This document shows positions 1 to 62,000 of a DNA stretch of 62,000 nt, piece after piece (the stretch's first letter is position 1; each line of letters starts with the position of its first letter). The position numbers were made by a program, and so were the translations under genes. Source of the stretch: Chiloscyllium plagiosum (Eukaryota); the NCBI RefSeq assembly GCF_004010195.1, contig NC_057754.1, positions 8,740,566 to 8,802,565 of the forward strand. Reading direction: 5' to 3'. The notes under the pieces were generated by a model. The model was not told the origin of the DNA. It saw nothing but the letters and a program-made list of their open reading frames with translations, and did not search any database.

Positions 1-410
1 AAGATCGTATGAGGAAGGGCTGAGGCACTTGGGGTTGTTTTCATTGGAGAAAAGAAGGTTTAGGGGTGACTTGATAGAGGTGTACAAGATGATTAGGGGT
101 TTAGATAGGGTTGACCATGAGAACCTTTTTCCACATATGGAGTCAGCTATTACGAGGGGGCATAGCTTTAAATTAAGGGATGGTAGGAATAGGACAGATG
201 TTAGGGGTAGATTCTTTACTCAGCGAGTCGTGAGTTCATGGAATGCCCTGCCAGTAGCAGTGGTGGCTTCTCCCTCTTTATGGGCATTTAAACGGGCATT
301 GGATAGGCATATGGAGGATAGTGGGCTAGTGTAGGTTAGGTGGGCTTGGATTGGTGCAACATCAAGGGCCAAAGGGCCTGTACTGCGCTGTATTTTTCTA
401 TGTTCTATGT
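1..410 (+). mobile_element. CR1 LINE 3' end (ORF2 C-terminus and tail), inserted into the hAT transposase
   Basis: ORF 29-334 LGLFSLEKRRFRGDLIEVYK...FFTQRVVSSWNALP is the CR1 ORF2 C-terminus; ends in TTCTATGTTCTATGTT tail. Confidence 0.93.
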
Positions 411-1265
411 TACTTTTTAACACTGACTTACACAACACTTCCTGATGTATAATACAATGCAAAAATACCAATTTCTGTTCAGGGTCAATTTCTGTCACAT
501 TATCCTGCATTCTCTTTAAGAGTCCAACAATTTTTCCTGTTAAATTTGGGACAACCATCCGTTGTCACACCTGCCAGCTTGTCCCATTTTAGTCCCAACG
601 TGTCCAAACGTGCATTTACCTCCGTGAACATATCATTACCAGTTGTTGTTCCTTTCATTGACTGCATGGCTGCCAGCTCCTCCGTGATTTTAAAGTCTGT
701 AGTTATCCCACGTATGAAGATGAGTAGCTGGGCTGTGTCACGCACGTTGCAGCTCTCATCCAAAGCCAAGGGACAAAAAAAGTCAAAGTTGACCGCTCTG
801 TGCTGCAGCTGAAGCTCCAGATTTCTCGCGATGTCCCCAATCCTCCTCGTTACAATGCAGCGGGAGAGGGGCACATTCTCAAAAGCCTCCTTTTCCTCCG
901 GGCATATTAGTTCTGCAGAGTCCAACAAGCACTCCTTAATAAACTCTCCATCAGAAAACAGTTTACTGTTTCTGGCGATTTTGTGGAATATGACGTAACT
1001 TGTCTTGGCGTGAGTTGACATTTTGAGGGCCAGCCAGCAAGCATCACTTTTAGCTGTTCACGCACGCACGACATACACGCGCACGTGCGTCCATGCGTAA
1101 ATAAAAAAAGCATCCTTTCCAAAGCAAAAGCAACACAGTTGTATTGCGTGCATGGCGTAAATACTTTTTCATTTATGTTCTAATTTAAGATTGACCTCAT
1201 GCGGGCTGGACAGGAACGACCAAAGGGCCGGATATGGCCTGCGGGCCGTAAAATGCCCCGGTCTG
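411..1265 (-). mobile_element. hAT DNA transposon, left end plus frameshifted transposase (Charlie/SPIN group, GTF2IRD2/EPM2AIP1-like)
   Basis: Motifs LFSDGEFIKECL, LALDES, AQLLIFIRG, VTTDGCP, HCIIHQE; minus strand starts CAGACCGGGGCATTTTACGGCCCGCAGGCC at 1265, a Charlie-type terminus with GGCCCGC subterminal repeats. Confidence 0.9.
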
Positions 1266-1269
1266 ATCT

Positions 1270-1502
1270 CGAAGGACAACGGCAGTAGGTACATGGGAAC
1301 ACCTTGCAAGTTTCCCTCTGAGCCATTCACCATCCTGACTTGGTAATATGCCTCCTACTCCCATACTGTGGCTGCATCAAAATCCAGGAATTCCCTCTCA
1401 AACGGCATTGCAGGCCTAACAACAACACATGGACTGCAGCAGTTCTCAAGGTCAGTTAAGGATGGCCATTAAATGCTGGGCAACAAGTGAATTTTTAAAA
1501 AG
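1270..1502 (+). mobile_element. 3' end of second LINE family (family B)
   Basis: Matches the 3' end of the element at 51085-52990 (GAAGGACAA...CATGGGAACACC...GGATGG...TAAATGCTGG). Confidence 0.75.
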
Positions 1503-1534
1503 TCACCAAACTGATTGACTATGACTCTATGATT

Positions 1535-1992
1535 CCTGGAAATGGCAGGATTGACATCAGGAGAGAGATTGGACTGGTTAGGACTGTGTTCACTGGAGTT
1601 TAGAATAATGGGGGCTGTCTCATAGAAACCTAGAAAATTCTAACAGAACTAGACAAGGTAAATGCAGGAAGGATGTTCCCAATGACTGGTGAGTCCAGCA
1701 CAAAGGGTCACAGTCTCAGGTTAAGGGTATGCCATTTAGGATTGAGATGAGAAGAAATTTTGTCACCCAGAGACTGGTGAACCTGTGGAAGCCTCTGCCA
1801 CAAAAAAAGCATTAGATGCCAAAACATTGAATGTTTTTGAGAAGATGATGGATATTGTTCTTCACACTGAAGCGATTGAAGGGTATGGGGCTGAAGCAGG
1901 TACCAATTTGGATGATTATCCATGATCATATTGAATGGCAGAGTGGATTTGAAAAGTTGGTCTACTTCTGTTCCTATTTTCGATGTTTCTAT
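1535..1992 (+). mobile_element. Old CR1 3' fragment
   Basis: Degenerate FSLEFR/GHSLR/RRNF.TQR.VNLW coding pattern and TTTCTATG tail. Confidence 0.75.
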
Positions 1993-2264
1993 GAAATGTT
2001 AATTCTGGTTCTCTCACCACAAATGCTGCCAGATCTGCTGGGTTTCTCCTGCACTTTGTTTTTATTTCTGACTTCCAGGATCCCCAGCAGTTTGCTTTTA
2101 TGCAGAAACCCAGATATCCACCAGAAAAAAAGGTTGATTGCTGAAACTGATGCATCCTAATTTCATTAAATCAAGTGGTGAGACCCACTTTGCATTGATC
2201 CCCAGCAGCAGTGGTGTGGTTTAAATTGGGATTAGGACAGTTGCTTTCTGTGAATTTTTCTTTA

Positions 2265-3055
2265 ACATAGAGTCAAAGAGTCATAGAGATGTACAGCATG
2301 GAAACAGACCCTTTGGCCCAACCCGTCCATGCCGACCAGATATCCCAACCCAATCTAGTCCCACCCGCCAGCACCCGGCCCATATCCCTCCAAACCCTTC
2401 CTATTCATATACCCATCCAAATGCCTCTTAAATGTTGCAATTGTACCAGCCTCCACCACTTCCTCTGGGAGCTCATTCCATACCACCCTCTGTGTGAAAA
2501 GGTTGCCCCTTAGGTCTCTTTTTTATCGTTCCCCTCTCACCCTAAACCTATGCCCTCTAGTTCTGGACTCCCCAACCCAAGGGATAAGACTTTGTCTGTT
2601 TATCCTATCCATGCCCCTCATAATTTTGTAAACCCCTCAGCCTCCGATGCTCCAGGGAAAACTGCCCCAGCCTGTTCAGCATCTCCCCATAGCTCAAATC
2701 CTCCAACCCTGGCAACATTCTTGTAAATCTTTTCTGAACCCTTTTAATTTTCACAACATCTTTCCAATCGGAAGGAGACCAGAATTACACGCAATATTCC
2801 AACAGTGGCCTAACCAATGTCCTGTACAGCTGCAACGTGACCTGTACTCAATACTCTGACCAATAAAGGAAAGCATACCAAACGCCTTCTTCACTATTCT
2901 ATTTACCTGCGACTCCACCTTTAAGGAGCTATGAACCTGCCCTCCAAGGTCTTTTTGTTCAGCAATACTCCCTAGGACCTTACCATTAAGTGTATAAGTC
3001 CTGCTAAGATTTGCTTTCCCAAAATGCAGCACCTCGCATTTATCTGAATTAAACT
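2265..3055 (-). mobile_element. CR1 LINE 3' fragment
   Basis: Minus ORF MLHFGKAN...QKDLG.QVHSSLKVESQV; CATAGAGT tail repeat at the left end. Confidence 0.92.
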
Positions 3056-3189
3056 GACTACCTCCGTCTAGTCAGATGTCTACTTCCACTCAGTAATCTA
3101 TTTCAAGTCAGTGAAGAGTGGACCATTTTACCTGGCAAATTCCTGCCATTATTTCCATTCTATTAATACAAAATCCTCCCCACCCTCAC

Positions 3190-4640
3190 TGTCCACTAGA
3201 GTAGTGCCAAATGATTGGTGGGTGGCAAATGTTATTCCGTTGTTCAAGAAAGGCAATAGGCATAATCCTGGGAATTACAGACCAGTCGTTTTACATCTGT
3301 GATGGGCAAATTATTGGAGAGGCTTCTGAGAGACAGGATTTATGATTACTTGGAAAGCCATTCTTTAATTAGAGATTGTCAGCATGGTTTTGTGAGTAGC
3401 AGATCATCCTCATAAGCCTAATTGAATTCGTTGAGGAGGTGACAAAACACATTGGTGAAGGTGGAGTAGTGGATGTGGTGTACATGGATTTTAACAAGGT
3501 GTTTCATAAGGTTCATCATTGTCGGCTCAGTCAGAAAGTAACGAGGCATGGGATACAGAGAAATTTGGCTGTCTGGATACAGAATTGGCTGGCCCATAGA
3601 AGACCGAGGGTGTTAGTAAATGAAAAGTATTTGGCCTGGAGCTCAGTGACCAGTGGTGTCCCACAGGGATCTGTTCTGGGACCTCTGCTATTTCTGATTT
3701 TTATAAATGACTTGGGTGAGGAAGTGGAAGGGTGGGTTAGTAAGATTGCTGGTGACACGAAGGTTGGTGGAGTTGTGGAGGGCTGTTGTAGGTTGCAACA
3801 GGACATTGACAGGGTGCAGAACCAGGCTGAGAACTGGCAGATGGAGTTCTAACAGGAAAAGTGTGAAGTGATTCATATTGGAAGGTCGAATTTGAATGCA
3901 GTAAACAGGGTTAAAGGCAGGATTCTGTGTAATGTGGAGGAACAGAAGGACATTGGGGTCCATGTCCATAGATCCCTCAAAGTTGCCACCCAAGTTGATA
4001 GGATTGTTAAGAAGGTGTTATGGTGCATTGGCTTTCATTAGCACAGAAATTGTGTTTTAAGAGCTGCGAGGTTATGCTGCAGCTCTATAAAGCCCTAGTT
4101 AGACCACACTTGGAACATTGTGTTCAGTTCTGGTCGCCTCATTATAGGAAGGATATGGAAGCTTTATAGAGGATGCAGATGAGATTTACCAGGATGCTGC
4201 CTGGACTGGAGGGCATGTCTTATGAAGAAAGGTTGAGGGAGCTGAAGCTTTTCTCACTGGAGTGAAGAAGGATGAGAGGTGACTTAATAGAGGTGTACAA
4301 GATGGTGAGAGGCATAGATAGAGTGAATAGTCAGAGACTTTTTCCCAGGACGGAAATGGCTATCAGAAGGGGACATAAATTTACAGTGATTGGAGGAAGG
4401 TTTACGGGAGATGTCAGGGGTAGGTTCTTTACACAGAGAGTGGTGGGAGCATGGAATGCACTACCAACAGTAGTAGTAGAGTCAGAGACATTAGGGACAT
4501 TTAAGCGACTCTTGGATAGGCACATGGATGATAGTAAAATGAAGAGTATGTTGGTTAGTTTGATCTTAGAGTAGGATAAAGGGTCTGGACAACATCAAGG
4601 GCCATAGGGCCTGTACTGTGCTGCATTGTTCTATGTTCTG
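3190..4640 (+). mobile_element. CR1 LINE, RT domain to 3' tail (frameshifted)
   Basis: [61 protein letters not shown] tail. Confidence 0.93.
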
Positions 4641-5497
4641 TGTTCCCCAATCTGCTAACATTTACTCCCAGAACAGTTGTCTTATGGAACAGAGAAAAGT
4701 ATAGCACAGGAACAGGCCCCTAAGCCTGCATGGCTGTGCTGACCATGATGCCATTCTAAACTAATCCCATTCACTTGCACATGGTCTGTCTCCTCTACTT
4801 CCTCCCTATTCATATGTCTGTCTGAATGCCTCTTCAAATTTGCTAACATATCTGTTTCTACCACCTCTTGCAGCAGTGCGGTCCAGTCACCTGCAACCCT
4901 CCATGTAAAAGAAAACTTGCCTTGCACATCTCCCTTAAACTCCTTCCCTCTCACCTAAAACCTATGCCCCCGAGTTTTGATATTTCCACCCTGGGAAAAA
5001 GATTCCAACAATCCACCCTAGTCATGCCTCTCATCGTTTTATATATTTCTATCAGTTTGCCCCTCTGATACTCCAATGAAAATAATCCAAGTTAGTCCAA
5101 CTTCTCCCTATAACTAATACACTCCAGACCAAATGACATTCTGGTAAGCCTCTTTTGCATCCTCACCAAAGCCTCCACCACCTTCCAATAATGTAGGAAC
5201 CAGAACAGCACAATATACTCCGAAGTCTTGTACAGCTGCAACATGACTCGCCAACTTTCATACTCAGTGCACCAACTGATGAAGGCAAGAATGCCTTTTT
5301 TTCTAATTATTCATTTATGTTGCCATTTTCTGGGAATTATGAACTTGGAACACAAGGTCTCTCTGTGCTCCTCAAGGTCCTACCATTAACTGCATACTTT
5401 CCTCTGACACTTGACCTCCCAAAATATATCACCTCATGCTTGTCCAGATGAAACTCTCTAGGGTGTAGGTTTGCTCGCTGATCTGTAGGTTTGATAT

Positions 5498-5537
5498 CCA
5501 GATGTTTCATTACCTGGCTAGGTAACATCATCAGTGG
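5498..5537 (-). ncRNA. Minimal hammerhead ribozyme, mutated copy (family B)
   Basis: Minus: cca CTGATGA T GTTACC tagcca GGTAAT GAAACATC tgg; ACGT palindrome changed to ACAT. Confidence 0.7.
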
Positions 5538-5883
5538 CGACCTCCAAGTGAAGCGAAGCTGTTTTCTCCTGCATTCTATTTATATCTTTCTCCTGGATGG
5601 GGTTCCTGGGGTCTGTGGTGATGTCATTTCCTGTTCGTTTTCTGAGGGGTTGATAGATGGCATCTCGATCTAGGCATTTGTTTATGGCGTTGTGGTTGGA
5701 GTGCCAGGCCTCTAGGAATTCTCTGGCATGTCTTTGCTTAGCCTGTCCCAGGATAGATGTGTTGTCCCAGTTGAAATGGTGGGGTTTTTATCCATGTGTA
5801 GGGCTACGAGGGAGAGAGGATTCCTAGTAGCACACACTCAAATAAAACACTCTCAAACAAAAACTAACAAACTTAAAAGATCC

Positions 5884-6147
5884 NNNNNNNNNNNNNNNNN
5901 NNNNNNNNNNNNNNNNNNNNNNNNNNNNNNNNNNNNNNNNNNNNNNNNNNNNNNNNNNNNNNNNNNNNNNNNNNNNNNNNNNNNNNNNNNNNNNNNNNNN
6001 NNNNNNNNNNNNNNNNNNNNNNNNNNNNNNNNNNNNNNNNNNNNNNNNNNNNNNNNNNNNNNNNNNNNNNNNNNNNNNNNNNNNNNNNNNNNNNNNNNNN
6101 NNNNNNNNNNNNNNNNNNNNNNNNNNNNNNNNNNNNNNNNNNNNNNN
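5884..6147. other. Assembly gap (264 N)
   Basis: Run of N. Confidence 1.
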
Positions 6148-6710
6148 AAGAGGTGACTTGATAGAGGTGTTGTCCCAGTCGAAATGGTGTTTTTTTTAAC
6201 CATGTGTAGGGCTATGAGGGAGAGAGGATTCCTAGTAGCACACACTCAAACAAAACACTCTCAAACAAAAACTAACAAACTTAAAAGACCCAGTACAACC
6301 CATGGACAAAACCAACGTCATCTACAAAATTCCATGCAAGGACTACCACAAACACTACGTAGGACAAACACGAAGAAAGTTAGCCATCAGGATACACGAA
6401 CACCAGCTAGCCACAAAAAGACACGACCCTCTCTCCCTCGTAGCTCTACACACGGATGAAAAAAAACACCATTTCGACTGGGACAACACATCTATCCTGG
6501 GACAGGCTAAGCAAAGACATGCCAGAGAATTCCTAGAGGCCTGGCACTCCAACCACAACGCCATAAACAAACGCATAGATCTAGATGCCATCTTTCAACC
6601 CCTCAGAAAACAAACAGGAAATGACATCACCACACATCCCAGGAACCCCATCCAGGACAAACATATAAATAGAAAGCAGGAGGCAACAGCTTCGCTTCAC
6701 TTGGAGGTCG

Positions 6711-6750
6711 CCACTGATGATGTTACCGAGCCAGGTAATGAAACGTCTGG
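6711..6750 (+). ncRNA. Minimal type-I hammerhead ribozyme (family B), core intact
   Basis: cca CTGATGA T GTTACC gagcca GGTAAT GAAACGTC tgg: helix I CCA/TGG, 6-bp helix II, ACGT palindromic helix III, GUC site after 6747. Confidence 0.85.
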
Positions 6751-8754
6751 ATATCAAACCTACAGCTCACCGAGCAAACCTACACCCTAAACCTCAACCT
6801 GAGCTACAAATCTTCGCAAACCTTGCATGAAACTCTCTGTCATTTCTCCATTCAACTTTCCAACTGATCCGAATCAATCTCCCTCACTCTCTCCATCGAT
6901 TTGTGTGTGGTCTGAAAAATTCAGTAATCAGACCAGCTACATTTTCATCTCAATCATTTACATCAAAAACAACAGAGGCCCTCAGCACTGATCCTTGTGG
7001 AACACCACTGAGCACAGACCTCCTCTTTGTCTCTTGTGTCCAAGCCAAGGTTGTATCCATTTTGCCAACTTACCATGAATCCAATGCAACTTAATCTTCT
7101 GGGCCAGCCTACCATGAGAGACCTTAGTAAGGTTTATGTAGACAACATCCACTGCTCTACCCTCATCAATCGTCTTAATCACTTCCTCAAAAGAACTCCA
7201 TCAAGTTTGTGAGATAAGATCTCCCCTGCATAAAACCATGCCTATTAAGTCCAATAATTTCCCTACCACTGATGCAAGGGTTAATAGCCTTTCCTGGATT
7301 ATCCAAGTTTCCCTTCTTAAACAAAGGAACAACATTGGCTCTTCTCTAAACTTCTGGAACATCACCTGCAGCTAAACAGGATACAACGATCTCTGTCAAG
7401 GCCTCAGAAAACCCGTCCCTTGCCTCCTTCAGCATCCTGGGGTTGATCCCATCAAGCCCTGGGGACTTAGCTATCCTTAATGTTTTTCAAGCCACCCAAT
7501 ACCACCCTCTTCTTAATATTGACATGCCCCAGATTATCAACATATCCCTCCCAAATCTTACTGTCCTCCATGTTCTTCTCCTTGGTGAATACCAATGTCC
7601 AATACAGATTAAGGACCTCACCCTCTTCCTCTGGCTCCATATATAAATCCCTCCTTTGTCCTAGAGTCAACCTGACCTTTCCCTGGTTATCCTCTTGGTC
7701 CTAACATATGTCCAAAATGCCTTGGGATTCTTCTTAATCCGACTTGCTAAGGACCTTTCATGGTCCTGCCTGGCTGTCTTAACTTCTTCATTAAGTTATT
7801 TTCTGCTTCCTTTATATTCTTCAAATGCCTTGTACGCTTTCAGTTTCTTAAACCCTACATATGCTTCCTTTCCCTTTTTGGCTAAACTTCCAATATCTCT
7901 TGTCATCCATGGTTCCTGAATCTTGCCATCCCTATCTTTCATCCTCACAGGAACATGCTGGTCCTGAATTCTGATCAACTGGCCTTTAAAAGATTCCGAA
8001 ATGTCAGAGGTGGATTTACCCTCAAACAGCCACCCAACAATCTAATTTTCCGGTTCCTGCCTGAAGCTGTTGGAATTAACTTGCCTCAGTTTCGCACCTT
8101 CACCCAAGAACCAGTCTTATCCTTATCCATAACCATCTTTAAGGTAACAGAATTCTGATCACTGATCTGAAAATATGCTCCCACTGAAACTTTGATCAGC
8201 CGTGCTCAGGCTCATTCCCCAAAACAAGCTCTAACACCCATTCCCTCGTTGGAGTACTTACATACTGGTTCAACAAACCTTCCTGGATGCACCAGCAAAC
8301 TCTGCCCCATCTAAAAGCCTGGTACTAAGGGAGTCGCAATCAATGTTAAGATCATTGACTACAAAAATCCCTGTTGTTTTAACATCTTTCCCTGCACTGT
8401 TTATGTATCTATTCCTCTACCTCTGTGGGCTATTGGCAGGCCAACAGTATAACCCCATCATAGTGACTGCACTTTGTTTATTCCTGAATTCTACCCATAT
8501 GGCCTCATTGGATGTGGCCTCCAAGCTGTGGCATTCTCCTCAGTCAGTAACGCAATTCCTCCACCCATTTTACATCCTTCTCTAGCTTGGTTGAAACCTC
8601 TAAAACCTGGAATGTTAAGCTGCTGAGTGCTGCGCTTCTCTCAACCCAGTTTCTGTAATGGCTATTGCATTGTGAACTCATGTACTAATCCAGACTCAGC
8701 TATTTTACCTGTTACACTCCATACATCAAAGTAAATTAGGAGACAGCAATGGCC

Positions 8755-9068
8755 TATTCAGATTATCGCTGGAGTGTGCATCCAGAGACCCAGATAATGC
8801 CCTGGGGATCCACGTTCAATCCGGCAGGCAGTGGAATTTGAATTCAATTTAAAAAACTGGCCATTGCTGATTGTCGGAAAAACCCATCTGGATCATGAAT
8901 GTCCTTTAGGGAAGGAAGCTGCCATCCTTACCTGGTCTGGCCTATACGTGATTCCAGACCCACAGTAATGTGCTTGATTCTTTACTGCCCTCTGGGCAAT
9001 TAGGGATGGGCAATAAACGCTATCTGGCCAGCGACACCCTCATCCCATGAATAAAGGGAAATAAAAAA
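8755..9068 (+). mobile_element. tRNA-derived SINE (non-HE1) sharing its 3' tail with LINE family B
   Basis: B-box-like GTTCAATCC; 3' GGGCAATTAGGGATGGGCAATAAA...CATCCCATGAATAAA matches the LINE end at 52920-52990. Confidence 0.8.
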
Positions 9069-10489
9069 CACCTCAGAATGCCAGTCCTACTGTGTTCATT
9101 AGCCTGGACCTGTCTGTCTTTCCTATTGGACTTATTTGGCTAAATGTTGATCTACTCCTCAACCACTTCACATACTCACCTACCGCTCAGACTCCCATCC
9201 CACTGCCACACTGTTTTAACCCCCTCCCGGAGTGACATTAGCAAACCCCCCTGCAACTGGTGCCCCTCCAGTTTAGTTGCAACCCATCCTACTTGTACAA
9301 GTCCCTCCTGCCCTGGAAGAGATCCCAATGATCGAAATATCTGAAGCCCTCCCTCCTACACCAGTTCTTCAGCTACACGCTCATCTGCATTATCTTGCTG
9401 TTTCTAGCCTATCCAGTATGTGACACAGGGAGTAATCCTGAAATTAGGGATTAAGAGGCTAGTGAGGTATTCACCTGTTGGTGTAACCTCAGGAGGTTTT
9501 GCTGTTCTAAAAATTCAATATAACTGCATCTTGTCATGACCTTGCATTGACAGAATCATGAAGGTCACATAAACATTTTAAATCTGTGTTCCATAAATAC
9601 CACAGGCCTTTTTCAGACTACAAACTTAGCCTGTTATTCACTTTCAGTCAGGAACAAATTATACTTTTCCACCAATCTCCTGTTTAACAGCATAGAACCT
9701 TGTAAGGGGACCTGGCTGTCGGTGGAGGGAGATGAGAAAGATCAAAGTGCCCTCTCAGTGTGACCCTGAAGAACTGTATCTAGGCTGAAGTACTGTTCCT
9801 GTCGTATGATCCTCCCCTCAGACTGTCCTTCCTAAGCTCCAGTTGGGTGATGTTAGACATTCAGGTGGAAAAGACTAAAGAAGTACAATGAAGTGTTGAA
9901 AAAATATCTAGTTCCCATCCATCCAGAATATTAAACATCAGTCCAATCAGAGTAAACACAGTTTAAAGATACATTACAGATAGAGGCCATTTGGCCCATC
10001 ACAGCTATGCCAGCTGAAGTGGAGTTGTCCAGCTGAGTCCCATTTTTGAGATTTAACTCCAGCGAGCTGCAGGTTCAGACACTTTGAGTGCAGAACCAAG
10101 TCTTTTGTTTTAAAAATGTGGTGAAGGTTTCATCCGGTGAGATCCTATCAGACAATGAGTTCCACATTCCCACCATCCTCTGAGTAAAATGGATTTGCCC
10201 TCCCTTTCCTATTCCTTCTACCAATTAATATAAGTCTCTGCCCTCTGTTTACTGACCTCTCTAAATGGGCGCTTTCTACCTACTCTATCACAATACCTCA
10301 ATCTTTGACACTTCAATTAAATCTCTCCCCCATTTCAAAGAAAACAGCATAAACTCATTCAGGTTTTCTTCACAGTTCAAGTTCTCTCGTCCTGGTAACT
10401 TCCTCTGTAAACCGCCTCTCTTCTCTGTAGTGTCATCACATCCTTACTGTAGTGTGGTGACTTGGTCTATACAGTCCTTGTAGGACCTA

Positions 10490-10620
10490 TCGTGTCAGTT
10501 TACTCAGTTCAATGGATGACTGGTTTGCGAATGACGTGTGACGCCAGCAACGTGGATTCAATTCCCACACCGACTGAGGTTACCATGAAGGACTGTCTTA
10601 GCAACCTCTACCTACTCCAA
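10490..10620 (+). mobile_element. 5' fragment of a third tRNA-derived SINE
   Basis: A-box-like TTACTCAGTT and B-box-like GGATTCAATTCCC; interrupts an old minus-strand CR1. Confidence 0.45.
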
Positions 10621-10899
10621 GGTCTGTCTCTTCCTCCACACTTCTCCGTATCATCGAATCCCAAATTTTCCTCATCAAATTCATTATCACACAATTATCT
10701 CAACTGAATTTGCCTTTTCTCCCGTTCATTTGGGCAGTCTATTGACATCTTCCTTTCGTCCGTGACTTTCTTTCTCATTATCAATAACACAGCTCTCTAA
10801 TGTATCAGCTGCAAATGTTTAAATCACAGCCCCTGTAATGAAGTCTCAATCGTTGATATATATCACAAAATTGTGGATCCCGACAAGAAATAGGTATGA

Positions 10900-12334
10900 T
10901 TCAGTCCGGTTTGCAATTGACACTAGAATCCAATCTCTGCTGTTGTGTGTGAATTTGCTGGTGCCTTAAGGGGTTATTTGACTGAGTGGATCCTTGCCCA
11001 CACACGAAACAGGTGATCGGCCTCTCCCCTGTACGAACAGGTCAGTGAGTCAACAGAGTGCTTTCGCTTTTAAAGCTCTTCTAACAGTCAGAACATCTGA
11101 AAGGTCTCTCATCAGTGTGAACAAGTTGGTGTGTCAGGGGTTGGCATGACTGAGTGAATCCCTTGCTGCGCACAGAGCAGGTGAATGGCCTCTGTGAGTG
11201 CATTGACGTGTCATTATATCCCTTCTGCTTTTAAAGCTGTTCTTGCAGTCAGAACATCGAGAAGGTCTCTGATCAGAGTGTACATGCTGGTGAGTCCGGA
11301 GACTTAGAGTCCTAGAGATGTAGAGCACGGAAACAGACCCTTCGGTCCAACTCATCCACGCCGACCAGATATCCCAACCCACTCTAGTCCCACCTGCCAG
11401 CACCTGGCCCATATCCCTCCCAACCCTTCCTATGCATATACCCATCCAAATGCCTCTTAAATGTAGCAACTGTACCAGCCTCCACAACTACCTCTGGCAG
11501 TTCATTCCATACACGTACCACCCACTGCGTGAAAAATTTGCCCCTTAGGTCTCTGTTATATCTTTCCTCTCTCACTCTAAACCTATGCCCTCTACTTCCG
11601 GACTCCCCCATCCCAGAGAAAAGACTTTGTCTATTTATCCTATCCATGTCCCTCATGATTTTATAAACCTCTATAAGGTCACCCCTCAGTCTCCGACGCT
11701 CCAGGGAAAACAGCCCTAGCTTATTCAACCTCTCCCTCTAGCTCAAATTCTCCAAACCTGGCAACATCATTGATAAAGCATTACATCCCTTCCCACACTC
11801 AGGGCAAGTGAATGGCCTCTCCCCAGTGTGAGCTCCCTGGTGTGTGCAGAGGCTTGATAACTGAGTGAACCCCTTCCCACATGTGGAGCAACTGAATGGC
11901 CTCTCCCCAGTGTGAATGCGTCGATGAGCTTCCAGTTCAGATGGGTAATTGAACCCCTTCCTATAGTCCCCACATTTCCAAGGTTTGTCCATGGTGCTAG
12001 TATCCATGTGCCTCTCCAAGTTAGGTAAAGCCTCAATCACACAAAGATCACGTGCAATTCCTCTCGCTGTCAATCGTGCAATAGTTTCAGATCGCGTAAC
12101 TTGTTAAAGCTCTTTTCACAGTCAGTGCACAGGAACACAGACTCTGGAGTGTGTGTCACGTGCTTTTCCAGTTACAGAATTGAAGATTTTTTTTGTCACA
12201 GATAAACACAAATATTTCTCCTTCCTTATTCAAATGCCATGGATATTCAGGTCCTGATGATTCGAGTGACTATCAGAACTTGAGGTGAAGTTTATTTTGT
12301 GTTTCCCACCGACAAATCCAACATTCTGAATGCC
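10900..12334 (-). pseudogene. C2H2 zinc-finger terminal exon, disrupted (ZNF-A)
   Basis: Acceptor CTCCTTTTACAG/G at 12335; fingers [36 protein letters not shown]...; CR1 insertion at 11306-11769; frameshift and stops in downstream fingers. Confidence 0.88.
11306..11769 (-). mobile_element. 5'-truncated CR1 inserted inside a zinc finger
   Basis: ORF 11384-11728 is the CR1 C-terminus; flanked by TT at 11304-11305 and 11770-11771. Confidence 0.95.
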
Positions 12335-12472
12335 CTGTAAAAGGAGATTAAATTAAAATACTTAGAATAGATAGCAAACAGGCCATCAATATATCCACTC
12401 TTGTTTTATATTTCCCATTCCAATTAACTCATCTATCTCATTTTTCCAATCCTATTTCTCACATGTAAAACT

Positions 12473-12770
12473 GGGCAGGACGGTGGTTCAGTGGTTAGCA
12501 CTGCTGCCTCACAGCACCAGGGTCCCAGGTTTGGTTCCAGCTTTGGGCAACTGTCTGTTTGGAGTTTGCACATTCTCATCATGTCTGTGTGGGTTTCCTC
12601 CCACACTCCAAAGATGTGCAGGCCAGGTCAATTGGCCACGCTAAATTGCCCATAGTGTTAGGTGCTTAGTCAGAGGGGAATGGGACTGGGTGGGTTACTC
12701 TTCAGAGGGTTGGTGTGGGCTTGTTGGGCCAAAAGGTCTGTTTTCACACTGTAGGGAATCTAATCTGATC
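12473..12770 (+). mobile_element. HE1/V-SINE
   Basis: tRNA-like head GGTGGTTCAGTGGTTAGCACTGCTGCCTCACAGC, V-domain GGAGTTTGCACATTCTC, AATCT tail. Confidence 0.92.
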
Positions 12771-12867
12771 ATTTTCTTCTGAAAGTATCACTGTTTCTCG
12801 CCTCTGGATAAGGTGATAAAGAAGGCATATTGTAGGCTTCCCTTCATCACTTGGGGCATTGAATATA

Positions 12868-13049
12868 AGGTTGAAAAGGGTGGCGCTGGAAAAGCACAGC
12901 AGGTCAGGCAGCTTCCGAGGAATGATGAAGGGGTTATGCTTGAAACGTTGACCCTCCTGCTCCTCGGATGCTGCCTTAGCTGCTTTGCTTTTCCAGCAAC
13001 ACCTTTATCAACCCTGCCTCTCCAGCGTCTGCAGTCCTCACTTTCTCCT
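12868..13049 (+). mobile_element. Penelope family A mini-element (inverted arm, hammerhead remnant, tail)
   Basis: GCTGGAAAAGCACAGC...inverted against GCTTTGCTTTTCCAGC; TGATGAAGGGGTTATGCTTGAAACGTT at 12923-12949. Confidence 0.85.
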
Positions 13050-13252
13050 AGAGTTGAGTATAGAAGTTGCAAGTTGTGATGCAGCTATGTAAGACTTCAG
13101 TTCGGCGTATTGTGAGCAGTGCTGGTCGCCAGACGATCAGAAGAATATGGAGGCTTTGGAGAGGGTGCAAAAGAGATTTACCAGGACGTTGCCTGGATTA
13201 GAGTGTATGAGCTATAAGGAGAGGTTGGACAAAAGTTAATTGTTTTCACCAC

Positions 13253-14752
13253 GCGGAGATCCAAGATGGCGGCAACTCAGCAAGTCTGAGTTTATAGTGC
13301 TCCTCCCAAGACCTAGGCAAAGTGGGCCACCCTCCTCCACCACACTCATCAAATCAATTAAAAATAGTTTTTACTTAATGCAATTAGTGGTTTAGCACTA
13401 AATTTAAACAGTTCAGTCTCCCGTAAAACTGACTAGGGGGAAAGGAGCCTGCAGTTCTCAGCACGCAGGAGCCCCTCCCCCACCCTCCCCAGCTGCAGCA
13501 GAGGTGTCCGCAGCTGCCCCGAGGGACTTACCTATGGTGGCGAGCCTCGCGGAAATAATCTCCAAACTCGATGCGAAGATCGATGCTTTCATTGAAGAGT
13601 CCCGAAGTCGATGGAATTCATTCTTGGCTGCGCTACAAAAGCTTGGCCGAGACATTGAAGCAATTAAATGCCGAGTCGGAGGGGCGGAGCTAAAGGCCGC
13701 GACCTCCGAGGCCATTGCAGAATCGGCCATTGAGAATCGAGGTCGGCGAAAAAATATTCGTTTGCTGGGCCTTCCCGAACGGGAAGAAGAAGGCCAGCTT
13801 ACAAGGTTCCTTGAACAGTGGTTTCCGCAGTTGTTGAATCTGGAGGCTGCATCAGGCCAGGTAAGGGTGGACTGGGCCTACCGGGTTGCAATACGCGGGC
13901 CCGGCTCGAACCAGCGCCCCCGCCCCGTCCTGTTCCGGCTGCAGAGCTATAAGGTGAGGCTACCTTATCTTATTTTATCTTTGTCCTTGGCAGCGGGGTT
14001 GTTTTCCCCTGTTATTTTGTATTAATATATTTAATTGTTATTTGCTGAGACTGTAATTTTATAGTCATATATGTCCATATATGGTATTAACATTACCAAA
14101 TATATCCAGGTGTTGTTGTGGGTGGGGGGGGATAGGATACTCACTGTTAGTTCTAGTTCAGCAGTATACTTGAATTTTCTTTATCCTATTGTGGGGTGCC
14201 TGGGTCAAGGGTGGGACACTGGTTGGGAGAGGTTATGATGGGTTTCTTAGAAAGGAAGTGATGCCCCCTGCGAATAAGGGGGAAGATCTCCGTTTAAATA
14301 CATTGTATACTTTTTTTTACTATTTAGAAATAATTTTTTTTATTATATTGATCTGAATGTACTAAAGAACTTTTATTTTTGTGAATTTTATATGCTCTAT
14401 GCTCGGGATGTTTTGGATAAATACGGGTTTTGTCGTGATCTGATGTTAACACATGCCGAGCATGTATATCACTGCTCAATTTATGTGTTATCCATTGGGG
14501 GTTTTTTTCTCTTGAATAATGTAAGAATTTTAATGATACGCTCTGGTTAGTTGTAAGTTAGATGAGTAGTTAGTTGAGTTTTGTCTTTTTTTTCTCTTAG
14601 TATTTCTATTTTGTTGTTTGATAGATTTTGTTTATCATTTATTTAAGACTTAACTGTATGTCAATGTTTATACTTGGGTTTTTTTTTGGTTTTCTTTTGT
14701 AAACTTGTAAGAACATGTTAAATTTTCAATAAAAATATCTATTAAAAAAAAA
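13253..14752 (+). mobile_element. Internally deleted L1-clade element carrying only partial ORF1 (HAL1-like)
   Basis: ORF1 motifs ENRGRRKNIRLLGLPE, VDWAYRV, RPRPVLFRL; 5' CAAGATGGCGGC at 13262; AATAAA at 14728 plus poly(A); TSD TTTTCACCAC at 13243-13252 and 14753-14762. Confidence 0.88.
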
Positions 14753-15105
14753 TTTTCACCACAGCATCGGATGCTGAGGAGTGACCTAATAAAATAATGA
14801 GAAGCATGGGCAGGGTGGATAGCTGGGAGTCTTTTTTCTGGGCGGAAATGTCAAATACTAAGGGGTTTAAGGTGAGGTTGGGGGTGGGTGGGGGGGGGGA
14901 GGGATGTAGTTTAAAGTTGATGTGTGAGGCAAGATTTTTACACAGAGGGTGGTAGGTGCCTGGAAGACACTGCCAGGGTGGGTGGTGGAAGCAGATACTA
15001 GTCACCGATCACCAACCAGAAAAGCACTCACTTATCCCCACTCTTTGCTTCCCGTTAACCGATCCTCTATCCATGCTAATACATTCCCCGTAATGCTGTG
15101 CATCT

Positions 15106-16350
15106 TTAGAACATAGAACAATACAGTGCAGAACAGGCCCTTCGGCCCTCGATGTTGCACCGACCTGTGAACTAATCTAAGCCCATCATCATCCATGTGG
15201 TTATCCAAGGATTGTTTAAATGCCCCTAATGTGGCTGAGTTAACTACTTTGGTAGGCAGAGCATTCCACGCCCTTAACACTCTTTGAATAAACCTGCCTC
15301 TGACATCTGTTTTAAATCTATCGCCCCTCAATTTGTAGCTATGCCGCCTCGTACAAGCTGATGTCATCATCCGAGGAAAAAGACTTTCACTGTCTATCTG
15401 ATCTAATCATCTGATCATCTTATATGCCTCAGTCAAATCCCCTCTTAGTCTTCTTCTTTCCAATGAGAACAGATGCAAGTCTCTCAGCCTTTCCTCATAA
15501 GACCTTCCCTCCAGACCAGGCAACATCCTGGTAAATCTTCTCTGCACCTTTTCCAGTGCTTCCACATTCTTCCTGTAATGGGGTGACCAGAACTGTACAC
15601 AATATTTCAAGTGCGGCCGCACTAGCATTTTGTACAGTTGCAGCATGACATTCCAGCTCTGGAACTCCAGCAATAAAACCTAACACACTGTATGCCTTCT
15701 TAACAGCACTATCAACCTGGGTGGCAACTTTCAGGGATCTATGTAAATGAACTCCAAGATCCCTCTGCACATCCACATTATCAAGAATCTTTCCATTGAC
15801 CCAGTATTTTGCCTTCCTGTTATTCTTCCCAAAGTGCATCACCTCACATTTAGCTGCATTGAACTCCATTTGCCACCTCTCAGCCCAATTCTGCAGTTTA
15901 TCCAAGTCCACCTGCAACCTGTAACATTCTTCCAAACTGTCCACTACTCCACCAACTTTAGTGTCATCTGCAAACTTACTAACCCATCCACCTATGCCAG
16001 CATCCAAGTCATTTATAGAAATGACAAACAGCAGTGGTGCAAAAACAGGCACACCACTAGTAACCAGACTCCAGGCTGAATATTTTCCATCAACCACCAC
16101 TCGCTGCCTTCTCACAGAGATCCAGTTTCTAATCCAAACTGCTAAATCACCCTCAATCCCATGCCTCTGCATTTTCTCCAATAGCCTACCATGTGCAACC
16201 TTATCAAAGGCTTTACTGAAGTCCATGCGCACCACATCAACTGCCCTACCCTCATCCATATGCTTGATCACCTTCTCAAAAAACTCAATGAGATTTGTGA
16301 GACATGACCTGCCCTTGACGAAACCATGTTGACTATCACCAATCAAATTT
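15106..16350 (-). mobile_element. CR1 LINE RT to 3' tail
   Basis: ORF 15495-16346 [15 protein letters not shown]...SKFADDTK; AGAACAT tail repeat. Confidence 0.94.
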
Positions 16351-16380
16351 ATTCGTCTGACTAGAAAGCACAGGGTGGAA

Positions 16381-16849
16381 CATTACACTTATCCTGAGGT
16401 AACTGTGCAGGCATGATGCACAGCAGCCTTGGCAGGGGGAGGCAGTGCCCCCCTGACGCTGCGGTGAAGGTGTACAGGAAGGTGGTATTCTTGCCTGTCG
16501 ACCCTCTGCAGGTCGTCGTTAAAAGGTTATTTTATCGAACATCCCACCCCTTTGTGCCATCTAAGCTCCACCTCCCCCAGTGCTGGGAGATGAGGTCAGG
16601 CGTGATGCTGCCTCAGACACACTTACTCCTTCTGGCGACAGCCAGGCCCTAGCAGGATGTAGGGTTCGAGCTCTGGTCAGGTGGAGGGGTGGGGAACCGC
16701 TGAAGGAAATGCCAAGTCTCCGTGGGGCCACAGTTGGCACCATTGGCCCTGCCCTCACACCTTCGCCACAGCGTCAGGGGGGCACTGCCTCCCCCTGCCA
16801 AGGCTGCTGTGCATCATGCCTGCACGGTTATCTCAGGATAAGAGTAACG
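16381..16849. repeat. 93-bp inverted repeat (arms 16381-16473 and 16757-16849) in an unassigned GC-rich segment
   Basis: Manual alignment gives 6 mismatches in 93 nt; 283-bp spacer. Confidence 0.9.
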
Positions 16850-17169
16850 ATACTGGAGACACACCCACTTCCCAGGAACTGGAAGGCCCCAAGGTGCTGC
16901 CCGCGCTGACTGGGGTCTGCAGTGGGGATAGTTACCCTGAGGACACCCTGGATGGTAGTAATGAAGGAGCAGGCCTCCTTACTTCCTCCCTGGCCTCTAT
17001 TTTGAGCACCTTCAACTGATGCTGGGAGCATAACAGGTTTCCGAACAGCTGCCACCAATGGGGCCCGATGTTCTCGTCAACATTTTACTCAGGTCTGGAT
17101 CAACCCAAGACTTGGAGGTCCCTACAAAGGATCCTCCTGCTAGGACTGGGGTGGGGGGGGGGGTGGTTT

Positions 17170-17580
17170 CAGTTATAGGGAGAGGCTGAATAGGCTTGGA
17201 AGTCTTTCCCTGGAGAGCCAAAGGTTGAGGTGTGACCTTGTCGATATTATAAAACCATGAGGGGCATGCATAAGCTGGATAGCCAAGGTCTTTTCCCCAG
17301 AGTAGGGGAGTCCAGAACTAGAGAGCAGAGGTTAAAGGTGAGAGGGGAAAGAGTTATAGGGGCAACTTCTTCTCACAGAGGGTGGTGCATGTATGGAACG
17401 AGCTGCCAGAGGAAGTGGTGGAGGCTGGTACAATTACATTTAAAAGACATTTGGATGAGTATATGAATCGAGAGATATGGGCTGGCAAATGGTACTAGAT
17501 TAATTGAGGATATGTGGTCGGCATGGCCGGATTTGACCGAAGAGTCTGTTTTCATGTTGTACAACCCTATGACTGTTAAG
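17170..17580 (+). mobile_element. CR1 3' fragment
   Basis: MRGMHKLDSQGLFPRVGESRTR; CTATGACT tail. Confidence 0.88.
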
Positions 17581-17949
17581 TCCGATTGTGTTGCCTGATT
17601 GGCGTGTATGAGTTAGACTAAAGGGTCTGTTTCTGTGCTGTGTGAATCTATAACTGAGATGAGGAGGAATTTCTTCAACCAGAAGGTGGAGTTAATGTGT
17701 GGAACCCATCGTCATGGAGGATAAGTCACTGAGTGTGTGTTAGACAGAGATAGGATTGGTTAGGAGAAGTGTTCCAGGGAGAAGGCAGGAGAGGGGGGGG
17801 TTGAGAAACTTATCAGTCATGATCAAATGGTGGAGCGTGCTCAATGGGCTGAATATCCTAATTCTGCTCCTACATCTTATGGTCTTATGCATAAGTTCTC
17901 TGTTCACAAGGATTCAACAGGTTGTCCAACCTACAGAGACAGAATGATA

Positions 17950-18655
17950 CCTACACCAAGTAAAAAGCATGAAGGTTATGGACCGTGGGAAGGAATTAAT
18001 TTCCCTGTCAAAGCTGGAACGTTATCATTGCAGTCACACTGGGACAGACCATTCACCTGCTCCACCTGCAGGAAGGGATTTATTCAATGTGTTGGCACAC
18101 AGCAAGTTCAAATTGGAGAGTGGCAATTTAACATTTACTGTGACTTTTCTGTGTTTATTTTACAGGGTATTAGAAGGGGAGATGGGGGACACAAAATAAA
18201 CTAACAATTCATACATCTGATGGAAAATGTCACAGCCCATTGGCTGTCTGTAACTATTTACAGTTTGTGTATAACTTTGCACATGTAAATGGTACAGGAT
18301 ATGATTAAATATCAGTTCATTCACGCTGACAAGTTTGTCAATCCAAGTCTTCAAATAATATTCAATGAAAAAGCATCCACAACCCTCAGGATTGAGAATT
18401 CCAAAAGTTCACAGCCCTTGGAAGAAATCTGTCTCAGTGGGAAATGATCCAATCATCCCTCCTTATTTAACACAGGAGAGACCTATCTCCTCCTTGTGTA
18501 GGAAGGGGTTTGGATTCATCCAGTTTAATTACTTACTCACTTTGTGCAGGGTAAGGATTTGAAGTGAATCTTACAACTTGCTGAAACATCCCCACATTAA
18601 TACTGGGAAGAGACCTTCACCTGCTTTAGTGTGGGAAGAGATTTGCACAATCATA
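17950..18655 (+). pseudogene. Heavily decayed C2H2 zinc-finger relics
   Basis: SHTG..PFTCSTCRKGFIQ; acceptor TTTATTTTACAG/GGTATTAGAAGGGGAG at 18165 homologous to the other ZNF exon starts; LLKH.HI.TGK.PFTC at about 18580-18650. Confidence 0.7.
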
Positions 18656-18660
18656 AAGAA

Positions 18661-18950
18661 TTATAGAATCCCTACAGTGTGGAAACAGGTCCTTCGGCCC
18701 AACGAATCCACGCTGACCCTCTGAAGAGTAACCCACCCAGACCCATTCCCCCATCCTATTTTTCCTATATTTACTCCTGATTAATCCACCTCACTGACAC
18801 ATCCCTGAACACTATGGGCAATTTAGCATGGCCAATCCAGCCTAAGCTGCACATCTTTGCATTGTGGGAGGAAACTGGAGCACCCAGAGGAAACCCACGC
18901 AGACACAGGGAGAATGTGCAAAGTCCACACAGTCTAACCATCGTGCCACC
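18661..18950 (-). mobile_element. HE1/V-SINE (internal deletion in head)
   Basis: Reverse complement of the HE1 body and tail. Confidence 0.9.
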
Positions 18951-19744
18951 CATCTCACTTGCTGGCACACACCAGTGAGCATATTAGATTCCACGGCTCC
19001 TTGCATCTTCTGTCAGTTTTGGCTGTTAAATTACTTGTGTAACTAAGCTGCAGCATAACGTTTTTGATATCTGCCAAATGATTCAGAATTTTTGGGTGGA
19101 AGCACATGACACTGGTGTAGGCCATTCAGCCCATCGAATCTGTCTTGACCATTCAGTACGATCATGGTTGATCTTTGGCTTCAACCCCCTTTCCCACCTG
19201 CTCCCATATCCTTGGATTGTCTGACAGAGCAAACATCTTGTCAACGCAGCATCCACAAACCTCTGGATCGAGAATTCCAAAGATCCACAACTTTTGGAAG
19301 AAAGCTGTCCTCCTCTCAGTCCTAACTTATCAGCTCCTTATCCTCAGACTGAGAGCCCCATAATCTAAACGCCCCAGCCAAGGGAAGCAATCTCAATATC
19401 TACCTTATCAAGCCCCTTCAGAACCTTGCATGCTTTGATCAGACCACACTTCATTCTCCTAAACCCAAGAACGTAGACCCAATTCTGTCATCAGAAGACA
19501 GCCCATAAACTCTATTTTCTCTTCGCAGATGTTGTCAGACTTGCTGAGTTTCACCAGCAGTTTTGGTTGCTTATTTCAGATCTCCAGCATCCACAGTTCT
19601 GTTTTATTCTCATGTTCTAAATTCCTCCGTGATAAGTGGAGATCAATTGATGTTCTTTGAGCATTCCATTTCTGTCCTTTCTAACCCTAGATTCTTTACA
19701 TCCTCAAATGTTTGCTTACTCTATAAGTCTCTGCTCCCTGCACC

Positions 19745-20026
19745 TTGAACCCAGGAGCATACCCACGCAGACCTGCCCTATCCCTGCATTTTTCATGGCT
19801 AACCCACCTAGCCTGCACATCCTGGCTACTATGGGCAATTTAGCATGGCCAATCCACCTAAACTGCACATCTTTGGACTGTGGGAGGAAACCAGAGCACC
19901 CAGAGGAAGTGCACACAGACACGGGGAGAACATGAAAACTCCACACAGTCACCCGAGAATGGAAGTAAACCCAGGTCTCCAGTGCTGTGAGGCAGCAGTG
20001 CTCACCACTGAGCCACCATGTGGTCC
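19745..20026 (-). mobile_element. HE1/V-SINE
   Basis: Reverse complement of the HE1 head and V-domain. Confidence 0.88.
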
Positions 20027-20044
20027 ATTTTGGGTTTTTTTTAA

Positions 20045-20172
20045 GGCCGACACAGTGGCTCAGTGGTTAGCATTGCTGCCTCATGTCACTAGGAGCCCAA
20101 GTTCAAATCCAGCCTCGGGTGACTGGCTGTGTGGAGTTTGCACATTCTCCTCATGTCTGCGTGGGTTTCTTC
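20045..20172 (+). mobile_element. HE1/V-SINE 5' half, head-to-head with the previous copy
   Basis: GTGGCTCAGTGGTTAGCATTGCTGCCTCA...GGAGTTTGCACATTCTCC. Confidence 0.88.
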
Positions 20173-21064
20173 TAGCTACTCCAGTTTATAATTGTGCCAC
20201 TGGTAAACAGGCTCATGTGAACTTTGCCACTTGCTATTTTAATGTAGAATTTGAACAATTTATTTTGAACACGTTTATTTTAATGGGATTAATACTTGCT
20301 TCAAAACACCCGATAGTTTAGAAACGTCATTTCACTTCCAGTTAGGAACAACCAGTTTTACACCAATTTCTGATTTGACAGCCCATTTCCAGTATTCACC
20401 TGTGTTTTTCTGGACTCTAAACACAGTTGTAGATGAACTTCTGTTCAGTGTCTCGGGACTTGAACTTTGGGACAGTGACTGGGACACCTTTCTTACCAAT
20501 CTCAAGATTAATCCACATAAGGATGTTGCTGTCAGTGAAGAGAGAGAGATGAGCAAGACTCATGCCCACCCCGCACAATGTGTCCAGGTTGTAGTTGTGG
20601 TCCTTCTATACTGTGGAAGAATTTGACCAGAATTGACACAAAACTGTGTGGAAACCATTTTTGTCACAAAGCAATTTGATAACAAGACCTTGCAGCTACA
20701 GATTATCTCCCGCAGTGACAGCACCTGGTCAGTCTCATTGAATGCTTATTATTTTAACGCCCTATAATCCTGACATTTAAATAAACCGTTCAAGGCTTGA
20801 GCGAGAGGGATGTATGGGTACAGTTTCACCCAGCAGTTATAGCAGGGAAGCAGTAGAGGCAGTTGACCGGATTAGCTCAATCTTAGTGACAAAGAAGATC
20901 CATTAATTCCTTACACTTACAGTTGTCAGTGCAGATGCTGAAACCAGGGGAGCTCTACAAAAAGGAACTGACTCAGACTGGGGATGTGAAAAAGATTCTC
21001 TACCCTGCCCTTAACGCAAAGCTGACTGATCTGACGTTTGTTCAGAGTACTGGTGTGTATCACT

Positions 21065-21250
21065 CGGCTGGGGCTGAAATAAAATCAGCAGGTCTGGCAG
21101 CAGCCAGAACTAGTTCTGAAAAAGGGTCACGAGATATGAACTATTAACTCTCTTTCTTGCTCTCTGCAAACCTGCTGTATTTCACCGGCTATTTAACGTT
21201 TTTGTTTGGATCGGATCTCCAGCATCTGCAGCATCTGCAGTTCTTCGTTT
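21065..21250 (+). mobile_element. Old Penelope-type terminal repeat (family D) with decayed hammerhead
   Basis: Inverted arm followed by TTCTGAAAAAGGGTCAC...TTAACTCT...CTCCAGCATCTGCAG; related to 1990-2100, 19505-19610, 28137-28270 and 46750-46978. Confidence 0.6.
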
Positions 21251-21304
21251 GAGCTTGACAGTTCAAACAGGATCGTGATTGACTGCAAAATCCTGCCACT
21301 GTAG

Positions 21305-22272
21305 TTACTCGTGACCTCGCTGGTGTCTCAGCAGGTCAGATGACTGAGTGAATCCCTTCCCACACTAGTGACCGGCCTCTCCCCTGTGTGGGCCCGCTGG
21401 TGCACACTGAGTTGAGACGATCATCTGAACCCAGCTCCACGGTGACAGCAGCTGAACGGTTTCTTCTGAGCATGGGTCATCAAGTCCCCAGAACTTCTGT
21501 AGCACCCCCCCACACTGCAGACATTTAAAGGGCCTCTCAGTGTGCATCCTGTTGCTGTTTCAACAGGGCGAATGACTGAGTGAATCCCTTCCCACACAAG
21601 GAACAAGTGAACAGACTCACCCCAGTGTGAACCCAATAGTGGCTCAACAGGATGACTGACTGAATCCCTGCCCACAGTCGGAGCAGGTGAACAGTATCTC
21701 TCCGGTGCGACTCCACCGCTGCGCAGTGAGTTGAGAGGACTGCCCGAAGGCAGTCCCACAGTGGGAGCACTGGAATGGCCTCTCATCAGTGTGGACACCT
21801 CTGCAGGACATCAGCACCCTGGTACCTTTGAAGCACTTCCCGCAGTCCGAGCAAGTAAAAGCTTGCTTCTCCGTGTGGACTCTCTCATGTCCCAGCTGGT
21901 GGGATAACTGACTGAACCCTTTCCCATACTTGGAAAAGGCAAACAGCTCCTCCTCGGTGTGACTGCGCCAATGCCCTTCCAAGTCAGATGGATACCCTCT
22001 TCCCGCAGTTCAGCCGCTTCTCCGGGGTGTGACAGCAAGGCCAGGTGAATGCTTGGAGGCTGTTTGTCCACACACAGAACACGTGTACGCTCTCTACTCA
22101 CTGTGAACTGTACTTTCTCCTTCCATCCTCAACAAGGGTCTGTTTCCATGCTGTACATCTCTATGACTCTATATCCAATGATATTTAAGTCATGATAAAT
22201 TGGGTGTCTGTCAGATCCTGACGTGGAGTTTGATCTCAGCTTCCAGATTGCAAGTCCACCCCTTCTACCACC
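21305..22272 (-). pseudogene. C2H2 zinc-finger terminal exon, multiply frameshifted (ZNF-B)
   Basis: Fingers spread over several frames ([44 protein letters not shown]) with lost Cys/His; exon start homologous to ZNF-A/C but acceptor AG missing. Confidence 0.88.
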
Positions 22273-22320
22273 GAGAAAACTAATTTAAAACAGAAAAAAG
22301 GCACACTGTGAAATTGAATT

Positions 22321-25290
22321 GAACATAGAACAGCGCAGAACAGGCCCATCAGCCCTCGATGTTGCGCTGACGTGTGGAACCAATCTGAAGCCAATCTAAC
22401 CTACACTATTCCATGATCATCCATATGTTTATCCAATGGCCATTTAAATGCCCTTAAAGTTAGCAAGTCGACTACTGTTGCAGGCAGTGTGTTCCACGCC
22501 CCTACTACTCTCTGAGTAAAGTACCTCTGACATTTGTCCTATATCGATCATCACGCGATTTAAAGCTATGTCCCTCATGCTAGCCATCACTATCTGAGGA
22601 AAAAGGCTCTCACTGTCCATCCAATCTAACCCTCTTATTATCTTATATGTCTCAATTAAGTCACCTCTCAACTTTCTTCTCTCTAACAAAAATGGCCTCA
22701 AGTCCCTCAGCCTTTCCTCGTAAGACCTTCCCTCCATACCAGGCAACATCCTAGTAAAACTCCTTTGAACCCTTTCCAAAGCTTCCACATCCTTCCAAGA
22801 ATGCGGTGACCAGAACGCACGCAATACTCCAAGTGCAGCCGCACCAAAATTTTGTACAGCTGCAGCATGACCTTATGGTTCCAAAACTCGATCCCTCCAT
22901 TAATAAAAGCTAACACTTCATATGCCTTCTTAACAACTCTATCAACCTGGGTGGCAACTTTGAGGGACCTATGGAGCTGGGCACCAAGATCTCTCTGCTC
23001 AGCTCATCTACACTACCAAGAATCTTACCATTCACCCAGTAATCTGCATTCCTGTTACTCCTTCCCAAAGTGAATCACCTCACACTTTTCTGCATTAAAC
23101 ACCATTTGCCACCTCTCACCCCAGCTCTGCAGCTTATCTACATCCCTCTATAACCCACAATATCCTTCGGCCCTGTCCACTACTGTACCAACCTTAGTGT
23201 TGTCCTCAAACTTACTAACCCATCCTTGTATGCCCTCATCCAAGTCATTTATAAAAATGACAAACAGCAGTGGCCCCAAAACAGATCCTTGTGGTACACC
23301 ACTAGTAACTGAACTCCAGGATGAACATTTCCCAACAACCACCACCCTCTGTCTTCTTTCAGCTAGCCAGTTTCCGATCCAGACTGCGAAATCACCCTCA
23401 ATCCCATGCCTCTGTATTTTGTGCAGTAGCCTACCATGGGGAACCTTATCAAATGCCTTACTGAAATCCATATACACCACATCAACAGCTTTACCCTCAT
23501 CCACCTGTTTGATCACTTTCTCAAAGAACTCAGTAAGGTTTGTGAGGCACGACCTACCCTTCACAAAAGCGTGCTGACTATCCCGAATCAACTTATTCCT
23601 ATCGAGATGATTATAACTCCTATCTCTTATAACCTTTTCTAACACCTTATCCACAACTGAAGTAAGGTTCATTGGTCTATAACTTCCAGGGTCGTTTCTA
23701 CTCCCCTTCTTGAGCAAGGGAACATTTGCCATCCTCCAGTATTCTGGCACTATTCCTGTAGACAATGACAACACAAAAATCAAAGCCAAAGGCTTGGCAA
23801 TCTCCTCGCTGGCTTCCCAGAGAATCCTAGGGTAAATCCCATCCGGCCCAGGGGATTTATCTATTTCCACACTTTCCAGAATTTCTAACACCTCCTCCTT
23901 TTGAACCTCAATCGCATTTAGTTTAGTAGCCTGTTTCTCAGTATTCTCCTCAACAACAGTCTTTTTCCAGTGTGAATACTGACAAAAAATATTCATTTAG
24001 CACTTCCCTATTTCCTCTGACTCCACGCACAACTTCCCACTACCATCCTTGATTGGCCCTAATCTTGCTCTAATCATTCTTTTATCCCTTATGTACCTAT
24101 AGAAAGCTTTAGGGTTTTCCCTGATCCTATCCACCAACAACTTCTCATGTCCCCTCCTCACTCGTCTTAGCTGTCTCTTTAGATCTTTCCTGACTACCTG
24201 GTAACTCTCAATCACCCTAACTGAGCCTTCACATGTCATCCTAACATAAGCCTTCCTCTTGACAAGATATTCAACTTCCTTCATAAACTACGGCTCCCTC
24301 GCTCAACCACTTCCTCCCTGCCTGACAGGTACATACTTCTCAAGGACACACAGTAGCTGCTCCTTGAATATGCTCCACATTTCTATTGTGCCCATCCCTT
24401 GCAGTTTCCTTCCCCATCCTATGCACCTTAAATCTTGTCTAATCGCATCGTAATTGACTTTTCCCCAGCTGTAGCTCTTGCCCTCCAGTGTATACCTATC
24501 CCTTTCCATCACTGAAGTAAACATAACTGAATTGTGGTCACTATCTCCAAAGAACTCACCTACCTGCAAATCTAACACCTGGACGGGTTCACTACCCAGT
24601 ACCAAATCCAATCTGGCTCGCCCCTTGTTGGCCTTTCTACATACTGTGTCAGAAAACCCTCCTGCACACAATGGAAAAAAAAACTGACCCATCTAAAGTA
24701 TTTGAACTATAGTTTTAGATTAGATTAGATTCCCTACAGTGTGGAAACAGGCCCTTCGGCCCAACCAGTTCACACCGACCCTCCGAAGAGTAACCCACCT
24801 AGACCCATTCCCCTCTGACTAATGCACCTTGCACTATGGGGCAATTTAGCATGGCCAATTCACCTAATCTGCACGTCTTTGGACTGTGGGAGGAAACCGG
24901 AGCACACAGAGGAAACCCACGCAGACACAGGGAGAATGTGCAAACTCCACACAGACAGTCGCCCGAGGCTGGAATTGAACCTGGGACCCTGGTCCCAGTC
25001 AATACTTAGGAAGTTGAAGCCCCCCATAACAAATACCCTGTTACTCTCGCTCCTATCCAGAATCATCTTTGCTATTCTTTCCTCTAAATCTCTGGAACTA
25101 TTCGGAGGCCTATAGAAAACTCCCGACAGGGTGACCTCTCCTTTCCTGTTTCTAATCTCAGCCCATACTACCTCAGTTGATGAGTCCTCAAACGTCCTTT
25201 CTGCCACTATATTACTGTCCTTGACTAACAATGCCATACCCCTGCCCCCCCACCTCTTTTATCATCTTCTTTGTTCTTATTGAAACCCAG
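22321..25290 (-). mobile_element. Long CR1 ORF2 (endonuclease part to tail) with nested HE1
   Basis: [62 protein letters not shown] tail. Confidence 0.95.
24713..24991 (-). mobile_element. HE1/V-SINE (5'-truncated) within CR1
   Basis: TAGAT tail repeats and HE1 body; splits the CR1 endonuclease frame. Confidence 0.92.
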
Positions 25291-25622
25291 TAATTTGTGG
25301 GGCCAGGTATTTGATGAAGTGGACATGAAAATGGTGCGACTGTCTTAAAGGCTGATTTCCTATCGTCCTTCAGTGAATATCAAGACTGAACCTTGATAAA
25401 ACCTAAGCATCAATGGGAGGAGATAGACAGAGAGATGGGAGAGACAGGAGAGTGATCTCATATATCTACAATTCAATCAGAACTTGACAGAATCTTGCAA
25501 CCTCCACCCAAGGTAAGTGGATGTAAATACCATCACCTCCCTGTTCCCCTTTAAGTCACAGGTGCCATCCTGACTTAGCTGACATCCAGTACACTATGTT
25601 CTGAATTTTGTTCATTCTAAAT

Positions 25623-25982
25623 GGGCAGCATGGTGGCTCAGTGGTTGGCACTGCTGCCTCACAGTGCCAGGCACCTGGGGGCAATTCCACCCTTAGACAT
25701 TTGTCTGTGTGGAGTTTGCACATTCTCCCTATGAAAGCATGGGTTTCCTCTGGGTGCTCCGGTTTCCTCCCACAGTCCCAAGATGTGCAGATTAGGGGGA
25801 TTGGCCATGCTAAATTGCCCATAGTATCCAGGGGATGTGCAAGTTGGGTGGATTAGCCATGGGAAATGGAGGGTTGCAGAGATGGAGTGAATCTGAGTGG
25901 GATGTTCTTCGGACGGTTGATGTGGAATTAATGGGCCGAATGGCTTGCTTCCACACAGTAGGGATTTTAAGATTCTATGAAA
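25623..25982 (+). mobile_element. HE1/V-SINE
   Basis: Head, V-domain and ATTCTATG tail. Confidence 0.92.
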
Positions 25983-26111
25983 TATTGAGAAGACAAACTG
26001 TTGGCTTCACTCCCACCTACAAACGCTGTTTCATAGCCATTGACTCTATCCCATCTTCTGACAACTGTCTGAGGCTGATCCAGACTGTTCAAAGCAATGA
26101 CAAAACATTTC

Positions 26112-26690
26112 ACCCCAAATTGAGCTTTCAATCACATCTTCCATCATTGCGAAGGCCATCTATTTCCACCTCACTGCCTGACTTCATCCTAGTCTCGGGT
26201 CATCTGCTGCTGAAACACTGAAATTTATTCCTTTGTCACCTGAAGACTCAAGTATCTCAGTTAGGTTCTTGCAATCAACCTCTTCACAAGCTTGCATTCA
26301 CCCAAATTCCAGAGCCTGTTTGCTTCCTTTCACCAAGGCTTATTCCCCCATTACCTTGATGCTCACTGACCATCAACAGCTTCTGAAGAAGAGCCAAAAC
26401 TTGGAAATTCACCTCGTTTTCAAATTCTACCATTGTCCATTTTTGACTATGTAAACTCATCTAGTTTCCCATCCCAATCTGAGCCCTTCTAATTTCACCC
26501 TCTTGAGCATTCCTGATTTTAACTCTCTCACACCTTCAAGTTTCAAAGCTACAAGGTGTGGAATTTCTTCCCCAAACCTACTTGCTTTTCTACCTCACTT
26601 TCCAACTTTGAAATACTCCTTTACAACCTGCCAATCTGTCCAATCTTTTGGTCCCATGCCCCAAATATTTCCTTATTGGCACATTGTCAA
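26112..26690 (+). mobile_element. Old L2-like LINE 3' fragment
   Basis: Decayed AAETL..FV..RL.Y, SPITLML.D and LVFKF pattern. Confidence 0.55.
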
Positions 26691-26871
26691 TGTTGCTTCA
26701 AAATATACAATTGAAATGCCTAATTGGGTAGTGAGAGAGATGTTTGGTACGCTTGCCTTTATTGGTAAGTGCATTAAGTATAGGAGTTGGGATATCATGT
26801 TGCAGTTGTACAAGACATTAGTTAGGCTACTTATGACAACTGTCTGAGGCTGATCCAAACTGTTTAAGCAA

Positions 26872-26972
26872 AGGCATTCCTGAAGAAGGACTTATGCCCG
26901 AAACGTCGATTCTCCTGCTCCTTGGATGCTGCCTGACCTGTTGCGCTTTTCCAGCAACACATTTTTCAGTTT
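26872..26972 (+). mobile_element. Penelope family A ~100-bp hammerhead mini-insertion
   Basis: Flanked by CTGTTTAAGCAA (26860-26871) and CTGTTCAAAGCAA (26973-26985); empty-site copy at 26059-26117. Confidence 0.88.
26876..26911 (+). ncRNA. Minimal hammerhead ribozyme (family A)
   Basis: attc CTGAAGA A GGAC ttat GCCC GAAACGTC gatt; core intact, one helix II mismatch. Confidence 0.78.
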
Positions 26973-28444
26973 CTGTTCAAAGCAACAGCAAAACATTTCA
27001 CCCCATTTCCCTGTTATTGGAAAGATGTTGTACAACTTGAAAGGCTTCAGAAAAGATTTACAAGGATGTTGCCAGAGTTGGAGGATTTGAGCGACAGAGA
27101 AAGGCTTAACAGAATGTGGCTACTTTCCCTGGAGCATCCAAGGATGAGGTGATCTTATAGAAGTTTATAAAATCATGAGGAGCATGTACAGTGTGAATAG
27201 TCAAGGTCTTTTTTACAGGGGAGGGGAGTCCAAAACTACACAGCATGGGTTTAAGGTGAGAGGGGAAAGATTTAAAAGGGACCTGAGGGGCAACGTTTTC
27301 ATGCAGAGGGTGGTGCTTGTATGGAATCAGATTCCAGAGGAGGTGGTGGAGGCAGGTACAATTACAACATTTAAAAGGCATCTGCATAGGTACATGAATA
27401 GAATGCTGGCAAATGGGACTAGATTAACATAGACTATCTGGTCGGCGTGGCCAAGTTGGACCGAAGGATCTGTTTCTGTGCTGTATCTCTCAATGATTTT
27501 ACTCTAAAGATCGATTCAAAATTTTTCTTTTCTGAGTGATTTGGACATATATTATTGTTCTGTTACTACAGGGTGAAATTGCTTATCTAACAGCATTGGG
27601 AGAGCGCCTTCACTACACAGACTGCAGCAATTTAACAAACTCCACCTTCTCCACAGGCAGCCTGGGACCAGCAATTCTTGTTGGTCAGGTTGGTGACACT
27701 CAATGCCAGAGGATAAATTTTTAGAAATCATACAGGTAAAACTCCCAAAAGCACACTCTTTCACATTTGACGGACAGAAAATGTAGCAAATTGATCTCCC
27801 CTGGAATGCAACTTTCTTTGACATTCTACAGCAGGAACTGCTGGGGGCAACTGGTCTCCAAAATTCTCAGGAACAAACGCAGCAGTTTATCTGCTATCTC
27901 CATTCCAGCTCAGAGTGATGCAACAAAGGATTACAAAAGAGTATTGGATAAGCCTCTGCAGAGGCTGGGCTACGAATGATAAGGAGGAGAACAGAAGTAG
28001 TTCATTTGCTCTCGCTGAGAGTGGCAACAACACACTTGGCCAAATACTCTCCGTTCAGATGAGAATTACCCAATGTTTCTACGCCTCACACCATGGACAA
28101 AGCTTTTCAACCATTGTGATACAAACTGACTTTTAATTCTGAAAAAGGCGTATCGGTCTCAAGATGTTAACTCTGTGTTTCTCTCCACAGATGCTGCCAG
28201 ACGTGCTGAGTTTCTCCAGCACTTTGTTCTTATTTCAGATTTCCAGTATCCACAACACTGCTTTTACATGATTCTAAGTTAATCCATCTGTCTTTCTGGA
28301 CTCAGTTAATACAAGTAATAAAACAAAAACAAAAAAAAATGCTGGAAGTAGAATTTGAAATGAAAAGAGCAAACATTGGAAACACCCCAGAAAGCAAATC
28401 TTCCTTGACCTGCTCCCACTTCCCACTGTCTGCTCCAGGAATTA

Positions 28445-28760
28445 TTGAGCATGCGTCCAGCGGCGGTTACGTCTCAAGATGGCCGCCACACTTGCGCCCT
28501 GTTGCAGATCGCTCCCAAAAAAGATGGCGGCCATCAACGCGACCGTGTCTCAGGAAGCCTGCAGCCATCATTGTGTCTGCTGCAACCGCCAAACCGGAGC
28601 TTCTTATTCAGGGCTCGAGGCTTCGGCTCCGGCTCGGTATTCATAAAGCACCTAACACGTTCACTGGCCCATTCTTACCACCCTAGAAGAAACGACAAGA
28701 GGCTCCTCTCCACGGCGATACTGTCCCATATTGCGCATGCTCTCCCCTCACGCTGTTGTA
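28445..28760 (-). promoter_or_regulatory. CpG-rich promoter and first exon (P1), probably of ZNF-B
   Basis: Local CpG retention; YY1 motifs CAAGATGGCCGCC (28475) and AAGATGGCGGC (28521); NRF1-like TGCGCATGC (28732); minus donor TG/GTAAGA at 28678. Confidence 0.7.
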
Positions 28761-28769
28761 GGTGGAGGT

Positions 28770-29792
28770 CACGATTCGGAGATGCTGGTGTTGGACTGGG
28801 GTGTACAAAGTTAACACCAAGTTATAGTCCAACAGGTTTAATTGGAAGCACACTAGCTTTCGGAGCATCGCTCCTTCATCAGGTGATAGTGGAGGGCTCA
28901 ATCCTAACACACAGAATTTACAGCAAAAATTTACAGTGTGATGTAACTGAAATTATACATTGAAAAATTGTCTGTTAAGCCTTTCATCTGTTGAATACAG
29001 TGATAGTTTCACTTCTTTCATGTGTAAATCACAAAACCTTTTTTTAAAAAGTTGCATTCTCAAATTTGCTGTTAACAATGGTGATAGCTACATAATATGT
29101 TGAAGGTGTTGGCCCCCTGTGTTCTGTCTATGCCATGATGTTTAGATTGATTCTAATCTAAAAAGTGAGATAACGGAGTTTTACATGAATTCATGCAGCT
29201 TTTGAGCAAAGTACAATGTAACCCTGCAAGTACAAATTCACCCCACAAAATATATGTGTGCATGTGGGTCTTTGTGTGTGTGTGTCTGTCTGGGTTGGGG
29301 GTTGTGAGTGTGAGAAAGTATGTATGTGAGTGTAGAGTGTCTTAAGTCTGTGAGGGGGTGCATTTGAGAGTGTGGGTGCCTGTGTGTGTGCATAGTGTAA
29401 TGGTGATCACCTGTAATGTGACATGAACCCAAGGTCCCGGTTGAGGCCCTCCCTATGGGTACCGAACTTAGCTATCAGCCTCTTCTCGGCCACTTTTCGC
29501 TGCTGCCTGTCCCGAATTCCGCCTTGGAGGATGGTCACCCGAAGGTCCGAGGTCGAATGTCCTGGACCACTGAAGTGTTCCCCAACTGGGAGGGAACACT
29601 CCTGTCTGTTGATTGTTGTGTGGTGCCCATTCATCCATTGTCGTAGCCTTTGCTCGGTTTCCCCAATGTACCATGCCTCAGTGCATCCTTGCCTGCAACG
29701 TATAAGATAGACAACGTTGGCTGAGTCACATGAGTACCCTGCCATGTACAAGGTGGGAGGTGTCCCCACACGTAATGGAGGCAGGTCCTGAT
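28770..29792 (-). mobile_element. Penelope-like element (family C), 5'-truncated
   Basis: ORF 29407-29823 NVVYLIRCRQGCTEAWYIGETEQRLRQWMNGH...PVGEHF...GLN; terminal repeat shared with 56512-56640. Confidence 0.93.
28851..28885 (-). ncRNA. Minimal type-I hammerhead ribozyme (family C), core intact
   Basis: Minus: cac CTGATGA A GGAGC gat GCTCC GAAAGCTA gtg; helix I CAC/GTG, perfect 5-bp helix II, AGCT palindrome, CUA site. Confidence 0.83.
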
Positions 29793-30855
29793 GACCGAAG
29801 GGAGCGTAGTCATCCCCAGCCATTCGGTGTGAACAATGGAACTGAATGAATAGGAGCCATGAGCCTGGATCCTCCTCACTGAGTGAAATACTTTTGAAAT
29901 CTATGTGTTTTTTTCAGATCATCGGAATTCACTGAGAGAAAAATCACTACCTTTTATCCAGGATTTTCTTTGTCAATTTCCTTTCTAGGTTTTGTTTGAG
30001 GTTACCAACCATCCCAGTAAGGAAAACAATTTGAGGCATTCAAGAGGGCGTTGGGTTATTCTTAATGCGCAAGGGTATAGGGGAAATAGAGGACATTGCT
30101 GGTCAGTAATGATGCTCATTTCAACAGCTGGTGCAGATATTTTAGGCCAATTGCCCTCTTTATGCACAGCGACACTTTTGTGATTCAGTGAATTTGTCTC
30201 TGCATAGATTTTTAATAGATCCTCAATAAAAGTTAACATCTTAGTTAAATGACTCTTCGAGTGTTTAAGTTGGTGAAGAGTTTTCAATTTATTAACAGGG
30301 AATTGAAAGCCCTCATCCTTGATCCATCCTAGTAAATTTTCTATGTATCCTCTTGACATCTTTTCTCCAGAGTGGTCCACAGAATTGAACACAATATTTT
30401 AGCTTGGCAATAACGATTGATTTTAAAAGATTCAGCTTAGGTTTCTTGCTTTTTCAAGTCTCCATTAATAAAGCTGAAGACTCCACAAACATTTTCTATA
30501 TTAAAATAAAATCTTGATCAATTGCTCAGTCCAGTCACTGTTAGAACATAGACCAGTACAGCACAAGAACAGGCCCTTCGGCACATGATTTTGTGCTGAC
30601 CATGACACCAAATTAAACTAATCTCTTCTGCCTGCCCTTGGTCCATATCCATCTATTCCTTGCGTTTTCATGTGCTTATCTAAAAGTCCCTGAAAAGTCC
30701 CTATCGTGTCTGCCTCCACCACCACTTCTGGCAGCACATTCCAGACTCCTACCACTCTGTGTAATGTACTAGATTAATTTAGGGTATCTGGTCAGCATGG
30801 ACAAGTTGGACCGAAGGGTCTGTTTCCAGGCTGGACATCTGTATGACCCTATGTT

Positions 30856-33800
30856 TAGTGAGATATGATTTCCCACACACGAAGCCATGCTGATTATCCC
30901 TAATCAGTCCTTGCCTTTCCAAATACATGTAAATCCTGTCCCTCAAGATTCCCCCCAACCACTTGCCTATATCGGGCTCACCAGTCTAAAGTTCCCTGGC
31001 TTGTCCTTACCACCTTTTTAAATTAGTGGCACCACGTTAGCCAACCTCCAGTCTTCCAGCACCTCACCTGTGACTATCGCTGATACAAATACCTTAGCAA
31101 CTACTTCCCTAGCTTCCCAAAGAGTTTTAGGGTAGACCTGATCAGGTCCTGGGGATTTATCCACCTATATGCATTTCATGCAATCCAGCACCTCCTCCTC
31201 TGTAACATGGACATTTTTCAAGATGTCACCATCTATTTCCCCACATTCTATATCTTCCATAGCCTTCTCCACAGTTAACCCTAATGCAAAATACTCGTTT
31301 AGTATCTCCCCCATCTCCAGCGGTTCCACACACAAGCTGCCTTGCTGATCTTTGAGGGGCCCTATTCTCTCCCAAGTTACCCTTTTGTCCTTAGTGAATT
31401 CATAAAATCCCTTGGGATTCTCATTATTTGCCAAAGCTATCTCATGTCTGCTTTTTGCCCTCCTGATAAGTTGCCTTTATACTCTTCCAAGGATTGACTC
31501 AATCTCTGCTGTCTTGACCTGACATATGCTGCCTTCTTTTTCTTGAGCAAACCTCAATTTCTCTTGACATCCAGTGTTCCCTACATCCACCAGTCTTGCC
31601 TTTCACCCTAAGAGGAACGTACTGTCTCTGAACTTTTGTTATGTTTTAAGGCTTCCCATTTTCCAGCTGTTCCCTTATCTGCAAACATCCGCCCCCCCCC
31701 CCCCCCCCCACCATCAACTTTTGCACGTGCTCACCGAATATCGTCAAAAATGGCCTCTTTCCAATTTAGAACTTTAACTTTGAGATCTGGTCTATCCTTT
31801 TCCATCATTCTTTTAAAACTAATAGAATTATGGTTGCTTGCCCCAAAGTGCTCCTTACACCTCTGTCACCTGCCCTGCCTTATTTCCCAAGAGGAGGTCA
31901 AGTTTTGTACCTTCTCTAGTAGGCACATCCACATACTGAAGCAGAAACTTTTCTTGTACACACTTAATAAATTCCTCTCCAACCAAACCCTTAACACCAT
32001 GGCAGGCCCAGTCCGTGTTTGGAAAATTAAAATCCCCGACCATAACCATACTATTTATTCGGACAGTTAACTAGGATCTCCTTACAAATGCGTTTCACAA
32101 TTTCCCGCTGACTGCTAGGGGATCTATAGTACAAGGTTGAGAGTGTGGTGCTGGAAAAGCACAGCCGATCAGGCAGCATCCCAAGGAGGAGGAGAATTGA
32201 CGTTTCGGGCATAAGCCCTTCATTAGGAATGAGGCTTGTGGGCCGGAGGCGTCTCAGAGATAAATGGGAGGGGAGTGAGGTTGAGGGGGAAGGTAGCTAA
32301 GAAAGCAATAGATTAGATTTGATTCCCTGCAGTGCAGAAATAGGCCCTTGAGCCCATCAAGTCCACACTGACCCTCTGAAGAGTAACCTACCCAGACACA
32401 TTCCCCTACTCATGCACCTATCACTATGGGCAATTTAGCATGGCCAATTCACCTAAGATCGATGAAGGTGAGGGAGAAGGTGATAGGTCAGAGAGGAGGG
32501 GGGAGCGGATAGATGGGAAAGGTGATGGACAGGTCAGGACAGCAATGCCGAGTTGGAGGTTTGAGACTGGGACAATGTGGAGGGAGGGGAAATGAGGAAA
32601 CTGTTGAAATCCATACTGATCCCTTGTGGTTGCAAGGTCCCAAGGTGGAATATAAGGCGTTCTTTCTCCAAGCATCAGGTGGTAAGTGTTTGGCGATAGA
32701 GGAGGCCTAGGACCTGCATATCCTTGGTGGATTGGGAGGGGAGGTTGAAGTGTTCAGCCACTGGGCAGTGGGGTTGGTTGGTGCGGGTGTCCCAGAGATG
32801 TTCTCTGAAACGATCCGCAAGTAGGCGACCAATGTAGAGGAGACCACATCAGGTGCAACTGATACAGTAGATAACATTAGTGGAGGTACAGGCAAATTTC
32901 TGTTGGATGTGGAAGGATCCTGTGGGGCCTTAGACAGACGTGAGGGGAGTGGTGTGGGTGCAGGTTTTGCACTTCCTGAGGTGGCAGGGGAAGGTGCTGG
33001 GATTGGGTTGTGGGCTGGTGGGGAGGTTGGGAGTGTGGACCTGACAAGGGAGTGGTCTCTCCAGAACGCTGATAGGGGTAGGGAGGGAAAAATATATCTA
33101 GAGGTGCGGTCCGTTTGTAGGTGACGGAAGATGATGTGATGTACGCAGAGGTTGGTGGGGTGGAAGGTGAGGACCAGGGGGTTTCTGTTCTTATGTTGGG
33201 AGGGCTGGGGTTCAGGGGCAGTGGTGTGCGAAGTGGAGGAGATGGGCTGGAGGGCATGTTGAGAATGCAATTTAATTTATCAGTCTTACCTCGTTCTCTG
33301 TTTTGTTCCTCCCTGCCCTTACTGTTTGACTTGCTCCTTTTCCCAACTGTACCAGTCTTAGATTGATCACTTTCCTCACTATCTCCCTGGGTCCACCACC
33401 ACCACCAGTAGCCAACAACTTTACTAGTTTAATTTCACCCACGCAGCTCTAGCAAAATCTCCCTGCCAGTATATTAGTCCCCTTCCAATTCAGGTGTAAT
33501 CCGTCCTTCTTATACAGGTCTCTTCTAACCCAGAAGAGTCCAATGATCCAAAAATGTGAATACTTCTCCCATACACCAGCTCTTCAGCTATGCCTTCATC
33601 TGCTCTATCCTCCTATTCCTACCCTCAGTAGCTCATAGCACCGGGAGTAATTCAGATAATACCCTCGAGGACCTCCTTTTTAAATTCCTGCCTAACTTTT
33701 TATATTTTCCTTCCTATGTGTTTAGTTCCAATGTGTACAATGACCTCCTGCTGGTCCCGCTCCCCTTTGAGAATATTCTGCAACCTCTCAGAGATATCCT

Positions 33801-34260
33801 TGATCCTGGCACCAAGGAGGCAACACACCATTCTGATTTCTCACTGCCAACCCGTGGAAACATCTGTCTGTGCCTCTGACTAGAGAGTCCCCTATCACAA
33901 TCAATTGCTTGGAACCTGATATACCCCTCATTAGATTAGAGCCAGTCTTGGTACCAGAAACCTGGCTGTTCACGCAAAATTCCTCTCAGAGTCCCATCAC
34001 CCCCTACATTTTTCAAAACTTGTTTGAGATGGGGATAACCACAAGAGACCCCTGCACTACCTGCCTTCCTCTCCTATGTTTCCTTGAGGTAACCCATCCC
34101 CCGACTGTATTTGTAGTTTTCTCCCATCCTATAACTGCCATCCATTGCACCCCCTAGCTCCTGTAAATTCCTTATTGCCCATAACTGCCCCTCCAACCAA
34201 TCCATGCAATCTGATAGGACTCATAACCAAACATGCTTATTGCAGACATAATCATCAATA
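30856..34260 (-). mobile_element. CR1 5' portion (ORF1 esterase plus ORF2 N-terminal part) with nested Penelope
   Basis: LIVIGDSLVRGTDRCF (SGNH/GDSL block), VGDFNFPNTDW, ENPKGFY. Confidence 0.9.
32134..33260 (-). mobile_element. Penelope-like element (family A) with decayed GIY-YIG and nested HE1 fragment (32309-32456)
   Basis: PLVLTFHPTN, IFPSLPLSAF.RDHSL, NVIYCISC..CGLLYIG; terminal repeat with hammerhead variant CTAATGA at 32195-32230. Confidence 0.9.
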
Positions 34261-34261
34261 A

Positions 34262-34630
34262 CAGCCTCCACCACTTCCTCTGGCAGCTCATTCCATACAC
34301 ACACCACCCTCTGTGTGAAAACGTTGCTCCTTAGGTCCCTTTTATATCTTTCCCCGCTGACCCTAAATCTATGCCCTCTAGTTCTGGTCTCCCCCACCCT
34401 AGGGCAAAGACCTTCTCTATTTATCCTATCCATGCACCTCATGATTTTATAAAACTCTGTTAGGTCACCCCTCAGCCTCCAATGCTCCAGGGAAAACAGC
34501 CTCAGCCTGTTCAGCCTCTCCCTATAGCTCAAACCCTCCAACCTTGGCAACATCCTTGTCAATCTTTTCTGAACCCTTTCAAGTTTCACAACATCTTTCC
34601 AAATAAGGAGACCAGAATTGCATGCAATAT
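34262..34630 (-). mobile_element. CR1 ORF2 C-terminal fragment
   Basis: ORF 34221-34589 LERVQKRLTRMLPRL...RVVCVWNELP. Confidence 0.92.
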
Positions 34631-35374
34631 GTCAGACAGATTGGAGAGGCAGATTTTAACACAAACCTTTAATCAGGAGAGAACAAACAGGTTGTGGGAG
34701 GGAATTTCACAATGTCACAATGAGGTAAAGAAACAAGGAGGGGTAATTAAAATCAGGGATATTGAATTTGTCAAAATGAGAACAGTACAGATATTCCAGC
34801 AGGTAATACAACTGCAGATTACCACGATAAGGAGGGAGGAGACCCCAGAGGGATTCAAAAATAAGAATACCTTTAAATAGAGGCATTGCATAATGAGCCA
34901 ATGTCTGTCAATGAGAATGGGGATGATGGGCTTGAGAAAGCACACAGGAAGCAGTTGCCCATATGATCACATGTTTCTGGATGAGGGTGGGTGAATGTGT
35001 AAGGGTGGCCATGTTTGCATTGGAATCAGCAAGACTAAAAGGTACAATAGGCATTGGAAGAGTTTTAAACAGCTTGGGTGAAGTGGAGGCAGGTTGCGTT
35101 ATAGAGTTTGTGATAGGTCGTATTACTAATGGCATGGACATGTGGCTAGAAGAGCATTATGGAGGTGGGGAAAAGCAAAGGCTGATGATTGAATTGTCTT
35201 GATATTAGAAAGAAGTCCCTGAGCTTCTCACACTTTTGCTTGGTGGGAAGGATGGTGGATACAGGGAAAGCCCTTCAAATGGAACTATTTTGTGTGCACG
35301 ATATTAAAAAGAATTGACAGAGTGTATATTCAACAAGGTTGATTTATTTTTAATACATTTTAGGTCATTCATAT

Positions 35375-37645
35375 CACGTGAACATCAGTGGTGAGGCTAG
35401 CATGAATTGCCCATCCGTAATTGCCCTGGAGTCAGTGTTGGCGAGCCTGTCTTCTTGAAACGTTGCTGTTCCTGGGGTGTAGGGGCATCCAGTTTCCTGT
35501 TAGACAGAGGGTTCCAGGATAACAGTGATGGAATAGGAGATATGGTTCCAAATCAGGATGGTGACAGACATTTAGGGGAAATTTCAACCGGTGGTGTTCC
35601 CATGTATCTGCTGCCCTTGTCCTGCTAGGTAGCACAGGTTTCATATTTGGAAGGTCTTGTTAAAGTGGTGAATTACTGCAGTTCATCCCGGGTCGATGAT
35701 GCACACTGCTGCCACGGCCCATTGTTACTGAAGGGACTGTATTTTGGAGGTGGTGGATGAGGTGCTGCTGAAGTAGTTGCTTTGTTCTGGATGGTGTCAA
35801 GCTTCTTGAGTGTCATTGGAGCTGCACCCATCAAGACAAGTGAAGGCTATTCCATCACATTCCTCGCTTGTGCCTTTTGGATGGCATACAGGCTTTGGGG
35901 AAACAGGAGGCAAGCTACTTGCTGCAGAATTCCTAGCCTCTGACTTGCTCTTGCGACAACATATGTAAAAATCTCATCTAGTTCTTTTGGGTAACACCCA
36001 GGCCATTGATAATGGGGGAATTCAGTATTCGTAATGCAATTGAATGTCAAGGGGTGATAATTAGATGCTCTTAAGTTGAAGGTGGTCATTACCTGGCACT
36101 TGTGTGGCACAAATGTCATTTGCCACTTATCAGCCCAATTCTGGATTTTGTCCAGATCTTGCTGCCTATAGGCACACAGTACTTCAGTACCTGAAGAGTT
36201 GAGAATAGCAGTGAAAATTATGCAATCATTGGTGAACATCTCCATTTCTGACCTTATGACAGAGGGAAAGTCTTTGATGAGGCGGTTGAAGATGGTTGGG
36301 CCTAGAGCAGTACCCGAAGGAACACCTACAGAGATGTCCTGAAATTGAAGTGACTGACCTCCAACAACCACAATTGTCTTGCTTTGTGCTAGGTCTGACT
36401 GTAACCAGTGCAGAGGTTTCCCTAATGCCCACTGACTCCAATTTGGTCAGCCCCCATTTCTCGATATCACTGGGAACGAGTTGAATTGGCTGAAGACCAA
36501 TGTTGGGAAGCTTAGAGGCAGAGGCTGAGATGGATCATCCATTAGTCAACGTCTGGCTGAAGATTGTTGTAAATGCCTTGTCTATTGCATTAATATGCTG
36601 AGCTCCCCCACATTTGAGGATGGCAACATTTGTGGAGCCTTCACTTCCTATAGCTGTTTCATTGTCCACCATCATTCATGACTGGATATAGCAGGTCTAG
36701 AAAGCTTACGTATGATCAGTTAGTCCTGTCTATTGAATGCTTCTTTCGCTGTTTGGTATTCCAGTACTTGTATACTGTAGCTTTACCAAATTGACTCTCC
36801 ATTTTAAGATATGCCTGGTGCTGTTCCTGGCATACCCTCCTGCAATCCTTATTGAACTGCGGATGATCTCTCAGCCTGGTGGTACTGGTAATGTGGAGCG
36901 ATATGTTGGGCTGTGAGGTTAGAGACTGCAGTCAAATACAAATTTGCCGTCGACACCCAGCACCTCCTGGCTGTCCAGTTTTGAGTTGCTAGATCTGTTG
37001 AAAGGCTGTCCCAGTCATCACGTAGTATGTGATGGAGGTATACTCAATGTGAAGGTGGGATCTTGTCTCCACAAGGACTGTGCTATGGTCACTCTTGCTA
37101 ATAGTGTCATGGACTCATCTTCAGTATGTAGACTGGTGAAGATGAGCTGAAGTAGATTCTTCTCTTTATCATAGGCCTCTGCCACCAGCCACAGACCCAG
37201 TTTGGCAGCGATATCCTTTGAGACTCAGTCATCCCAGTTAGTAATAGTGCTCCTTAGCTATTCTTGGTAATGGACAATGAAGAAGCCCACCCAGAGTACA
37301 TTCTGCGACCATGTCAACCTCAGTGCTTCTTTCAACTGGTGCTCAACATGAAGGAGTTCATCAGCAGACGAGTGGACAGTACATGGTAATCAGAGGAGGC
37401 TTCCTTGTCCATGTTTGACCCACTGAAACTTCATAGAGCCCAGAATCAATGTTGAAGATTCACAGTGCAACTCCTTCCAGGGTGTATATTGACATGCATC
37501 AGCTCTGTTCCATGAGCACAGATAGCAATGGTGGTGTCAGGCTGTTGGCCATAAGGTACAAATCTGTGAAAATGACTACATCAAACTGTTGCTCAGCTAA
37601 TCTGTGGGACAACTCTCCCAATTTTACCACAAGCCCCTGGATGTT
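35375..37645 (-). mobile_element. LINE family B (CR1/L2 group), decayed ORF2 and tail
   Basis: GVPSGTALGPTIF, MFTNDC, WADKWQMTFVPHKCQVM; homologous to 51085-52990. Confidence 0.85.
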
Positions 37646-39060
37646 GGTAATGTCATGCCCTTATTCAGAAAGGGAGGGAAAATGTGGGAAATTAAAGACC
37701 AGTTAGCTTAACATCTGTTATTGGGAAAGAATTAGAATTAGTTATCAAAGAAGCAATACCAGGACATTTGGAAAGTCAAAACGCTGTTCATCAGAGTCAG
37801 CCCAGTTTTGTGAAGAGCAAATTACGTTTGACTGATTTGCTAGAGTTCTTTGAAGAAGTAACAAGCAAAGTGGATAATGGGAATCCTGTGGATGCAATAT
37901 ATCTGGTCTTCTGAAAGCATTTGATAAGATGCCACACAAAAGATTAATTTACAAGGTTGAATCATATGGGATTAGGGGTAAAATTATTAGCCTGGATAGA
38001 TGACTGGCTGCTGGACATAAGACAAAGAGTCAGGATAAATGGTTTTCTTCTGAATGACAAGATGTAACTAGTGGGGTGCCACAGGGTTCGGTCCTTGGAC
38101 CCCACTATTTACAATCTACATGAATGACTTGGATACAGGGATGGAAGGCTCTTTGGTCAAATTTGCCGACGACACAAAAATAAGCAGGACAATAAATTGC
38201 ATTGAGGAAACAGGAACCTTACAAATGGATATAGATAGGTTAGGAGGGTGGGCTAAAATGTGGCCGATGGCATTTAATGTCGATAAATGCGAGGTCATGC
38301 ATTTTGATTGTAAAAGGCGACCTATCATCTTAATGGGGAGAGTCTTCAGGGTTCTCTGGTGCAGAGGGATCTAGATGTCCTCGTTCATGAGTCACAGAAA
38401 ACGAGCATGCAGGTACAGCAGATAATAAAGTGAATTGAATGTTGACTTTTATAGTTAAAAGAATAGAATAGAAAAGGTAAGGAAGGATTGTTGCAACGAT
38501 ACAAGGTATTGGTGAGACCACACCTGGAGTATTGTGCAGAGTTTTGGTCCCCTTATTTGAGGAATGATGTCGTGGTATTGGAGGTAGTTCAGAGGAGATT
38601 CAATAGATTGATCCGAGAGATGAGGGGGTTGTCGTATGAAGAGAGATTGAACAGTTTAGGCTTATACTGTCTGGATTTGAAGAATGAAGGGAGATCAAAT
38701 TGAGGTATTCAAAGATAAAAGGAATGGATAAAACAGACATGGAGCAGATGCTTCCTCTTGTGGGGCATTCCACGAGATGTCATATTCAAAGGGGTAGCAA
38801 TTTTAAAACCGAGCTGAGGAGTAACTACTTTTCCCACAGGGTTGTGAATTTGTGGAATTCGCTACCTCCAAAGTGCGGTGGATGCTGGGACAGTGAGAAA
38901 AGTTAAGGGGGAGTTAGACCAATTTTTAATAGGTAATGGGTTGAAGGGTTATGGGGAGAAGGCAAGAAAATGGGTGTGAGGACCAGACCAGCTTTGATCG
39001 AATGGCGGAACAGACTCGATGGGCTGAGTGGCCTAATTCTGCTCCTATATCTAATGAACT
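37645..39060 (+). mobile_element. Older CR1 RT to 3' end
   Basis: VKFADDTKI, VRPHLEYCAEFWSP, YFSHRVVNLWNSLP. Confidence 0.9.
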
Positions 39061-39236
39061 TTGCAGGGCTGGTTTTGCCCTAGTCTTTTCCGGTGCCTAG
39101 GTCAAGACAGGGTGAATCGGTCCAGTGCGATTTATTTTTTTTATCCTTAATCGCAGTTTGATACAACTGAGTGGCTTGTTGAGCCATTGCAGTAAGCAGT
39201 TAAGACTCAGAGTGAATTATATTCCTGTGTGTGTTG

Positions 39237-39560
39237 GGGCGGCATAGTGGCTCAGTGGTTAACACTGCTGCCTCACAGCAGCAGGGTCCCAGGTTTGATT
39301 CCAGCCTCGGGCAAATGTCTGTATGGAGTTTGCACGTTCTCCCTGTGTCTGCATGAGATTTCCTCTGGGTGCTCCGGTTTCCTCCCAGAGTCCAAAGATG
39401 TGCAGGTCAGGTGAATTGGCCATGCTAAATTGCCCATAGCGTTAGGTGCATTAGTCAGAGGGAAGTGGGTCTGGATGGGTTACTCTTCGGAGGGTCTGTG
39501 TGGACTGGTTGGGCCGAAGGGCCTGTTTCCACACTGTCGAGGACCTAATCTAATCTAATC
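39237..39560 (+). mobile_element. HE1/V-SINE, nested in a minus-strand family-B SINE (about 39130-39780)
   Basis: Full head, V-domain and TAATC tail. Confidence 0.92.
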
Positions 39561-39808
39561 ATGTATATCAGACCAAATAAATAGGGCAGATTTTCGTCAC
39601 TAATTAAATGGGTTTTTACAATGATTGATAGTTACATGCTAATTGCTAGTCTAGCTTTTAATCAAATATGTAGTGAATTCAAATTTCACCATTTGCTATG
39701 ATGGGATTCAAATCTATGTCCCCAGAACATTAACCTGGTGCTCTGGTTACTAGTTCAGTGATACTACCCCTACCCCTAGCCCCCCCAGAACATTGCCCTA
39801 GCCTGGAG

Positions 39809-39814
39809 TTTATT
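39809..39814 (-). promoter_or_regulatory. Candidate poly(A) signal of ZNF-C
   Basis: AATAAA on minus, about 90 nt downstream of the stop codon. Confidence 0.5.
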
Positions 39815-39902
39815 AACATAAGTAGAAACAGATCCCAATGAGCATCGAAGTGACTGACAGCAATATCCCATCATTGCAGTCAGTAATGAACTTGGTGGTG
39901 TT

Positions 39903-40424
39903 TCAGCAGTTGGGATGATTGACTGAATCTCTTCCCACACTTGAAGCATGTGAATGATCACTCTCCAGTTTCTGCCTAGTGTGGATCCGCTGGTGTGTCG
40001 ACAGGCTGGATGACAGAGTGAACCCCTTCCCACACTCGGAGCAGGTGAACGGCCTCTCCCCGGTGTGGACTCGCCGGTGCACCAGCAGGTTGGAGGAATT
40101 AGTGAATCCATTTCCACAGTCAGGGCAGATGAATGGCCTCTCCCCGGTGTGGACTCGCTGGTGTCTCCGGAGGTGGGATGACTGAGTGAATCCCTTTCCG
40201 CACACGGAGCAGACGAATGGGGTCTCTCCAGTGTAACTGCGCCGGTGTGTTTCCAGCTCAGACGGGAATCGGAACCCCTTGCCACAGTCCCCGCACTTCC
40301 ATGGTTTCTCCCTTTTATGGCTCCATTTGTGCTTCGACAGCCCAGAGGCTTGGCTGAAACCCCGTCCACACACAGGACATATGTATGGTTTCTCTTCACT
40401 GTGAACAGCACATTTCCCCTCCAT
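39903..40424 (-). CDS. C2H2 zinc-finger protein (ZNF-C), 173 aa, five fingers (second has His to Tyr)
   Basis: Open frame with TGERPF linkers; first ATG of an exon beginning at 40496 (acceptor TTTCATAG/G); in-frame upstream stop; sixth finger out of frame. Confidence 0.72.
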
Positions 40425-40974
40425 GTGGTTATGATATATTGGATAATGCTCTCAGATCCTGAAGTTTCCAAAATGTGAATCCTCCCCTTCTACTTCCTAT
40501 GAAATTGTTATGAAACAGAAAAAAGCAAGAGTGAGGGACTCACAAAAGTTCAAAGACACATTTGGACATCAACCCTAACGTCTCAATGTAGTTCAGTGGC
40601 AAATGTTTCCTTATAACACTCCTGTGAAACAGCTTGGAATGATCTATTACACAAAAGGCACTATATGAATGCAAATTATTGTTAATTTGGACATATATTG
40701 CTCTTTCTTCTTCATCGCTGGGTGAATAACCTGTAACTCCTCACCCAACAGAATTGTAAGAGCACCTTCATCACATAGACTGCACTAGTTCTAAAAGACC
40801 AAACATCATCTTCTCCATGTACAACTGTGAATGGACAACACCATATTAGCTGGTCTTGTTAGTGAAAGAGCAGGAGAGTTGGACGATCTGAACTGCAGAG
40901 AGTCAGCACAGGCATAACGAGCGAAATAGCATCTTTTTGCAGTGTGATTAGTTAACTATTCTCTGACTGCTTTT

Positions 40975-41150
40975 AAACATTCATTCACAGGACAAGGGTG
41001 TCACTGGCTTGGCCATCATTCATCGCCCATCCCTAATTGCCCAGAGGGCAGTTAAGGGTCAACCACATTGCTGTGGGTCAGGAACCACATAGTAAAGAGG
41101 TAAGGATGGCAGTTTCAGTCCTTAAGGGATGTTAGTGAACCAGATGGTAC
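40975..41150 (-). mobile_element. Family-B SINE 3' half
   Basis: Reverse complement of 8880-9060. Confidence 0.78.
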
Positions 41151-43485
41151 AGTCATAGAGTCATAGAAATGTACAGCATGGAAACAGACCCTTCGGTCCA
41201 ACCCGTCCATGCCGACCAGATATCCCACCCCAATATAGTCCCACCTGCCAGCACCCAGCCCATATCCCTCCAAATCCTTCCTATTCATATACCAATCCAA
41301 ATGCCTCTTAAATGTTGCAATTGTACCAGCCTCCACCACTTCCTCTGGCAGCTCATTCCATACACGTACCACCCTCTGTGTGAAAAAGCTGCCACTTAGG
41401 TCTCTTTTATATCTTTCCCCTCTCACCCTAAACCTATGCCCTCTAGTTCTGGATTCTCCCATCCAAGGGAAAAGATTTTGTCTATTTATCCTATTTATGC
41501 TCCACATAATTTTGTAAACCTCTATAAGGTCACCTCTCAGCCTCCGCCGCTCCAGGAAAACAGCCCCCCCCGTAGCTCAAATCCTCCAACCCTGGCAACA
41601 TCCTTGTAAATCCTTTCTGAACCCTTTCAAGTTTCACAACATCTTTCCAATAGGAAGGAGACCAGAATTGCACGCAATATTCCAACAGTAGCCTAACCAA
41701 TGTCCTGTACAGCCACAACATGACCTTTCAACTCCTGTACTCAATACTCTGACCAATAAAGAAAAGCATACCAAATGCCTTCCTCACTATCCTATCTACC
41801 TGCGACTCCACTTTCAAGGAGCTATGAACCTGCATTCCAAGGTCTCTTTGTTCAGCAACACTCCCTAGGACCTTACCATTGAGTATAAAAGTCCTGCTCA
41901 GCTTTGCTTTCCCAAAATGCAGCACCTCACATTTATATGAATTAAACTCCATCTGCCACTTCTCAGCCCATTGGCCCATCTGGTCAAGATCCTGTTGTAA
42001 TCAGAGGTAATCTTCTTCGCTGTCCACTACACCTCCAATTTTGGAGTCATCTGCAAACTTACTAACTGTACCTCTTATGCTCGCACCCAAATCATTTATG
42101 TAAATGACAAAAAGTAGAGGGCCCAGCACTGATCCTTGTGGCACTCCACTGGTCACAGGCCTCCAGTCTGAAAAACAACCCTCCACCACCACCCTGTCTT
42201 CTACCTTTCAGACAGTTCTGTATCCAAATGGCTAGTTAGTGTCAGAGAGATATACGAGATCTAACCTTGCTAACCAGTCTCCCATGGGGAACCTTGTCGA
42301 ATGGCTTACTGAAGTCCTTATAGATCACATCTACTGCTCTGCCCTCATCAATCCTCTTTGTTACTTTTGTTTAGATTATTTACAGTGTGGAAACAGGCCC
42401 TTCGACCCTACAACTCCACATCGACCTGCCGAAGCGCAACCCATCCCAGACCCATTCCCCTACATTTACCCCTTCACCTAACACTATGGGCAATTTAGCA
42501 TGGCCAATTCACCTAACCTGCACATTTTTGGACTGTGGGAGGAAATCGGAGCACCTGGAGGAAACCCACTCAGACACGGGGAGAATGTGCAAACTCCACA
42601 CAGTGAGCCGCCTGAGGCGGGAATTGAACCCGGGTCTCCGGCGCTGTGAGGCAGCAGTGATAACCATTGTGCCACCGCGCTGCCCATGTGCCATGTGCCA
42701 CCGTGCCGCCCATCTTCTTCAAAAAACTCAATCAAGTTTGTGAGACATGATTTCCCACGCACAAAGCCATGTTGACTATTCCTAATCAATCCTTGCCTTT
42801 CCAAATACATGTACATCCTGCCCCTCAGGTTTCCCTCCAACAACTTACCCACCACCGACGTCAGGCTCACTGGTCTATAGTTCTCTGGCTTGTCCTTACT
42901 ATCCTTCTTAAAGACTGGCACCAAGTTAGCCAACCTCCAGTCTTCCAGCACCTCACCTTTAACTATCGTTGATACAAATATCTCAGCAAGAGGCCCAGCA
43001 ATCACTTCTCTAGCTTCCCACAGAGTTCTAGGGTACACCTGATCAGGTCCTGGGGAATTATCCACCTTTGAGTTTCAAGACATCCAGCACTTCCTCCTCT
43101 GTAATATGGACATTTTGCAAGGTGTCACCATCTATTTCGCTACTTTCTATATCTTCCACAGTAAATACTGATGCAAAATACTCATTTAGTATCTCCCCCA
43201 TTTTCTGCAGCTCCACACACACAAAGGCCGCCTTGCTGATCTTTGAGGGGCCCTATTCTCTCCCTAGTTATCCTTTTGTCCTTAATGTATTTGTAAAAAC
43301 CCTTTGGATTCTCCTTAACTCTATTTGCCAAAGCTATCTCATGTCCCCATTTTGCCCTCCTGATTTCCCTCTTAAGTATACTCCTACTGCCTTTATACTC
43401 TCCTAAGGATTCACTTGATCTATCCTGTCAATACCTTACATATGCTTCCTTCTTTTCTTAACCAAACCCTCAATTTCTTTAGTCA
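41151..43485 (-). mobile_element. CR1 ORF2 RT to tail with nested HE1
   Basis: [43 protein letters not shown] tail. Confidence 0.95.
42370..42712 (-). mobile_element. HE1/V-SINE with tandemly duplicated 5' end
   Basis: GTGCCACCG(C/T)GC(T/C)GCCCAT occurs twice at 42670-42713. Confidence 0.92.
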
Positions 43486-43766
43486 ACACCGAAGAAGTGG
43501 TGAGCCTGTAGAATTCATTGCCACAGGAAGTAGTTGATGCCAAAACATTGAATGTATTCAAGAGGCAGCTAGAAGTAGCACTTGGGGCAAATGGGGTCAA
43601 AGGTTATGGAGAGAAAGCAGGATTAGACTATTGAGTTGGACAATCAGCCATGATCGTGGTGAACGGAGCAGACTCGAAGGGCCCAATGGCCTCCTCTTGC
43701 TATCTTCTATTTTTCTATATTTATATAGGAGCTACAGCTGACATTGTTATATACTTAGTCAAAATG

Positions 43767-44075
43767 GGGTGGCACAGCGATAGGGACCTGGGTTCAATTC
43801 CACCCTCAGGTGACTGTTTGTGTGGAATTTGCAGGTGGCTTTCCTCTGGGTGCTCTGGTTTCCTTCCACAGTCTAAATATGTGCCAGTTAGATACAGAGG
43901 CAATGCTAAATTGCCTACAGTGTCCAGGGATGTGTAGTTAGGTGGATAAGCCATGACAAATGCAGAGTTACAGGGATAGGGTAGAGGGGTTGGTATGGGT
44001 GGGATGCTCTTATGATTGGTTGGTGTAGCCTCGATGGGCTGGATGGCCTGCTTCTGCACTACAGGGATTCTATGA
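43767..44075 (+). mobile_element. HE1/V-SINE (deleted, older)
   Basis: B-box GGTTCAATTCC, V-domain and ATTCTATG tail. Confidence 0.85.
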
Positions 44076-44089
44076 TAAAGAAAGGTGTT

Positions 44090-44730
44090 ATTTGTAATGA
44101 AGCTCTACAAGCTTTTGACAAATATTTTAATTCAAGATAAAATAAGGTTCTTGAAAGAGCAAGATTTAACAGAGGATGATAACATTCAAAGGAATCCATT
44201 AATAATCTTTGTATATTAGTTGGAAACTGTGGCTATGGAACATTGAAGTCAGAATTGATCAAAGTCAGATTTGCTGTAGGAGTTATTAATGAGTCTTTAT
44301 CAGAGTTATTACTGTCCAAAGATCTGACTTTGGAGAAAGCAATTCAGACTGTGCGGGGAGGAGAAACAAGGAAGAATCCCAGACAAATCAAGACAGGAGA
44401 GCAAACAAGGAGCAAACAGAATCCATCTACTTGATAAGGTATGAAATGTTCTATAAGCATGTTTGAGAAGCCAATCCAAAGAGTACGTTAAACATCAGAG
44501 TCAGTGCCAGCACTGTTGAACAAAAATGTCTAAGAACAAGCAGCATCCTGTTATGACAAAAGGATGCCACATCTGGAAAACTATAAGCCACTTTCAGAAG
44601 ATATACAGAAGAAAGATGTAGTTTCAAAGCAGCAAAAACTCAAATGCCTACTCATACAAAGCTGTTAATGCAATAGAAACACCTGCATTATAAAAGATGC
44701 AGTGCATTCCAAAGGGAAATTGTTAATCCA
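44090..44730 (+). mobile_element. Gypsy/Ty3 LTR retrotransposon gag relic
   Basis: NKVLERARFNR, SELIKVRFAVGVINESLSELLLSKDLTLEKAIQ, then decayed zinc knuckle CQHC...KGCHIWK..HF. Confidence 0.75.
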
Positions 44731-45019
44731 AACATCTTAAGTTTGGCAAAAGCTGGTGGAGTTTTAAAATCGGCTTTTATTCATTAGAATTTAGAAGAAT
44801 GCAGTGGGGTAATCTTACTTTAAACATACAAAATTCTGAGAGAATTGACTGGATATATGTTGAAAATGTTTCTAGCAATGGGAGAATCTCAAACAAGTGG
44901 CATTGTTACAGAATAAAGGGACACTCATTTAAAACTGAGATGTGAAAGAATCTTTTTTGTCCGGAGGACCACATGGCTGGAATTCTTACTGTAGAGAGTT
45001 GTCGAGGCTAGATCACAAA

Positions 45020-45340
45020 GGGCGGCACAGTGGCTCAGCGGTTAGCACTGCTACCTCACAGGGTCACGGGTTCGATTCTTGCCTCGGGTGACTGTGTGTG
45101 TGGAGTTTGCACGTTGTCCCCATGTCGGCATGGGTTTCCTCCAGGTGCGCCGGTTTCCTCCCACAGTCCAAAGATGTGCAGGTTAGATGAATTGCACATA
45201 GTGTTCAGGGATGTGTAGGTTAGGTGCCTGAGCCAGGGGTAAATATAGGATAGGGGGGAATGAGTCTGGGTGCGTTACTCCTCAGAGGGTTGGTGTGGAC
45301 TTGTTGGCAGAAGAGCCTGTTTCCATGTAGGGATTCTATG
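45020..45340 (+). mobile_element. HE1/V-SINE within an old CR1 3' fragment (about 44770-45480)
   Basis: Head, V-domain and tail. Confidence 0.9.
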
Positions 45341-46334
45341 ACATATTAAAAGAGGCAGTAAGTAGATTTGAGAAGCTGAGGGCTATGATAAGCTGGCACA
45401 AAGTTGAGACCTGGGGCAGAGCAGCCATGAGTTTTTGGATGGTGGGCAGGGACCAAATGCCTATTCCTGCTTCAAATCTAATATTTGTATCATTCATTTT
45501 TAATTAATTTTTCTCATCCATTTTAACGTTAATGCAGGGTCAAGTATCATGATACAAAATTGAATACCAAGCTGAAGAACAGAAGCAGCAGCCCACAGAT
45601 GCAACTAAATGGTCTCTCTGGCAAAACTCTCATACAACACAAACAACATAACACTTACAATCAACACTTCTCACTCTTAAGACTGCAAGCACATCCTTGA
45701 GGCATCAGAAGGATGATGTTCAAGTAGTTCTGTAAGATGGTGTACAGGTCAAAAGAAACCAAGTTATGCAAAGTCTATTCAAAAAGAAGCCAGTCAGAGA
45801 ATAACTGATCAAGGAAAACACTGTTGCTTTCAGCGAGCGTCCTGGAAATAATAATTTCTTGACAGAACACAAAATGAAGAAAGACTATATTGAGATGACC
45901 TTAGCTTGCATGAGTAACACTCCATAAATCAATCGATAGGGAATCTGTGACAATGTAGGGGTGGTGGAAATGTTTTTCCATTCTGATCTTCACTCAAGAA
46001 CACTCAGATGTCAGAAATCAAATTGTGAACAAATGAAATACGAGAAGACGGAGAAGTCCAGCTCATGATTCCTCAGTGAACTTAAGTTCTACAGGCAACA
46101 CAACTATCTGCCTGGCACACTGTTAGAGCAGGTTTGAATTTGTTGTCAGATGATGAAATGGGACAAGTTCATTTATATATACATTCATACATGTGTATAT
46201 CGATATTGCAAATCGTTCATCATTAAGACCTTGGGATCCAAATACTGTAGCTGGATAGACAAGTTGCCACTATTCTGTTCTGCTGGAAGCAAGCTTGATC
46301 CCTGCCCAACCCTCCCTTATGAAGATCTTTGCCC

Positions 46335-46705
46335 TCTACAAAGATGGCGGCAGAGGTGCAGCAGACCACATATTAAATACCCCCTAACCACCCCAATGAA
46401 GATGGCGGTTGTCACCCGGGGCCGAACACTGAGAGTTACCGCCCCACACACTGCAAATTGCGAGAGATAACCCACTTTATTGAAGATTTGCGATTAATAC
46501 AAGATGTTTATGAATCTTTCCCGTTCGATCGCGAGATCCATCGCTCGCTCCGCTACGCCCTATTCTTACCGTCGCTGATCAGAGAAAAGAACCTCCTCCC
46601 CTCGCCGCACCTTGTCCGCGCATGCTCCCCAGACACTGGCACAATACGCCTGCGCATCTTTTCCCAGTTATGAATAGGGTCTATTCTCCGCTGCGGCGAA
46701 TGCTG
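46335..46705 (-). promoter_or_regulatory. CpG-rich promoter and first exon (P2), probably of ZNF-C
   Basis: YY1 motifs AAGATGGCGG at 46341 and 46399; NRF1-like GCGCATGC at 46618; minus donor CG/GTAAGA at 46569; high CpG density. Confidence 0.72.
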
Positions 46706-46835
46706 GGTAATATCCCTCCATGAAAAATTTATGTTTTCTTAAATAAGGGAAATGCGGATGCTGGATCTCTGAAACAAAACCAGAAATTGCTGGAGAAACC
46801 CAGTATGTCTGGTAGCATCAGAGAAGAGAAAACAG

Positions 46836-46933
46836 TGGCTTCACTTGGAGGTCGCCACTGATGATGCTACCTAGCCAGGTAACGAAATGTCTGGATATCA
46901 AATCTACAGCTCAGCGAGCAAACCTACACACCT
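46836..46933 (+). mobile_element. Penelope family B 98-bp hammerhead mini-insertion, 9-bp TSD
   Basis: Matches 6694-6790; AGAAAACAG at 46827-46835 and 46934-46942; hammerhead 46855-46894 with ACGT changed to ATGT. Confidence 0.9.
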
Positions 46934-47146
46934 AGAAAACAGAGTTTCCAGTCCAGTGACTCTTCTTCAGATGCTGAGTATTGTAAAGTTGGGGAGAATA
47001 ATTGTAGATTGGGAGACAGGAATTTAGAATTTGGTGGGGGGTGGGGTCTTTAAAAGATGATGTTTTTTCAGTGCTCATAGTTAAAATGGATGTTTTTGAG
47101 CATCTTTAAAGTTTGGAGGAACCTAGAGCACACAAACTGAAACATT

Positions 47147-47402
47147 TCATAGAATCATAAAATCCCTACAATGTGTAAATTAGGCCATTTGGCCCAACAA
47201 GTCCAACCTGACCCTTCGAAGAGTATCCCACCCAGACCCATTCACCTACCCTACTATGCAACATTTCCCTTGACTAATGCACCTAACCTAATTCATGAAC
47301 ACTATAGGCAATTCAGCATGGCCAATTCACCTAACCTGCACACCTTCAGATAGTGGGAGGAAACCGGAGCACCTGGAGGACACGGAAGAATGTGCAAACT
47401 CC
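47147..47402 (-). mobile_element. HE1/V-SINE 3' part within the LTR
   Basis: Absent from the paralogous LTR at about 49845. Confidence 0.9.
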
Positions 47403-47926
47403 TTTGTATCCAAAGGCTGTACAGTTAGCAGGCCAAGCAGCAGTTTGTATCAAGAAAACAGTCTTTTTTAAATTTAGCCAATCAATTTAAACCAAGCACT
47501 TAGATACCAAAAATCAATTAAATTTAAATCTGATGTTTTGACAACATTGGACCGATCCTATGTAAAAAATACTGTTATGTCATCAAGGGTATAAAACAAA
47601 GGTGCAGTTGGACAAAGACCCTAGACCCAACTACCAACTGCCAGAGCCAACAGCCCTCAGCTCGAGAGAGAGAGAACTTGGTTCTCACAGTCATCCATGT
47701 ATTAGAGAAAGCATCATCTTAAAAAAATGTTACCAATGATGAAATGACAGAAGAATTGGAGGAAGCATTCCTGACAGAAGAACGATGGAAGGCACACAGA
47801 ACATTCTGGAAGACATGTAACCTAGCTGTAATTGCAGGAGACTAAATTCTATTTGTTTGTATGAGTGGGAAATGTATTCATTGGAACAGCATACTGTTAG
47901 AATCTTGTTTTATTCATGAATAGATA

Positions 47927-48132
47927 GTCATAGAGTCATAGAGATGTACAGCATGGAAACAGACCCTTCGGTCCAACCCATCCACGCCGACCAGATATCC
48001 CAACCCAATCTAGTCCCACCTGCCAGCACCCAGCCCATATCTCTCCAAACCCTTCCTATTCATATACCAATCCAAATGCCTCTTAAATGTTGCAATTGTA
48101 CCAGCCTCCACCACTTCCTCTGGCAGCTCATC
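47927..48132 (-). mobile_element. CR1 3' terminal fragment
   Basis: Near-identical to 41151-41355 and 2275-2475. Confidence 0.93.
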
Positions 48133-48320
48133 CCAGACACTGCTGTTGGTGGGTCTGTCCTCCCAGCGGGTTGGCGGGATTTTGCGCAGGCACTGTTGGT
48201 GGGACTACTCCAGCCCCTTGAGGTGTCCACGTCTCAGAGCCCTATAGGAGGGTCCGAACCACCACAGCTCTGAATACCATTATCTTGGTGTCGGATCTGA
48301 TGTTGTTATCCTCCTAAGCT
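48133..48320 (-). mobile_element. RTE-clade (BovB-like) LINE fragment
   Basis: Minus translation EDNNIRSDTKIMVFRAVVVRTLL*GSETWT..HLKGLE*SHQQCLRKI..TRWEDRPTNSSV. Confidence 0.82.
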
Positions 48321-48764
48321 TGAGCCTATCTTCTCCTGAATACTTCCTTCGCTGATTGGTATCAGTAAATTCGACTCATGTCAATTAGACAGACTGGTGG
48401 AAGTGAATCAACCTTGGACATCTCAGCTGGTTGCAGTGGAAATGACCATAATGGATATCATTCTGACAGAGGGACCATATATGCCAGGGGCATGTCTTAG
48501 GGATCAATTTTAACACTCAGAGACCAAATTGAATTTTTTTTAAAAATCAGAAGCATGTCATTCTTGAGCCTGCATATTGTAGCATAATTCTCCAATAAAC
48601 CACACAAAACATAGAACGTATGGAGCCAAACCAAAGGTGAATGCTGTGCCCAAAACTTTACAGTGGCTCATTGTGTTGTGCTGTGGTGTGCTGGAAGCAA
48701 AGGGTTAACTGTACCACTATAATAACATACAGTACAAACCACAGTACATGATAGCTACTGCGCA

Positions 48765-48930
48765 TATATTGCGTGCAATTCTGGTCTCCTTCCTATCGGA
48801 AAGATGTTGTGAAACTTGAAAGGGTTCAGAAAAGATTTACAAGGAAGTTGCCAGGGTTGGAGGAATGAGCTATAGGGAGAGGCTGAATAGGCTGGGGCTG
48901 TTTTCCCTGGAGCATCGGAGGCTGAGGGGT
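48765..48930 (+). mobile_element. CR1 internal fragment, inverted relative to 47927-48132
   Basis: YCVQFWSPSYRKDVVKLERVQKRF. Confidence 0.9.
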
Positions 48931-49230
48931 AGTTAGAAGGAATTTTTTTGGTTTGTTAATAGTTTAGTTAATTTGTTAGTTGGATATATTGTTAATTGTT
49001 GTGAGTGTCAGAAATTTATCTTATTCAACCACTAGTGGCTGCTGAACAGCAGGTTACACCACTTTTCGCGGATTACAGGGTGAGGTGCTCCTCTTTGGAT
49101 GTTTGGTTTTAGTTCTCAGGGAGGTGTCATCTTTTGTTTTATAACACTAAGTTTCTCCAGCAATTTCAGTTTTTGTTTCATTTTTTTCTTCATCCTGACT
49201 TATGTTGCACATATTGGATGAAGGCCAGGG

Positions 49231-49329
49231 TTCAGCCTGGGTTCAAATGTGTTGCTGGAAAAGCGCAGCAGGTCAGGCTGCATCCAAGGGGCAGGAGAAT
49301 CGATATTTCGGGCATAAGCCCTTCTTCAG
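49231..49329 (-). mobile_element. Penelope family A ~100-bp hammerhead mini-insertion, 11-bp TSD
   Basis: GAAGGCCAGGG at 49220-49230 and 49330-49340. Confidence 0.87.
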
Positions 49330-49332
49330 GAA
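49298..49332 (-). ncRNA. Minimal hammerhead ribozyme (family A), ATAT variant
   Basis: Minus: ttc CTGAAGA A GGGC ttat GCCC GAAATATC gatt. Confidence 0.72.
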
Positions 49333-49652
49333 GGCCAGGGCCAAGGAAATCAAATAATAAAATTAGGTGATACATCAGACTGAAATCAGTCAGGGAAGAG
49401 ACTAACATGATAACTGACTGGTACATTTTTCTGGGAATGATTATACTCCACTGTTGGGAAATACAAGTGGGTAATTTTTTTAAAAAAGCTCATTTCTGGA
49501 ATGTGGGCATTATTGCCCATCCCTAGTTGCCCTTGAGAAGGTGATAGAGAGCTGCCACTTGAACTGCTACAGTCCACCTGCTGTGGGTTGACCCACAATG
49601 CCATTAGGGAGAGAATTCCAGGATTTTGACCAAGTGACAGTGGCTTGGAGGG

Positions 49653-49985
49653 TGTTGTGAAGTTGGGTAGAGTATTTGTGCATTGGAAGGCAGGATATTA
49701 GAATTTGATGTTTGTAAAATGATATGGAGAAAACATTATGTGGTCCCTTTAAAAGATGTTTTTTCTCAGTGCTTAGAGTTAAAATGGATATCTGAACAGC
49801 ATTTTAAAGTGCAAATGCACACAGAGTGCCCGAACTGAAACATTTTGTATCAAATGGACAAGCAGCATTTTTAGCAAGACAACATGTTTTTAAAAATTTA
49901 GCCAAGTTATTTAAACCAGGCATTTGTTGACTAAGAACCAATTAAATTTAAATCTGATCATTTTGACAACCTAGAACCAATTCAC
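49653..49985 (+). mobile_element. Partial LTR, same family as 46979-49146
   Basis: Shared blocks CTTTAAAAGATG, GTTAAAATGGAT, AACTGAAACATTT, AATTAAATTTAAATCTGAT. Confidence 0.78.
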
Positions 49986-50560
49986 ATTTGCCTGTATTGC
50001 TCAGACCATTGAGTATAGGAGTTGGAGTATCATGTTGAGGTTGTACAGGATGTTGGAAGTATATTATTAAAATGACGAGGGTTCAGAAAAGATTTACCAG
50101 GACATTGCTAGGACTGGAGAGTTCGGGTTATGCAGAGAGGCTGGATAGGCTGAGACATTTTTCACTGGAACTTAGGAGGTTGAGGGGTGACCTTAAAGAG
50201 GTTTATAAAATCATAAAGGCCATAGATAAGGTGAATAGCAAAGGTCTTTTCTCTGGGATGGATGAGTTCAAAGTTAGAAGGCATAATTTAAGATGATAGG
50301 AGAAAGATTTATAAGGGACCAAGGGGCAACTTTTTCACACAGAATGTGGTTCATATATGAAATGAACTGCCAGAGCAAGTGGTAGATGCAGGTACAGTTA
50401 CACATTGAAAATACATTTGAATAAGTACACGAATAGGAAAGGTTTAGAGGGATCTGGCCAAATGCAGGCATGTGGGACTAGTTTAGTTTAGGAAACATAG
50501 CCAGCATGGACTAGTTGGACCAAAGGATCTATTTCCATGCCTTATGACTGTATAAGTCTA
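49986..50560 (+). mobile_element. CR1 3' fragment
   Basis: RVQKRFTR...FSLELRRLRGDL. Confidence 0.9.
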
Positions 50561-51084
50561 TGAGTGTATGTTTAGAAATCCACATTGGTTATTCAAAGCT
50601 GAGAAAGTTGAAGACATCCGTTGTGTGAATGTCCAAGGACGAGGCTTTGCAGCCCATAGGAACAGAGAAGTACTGACGTCTACAGATCTGTACTGAACTA
50701 CAGATTTGATAGGGATGGAAACTATCTCTGGTTTTTGGGAAGCTGGAAAGTGATGGCCATAGAGTCATACAGTACGGTTTAGGCCCATCAGCCCACTAAG
50801 TCTACACTGAACTATCCACACTAGTTCCACTTTCCAGTCCTTGGTCCATAGCAGTGAATGTTAGGACATTTCAAGTATCATCCACGTACTTTTTAAAGGT
50901 TGTGGGGTTTCCAGTTCCTCCCACTCTCCCAAGCAGTGCATGCCAGATTCACACCACCCTCTGTAAAACAAAATTCCGCAAACCCCTCTAAACTTTCTGC
51001 CTTTTACCTTAAAATTATGCCCCTAATTATTAGTTCAAAGGAGAGTGCAAGAGGGCCTCCCAGTAGCAGCACCAGGCGAACCTA

Positions 51085-52990
51085 GGAATGAGGTGTTAAC
51101 CTTATGAAGCTACCAAACTTTAGCAGCAAGCTATATCCATAGAGCGAAACGATCCCACAGCCAACTGATCAGCTCCAAGCTCTGCAGTCCTGCCACATCC
51201 AGACATGAATAGTGGTGGACAATTAAAAAACTCGTTGGAGGAGGAGGCTCCCCAAATATCCCCATTCTCAATAATGGAAAAGCCCAACACATTAATGCAA
51301 AAGATGAAGCACAAACCAGTCTTCACTCCAAGTTGATTCACTCCATGTGATATCAAGAAATAGTTGGAGGCACTGTGAAGGCTATGAGCCCTGACAACAT
51401 TCTGGCAATAGGACTGAAGACTTATGCCCCAGAACATGACACACCATTGGTCAAGTTCTTCTAGTGCAATTACAACATTGGCATCTACCCAACAATGCGG
51501 AAAATTGACCAGGTATGTCCCATAGACAAAAAAGACAGGACAAATCCAACCCAATCAACTACCACCCCTTCAGTCTCTGCTTGATAATCAATTAAGTGAG
51601 GGAAGGTGTCATCAACAGTGCTAACAAAGTGCTGCTAAAAAAGCAGCACTTTCTCAGCAGTAAACTGTTCACTAATACCCAGTTTGCTTCCACCAGGACC
51701 ACTCAGCTCCTGACCTCATTGCAGCCTTGGTTTGAGTATGGACAAAAGAGCTGAATTCCAGAGGTGAGGTGAGAGTGACAGCCTTTGGCATCAGGGACAC
51801 TTTCACCCAAGTGTGGCATCACGGAGCCTGAGCAAAACTGGAATCAATTGATATCAGGGGCAAACTCTCCACTGGTTGGAGTCATACCCAGCATGTAAGA
51901 TGGTCATGGTTGTTGGAGATCAGTCATCTCAGCTCCAAGGCATCTCTGCAGGAGTTCCTCAGGATAGTGTCCGAGCCCATCTTCATGTGGTTTCATCACT
52001 GGCCTTCCCTCCATCATAAGGTCAGAAGTGAGGTTGTTCGCTGATGATTGCACAATATTCAGCACCATTCACGACTCCTCAGATACTGAAGCAGTCATGT
52101 TCAAGTGCAAAAGATCTGGGCAATATCTGGGCTTCTACTGACAAGTGGCAAGTAACATTAAAAAAAAAGAGAACAAAGAACATTATAGCACAGGAACAGG
52201 CCTTTCAGCCCTCCAAGCCTACGCTGACATATTTTGACCTTTCATATTTGTGTCAGACAAATGCCAGGCAATGACCATCTCCAGTAAGAGTCAAACTGAC
52301 CACTGCCCTTTGACATTCAATGGTGTTATCATCACTGAATTCCCCACTATCAACATCCTTGGGGTTGCCATTGATCAGAAAGTTAACTGGACTCGCCACA
52401 ATAACACTGTGGCTGTAAGAGTAGATCAGAGACTAGGAATACTGCAGCAACTAATTCACCTTGTGTCTCCCCAAACCCCATCCATCGCCTACAAGGCACA
52501 AGTCAAGATTGTGATGGAATACACACCACTTGCTTGGATGGGTGCAGCTCCAACACTCAAGGAGCTTGACACCATCCTGGACAAAGCAGCCCGCTCGCTT
52601 GACACCACATCCACAAACATCCATTCCCTCCACCACAGACACTCAGTAGCAGCAGTGTGTAGTATCTACAAGATGCACTGCAGAAATTCACCAAAGATCC
52701 TCCAAACCCATGATCATTTCCACCTAGAAGGACAAGGGCAGCAGATATATGGGAACACCACCACCTTCCTCTCCAACCAACTGACCATCCTGACTAGAAA
52801 TAAATCACTGTTCCCTCACTGTCACTGGGCCAAAATCCTGGAATTCCTTCCCTAATGGCATTATGGGTCAACTCACAGCATATGGACTGCAATGGCTCAA
52901 GAAGGCAACTCACCACCATCTTCTAGGGATGGGCAATAAATGCTAGCCGGCCAGTCACGCCCACATCCCACCAGTGAACTTTTAAAAAAT
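51085..52990 (+). mobile_element. LINE family B (CR1/L2 group) RT to 3' tail
   Basis: GVPQDSV, LFADDC, MEYTPLAWMGAAP.LKELDTI.DKAAR, SLHHRHSVAAVCSIYKMHC; tail CTAGGGATGGGCAATAAATGC. Confidence 0.88.
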
Positions 52991-53144
52991 CTTCAATGGA
53001 GGTAACAGCTGCATCCTGTCCTTGCCCTCATACAGGTCAACTCTTAGCCTTCTCTGCTCTAAAGAATAAAACCCATGCTTACGCAGCCTCTCTTCATCAC
53101 CAAACTCCTGGTGAATCTCCTCTGCACTCCCTCCAGTACAACCA

Positions 53145-54095
53145 CATGGGATCCAAGGTTAGATCGCTTGGGATCCAGGGAGAGATAGCCAATTGGATAG
53201 AAAATTGGCTTGAGGGTAGAAGACAAAGGGTATTGGTCGAGGATTGTTATACAGGAACCCTGCAACCAGCAGCGTGTTGAAAGGATCAGTTCTGGTTCCA
53301 CTGTTGTTCATCGTTTACATCAATGATTTAGATGAGAATATGGGAGGTATGGTTAACAAGTTTCAGGATGACACCAAAATGGGTATTATAGTGGACTGTG
53401 AAGAAGGTTATCTGAGAGTACAATGTGATCTTGATCAGGTGGGCCCATGGGCTGAGAAGTGGCAGATAGAGTTTACTTTAGATAAATGTGAGGTATTGCA
53501 GTTTGATAAAGCAAATCATGGCAGTACTTACACAGTTGATTGAAGGGCTCTGGGAAGTGTTGTGGAACACAGGGACCTAGAGGTGCAGGCACACAGTTCC
53601 TTGAAAGTGACATCGCATGTAGACTGGGTGGTGAAGACAACATTTGCCATGCTTGCCTTCATTGATCAGAGCATTGAGTATGGGAGTTGAGATGTCATGT
53701 TGCAGATGTACAAGACATTGGTGAGGCCATTTTTAGAATATTGCATACAATTCTGGTTTCCCTACTGTCGGAAGGATGTTGCTAAACTAGAACAGGTATG
53801 GAAGAAAATTTACAAGGATGTTGTTGGGACTGGATGGTTTGAGTTGGAAGAAGAGACTGGAAAGGCTGGGACATTTTTCCTTGGGCTATCAGGGGTGAGC
53901 TTGTAAAGATTTGTAAAATCATGAGGGGCATAAATATGGTGAATAGCCAAGGTCTTTTTCCAAGGCTCGGAGAGTCCAAAATGAAAGGTCGTTGGTTTAA
54001 GATGACAGGGGAAAGATTTAAAAGGGAGTCAAAGAGCAATTTTTTCATACAGAGGGTGGTGTGTGTGTGGAATGAGCTGCCAGGGGAAGTGGTAG
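53145..54095 (+). mobile_element. CR1 RT C-terminal fragment
   Basis: GSVLVPLLFIVYINDLD..NKFQDDTK; FFIQRVVCVWNELP. Confidence 0.9.
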
Positions 54096-55270
54096 AGTCA
54101 TAGAGTTGTACAGCATGGAAACTCGTCCATGCTGACCAGATATCCTAAATTAATCTAGTCCCATTTGCCAGCACTTGGCCCATATCCCTCTAAACCCTAT
54201 CCATGTGTACCCATCCAGATGCGTTTTAAATGTTGTAATTGTACCAGCCTCTATCACTTCCACTGGCACTTGGTTCCATACACCTATCACCTTCTGTGTT
54301 AAAAAGTTACCCCTCAGGTCCTTTTTAAAGCTTTCCTCTTGCACCTAACACCGATGCCATCTGGTTTTGCACTCCCTTTCCTGGGAAAAAGACATTGGCT
54401 GTTCACCCTATACATGCCCCTCATAATTATATAAACCTCTATAAGATCACCTTTCAACCTTCAATGCTCAAGGGAACATAGCCCCAGCCTATTCAGCCTC
54501 CCCCACAGCTCAAACCCTCCAACCTTGGCAACATCCTTGTAACTCTTTTCTTCACCCTTTCACATTTAGCAATATCTTTCCTCTAGCAGGGAGACCAGAA
54601 TTGAACGTGGTATTCCAAAAGTAGCCTAACCAATGTACTGTACAGCTGCAACATGACAACGCAACTCTGACACTCAATGCACTAACCAATAAAGACAAGC
54701 GTACCGAATGCCTTCTTCGCTACCCTGTCTACTTTTGAACTTCTACCCCAAGGTCACTTTGTTCAGAAACACTTCCCAGGAGCCTACTATTAAATGTATA
54801 AGTCCTGCCCTGAGTTGACTTACCAGATTGCAACACCTCACATTTATCTAAATTAAACTCCATCTGCTACTCCTCACCCCATCGGCCTATCTGATCAAGG
54901 TCCCATTGTACTTTGAGATAACCTTCTTTCCCCAGCCTAGTTGTCATCTGCAAACTTAGTAACTATTCCTCCTACATTCACAACCAAACCGTGGAGATAA
55001 ATGACAAAAAGCAGTGGTTTCAGCACTGATCCCTACAGCAACACCTCTGGTTACTGACCTCCAGTCTGAAAAACAAACCTCCACCATCACCCTCTCTCTC
55101 CTGCCTTCAAGCTAATTTTGTATCCAATGGCTTGCTCTCCCTAGACTCGATGTCATCTAACCTTGCTAACCAGTCTACCATGCGGAACCTTGTCAAACTC
55201 CTTGCTGAAGTCATACAGACAATGTCCACCGCTCTGCCTTCCTCACTCCTCTCATTCACTTCTTCAAAAA
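54095..55270 (-). mobile_element. CR1 RT to tail, abutting the previous copy in inverted orientation
   Basis: AGAGTCATAGAG tail at 54095; collinear minus-strand CR1. Confidence 0.9.
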
Positions 55271-55282
55271 ATTTTGATGGCA

Positions 55283-55595
55283 AGATAGATTCACCACAGT
55301 GTGGAAACAGGTGCTTCAGCCCAACAAATCCACACCAACCCCCCCAAAGAGTAACCCATCCAGACCAATCCCCTACTTACCCACAACCAATACATCCCTG
55401 AACCTATACATTTAGCATGGCCAATTCACCTACCCTGTACACCTTTGGATTGTGGGAGAAAGCCAAAGCACCTGAAGGAACCCCACGCAGACAACGTGCA
55501 AACTCCACACAGAGAGTCGCCTGAGGCTGGAATCGAACCTGGATCCCTGGTACTGTGAGGTAGTAGTGCTGACCACTGAGCCACCGTGCCACCCC
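55283..55595 (-). mobile_element. HE1/V-SINE
   Basis: Reverse complement of full HE1. Confidence 0.9.
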
Positions 55596-55596
55596 A

Positions 55597-56503
55597 GCAG
55601 AGTTATACGCTGAAGCCGGAGTTCTTCTGCTTTGCTAGTTCCTTTTCTTGGGCTTTCTTTTCTCCACCTCTTTGCTGCAGGTTCTCTTATCCTGATCCCC
55701 CAGCCCCCACAACTTTTAATTTCTTAAACTTTCCAGGAGAGAATGGAGAATGGAGGAGGTGAGCCCAAGACCAGGCTGACGCAGGAGATGAATCAAAGGT
55801 CATGCCGGCCCGGGGGGGCAAGTCGCAGGCCGGAGCCCAGGCCGGGAGGCAATCAAAGCCCCAGCTGGACAGGAAGATGAGTCCTGGAGCTGAGTCACAG
55901 GCCGCAGCCCAGGCTGGGACGCGGTCAAAGCCCCGGCCGACCTGGAAGACGAGTTCTGGAGGTGAGTCATGGGCCAGAGCCCAGGCCGGGAGGCAGTCAA
56001 AGCCCCAGCCGGACAGGAGGACGAGTCCTGGAAGCGGGTCACGGGCTGGAGCCAGGCCGGGAGGCAGTGCCAAGCCAAAGCTGCATGGGAGATGAGTTTT
56101 GGAGCCAAGTCCTGGTGGAGAAGCTGTAAGCTGGAACCCAGCGCGGGAGGCAGGCCAGGCTGGACTGGGAGACGATGCCTGGTGGTGGGTCCCAAGCTGG
56201 AGGCCAGCGTGAGGAGGCAGCGAGTCATCAAGTTCTGAAGCCCAACAGGCGAGGACTCAGTGGAAAGGACTGCAATTTGAGTACTTTTTAAAGATAATTT
56301 TATTCTTATTCTGGACTCGGAGTAATTCATAGTACTTTTTGAACTTTGTATTCCTATGTTCGACTGTTTTTTTCACTCTTTCAATTCTGCAACAAAGTAC
56401 CTGTACCTAGGTACCCCGTACCTAAGATGGCACCAAAGCAGCAACATTACAAATTTTTTACCGCACTCATTCAAATGCAAGTGACAATAAAGGCTATTCT
56501 ATT
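55597..56503 (+). mobile_element. Non-autonomous retroposon-like element with GC-rich core and LINE-type tail
   Basis: Ends GTGACAATAAAGGCTATTCTATT (resembles Rex/Babar/L2-type 3' ends); no RT coding remnant. Confidence 0.55.
55820..56075. repeat. 72-bp minisatellite, about 3.5 copies
   Basis: (C)CCAGGC(C/T)GGGA recurs at 55836, 55908, 55980 and 56052. Confidence 0.93.
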
Positions 56504-56511
56504 TTAAACTC

Positions 56512-56640
56512 ATGATGTGGAGGTGCCAGTGTTGCACTGGGGTGGACAAAGTTAAAACTCTCACAACACCATGTTATAGTCCAACAGATTTATTTGGAAG
56601 CACTAGCTTTCAGAGCGCTGCTCCTTCATCAGGTAACTAA
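56512..56640 (-). mobile_element. Penelope family C terminal fragment with hammerhead (56601-56634)
   Basis: Matches 28770-28885; minus CTGATGA A GGAGC agc GCTCT GAAAGCTA gtg. Confidence 0.87.
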
Positions 56641-57373
56641 CCTCCAGTCTGAAAAACAGCCCTCCACCATCACCCTGTCTTCTACCTTCGAGCCAGTTCT
56701 GTATCCAAATGGCTAGTTCTCCCTATATTCCATGAGATCTAACCTTGCTAACCAGTCGACCATGAGGAACCTTTGTCAAATGCCTGACTGAAGTTCATAC
56801 AGATCAAGTCCTCAGCTCTGCCTTCATCAAAGCTCTTGGTTACTTCTTCAAAAAAGTCAATCAGGTTAGTGAGACATGATTTCTCACACACAGAGCCACG
56901 TTGACTATCCCTAGTCAGTCCTTGTCTTCGCAAATAAATGTACATCCTGTCGCTCAGGATTCTCTCCAACTTGCCCAACACTGATGTCAGGCTCACCGGT
57001 GTGTAGTTCCCTGGCTTTTCCTAACCACCTTGCTTAAATAGTGGTACCATGTTAGCCAACCTCCAGTCTTCCGGCACCTCACCTGTGACTATCGATGATA
57101 CAAATGTCTCAGCAAGGGGCCCAGCAATCACTTCACTTGCTTCCCACAGAGTTCTAGGGTACACCTGATCAGGTCCTGGGGATTTATCCAACTTTATGCA
57201 TTTTTAAGACATCCAGCACCTCCTCCTCTGTAATATGAACATTTTTCAAGATGTCACCATCTATTTCCCCATATTCTATTTCTTCCATGTAGTAGATACT
57301 GTTACAAAATACTCATTTTAGTATCTCCCCCATCTCCTGCGGCTCCACACAAAGGCTGCCTTGCTGATCTTTA

Positions 57374-57550
57374 AGGCGGAAGTGAGGACTGCGGATGCTG
57401 AAAACCAGAATCTAGATTAGAGTGGTGCTGGAAAAGCACAGCATGTCAGGCAGCATCCGAGGAACAGGAAAATCGGCGTTTCGGGCAAAAGCCCTTCATC
57501 AGGAATGATGACCTGCCTGACCTGCTGTGCTTTTCCAACACCATTCTAAT
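57374..57550 (-). mobile_element. Penelope family A mini-element with inverted arm; hammerhead 57471-57506 (GUC changed to GCC)
   Basis: Minus attc CTGATGA A GGGC tttt GCCC GAAACGCC gatt; inverted arm 57516-57550. Confidence 0.88.
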
Positions 57551-57998
57551 TGTTGAGGTGCGCTATTCTCTCTCGAGTTACCCCTTTGTCCTCAATATAT
57601 TTATAAAAACCCTTGGATTCTCCTTAACTCTATTTGCTAAAGCTATCTCATGTCCCTCCTGATTTCTCTCAAGTATAGTCATACTGCCTTTATATTCTTC
57701 TAAGATTCACTCAATATCTGCTGTCTACACCTGAAATATGCTTCTTTCTTTTTCTTCACTAATACCTCAGTTTCTCTTGTCATCCAGCATTCCCATCACC
57801 TACCAGCCTTGCCTTTCGCCCTAACAGGGACATACTGTCTCTGGACTCACGTTATCTCATTTCTGAAGGCATCCCATTTTCCAGTCGTTCCTTTACCTAC
57901 AAACATCCACACCCAATCAACTTTTGAAGGTTCCAGACTAATACTGTCAAACATACCTTCCTCCAATTTAGCACATTAACTTTTAGACGCTATCTAAA

Positions 57999-58280
57999 AG
58001 GTGGCACGGTGGCTCAGTGGTTAGCATTGCTGCCTCACAGCACCAGGGTCCCAGATTCAATCCCAGCCTTGGGTGACTGTCTGTGTGGAGTTTGCACATT
58101 CTCCCTGTGTTTGTGTGGGTTTCCTCCCATAGTCCAAAAATGTGCAGGTTAGGTGAATTGACTTTGTTAAATTGCCCATAGCGTTAGGTGCATTAGTCAG
58201 AGGGAAGTGGGTTACTCTCTGGAGGGTTGGTGTGGACTTGTTGGGCCAAAGGGCCTGTTTCCACACTGTAGGTAATCTAT
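57999..58280 (+). mobile_element. HE1/V-SINE
   Basis: Head, V-domain and tail. Confidence 0.9.
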
Positions 58281-60384
58281 CTATCCTTTTCCATCACTAT
58301 TTTAAAACTAATACAATTATGCTCTCCCACTGACACCTCAGTCACCTGCCCTGCCTTACTTCCCAAGAGTAGGTCAAGTTTTGCACCTTCTCTAGTAGGC
58401 ACATCTACATACTGAGTCAGGCAATTTTCTTGTACATACTTAACAAATTCCCCTCCATCTGAACTCTGAACACTATGGCAGTCCCAGTCTATGTTTGGAA
58501 AGTTAAAATCCCCCACCATAACCACCTTATTATTCTTACAGATAACTGAGATCTCCTTACAAATTTGTTTCTCAATTTCCCACTGATTATTAGGGGAATC
58601 TATAGCACAATCACAGTAAAGTGATCATCTCTTTCTTACTTCTCAGTTCCATCCAAATAACTTACCTGGGTGTATTCCCAGGAATACACTTTCCTCACCA
58701 TCTCCCTGGGACCCACCACACTCCCCGTCAACCTTCCTAGTTTAAATCTAGTTTAATGATCCAAACATGTGAACCCTTCTCCCTTGCAGCAACTCCTCAG
58801 CCACACATTCATCTGCTCTACCCTCCTATTCCTACACTCACCAGCTCGTAGCACCAGGAATAATCCAGAGATTAATACCCTCGAGGACTTTCTTTTTAAA
58901 TTCCTGCATCACTTTCTACATTCTCCCTATCAGAATCTCATCCTTTTCCCTTCCTATGTTGTTAGTTCCAATGTGTACAACTAACTGCTGCTGGTGCCTC
59001 CCCCCTTTGAGAACATTCTGCACCCTCTCCAAGGTATCCTAGAGCCTGGCACCAAGAAGGCAACATACCATTCTGATTTCTTGATGCCAGCCACAGAGAC
59101 GTCTGTCTCAGTACCAGAAACCTGGCTTTCAGTGCTACATTCCCCTGACGGTCCATCAGCCCCTATATTTTCCAAAACAGCATACTTGTTTGAGATGGGG
59201 ATAGCCACAGAAGACTCCTGCACTACCTGTCTCACTCTCCTACCTTTTCTGGAGTTAACCCATCTACCTGACTGTATCTGTGGTTTTTCTCCCATCCTAT
59301 AACTGCCATCCATCACACCCCTTAGTTTCTGTAAATTCCTTATTGCCTCTAATTGTCGCTCCAACCGATCCATGCGATCTGATAAGATTCACAACCAAAC
59401 ACATTTACTGCAGACATAATCATCAATAACATGGAAATTCTCCCTAATCCCCTACATCCGATAGGAAGAGCACATCATTCTTCCAATGGCTATCTTTGCA
59501 CCTTAACAATCTACAGATCCATAAAATAGTACAGTCTTACTGCTCTAAAATACACTAACTTAGAATCTATGTTTTATATTTTTAAAACATAATTGAGACA
59601 GATCTCAATAAAACATATAATCAAAAAATGACACACTCTACTCAATTTTGTAGATTTACAAATAAAAAGAATAGCAAGGTTACACTTATTAACTGTACAT
59701 TTAGCTGCTCTTGTGCTGTGGGCTCTCCCACACAGGTTCCTCCAAGAGCAATTGTGAATTTTGCTGCTTGTTAATTTTTCTTAGATGCACTCCGATGTCC
59801 AGAGGTACTTGAACTCAAAGAGCAAAGGCAGTAGCTGTGCAGATTCACTGCTGTGTCAGATAGCGGTGCAGGTTTCGTTCTTGTTTGATTCACTGATCGA
59901 GTGGTCTCTACCTTTGTCTCCCTTTCTCCTTCTTAAAGTGCTGTTTTTTGATATTTTTTGCCCCAAAGTTCCAAAACAATGCAACTGCTTATAAAACAGT
60001 AATTACTGCTCCTCAAATTCGAGGGAATCACCTCCAACACCTAAAATATCCAAAAAAAGGAGCAGCTCTTACAATCACTATTTTTTTCCCATCCTCTATC
60101 TTGGATTATCCAGAATCTGAAGCCACATAATTCATTCGTGTAATGACAGCCAGGCAAACACACACAAGAATCCATCCCAGAAATTATCTGGGTCCAGGAA
60201 GTGACAGAGCGAAGATATTTTCAATTCAAACTTATGAAGAATTACAAGGACATGAGAGGAAAGGGTTTAAACTAGTTTGGCAAGTGGATGGGAACCATGG
60301 CTTATTATCTGAGAGGAGGGTAATTGTAGATGGCAGGATGTAGTGAATGTATCGGGAAGGTTTTTCATGTGATGAAACAAAGGG

Positions 60385-62000
60385 ATCTGTTAAAGTTTGT
60401 CTGCTTCAATGCAAGGAGTGTCAGAAATAATAGTGATGAACTTAGAGCATGGATCAGTACTTGGGACTATTATGTTGTGGCCATAATGGAGATGTGGGTT
60501 TCACAGGGGCAGAATGTTCCAGGGTTTAGAACGTCTAAGAAGAACAGAGAGAATGGAGAAAGAGGAGGGGGTGTAGCACTGCTAATCAGAGTGCATCACA
60601 GCTACAGAAACAAAGGTTGTTGAGGAAGATTTGTCTACTGAGTCAGTATGGGTGGAAGTTAGGAACAGCAAGGGAACAGACACCGCATTGGGGATTTTCT
60701 ACGGACCCCCGAGTAGCAGTAGAGAAATTGAAAAACTCACAGGCTGGCAGATTTTGGAAAAATGCAGATGTAGCAGGGCTGTTGTTATGGGTAACTTCAA
60801 TTTTCCCAATATTGACTGGAACCTTCTTAGTGCAGATGGTTTGGGGATGGAACCGTTTTTGTCAGGTGTGTTCAGGAGGGTTTCCTTACTCAGTATGTAC
60901 ACAGGCCGACGAGGGGAGAGGCCATTTTGGATTTGGTGCTTGGCAATGAGCCAGGACAGGGAGAACACTTTAGTGACAGTGACCACAACTGCCTCACATT
61001 TACCATACCCTTAGAGAGGGAAAGGAGCAGTTACCAAGGGAAGATATTTAATTGGGGAAAAGGAAATTATGACGCTTTCAGACAGGAGTTGGGAAGTACA
61101 GATTGGGAGCAATTGTTCCACAGAAAGGGCACAGCAGACATGTGAAGACTATTTAAGAAGCAGTTGTTACGAGTGATGCACAAATTTGTTCCTCTGAAAT
61201 GGGCAAGAAAGGGTAAGATTAAGGAGACTTGGATGATGAGAACAGAGGAGCTTCTCATCAAAAGGAAGAAGGCAGATTACGTAAGGTGGAGGAAGCAAGG
61301 ATCTAGCACAGCTTTAGGAGGATTACAGACTTACTAGAAAAGAGCTCAGAAATCGACTGAGGAGAGCCAGGAGGGGGCACAAGAAAGGCTTGGCAGGAAG
61401 GATTAGGGAGAACCCAAAGGCAAAGGCATTTTACTCATATGTGAGGAATAAGAGAATGATCAGGGAGGAGGTAGGGCCAGTCAGGGATAACGTAGGGAGC
61501 TTGCATGTGGAGTCTAGGCAGATAGGGGAAGCCCTAAATGAGTTTTTTGCTTCAGTTTTCACGAAGGAAAGGGACCTTGTTGTGAATGAGAACTTTGAGG
61601 AGCTGGGAAACAGGCTTGAACAGATCAAGATTGATGGAAGTTGATGTGCTGGAAATTTTGGCAAAGATTAAGATTGATAAGCCCCCAGGCCAGACCAGAT
61701 TTATCCTAGGTTGCTCCGGGAAGCGAGAAAGGAGGTTGCTAAGCCGCTGGCGAAAATGTTTGCTTCTTCACTCTCCCAGGAGTCATACCAGAGGATTGGA
61801 AGGAGGTGAATGTTGTTCCTCTTTTCAAGAAGGGGCAAAGGGAAATCCCTGGCAACTACAAACTAGTCAGTCTTATGTCTGTGGTCACAAGGTTTTGGAA
61901 ATAATTCTGAGGGATAGGACTATTTGGAAAAGCATAGCGTGATTAAAGGCAGTCAGCATGGCTTTTTGAGGGGCAGGTCATGCCTCACAAATCTTACTGA
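60385..62000 (+). mobile_element. CR1 ORF2 (AP endonuclease to RT start), running off the window
   Basis: VCFNARSVRN, GGGVALLI, MGNFNFPNIDW, DSDHNC, ENPKAFYSY, GNY.LVSL.SV, SQHGF. Confidence 0.93.

Follow-up and report, generated by a model that had tools for sequence, protein, structure and literature searches.

Probable minimal type-I hammerhead motifs in Penelope-like element relics of a Chiloscyllium plagiosum genomic region

Probable hammerhead motifs and element relics in the window

The window analyzed here is the whole stretch of 62,000 nucleotides of Chiloscyllium plagiosum contig NC_057754.1 (positions 8,740,566 to 8,802,565). It holds sites that are mostly decayed end-pieces of Penelope-like elements (PLEs), and these sites are very probably minimal type-I hammerhead motifs (min-HHRs) located near the PLE 3' end, in the pseudo-LTR (Table 1). 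A preliminary description had placed 13 such sites in four families (A to D), and the motif it described was found at all 13 positions and on the expected strands. In intact or near-intact copies, CTGANGA and a single additional base are followed by helix II, which is paired, and then by GAA, a 4-nt palindrome, a non-G residue and the 3' strand of helix I. The CUGANGA...GAA core and a non-G at position 17 were present in the A, B, C and D family forms and at nine of the 13 window sites, while the core was mutated at a single base in the other four. Several deviations from the family forms fall at CpG sites (ACGT to ACAT, ATGT or ATAT). Judged by their disabling substitutions, most of the 13 window copies appear to be dead.

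Table 1. Predicted hammerhead motifs and associated PLE features in the window
Feature	Position	Strand	Support	Remarks
B inverted repeat, left arm	5459-5819	-	self-BLAST	93.6% identical to right arm
B hammerhead in inverted twin of 6708-6753	5495-5540, core 5534	-	R1 E=3.2e-8	helix III decayed to ACAT
Second B endonuclease remnant	5629-5781	-	tblastn P0008 aa 596-702: 63% identity	
N run	5884-6147			separates the inverted-repeat arms
ORF P0001, decayed GIY-YIG endonuclease tail	6239-6787	+	Pfam GIY-YIG E=0.016, below cut-off	terminates at hammerhead
B GIY-YIG endonuclease remnant	6302-6619	+	tblastn P0008 aa 596-702: 66% identity, E=4.6e-42	
B inverted repeat, right arm (PLE 3' part)	6428-6789	+	self-BLAST	terminates ~40 nt past predicted cut site
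B hammerhead, best window copy	6708-6753, core from 6714	+	strict descriptor; R1 43 bits, E=8e-10	helix II 6 bp
A hammerhead, decayed, inverted-tail type	12917-12955	+	R1 E=0.035	core ATGATGA, helix II broken
D hammerhead, heavily decayed	21110-21151 (site 21115)	+	R1 E=2.4	recognized mainly by tail; CTGAAAA, helix II broken
A hammerhead	26874-26913, core 26880	+	R1 E=1.8e-9	helix II GGAC/GCCC, one mismatch; copy starts at hammerhead
D relic	28137-28222	+	tail (GATGCTGCCAGAC...) recognizable	hammerhead no longer model-detectable; CTGAAAA, helix II broken
C RNA ATTAAA signal (28842-28837) and poly(A) sites (28825, 28822)	28822-28842	-	RNA reads	
C hammerhead, intact	28848-28888, core from 28882	-	strict descriptor; R1 E=0.046	helix III AGCT
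A hammerhead, mutated core CTAATGA	32193-32232	-	R1 E=3.8e-8	copy continues upstream of hammerhead
B hammerhead, short copy	46852-46897, core 46858	+	R1 E=1.1e-7	single helix II mismatch; helix III ATGT
D hammerhead, decayed	46936-46977 (site 46945)	-	R1 E=0.0061	GAAACGTT segment partly lost
A hammerhead, solo unit	49296-49335, core 49329	-	R1 E=4e-7	helix III ATAT; 11-bp target-site duplication CCCTGGCCTTC on both sides (0/200 shuffles)
C hammerhead	56598-56638, core 56632	-	strict descriptor; R1 E=1.4	G-U pair in helix II; copy starts at hammerhead
A hammerhead	57469-57508, core 57502	-	R1 44 bits, E=4.2e-10	helix III ACGC; inverted copy of own tail abuts upstream

A covariance model (R1) was built from genome copies of A, B and D, with family C left out. 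It returned 23 window matches at E<=10, of which 12 were described sites (10 of them at E<0.05) and 11 lay elsewhere with E values of 1.4-9.8. Site 28137 was absent from these 23 matches, and the intact C site was recovered even though the model held no C sequence. Neither at gathering thresholds nor at E<=10 did the window match any hammerhead family of Rfam (types I, II, III, HH9 and HH10), whose models presumably expect a closed helix III.

In DNA rich in repeats, a consensus this short and degenerate can be matched by chance, and a loose core pattern (CTGANGA-N5-20-GAAA) illustrates this. It matched the window 13 times, against a mean of 4.11 matches and a maximum of 10 when the sequence was shuffled 100 times. 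Nine window matches coincide with described sites; the other four (26383, 35182, 36191 and 61357) are of the chance kind, in line with the 4.1 matches per shuffle. As an account of the motifs as a whole, chance is scarcely credible. A strict min-HHR descriptor (helix I of at least 3 bp, perfect helix II of at least 4 bp, palindrome and H) matched the window only at 6714(+), 28882(-) and 56632(-), but had no match in 200 dinucleotide shuffles or on the reversed sequence. Exact-core searches of the 3.56-Gb genome yielded 1,513 to 126,899 matches per family, against none for the reversed patterns. Together with the helix covariation detailed below, these shuffles and reversed-pattern controls refute the chance reading.

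Architecture and covariation of the motif

The features claimed for the motif agree with the minimal hammerhead of PLEs as presented in the cited parts of PMC4209133. A single unpaired nucleotide separates positions 9 and 10.1 in 107 of 108 core matches with at least four helix II pairs; the number of such matches predicted by shuffling is 11.65. Pair 10.1-11.1 was G-C in 12 of 14 representatives and G-U in two. Helix III lacks a hairpin and is instead represented by a palindrome at positions 15.x-16.x, which is ACGT in A, B and D, AGCT in C, and ACAT, ATGT, ATAT or ACGC in decayed copies. The H17 base is C, C, A or U. Helix I measures just 3-4 bp, and the main A subfamily carries a U-U mismatch within it. 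Helix II had been described as paired and family-specific, which held, but with six pairs in family B, where the family form has seven (GTTACCT/AGGTAAT); its length is 4-5 bp in A, C and D.

The covariation proposed for helices I and II was recovered for both in the 14 representatives. Paired cells amounted to 88.3%, compared with 63.7% in shuffles (reached by 0/500) and 17.9-49.1% in slid controls, a figure to be read with the knowledge that helix II pairing is partly ascertained, as the representatives were fetched by patterns fixing helix II, and that the sequences are related. The covariation score was 0.629 against 0.211 for shuffled and at most 0.159 for slid alignments, a value that none of 500 shuffles reached, and both sides changed in six of nine pairs. 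Helix I played no part in choosing the sequences; here 76.8% of cells were paired and both sides changed in three of four pairs.

Coding linkage and element lineages

The PLE origin, which had been suggested from the motif alone, is supported by RT or GIY-YIG coding evidence that was found for every family, in window or genome copies, with the RT and the C-terminal GIY-YIG endonuclease encoded upstream of the hammerheads. Pfam scores for decayed ORFs were below the cut-off. For family B, P0001 and tblastn hits lie directly upstream of the hammerheads both in the window and at genome loci L002-L006, and the relatives of its ORF are 705-aa RT + GIY-YIG proteins from carpet-shark relatives; the B lineage is Penelope/Poseidon-like. 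For family C, locus L008 contains an RT ORF (RVT_1 E=0.0044) between two hammerheads in direct orientation, which are separated by 2,517 bp. An A hammerhead is located ~120 nt downstream of an endonuclease ORF at L021, for which Pfam support was absent, an RT lies between two A hammerheads at L033, and coding linkage was also seen at L005. Two longer RT-bearing relatives were found, and the A endonuclease matched the P0008 endonuclease in BLASTP (E=2e-5). An endonuclease-like stretch upstream of D was detected in one of 20 sampled loci (L046).

The four families had been presented as having dissimilar flanking sequences. However, the tails of A and D are homologous, so that three independent flank types remain rather than four. 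A and D represent related lineages in which a Cys-x4-Cys-x2-Cys motif precedes the endonuclease. Counting A with D, the relics in the window derive from three independent PLE lineages, the other two being B and C. RT identity between lineages is only ~25-33% (tblastn pieces), and the core was nonetheless kept.

RNA reads mapped to the C copy at 28848-28888 revealed that C RNA is transcribed in the hammerhead sense and polyadenylated. Poly(A) addition takes place 29-32 nt past the predicted scissile bond, and 387 and 311 raw RNA reads (run X18) have loose poly(T) ends in front of 28822 and 28825, respectively. RNA depth in the poly(A) bin was 520 versus 64 by strand. Among the read ends listed, none fell on a predicted cut site, but the reads come from 3' single-cell libraries, which cannot show such ends.

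Copy number and anatomy of the insertions

Exact cores were counted in the 3.56-Gb genome and amounted to 126,899 for A, 20,562 for C, 5,061 for B and 1,513 for D. The extrapolation from the window to a very large population thus proved correct in kind, as exact cores number at least 154,035. The insertions display 5' truncation, head-to-head inverted pairs, optional tails and target-site duplications, all of which are published PLE habits (PMC8557442, in the part cited). Close pairs in 'minus then plus' order outnumbered 'plus then minus' pairs by 18 to 1, as counted by eye over the first 100 places in two genome listings. The sampled copies were solo, head-to-head or flanking ORFs and showed no tandem head-to-tail arrays, apart from a lone tandem pair of 121 bp at locus L044.

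A further question is whether most copies are short non-autonomous units instead of truncated autonomous PLEs. Such units would consist of the hammerhead and a tail (~90-130 bp) and resemble retrozymes or SINEs, their own short RNA being copied by PLE proteins in trans. The sampled copies that, after relabelling, start 0-11 nt upstream of the core (23 of 37 for A and 19 of 21 for D) fit this idea, as do the 10-15-bp target-site duplications at six of 12 solo A units and the link between vertebrate non-LTR retrozymes and PLE pseudo-LTRs drawn in the cited part of a preprint (10.64898/2026.07.22.740005). We nevertheless consider it doubtful. The unit borders are not hammerhead cut sites, tandem copies are as rare as the single L044 pair indicates, longer copies grade into RT/endonuclease-bearing ones, and strong 5' truncation is ordinary in PLEs (PMC8557442, part cited). 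This question bears on the origin of the copies and not on the identity of the motif.

Proposed mode of action

The identity of the motifs as PLE min-HHRs is held with high confidence, and the motif kind is already known in other animals from Cervera and de la Pena 2014 (PMC4209133, in the parts cited here). With only two bases between A15.1 and U16.1, helix III could not be closed within a single motif, and two copies are therefore proposed to pair through the 4-nt palindrome. By exchanging their 3-4-bp helix I strands they would form a double hammerhead, in which each core is predicted to cut after H17, that is after C 6747 in B and after A 28854 in C. The partners may reside on separate RNAs, or a single transcript of more than unit length may provide both through its two pseudo-LTRs; cleavage at H17 would trim PLE transcripts. 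With plain RNAcofold, the minimum-energy dimer was not the double-hammerhead fold. By analogy with studied PLE hammerheads, we somewhat favor self-cleavage of the intact family forms in vivo, and if they cleave, a second copy is likely to be needed.

Alternatively, the motif could act in these lineages mainly as a structural signal in PLE RNA, for instance as a recognition element for the RT or endonuclease or as an element defining the RNA end, and not as a working self-cleaver. Several observations are compatible with such a role. In the commonest B subfamily (B1), G-U replaces the conserved G10.1-C11.1 pair in the majority form, which has thousands of copies, and many A and D insertions have their start precisely at the motif's 5' border, which suggests that the motif marks the RNA end by a route other than its own scissile bond. 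In the cited portions of the literature, min-HHRs cleave poorly in vitro, even as dimers (PMC4209133), catalytic mutants of the Anolis PLE are without effect on insertion in vitro, and none of the Anolis RNA-seq reads ends at the cut site (PMC11167929). Nevertheless, this role is judged unlikely. The residues kept at ~25-33% RT identity are the catalytic ones (CUGANGA, GAA and non-G 17), the palindrome of helix III is maintained, a feature that serves dimer catalysis, and cleavage was obtained with the PAc hammerhead, C3/G8 rescue following the expected pattern (PMC11167929, part cited).

Comparison with known systems

Comparisons refer to the cited parts of the published accounts. The PLE min-HHRs of PMC4209133 share with those described here the type I layout with a CUGANGA...GAA core and a short helix I, the one unpaired base between 9 and 10.1 followed by a G10.1-C11.1 pair, and a palindrome at 15.x-16.x in place of a helix III hairpin. 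Likewise, several consensus families with compensatory changes occur per genome, and most copies are solo copies of truncated PLEs with some close opposite-strand pairs. Helix II is typically 6-8 bp long in that study, a range that includes B but exceeds A, C and D. Copy numbers given there are ~4,000 for coelacanth and ~9,000 for Xenopus, far below the count obtained here, and the cited parts list no cartilaginous fish. The small PLE hammerhead variants of Lunse, Weinberg and Breaker (RNA Biol 2017), as summarized in a review (PMC6765202), are reported to cleave as dimers via a very short palindromic stem III, as is proposed here.

The Poseidon element PAc of Anolis carolinensis (Frangieh et al. 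2024, PMC11167929) resembles the present elements in its RT + GIY-YIG ORF, its pseudo-LTR, its optional tail and a hammerhead near the ORF boundary. In contrast, the PAc ORF starts within the hammerhead, whereas the ORF starts ~110 nt after it in family C and the endonuclease ends ~70-120 nt before the hammerhead here. The PAc protein extends both DNA strands in vitro, and extension of this type would account for the head-to-head pairs. Short non-coding units with a dimer-type type I hammerhead and a relationship to PLE pseudo-LTRs are also known as animal non-LTR retrozymes and, in schistosomes, as Sm-alpha-type SINE-like elements (PMC7229834, PMC6765202, 10.64898/2026.07.22.740005). Retrozymes, however, are tandem arrays yielding circular RNAs, in contrast to the mostly solo copies with target-site duplications, or head-to-head pairs, found here.

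Possible implications for the PLE life cycle

As a tentative and rather improbable extension, the 5' edge of helix I could be the 5' end of the copied RNA, and the hammerhead with its tail (~90-130 nt) a complete mini-element, mobilized in trans, that makes up most of the >10^5 copies. If this were true, both target strands would prime reverse transcription and the cDNAs would meet at the template 5' ends, giving rise to hammerhead-centered palindromes. As C RNA is polyadenylated ~30 nt past the predicted scissile bond, transcripts that also started at helix I would carry a hammerhead at both ends. The hammerhead would then constitute a terminal redundancy of the full-length transcript, the place where a dimer-type ribozyme would meet its partner in cis.

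Hammerhead motifs in the window

Thirteen hammerhead sites had been named in the preliminary description, and inspection of every site found the motif at all of them on the strand given. Intact window sites follow one order: a 3-4-nt helix I 5' strand, CTGANGA, one extra base, a paired helix II and GAA, followed by a 4-nt palindrome, a non-G base and the complementary helix I 3' strand. Family B combines helix II GTTACC(T)/(A)GGTAA(C/T) with the palindrome ACGT and helix I CCA/TGG, family A has GGGC/GCCC, ACGT and ATTC/GATT (the last with a U-U mismatch), and family C has GGAGC/GCTCC, AGCT and CAC/GTG. All three window copies of family D are decayed; undecayed genome copies carry helix II GGGTC/GACCC, helix I AGTT/AACT and, with T as the next base, the palindrome ACGT. 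Several window copies depart from their family form at CpG sites or within the core. The claim of four families with dissimilar flanks stands only in part: the tails of A and D are homologous (common to both is GATGCTGCC.GAC.TGCTG...TTCCAGCA), so that the window holds three, not four, independent flank types.

Hammerheads and protein-coding fragments in the window
Feature	Position	Strand	Remarks
Hammerhead, family B	6714	+	
Hammerhead, family B	5534	-	
Hammerhead, family B	46858	+	
Hammerhead, family A	26880	+	
Hammerhead, family A	49329	-	
Hammerhead, family A	57502	-	
Hammerhead, family A	32226	-	
Hammerhead, family A	12923	+	
Hammerhead, family C	28882	-	
Hammerhead, family C	56632	-	
C2H2 zinc-finger ORF	39906-40451	-	five fingers, zf-C2H2 E=2.7e-34
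C2H2 zinc-finger ORF	11741-12103	-	
C2H2 zinc-finger ORF	21647-22009	-	
RVT_1 fragment	23151-23996	-	E 1.6e-25
RVT_1 fragment	15498-16382	-	E 1e-20
RVT_1 fragment	3400-3849	+	E 7.3e-13
RVT_1 fragment	35850-36446	-	E 3.7e-10
Endonuclease/exonuclease/phosphatase fragment	58280-58624	-	
Endonuclease/exonuclease/phosphatase fragment	60330-60620	+	

A loose core pattern matched the window 13 times against an expectation of 4.11, a count reached in none of 100 shuffles; nine of these matches are sites of the preliminary description and four resemble chance background. A strict descriptor gave three window hits, with none in 200 dinucleotide shuffles and none on the reversed sequence. A covariance model, R1, was trained on 14 genome and window copies of families A, B and D only. 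At E<=10 it returned 23 window matches, twelve of them known sites, and ten of these lay at E<0.05, among them the family C copy at 28848-28888, even though the model contains no C relative. The other eleven matches had E values of 1.4-9.8, and site 28137 was missed in this search. No Rfam hammerhead family was detected in the window, either at gathering thresholds or at E<=10, so that annotation of the standard kind would miss these motifs, as had been suspected.

Copy number in the genome

Exact-core patterns were counted over the 3.56-Gb assembly, each with its reversed pattern as control. Family A gave 126,899 matches, family C 20,562, family B 5,061 and the undecayed form of family D 1,513, with zero matches for every reversed control. 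The predicted very large genome-wide population of ribozyme motifs is borne out by this total of at least 154,035 exact cores. Since the exact patterns pick up just 5 of the 13 sites in the window, the copy number including decayed copies is probably several-fold higher.

The listed family B copies fall into subfamilies that differ at 10.1-11.1, the conserved closing pair of helix II. Nearly all listed copies of the commonest one (loop AGCC) have G-U there, not G-C, whereas G-C is often retained in the second (core CTGAAGA, loop AGTAG/AGTAA). This split suggests that the wobble was probably already in the B source element rather than gained copy by copy.

Covariation and folding

In a 14-row alignment, 88.3% of cells were paired, compared with 63.7% after shuffling (0/500 as high) and 17.9-49.1% with partners slid. 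Covariation of helices I and II between families, as first proposed, is upheld by a score of 0.629 against 0.211 shuffled and at most 0.159 slid, to be read with helix II fixed by the fetching patterns and the rows related to one another. Pairs 10.2, 10.3 and 10.4 each occur as 2-3 Watson-Crick types. Helix I, which was in no fetching pattern, is 76.8% paired, and three of its four pairs differ on both sides; the U-U mismatch of family A is replaced by A-U in one subfamily (ATTC/GAAT) and by G-C in another (AGTC/GACT). MAFFT placed family C one column out of register, and this family was therefore omitted from the counted alignment and from R1.

RNAcofold formed helix I and helix II in the monomers of A3, A5 and D2. 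Its minimum-energy dimers were extended duplexes or used another palindrome, not the double hammerhead, in a model that leaves out tertiary and stacking effects; the A1 dimer used the alternative palindrome UCGA, which spans the cut site.

Linkage to Penelope-like coding sequence

The proposed origin of the motifs in Penelope-like elements (PLEs) is supported by reverse transcriptase (RT) and/or endonuclease sequence adjoining hammerheads of families B, C, A and, in 1 of 20 sampled loci, D. The window ORF P0001 (6239-6787, plus strand) reads as a decayed GIY-YIG endonuclease that extends to a family B hammerhead; its Pfam GIY-YIG match (E=0.016) is under the cut-off, and its relatives are proteins from carpet-shark-type species. 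A tblastn search with P0008, a related RT and GIY-YIG protein, located the endonuclease directly upstream of the B hammerhead at genome loci L002-L006 and on each arm of the inverted repeat in the window; at L006 both RT and endonuclease lie ahead of it.

For family C, locus L008 has two direct hammerheads, 2,517 bp apart, on either side of a frameshifted RT ORF (RVT_1 E=0.0044; ADKG-type and YVDD motifs as read by eye), one about 110 nt ahead of the start codon and the other about 70 nt past the ORF end. For family A, RT lies between two hammerheads 2,245 bp apart at L033 and upstream of the hammerhead at L005. At L021 an endonuclease ORF, with Cys-x4-Cys-x2-Cys preceding the endonuclease, stops about 120 nt before the A hammerhead. 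No Pfam domain was found in this ORF at E<=0.1, and the endonuclease call was made from its BLASTP alignment to the P0008 endonuclease (E=2e-5) and its matches to two longer proteins whose precomputed domain set is the same and includes RT. For family D, the one endonuclease-like stretch lies upstream at L046 (Pfam GIY-YIG E=0.0092).

A whole-genome search with Pfam GIY-YIG yielded one weak, unrelated locus (L001) and was of no use for locating PLEs. Among the window ORFs of 90 aa or longer (117 in all), none matched it at E<=0.01; only a reading of P0001, together with homology searching, revealed the endonuclease remnant in the window. The PLE endonuclease tail is also matched by predicted host-gene isoforms of related sharks (P0004, P0006, P0011, P0012 and P0013; matches covering 31-67% of the query at 53-83% identity), from genes that include CUE domain-containing 2, MAP3K7, WW domain-binding protein 2-like and EYA3-like. 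These are probably PLE fragments absorbed as exons of gene models.

The RVT_1 and endonuclease/exonuclease/phosphatase fragments of the window are LINE-type, not PLE, and PLE proteins gave no tblastn match to them. A separate 64-nt near-perfect hairpin at 20004-20067 matches Rfam mir-3473 on both strands (33.8 and 31.8 bits, threshold 71.8) and probably represents inverted copies of a short interspersed element.

Anatomy of the insertions

The copies in window and genome behave as reported for PLEs (PMC8557442). 5' truncation is strong, the 3' tail occurs in either a shorter or a longer form, and inverted 5'-truncated partners are common, the B pair 5459-5819 / 6428-6789 being 93.6% identical. 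Exactly between the arms of this inverted repeat lies a run of 264 N (5884-6147); PLE palindromes are reported to be hard to assemble (PMC8557442), though the N run may also represent sequence that was withheld. Among the first 100 genome places each of B and C, close pairs counted by eye were 'minus then plus' in 18 cases and the opposite in one. As B and C loci were picked as pairs, their class counts are skewed to long copies.

For 37 sampled exact-core A copies, the script assigned 21 to an upstream-extended class, 5 to hairpin and, for lack of upstream homology, 11 to solo. On relabelling, every copy in which 40 nt or more of upstream sequence matched an inverted tail was counted as hairpin, and L016 and L048 were moved out of the solo class on family sequence seen upstream by eye. 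The hairpin, extended and solo classes then numbered 14, 14 and 9 for A, and 5, 2 and 14 for the 21 D copies. Hairpin and solo copies begin 0-11 nt upstream of the core. Such sharp starts were seen among loci L015-L054 and at window sites 26880, 49329, 57502 and 12923, either as solo copies with duplications or, in palindromes of head-to-head copies, as the right arm, the centre of the palindrome lying at the hammerhead 5' edge.

Of 12 A units (window 26880 and the 11 copies that the script called solo), six had target-site duplications of 10-15 bp, none of them equalled in more than 1 of 200 shuffles. Duplications of 10-15 bp at most 5 nt from the core were found in 3 of 14 D units. This search, a strict one by exact words, found none for the other six A units and most D units. 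Starts 0-11 nt upstream of the core would not come from cleavage after H17, the base before the predicted scissile bond. By analogy, the outward-tailed head-to-head pairs would fit extension of both target strands, as reported for the Anolis PLE protein (PMC11167929).

RNA of the families

RNA was searched in X18, a single-cell, poly(A) run of raw reads under the same species label, in which 5,787 reads had at least 90% likeness to the window; these derive from the families genome-wide, not from the window locus alone. Read ends did not accumulate at the cut sites, where this library type is unable to display them, so that this result counts neither way. Run X19 contributed no reads to the window and is no test, and X3 and X1, contigs of uncertain kind, were kept out of the evidence. 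Depth over the C copy was 520 versus 64 by strand, and over the A copy the strands were alike (87 and 136). Poly(T) stood before 28822 in 387 reads and before 28825 in 311, which places poly(A) addition on the hammerhead-sense strand, 29-32 nt past the predicted cut and 12-17 nt past ATTAAA; signal and addition sites together span 28822-28842 (minus strand). In the other window C copy, AATAAA occupies the corresponding place (about 56580-56590, minus strand).

Catalytic role and significance

In the published two-copy model (Forster 1988, via PMC6155905 and PMC4209133), helix III cannot form in a lone motif; two copies would pair through the palindrome and swap helix I strands, and each core would then cut the other copy after H17. 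Two-copy action of small PLE hammerheads is attributed to Lunse 2017 in a review summary (PMC6765202). By analogy, this dimer model is adopted for the intact family forms, and the window copies are regarded as mostly dead. Against a strong catalytic role stand the reported weak in vitro activity of such motifs (PMC4209133), the reported in vitro insertion of the Anolis element without need of catalysis (PMC11167929) and the G-U form of pair 10.1-11.1 that the most frequent B subfamily carries.

This kind of motif is already known and not new as a kind. The top-ranked papers of a literature search contained no description of these motifs in cartilaginous fishes. A 2026 preprint reports retrozyme counts that include one chondrichthyan (10.64898/2026.07.22.740005), and its maximum in any genome is 14,255 copies. 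The C. plagiosum motifs form one of the largest ribozyme-motif populations countable in a single genome, yet one invisible to Rfam-based annotation. What merits a specialist's attention is how numerous the motifs are, how sharply the 5' ends fall at the motif and how near the poly(A) site lies. The genome offers a rich natural set of hammerhead variants with which to study the tolerance of PLE lineages for changes in core and helices, and the sharp 5' ends with the adjoining poly(A) site provide cheap leads on the question in the PLE field of cleavage in vivo and its purpose.
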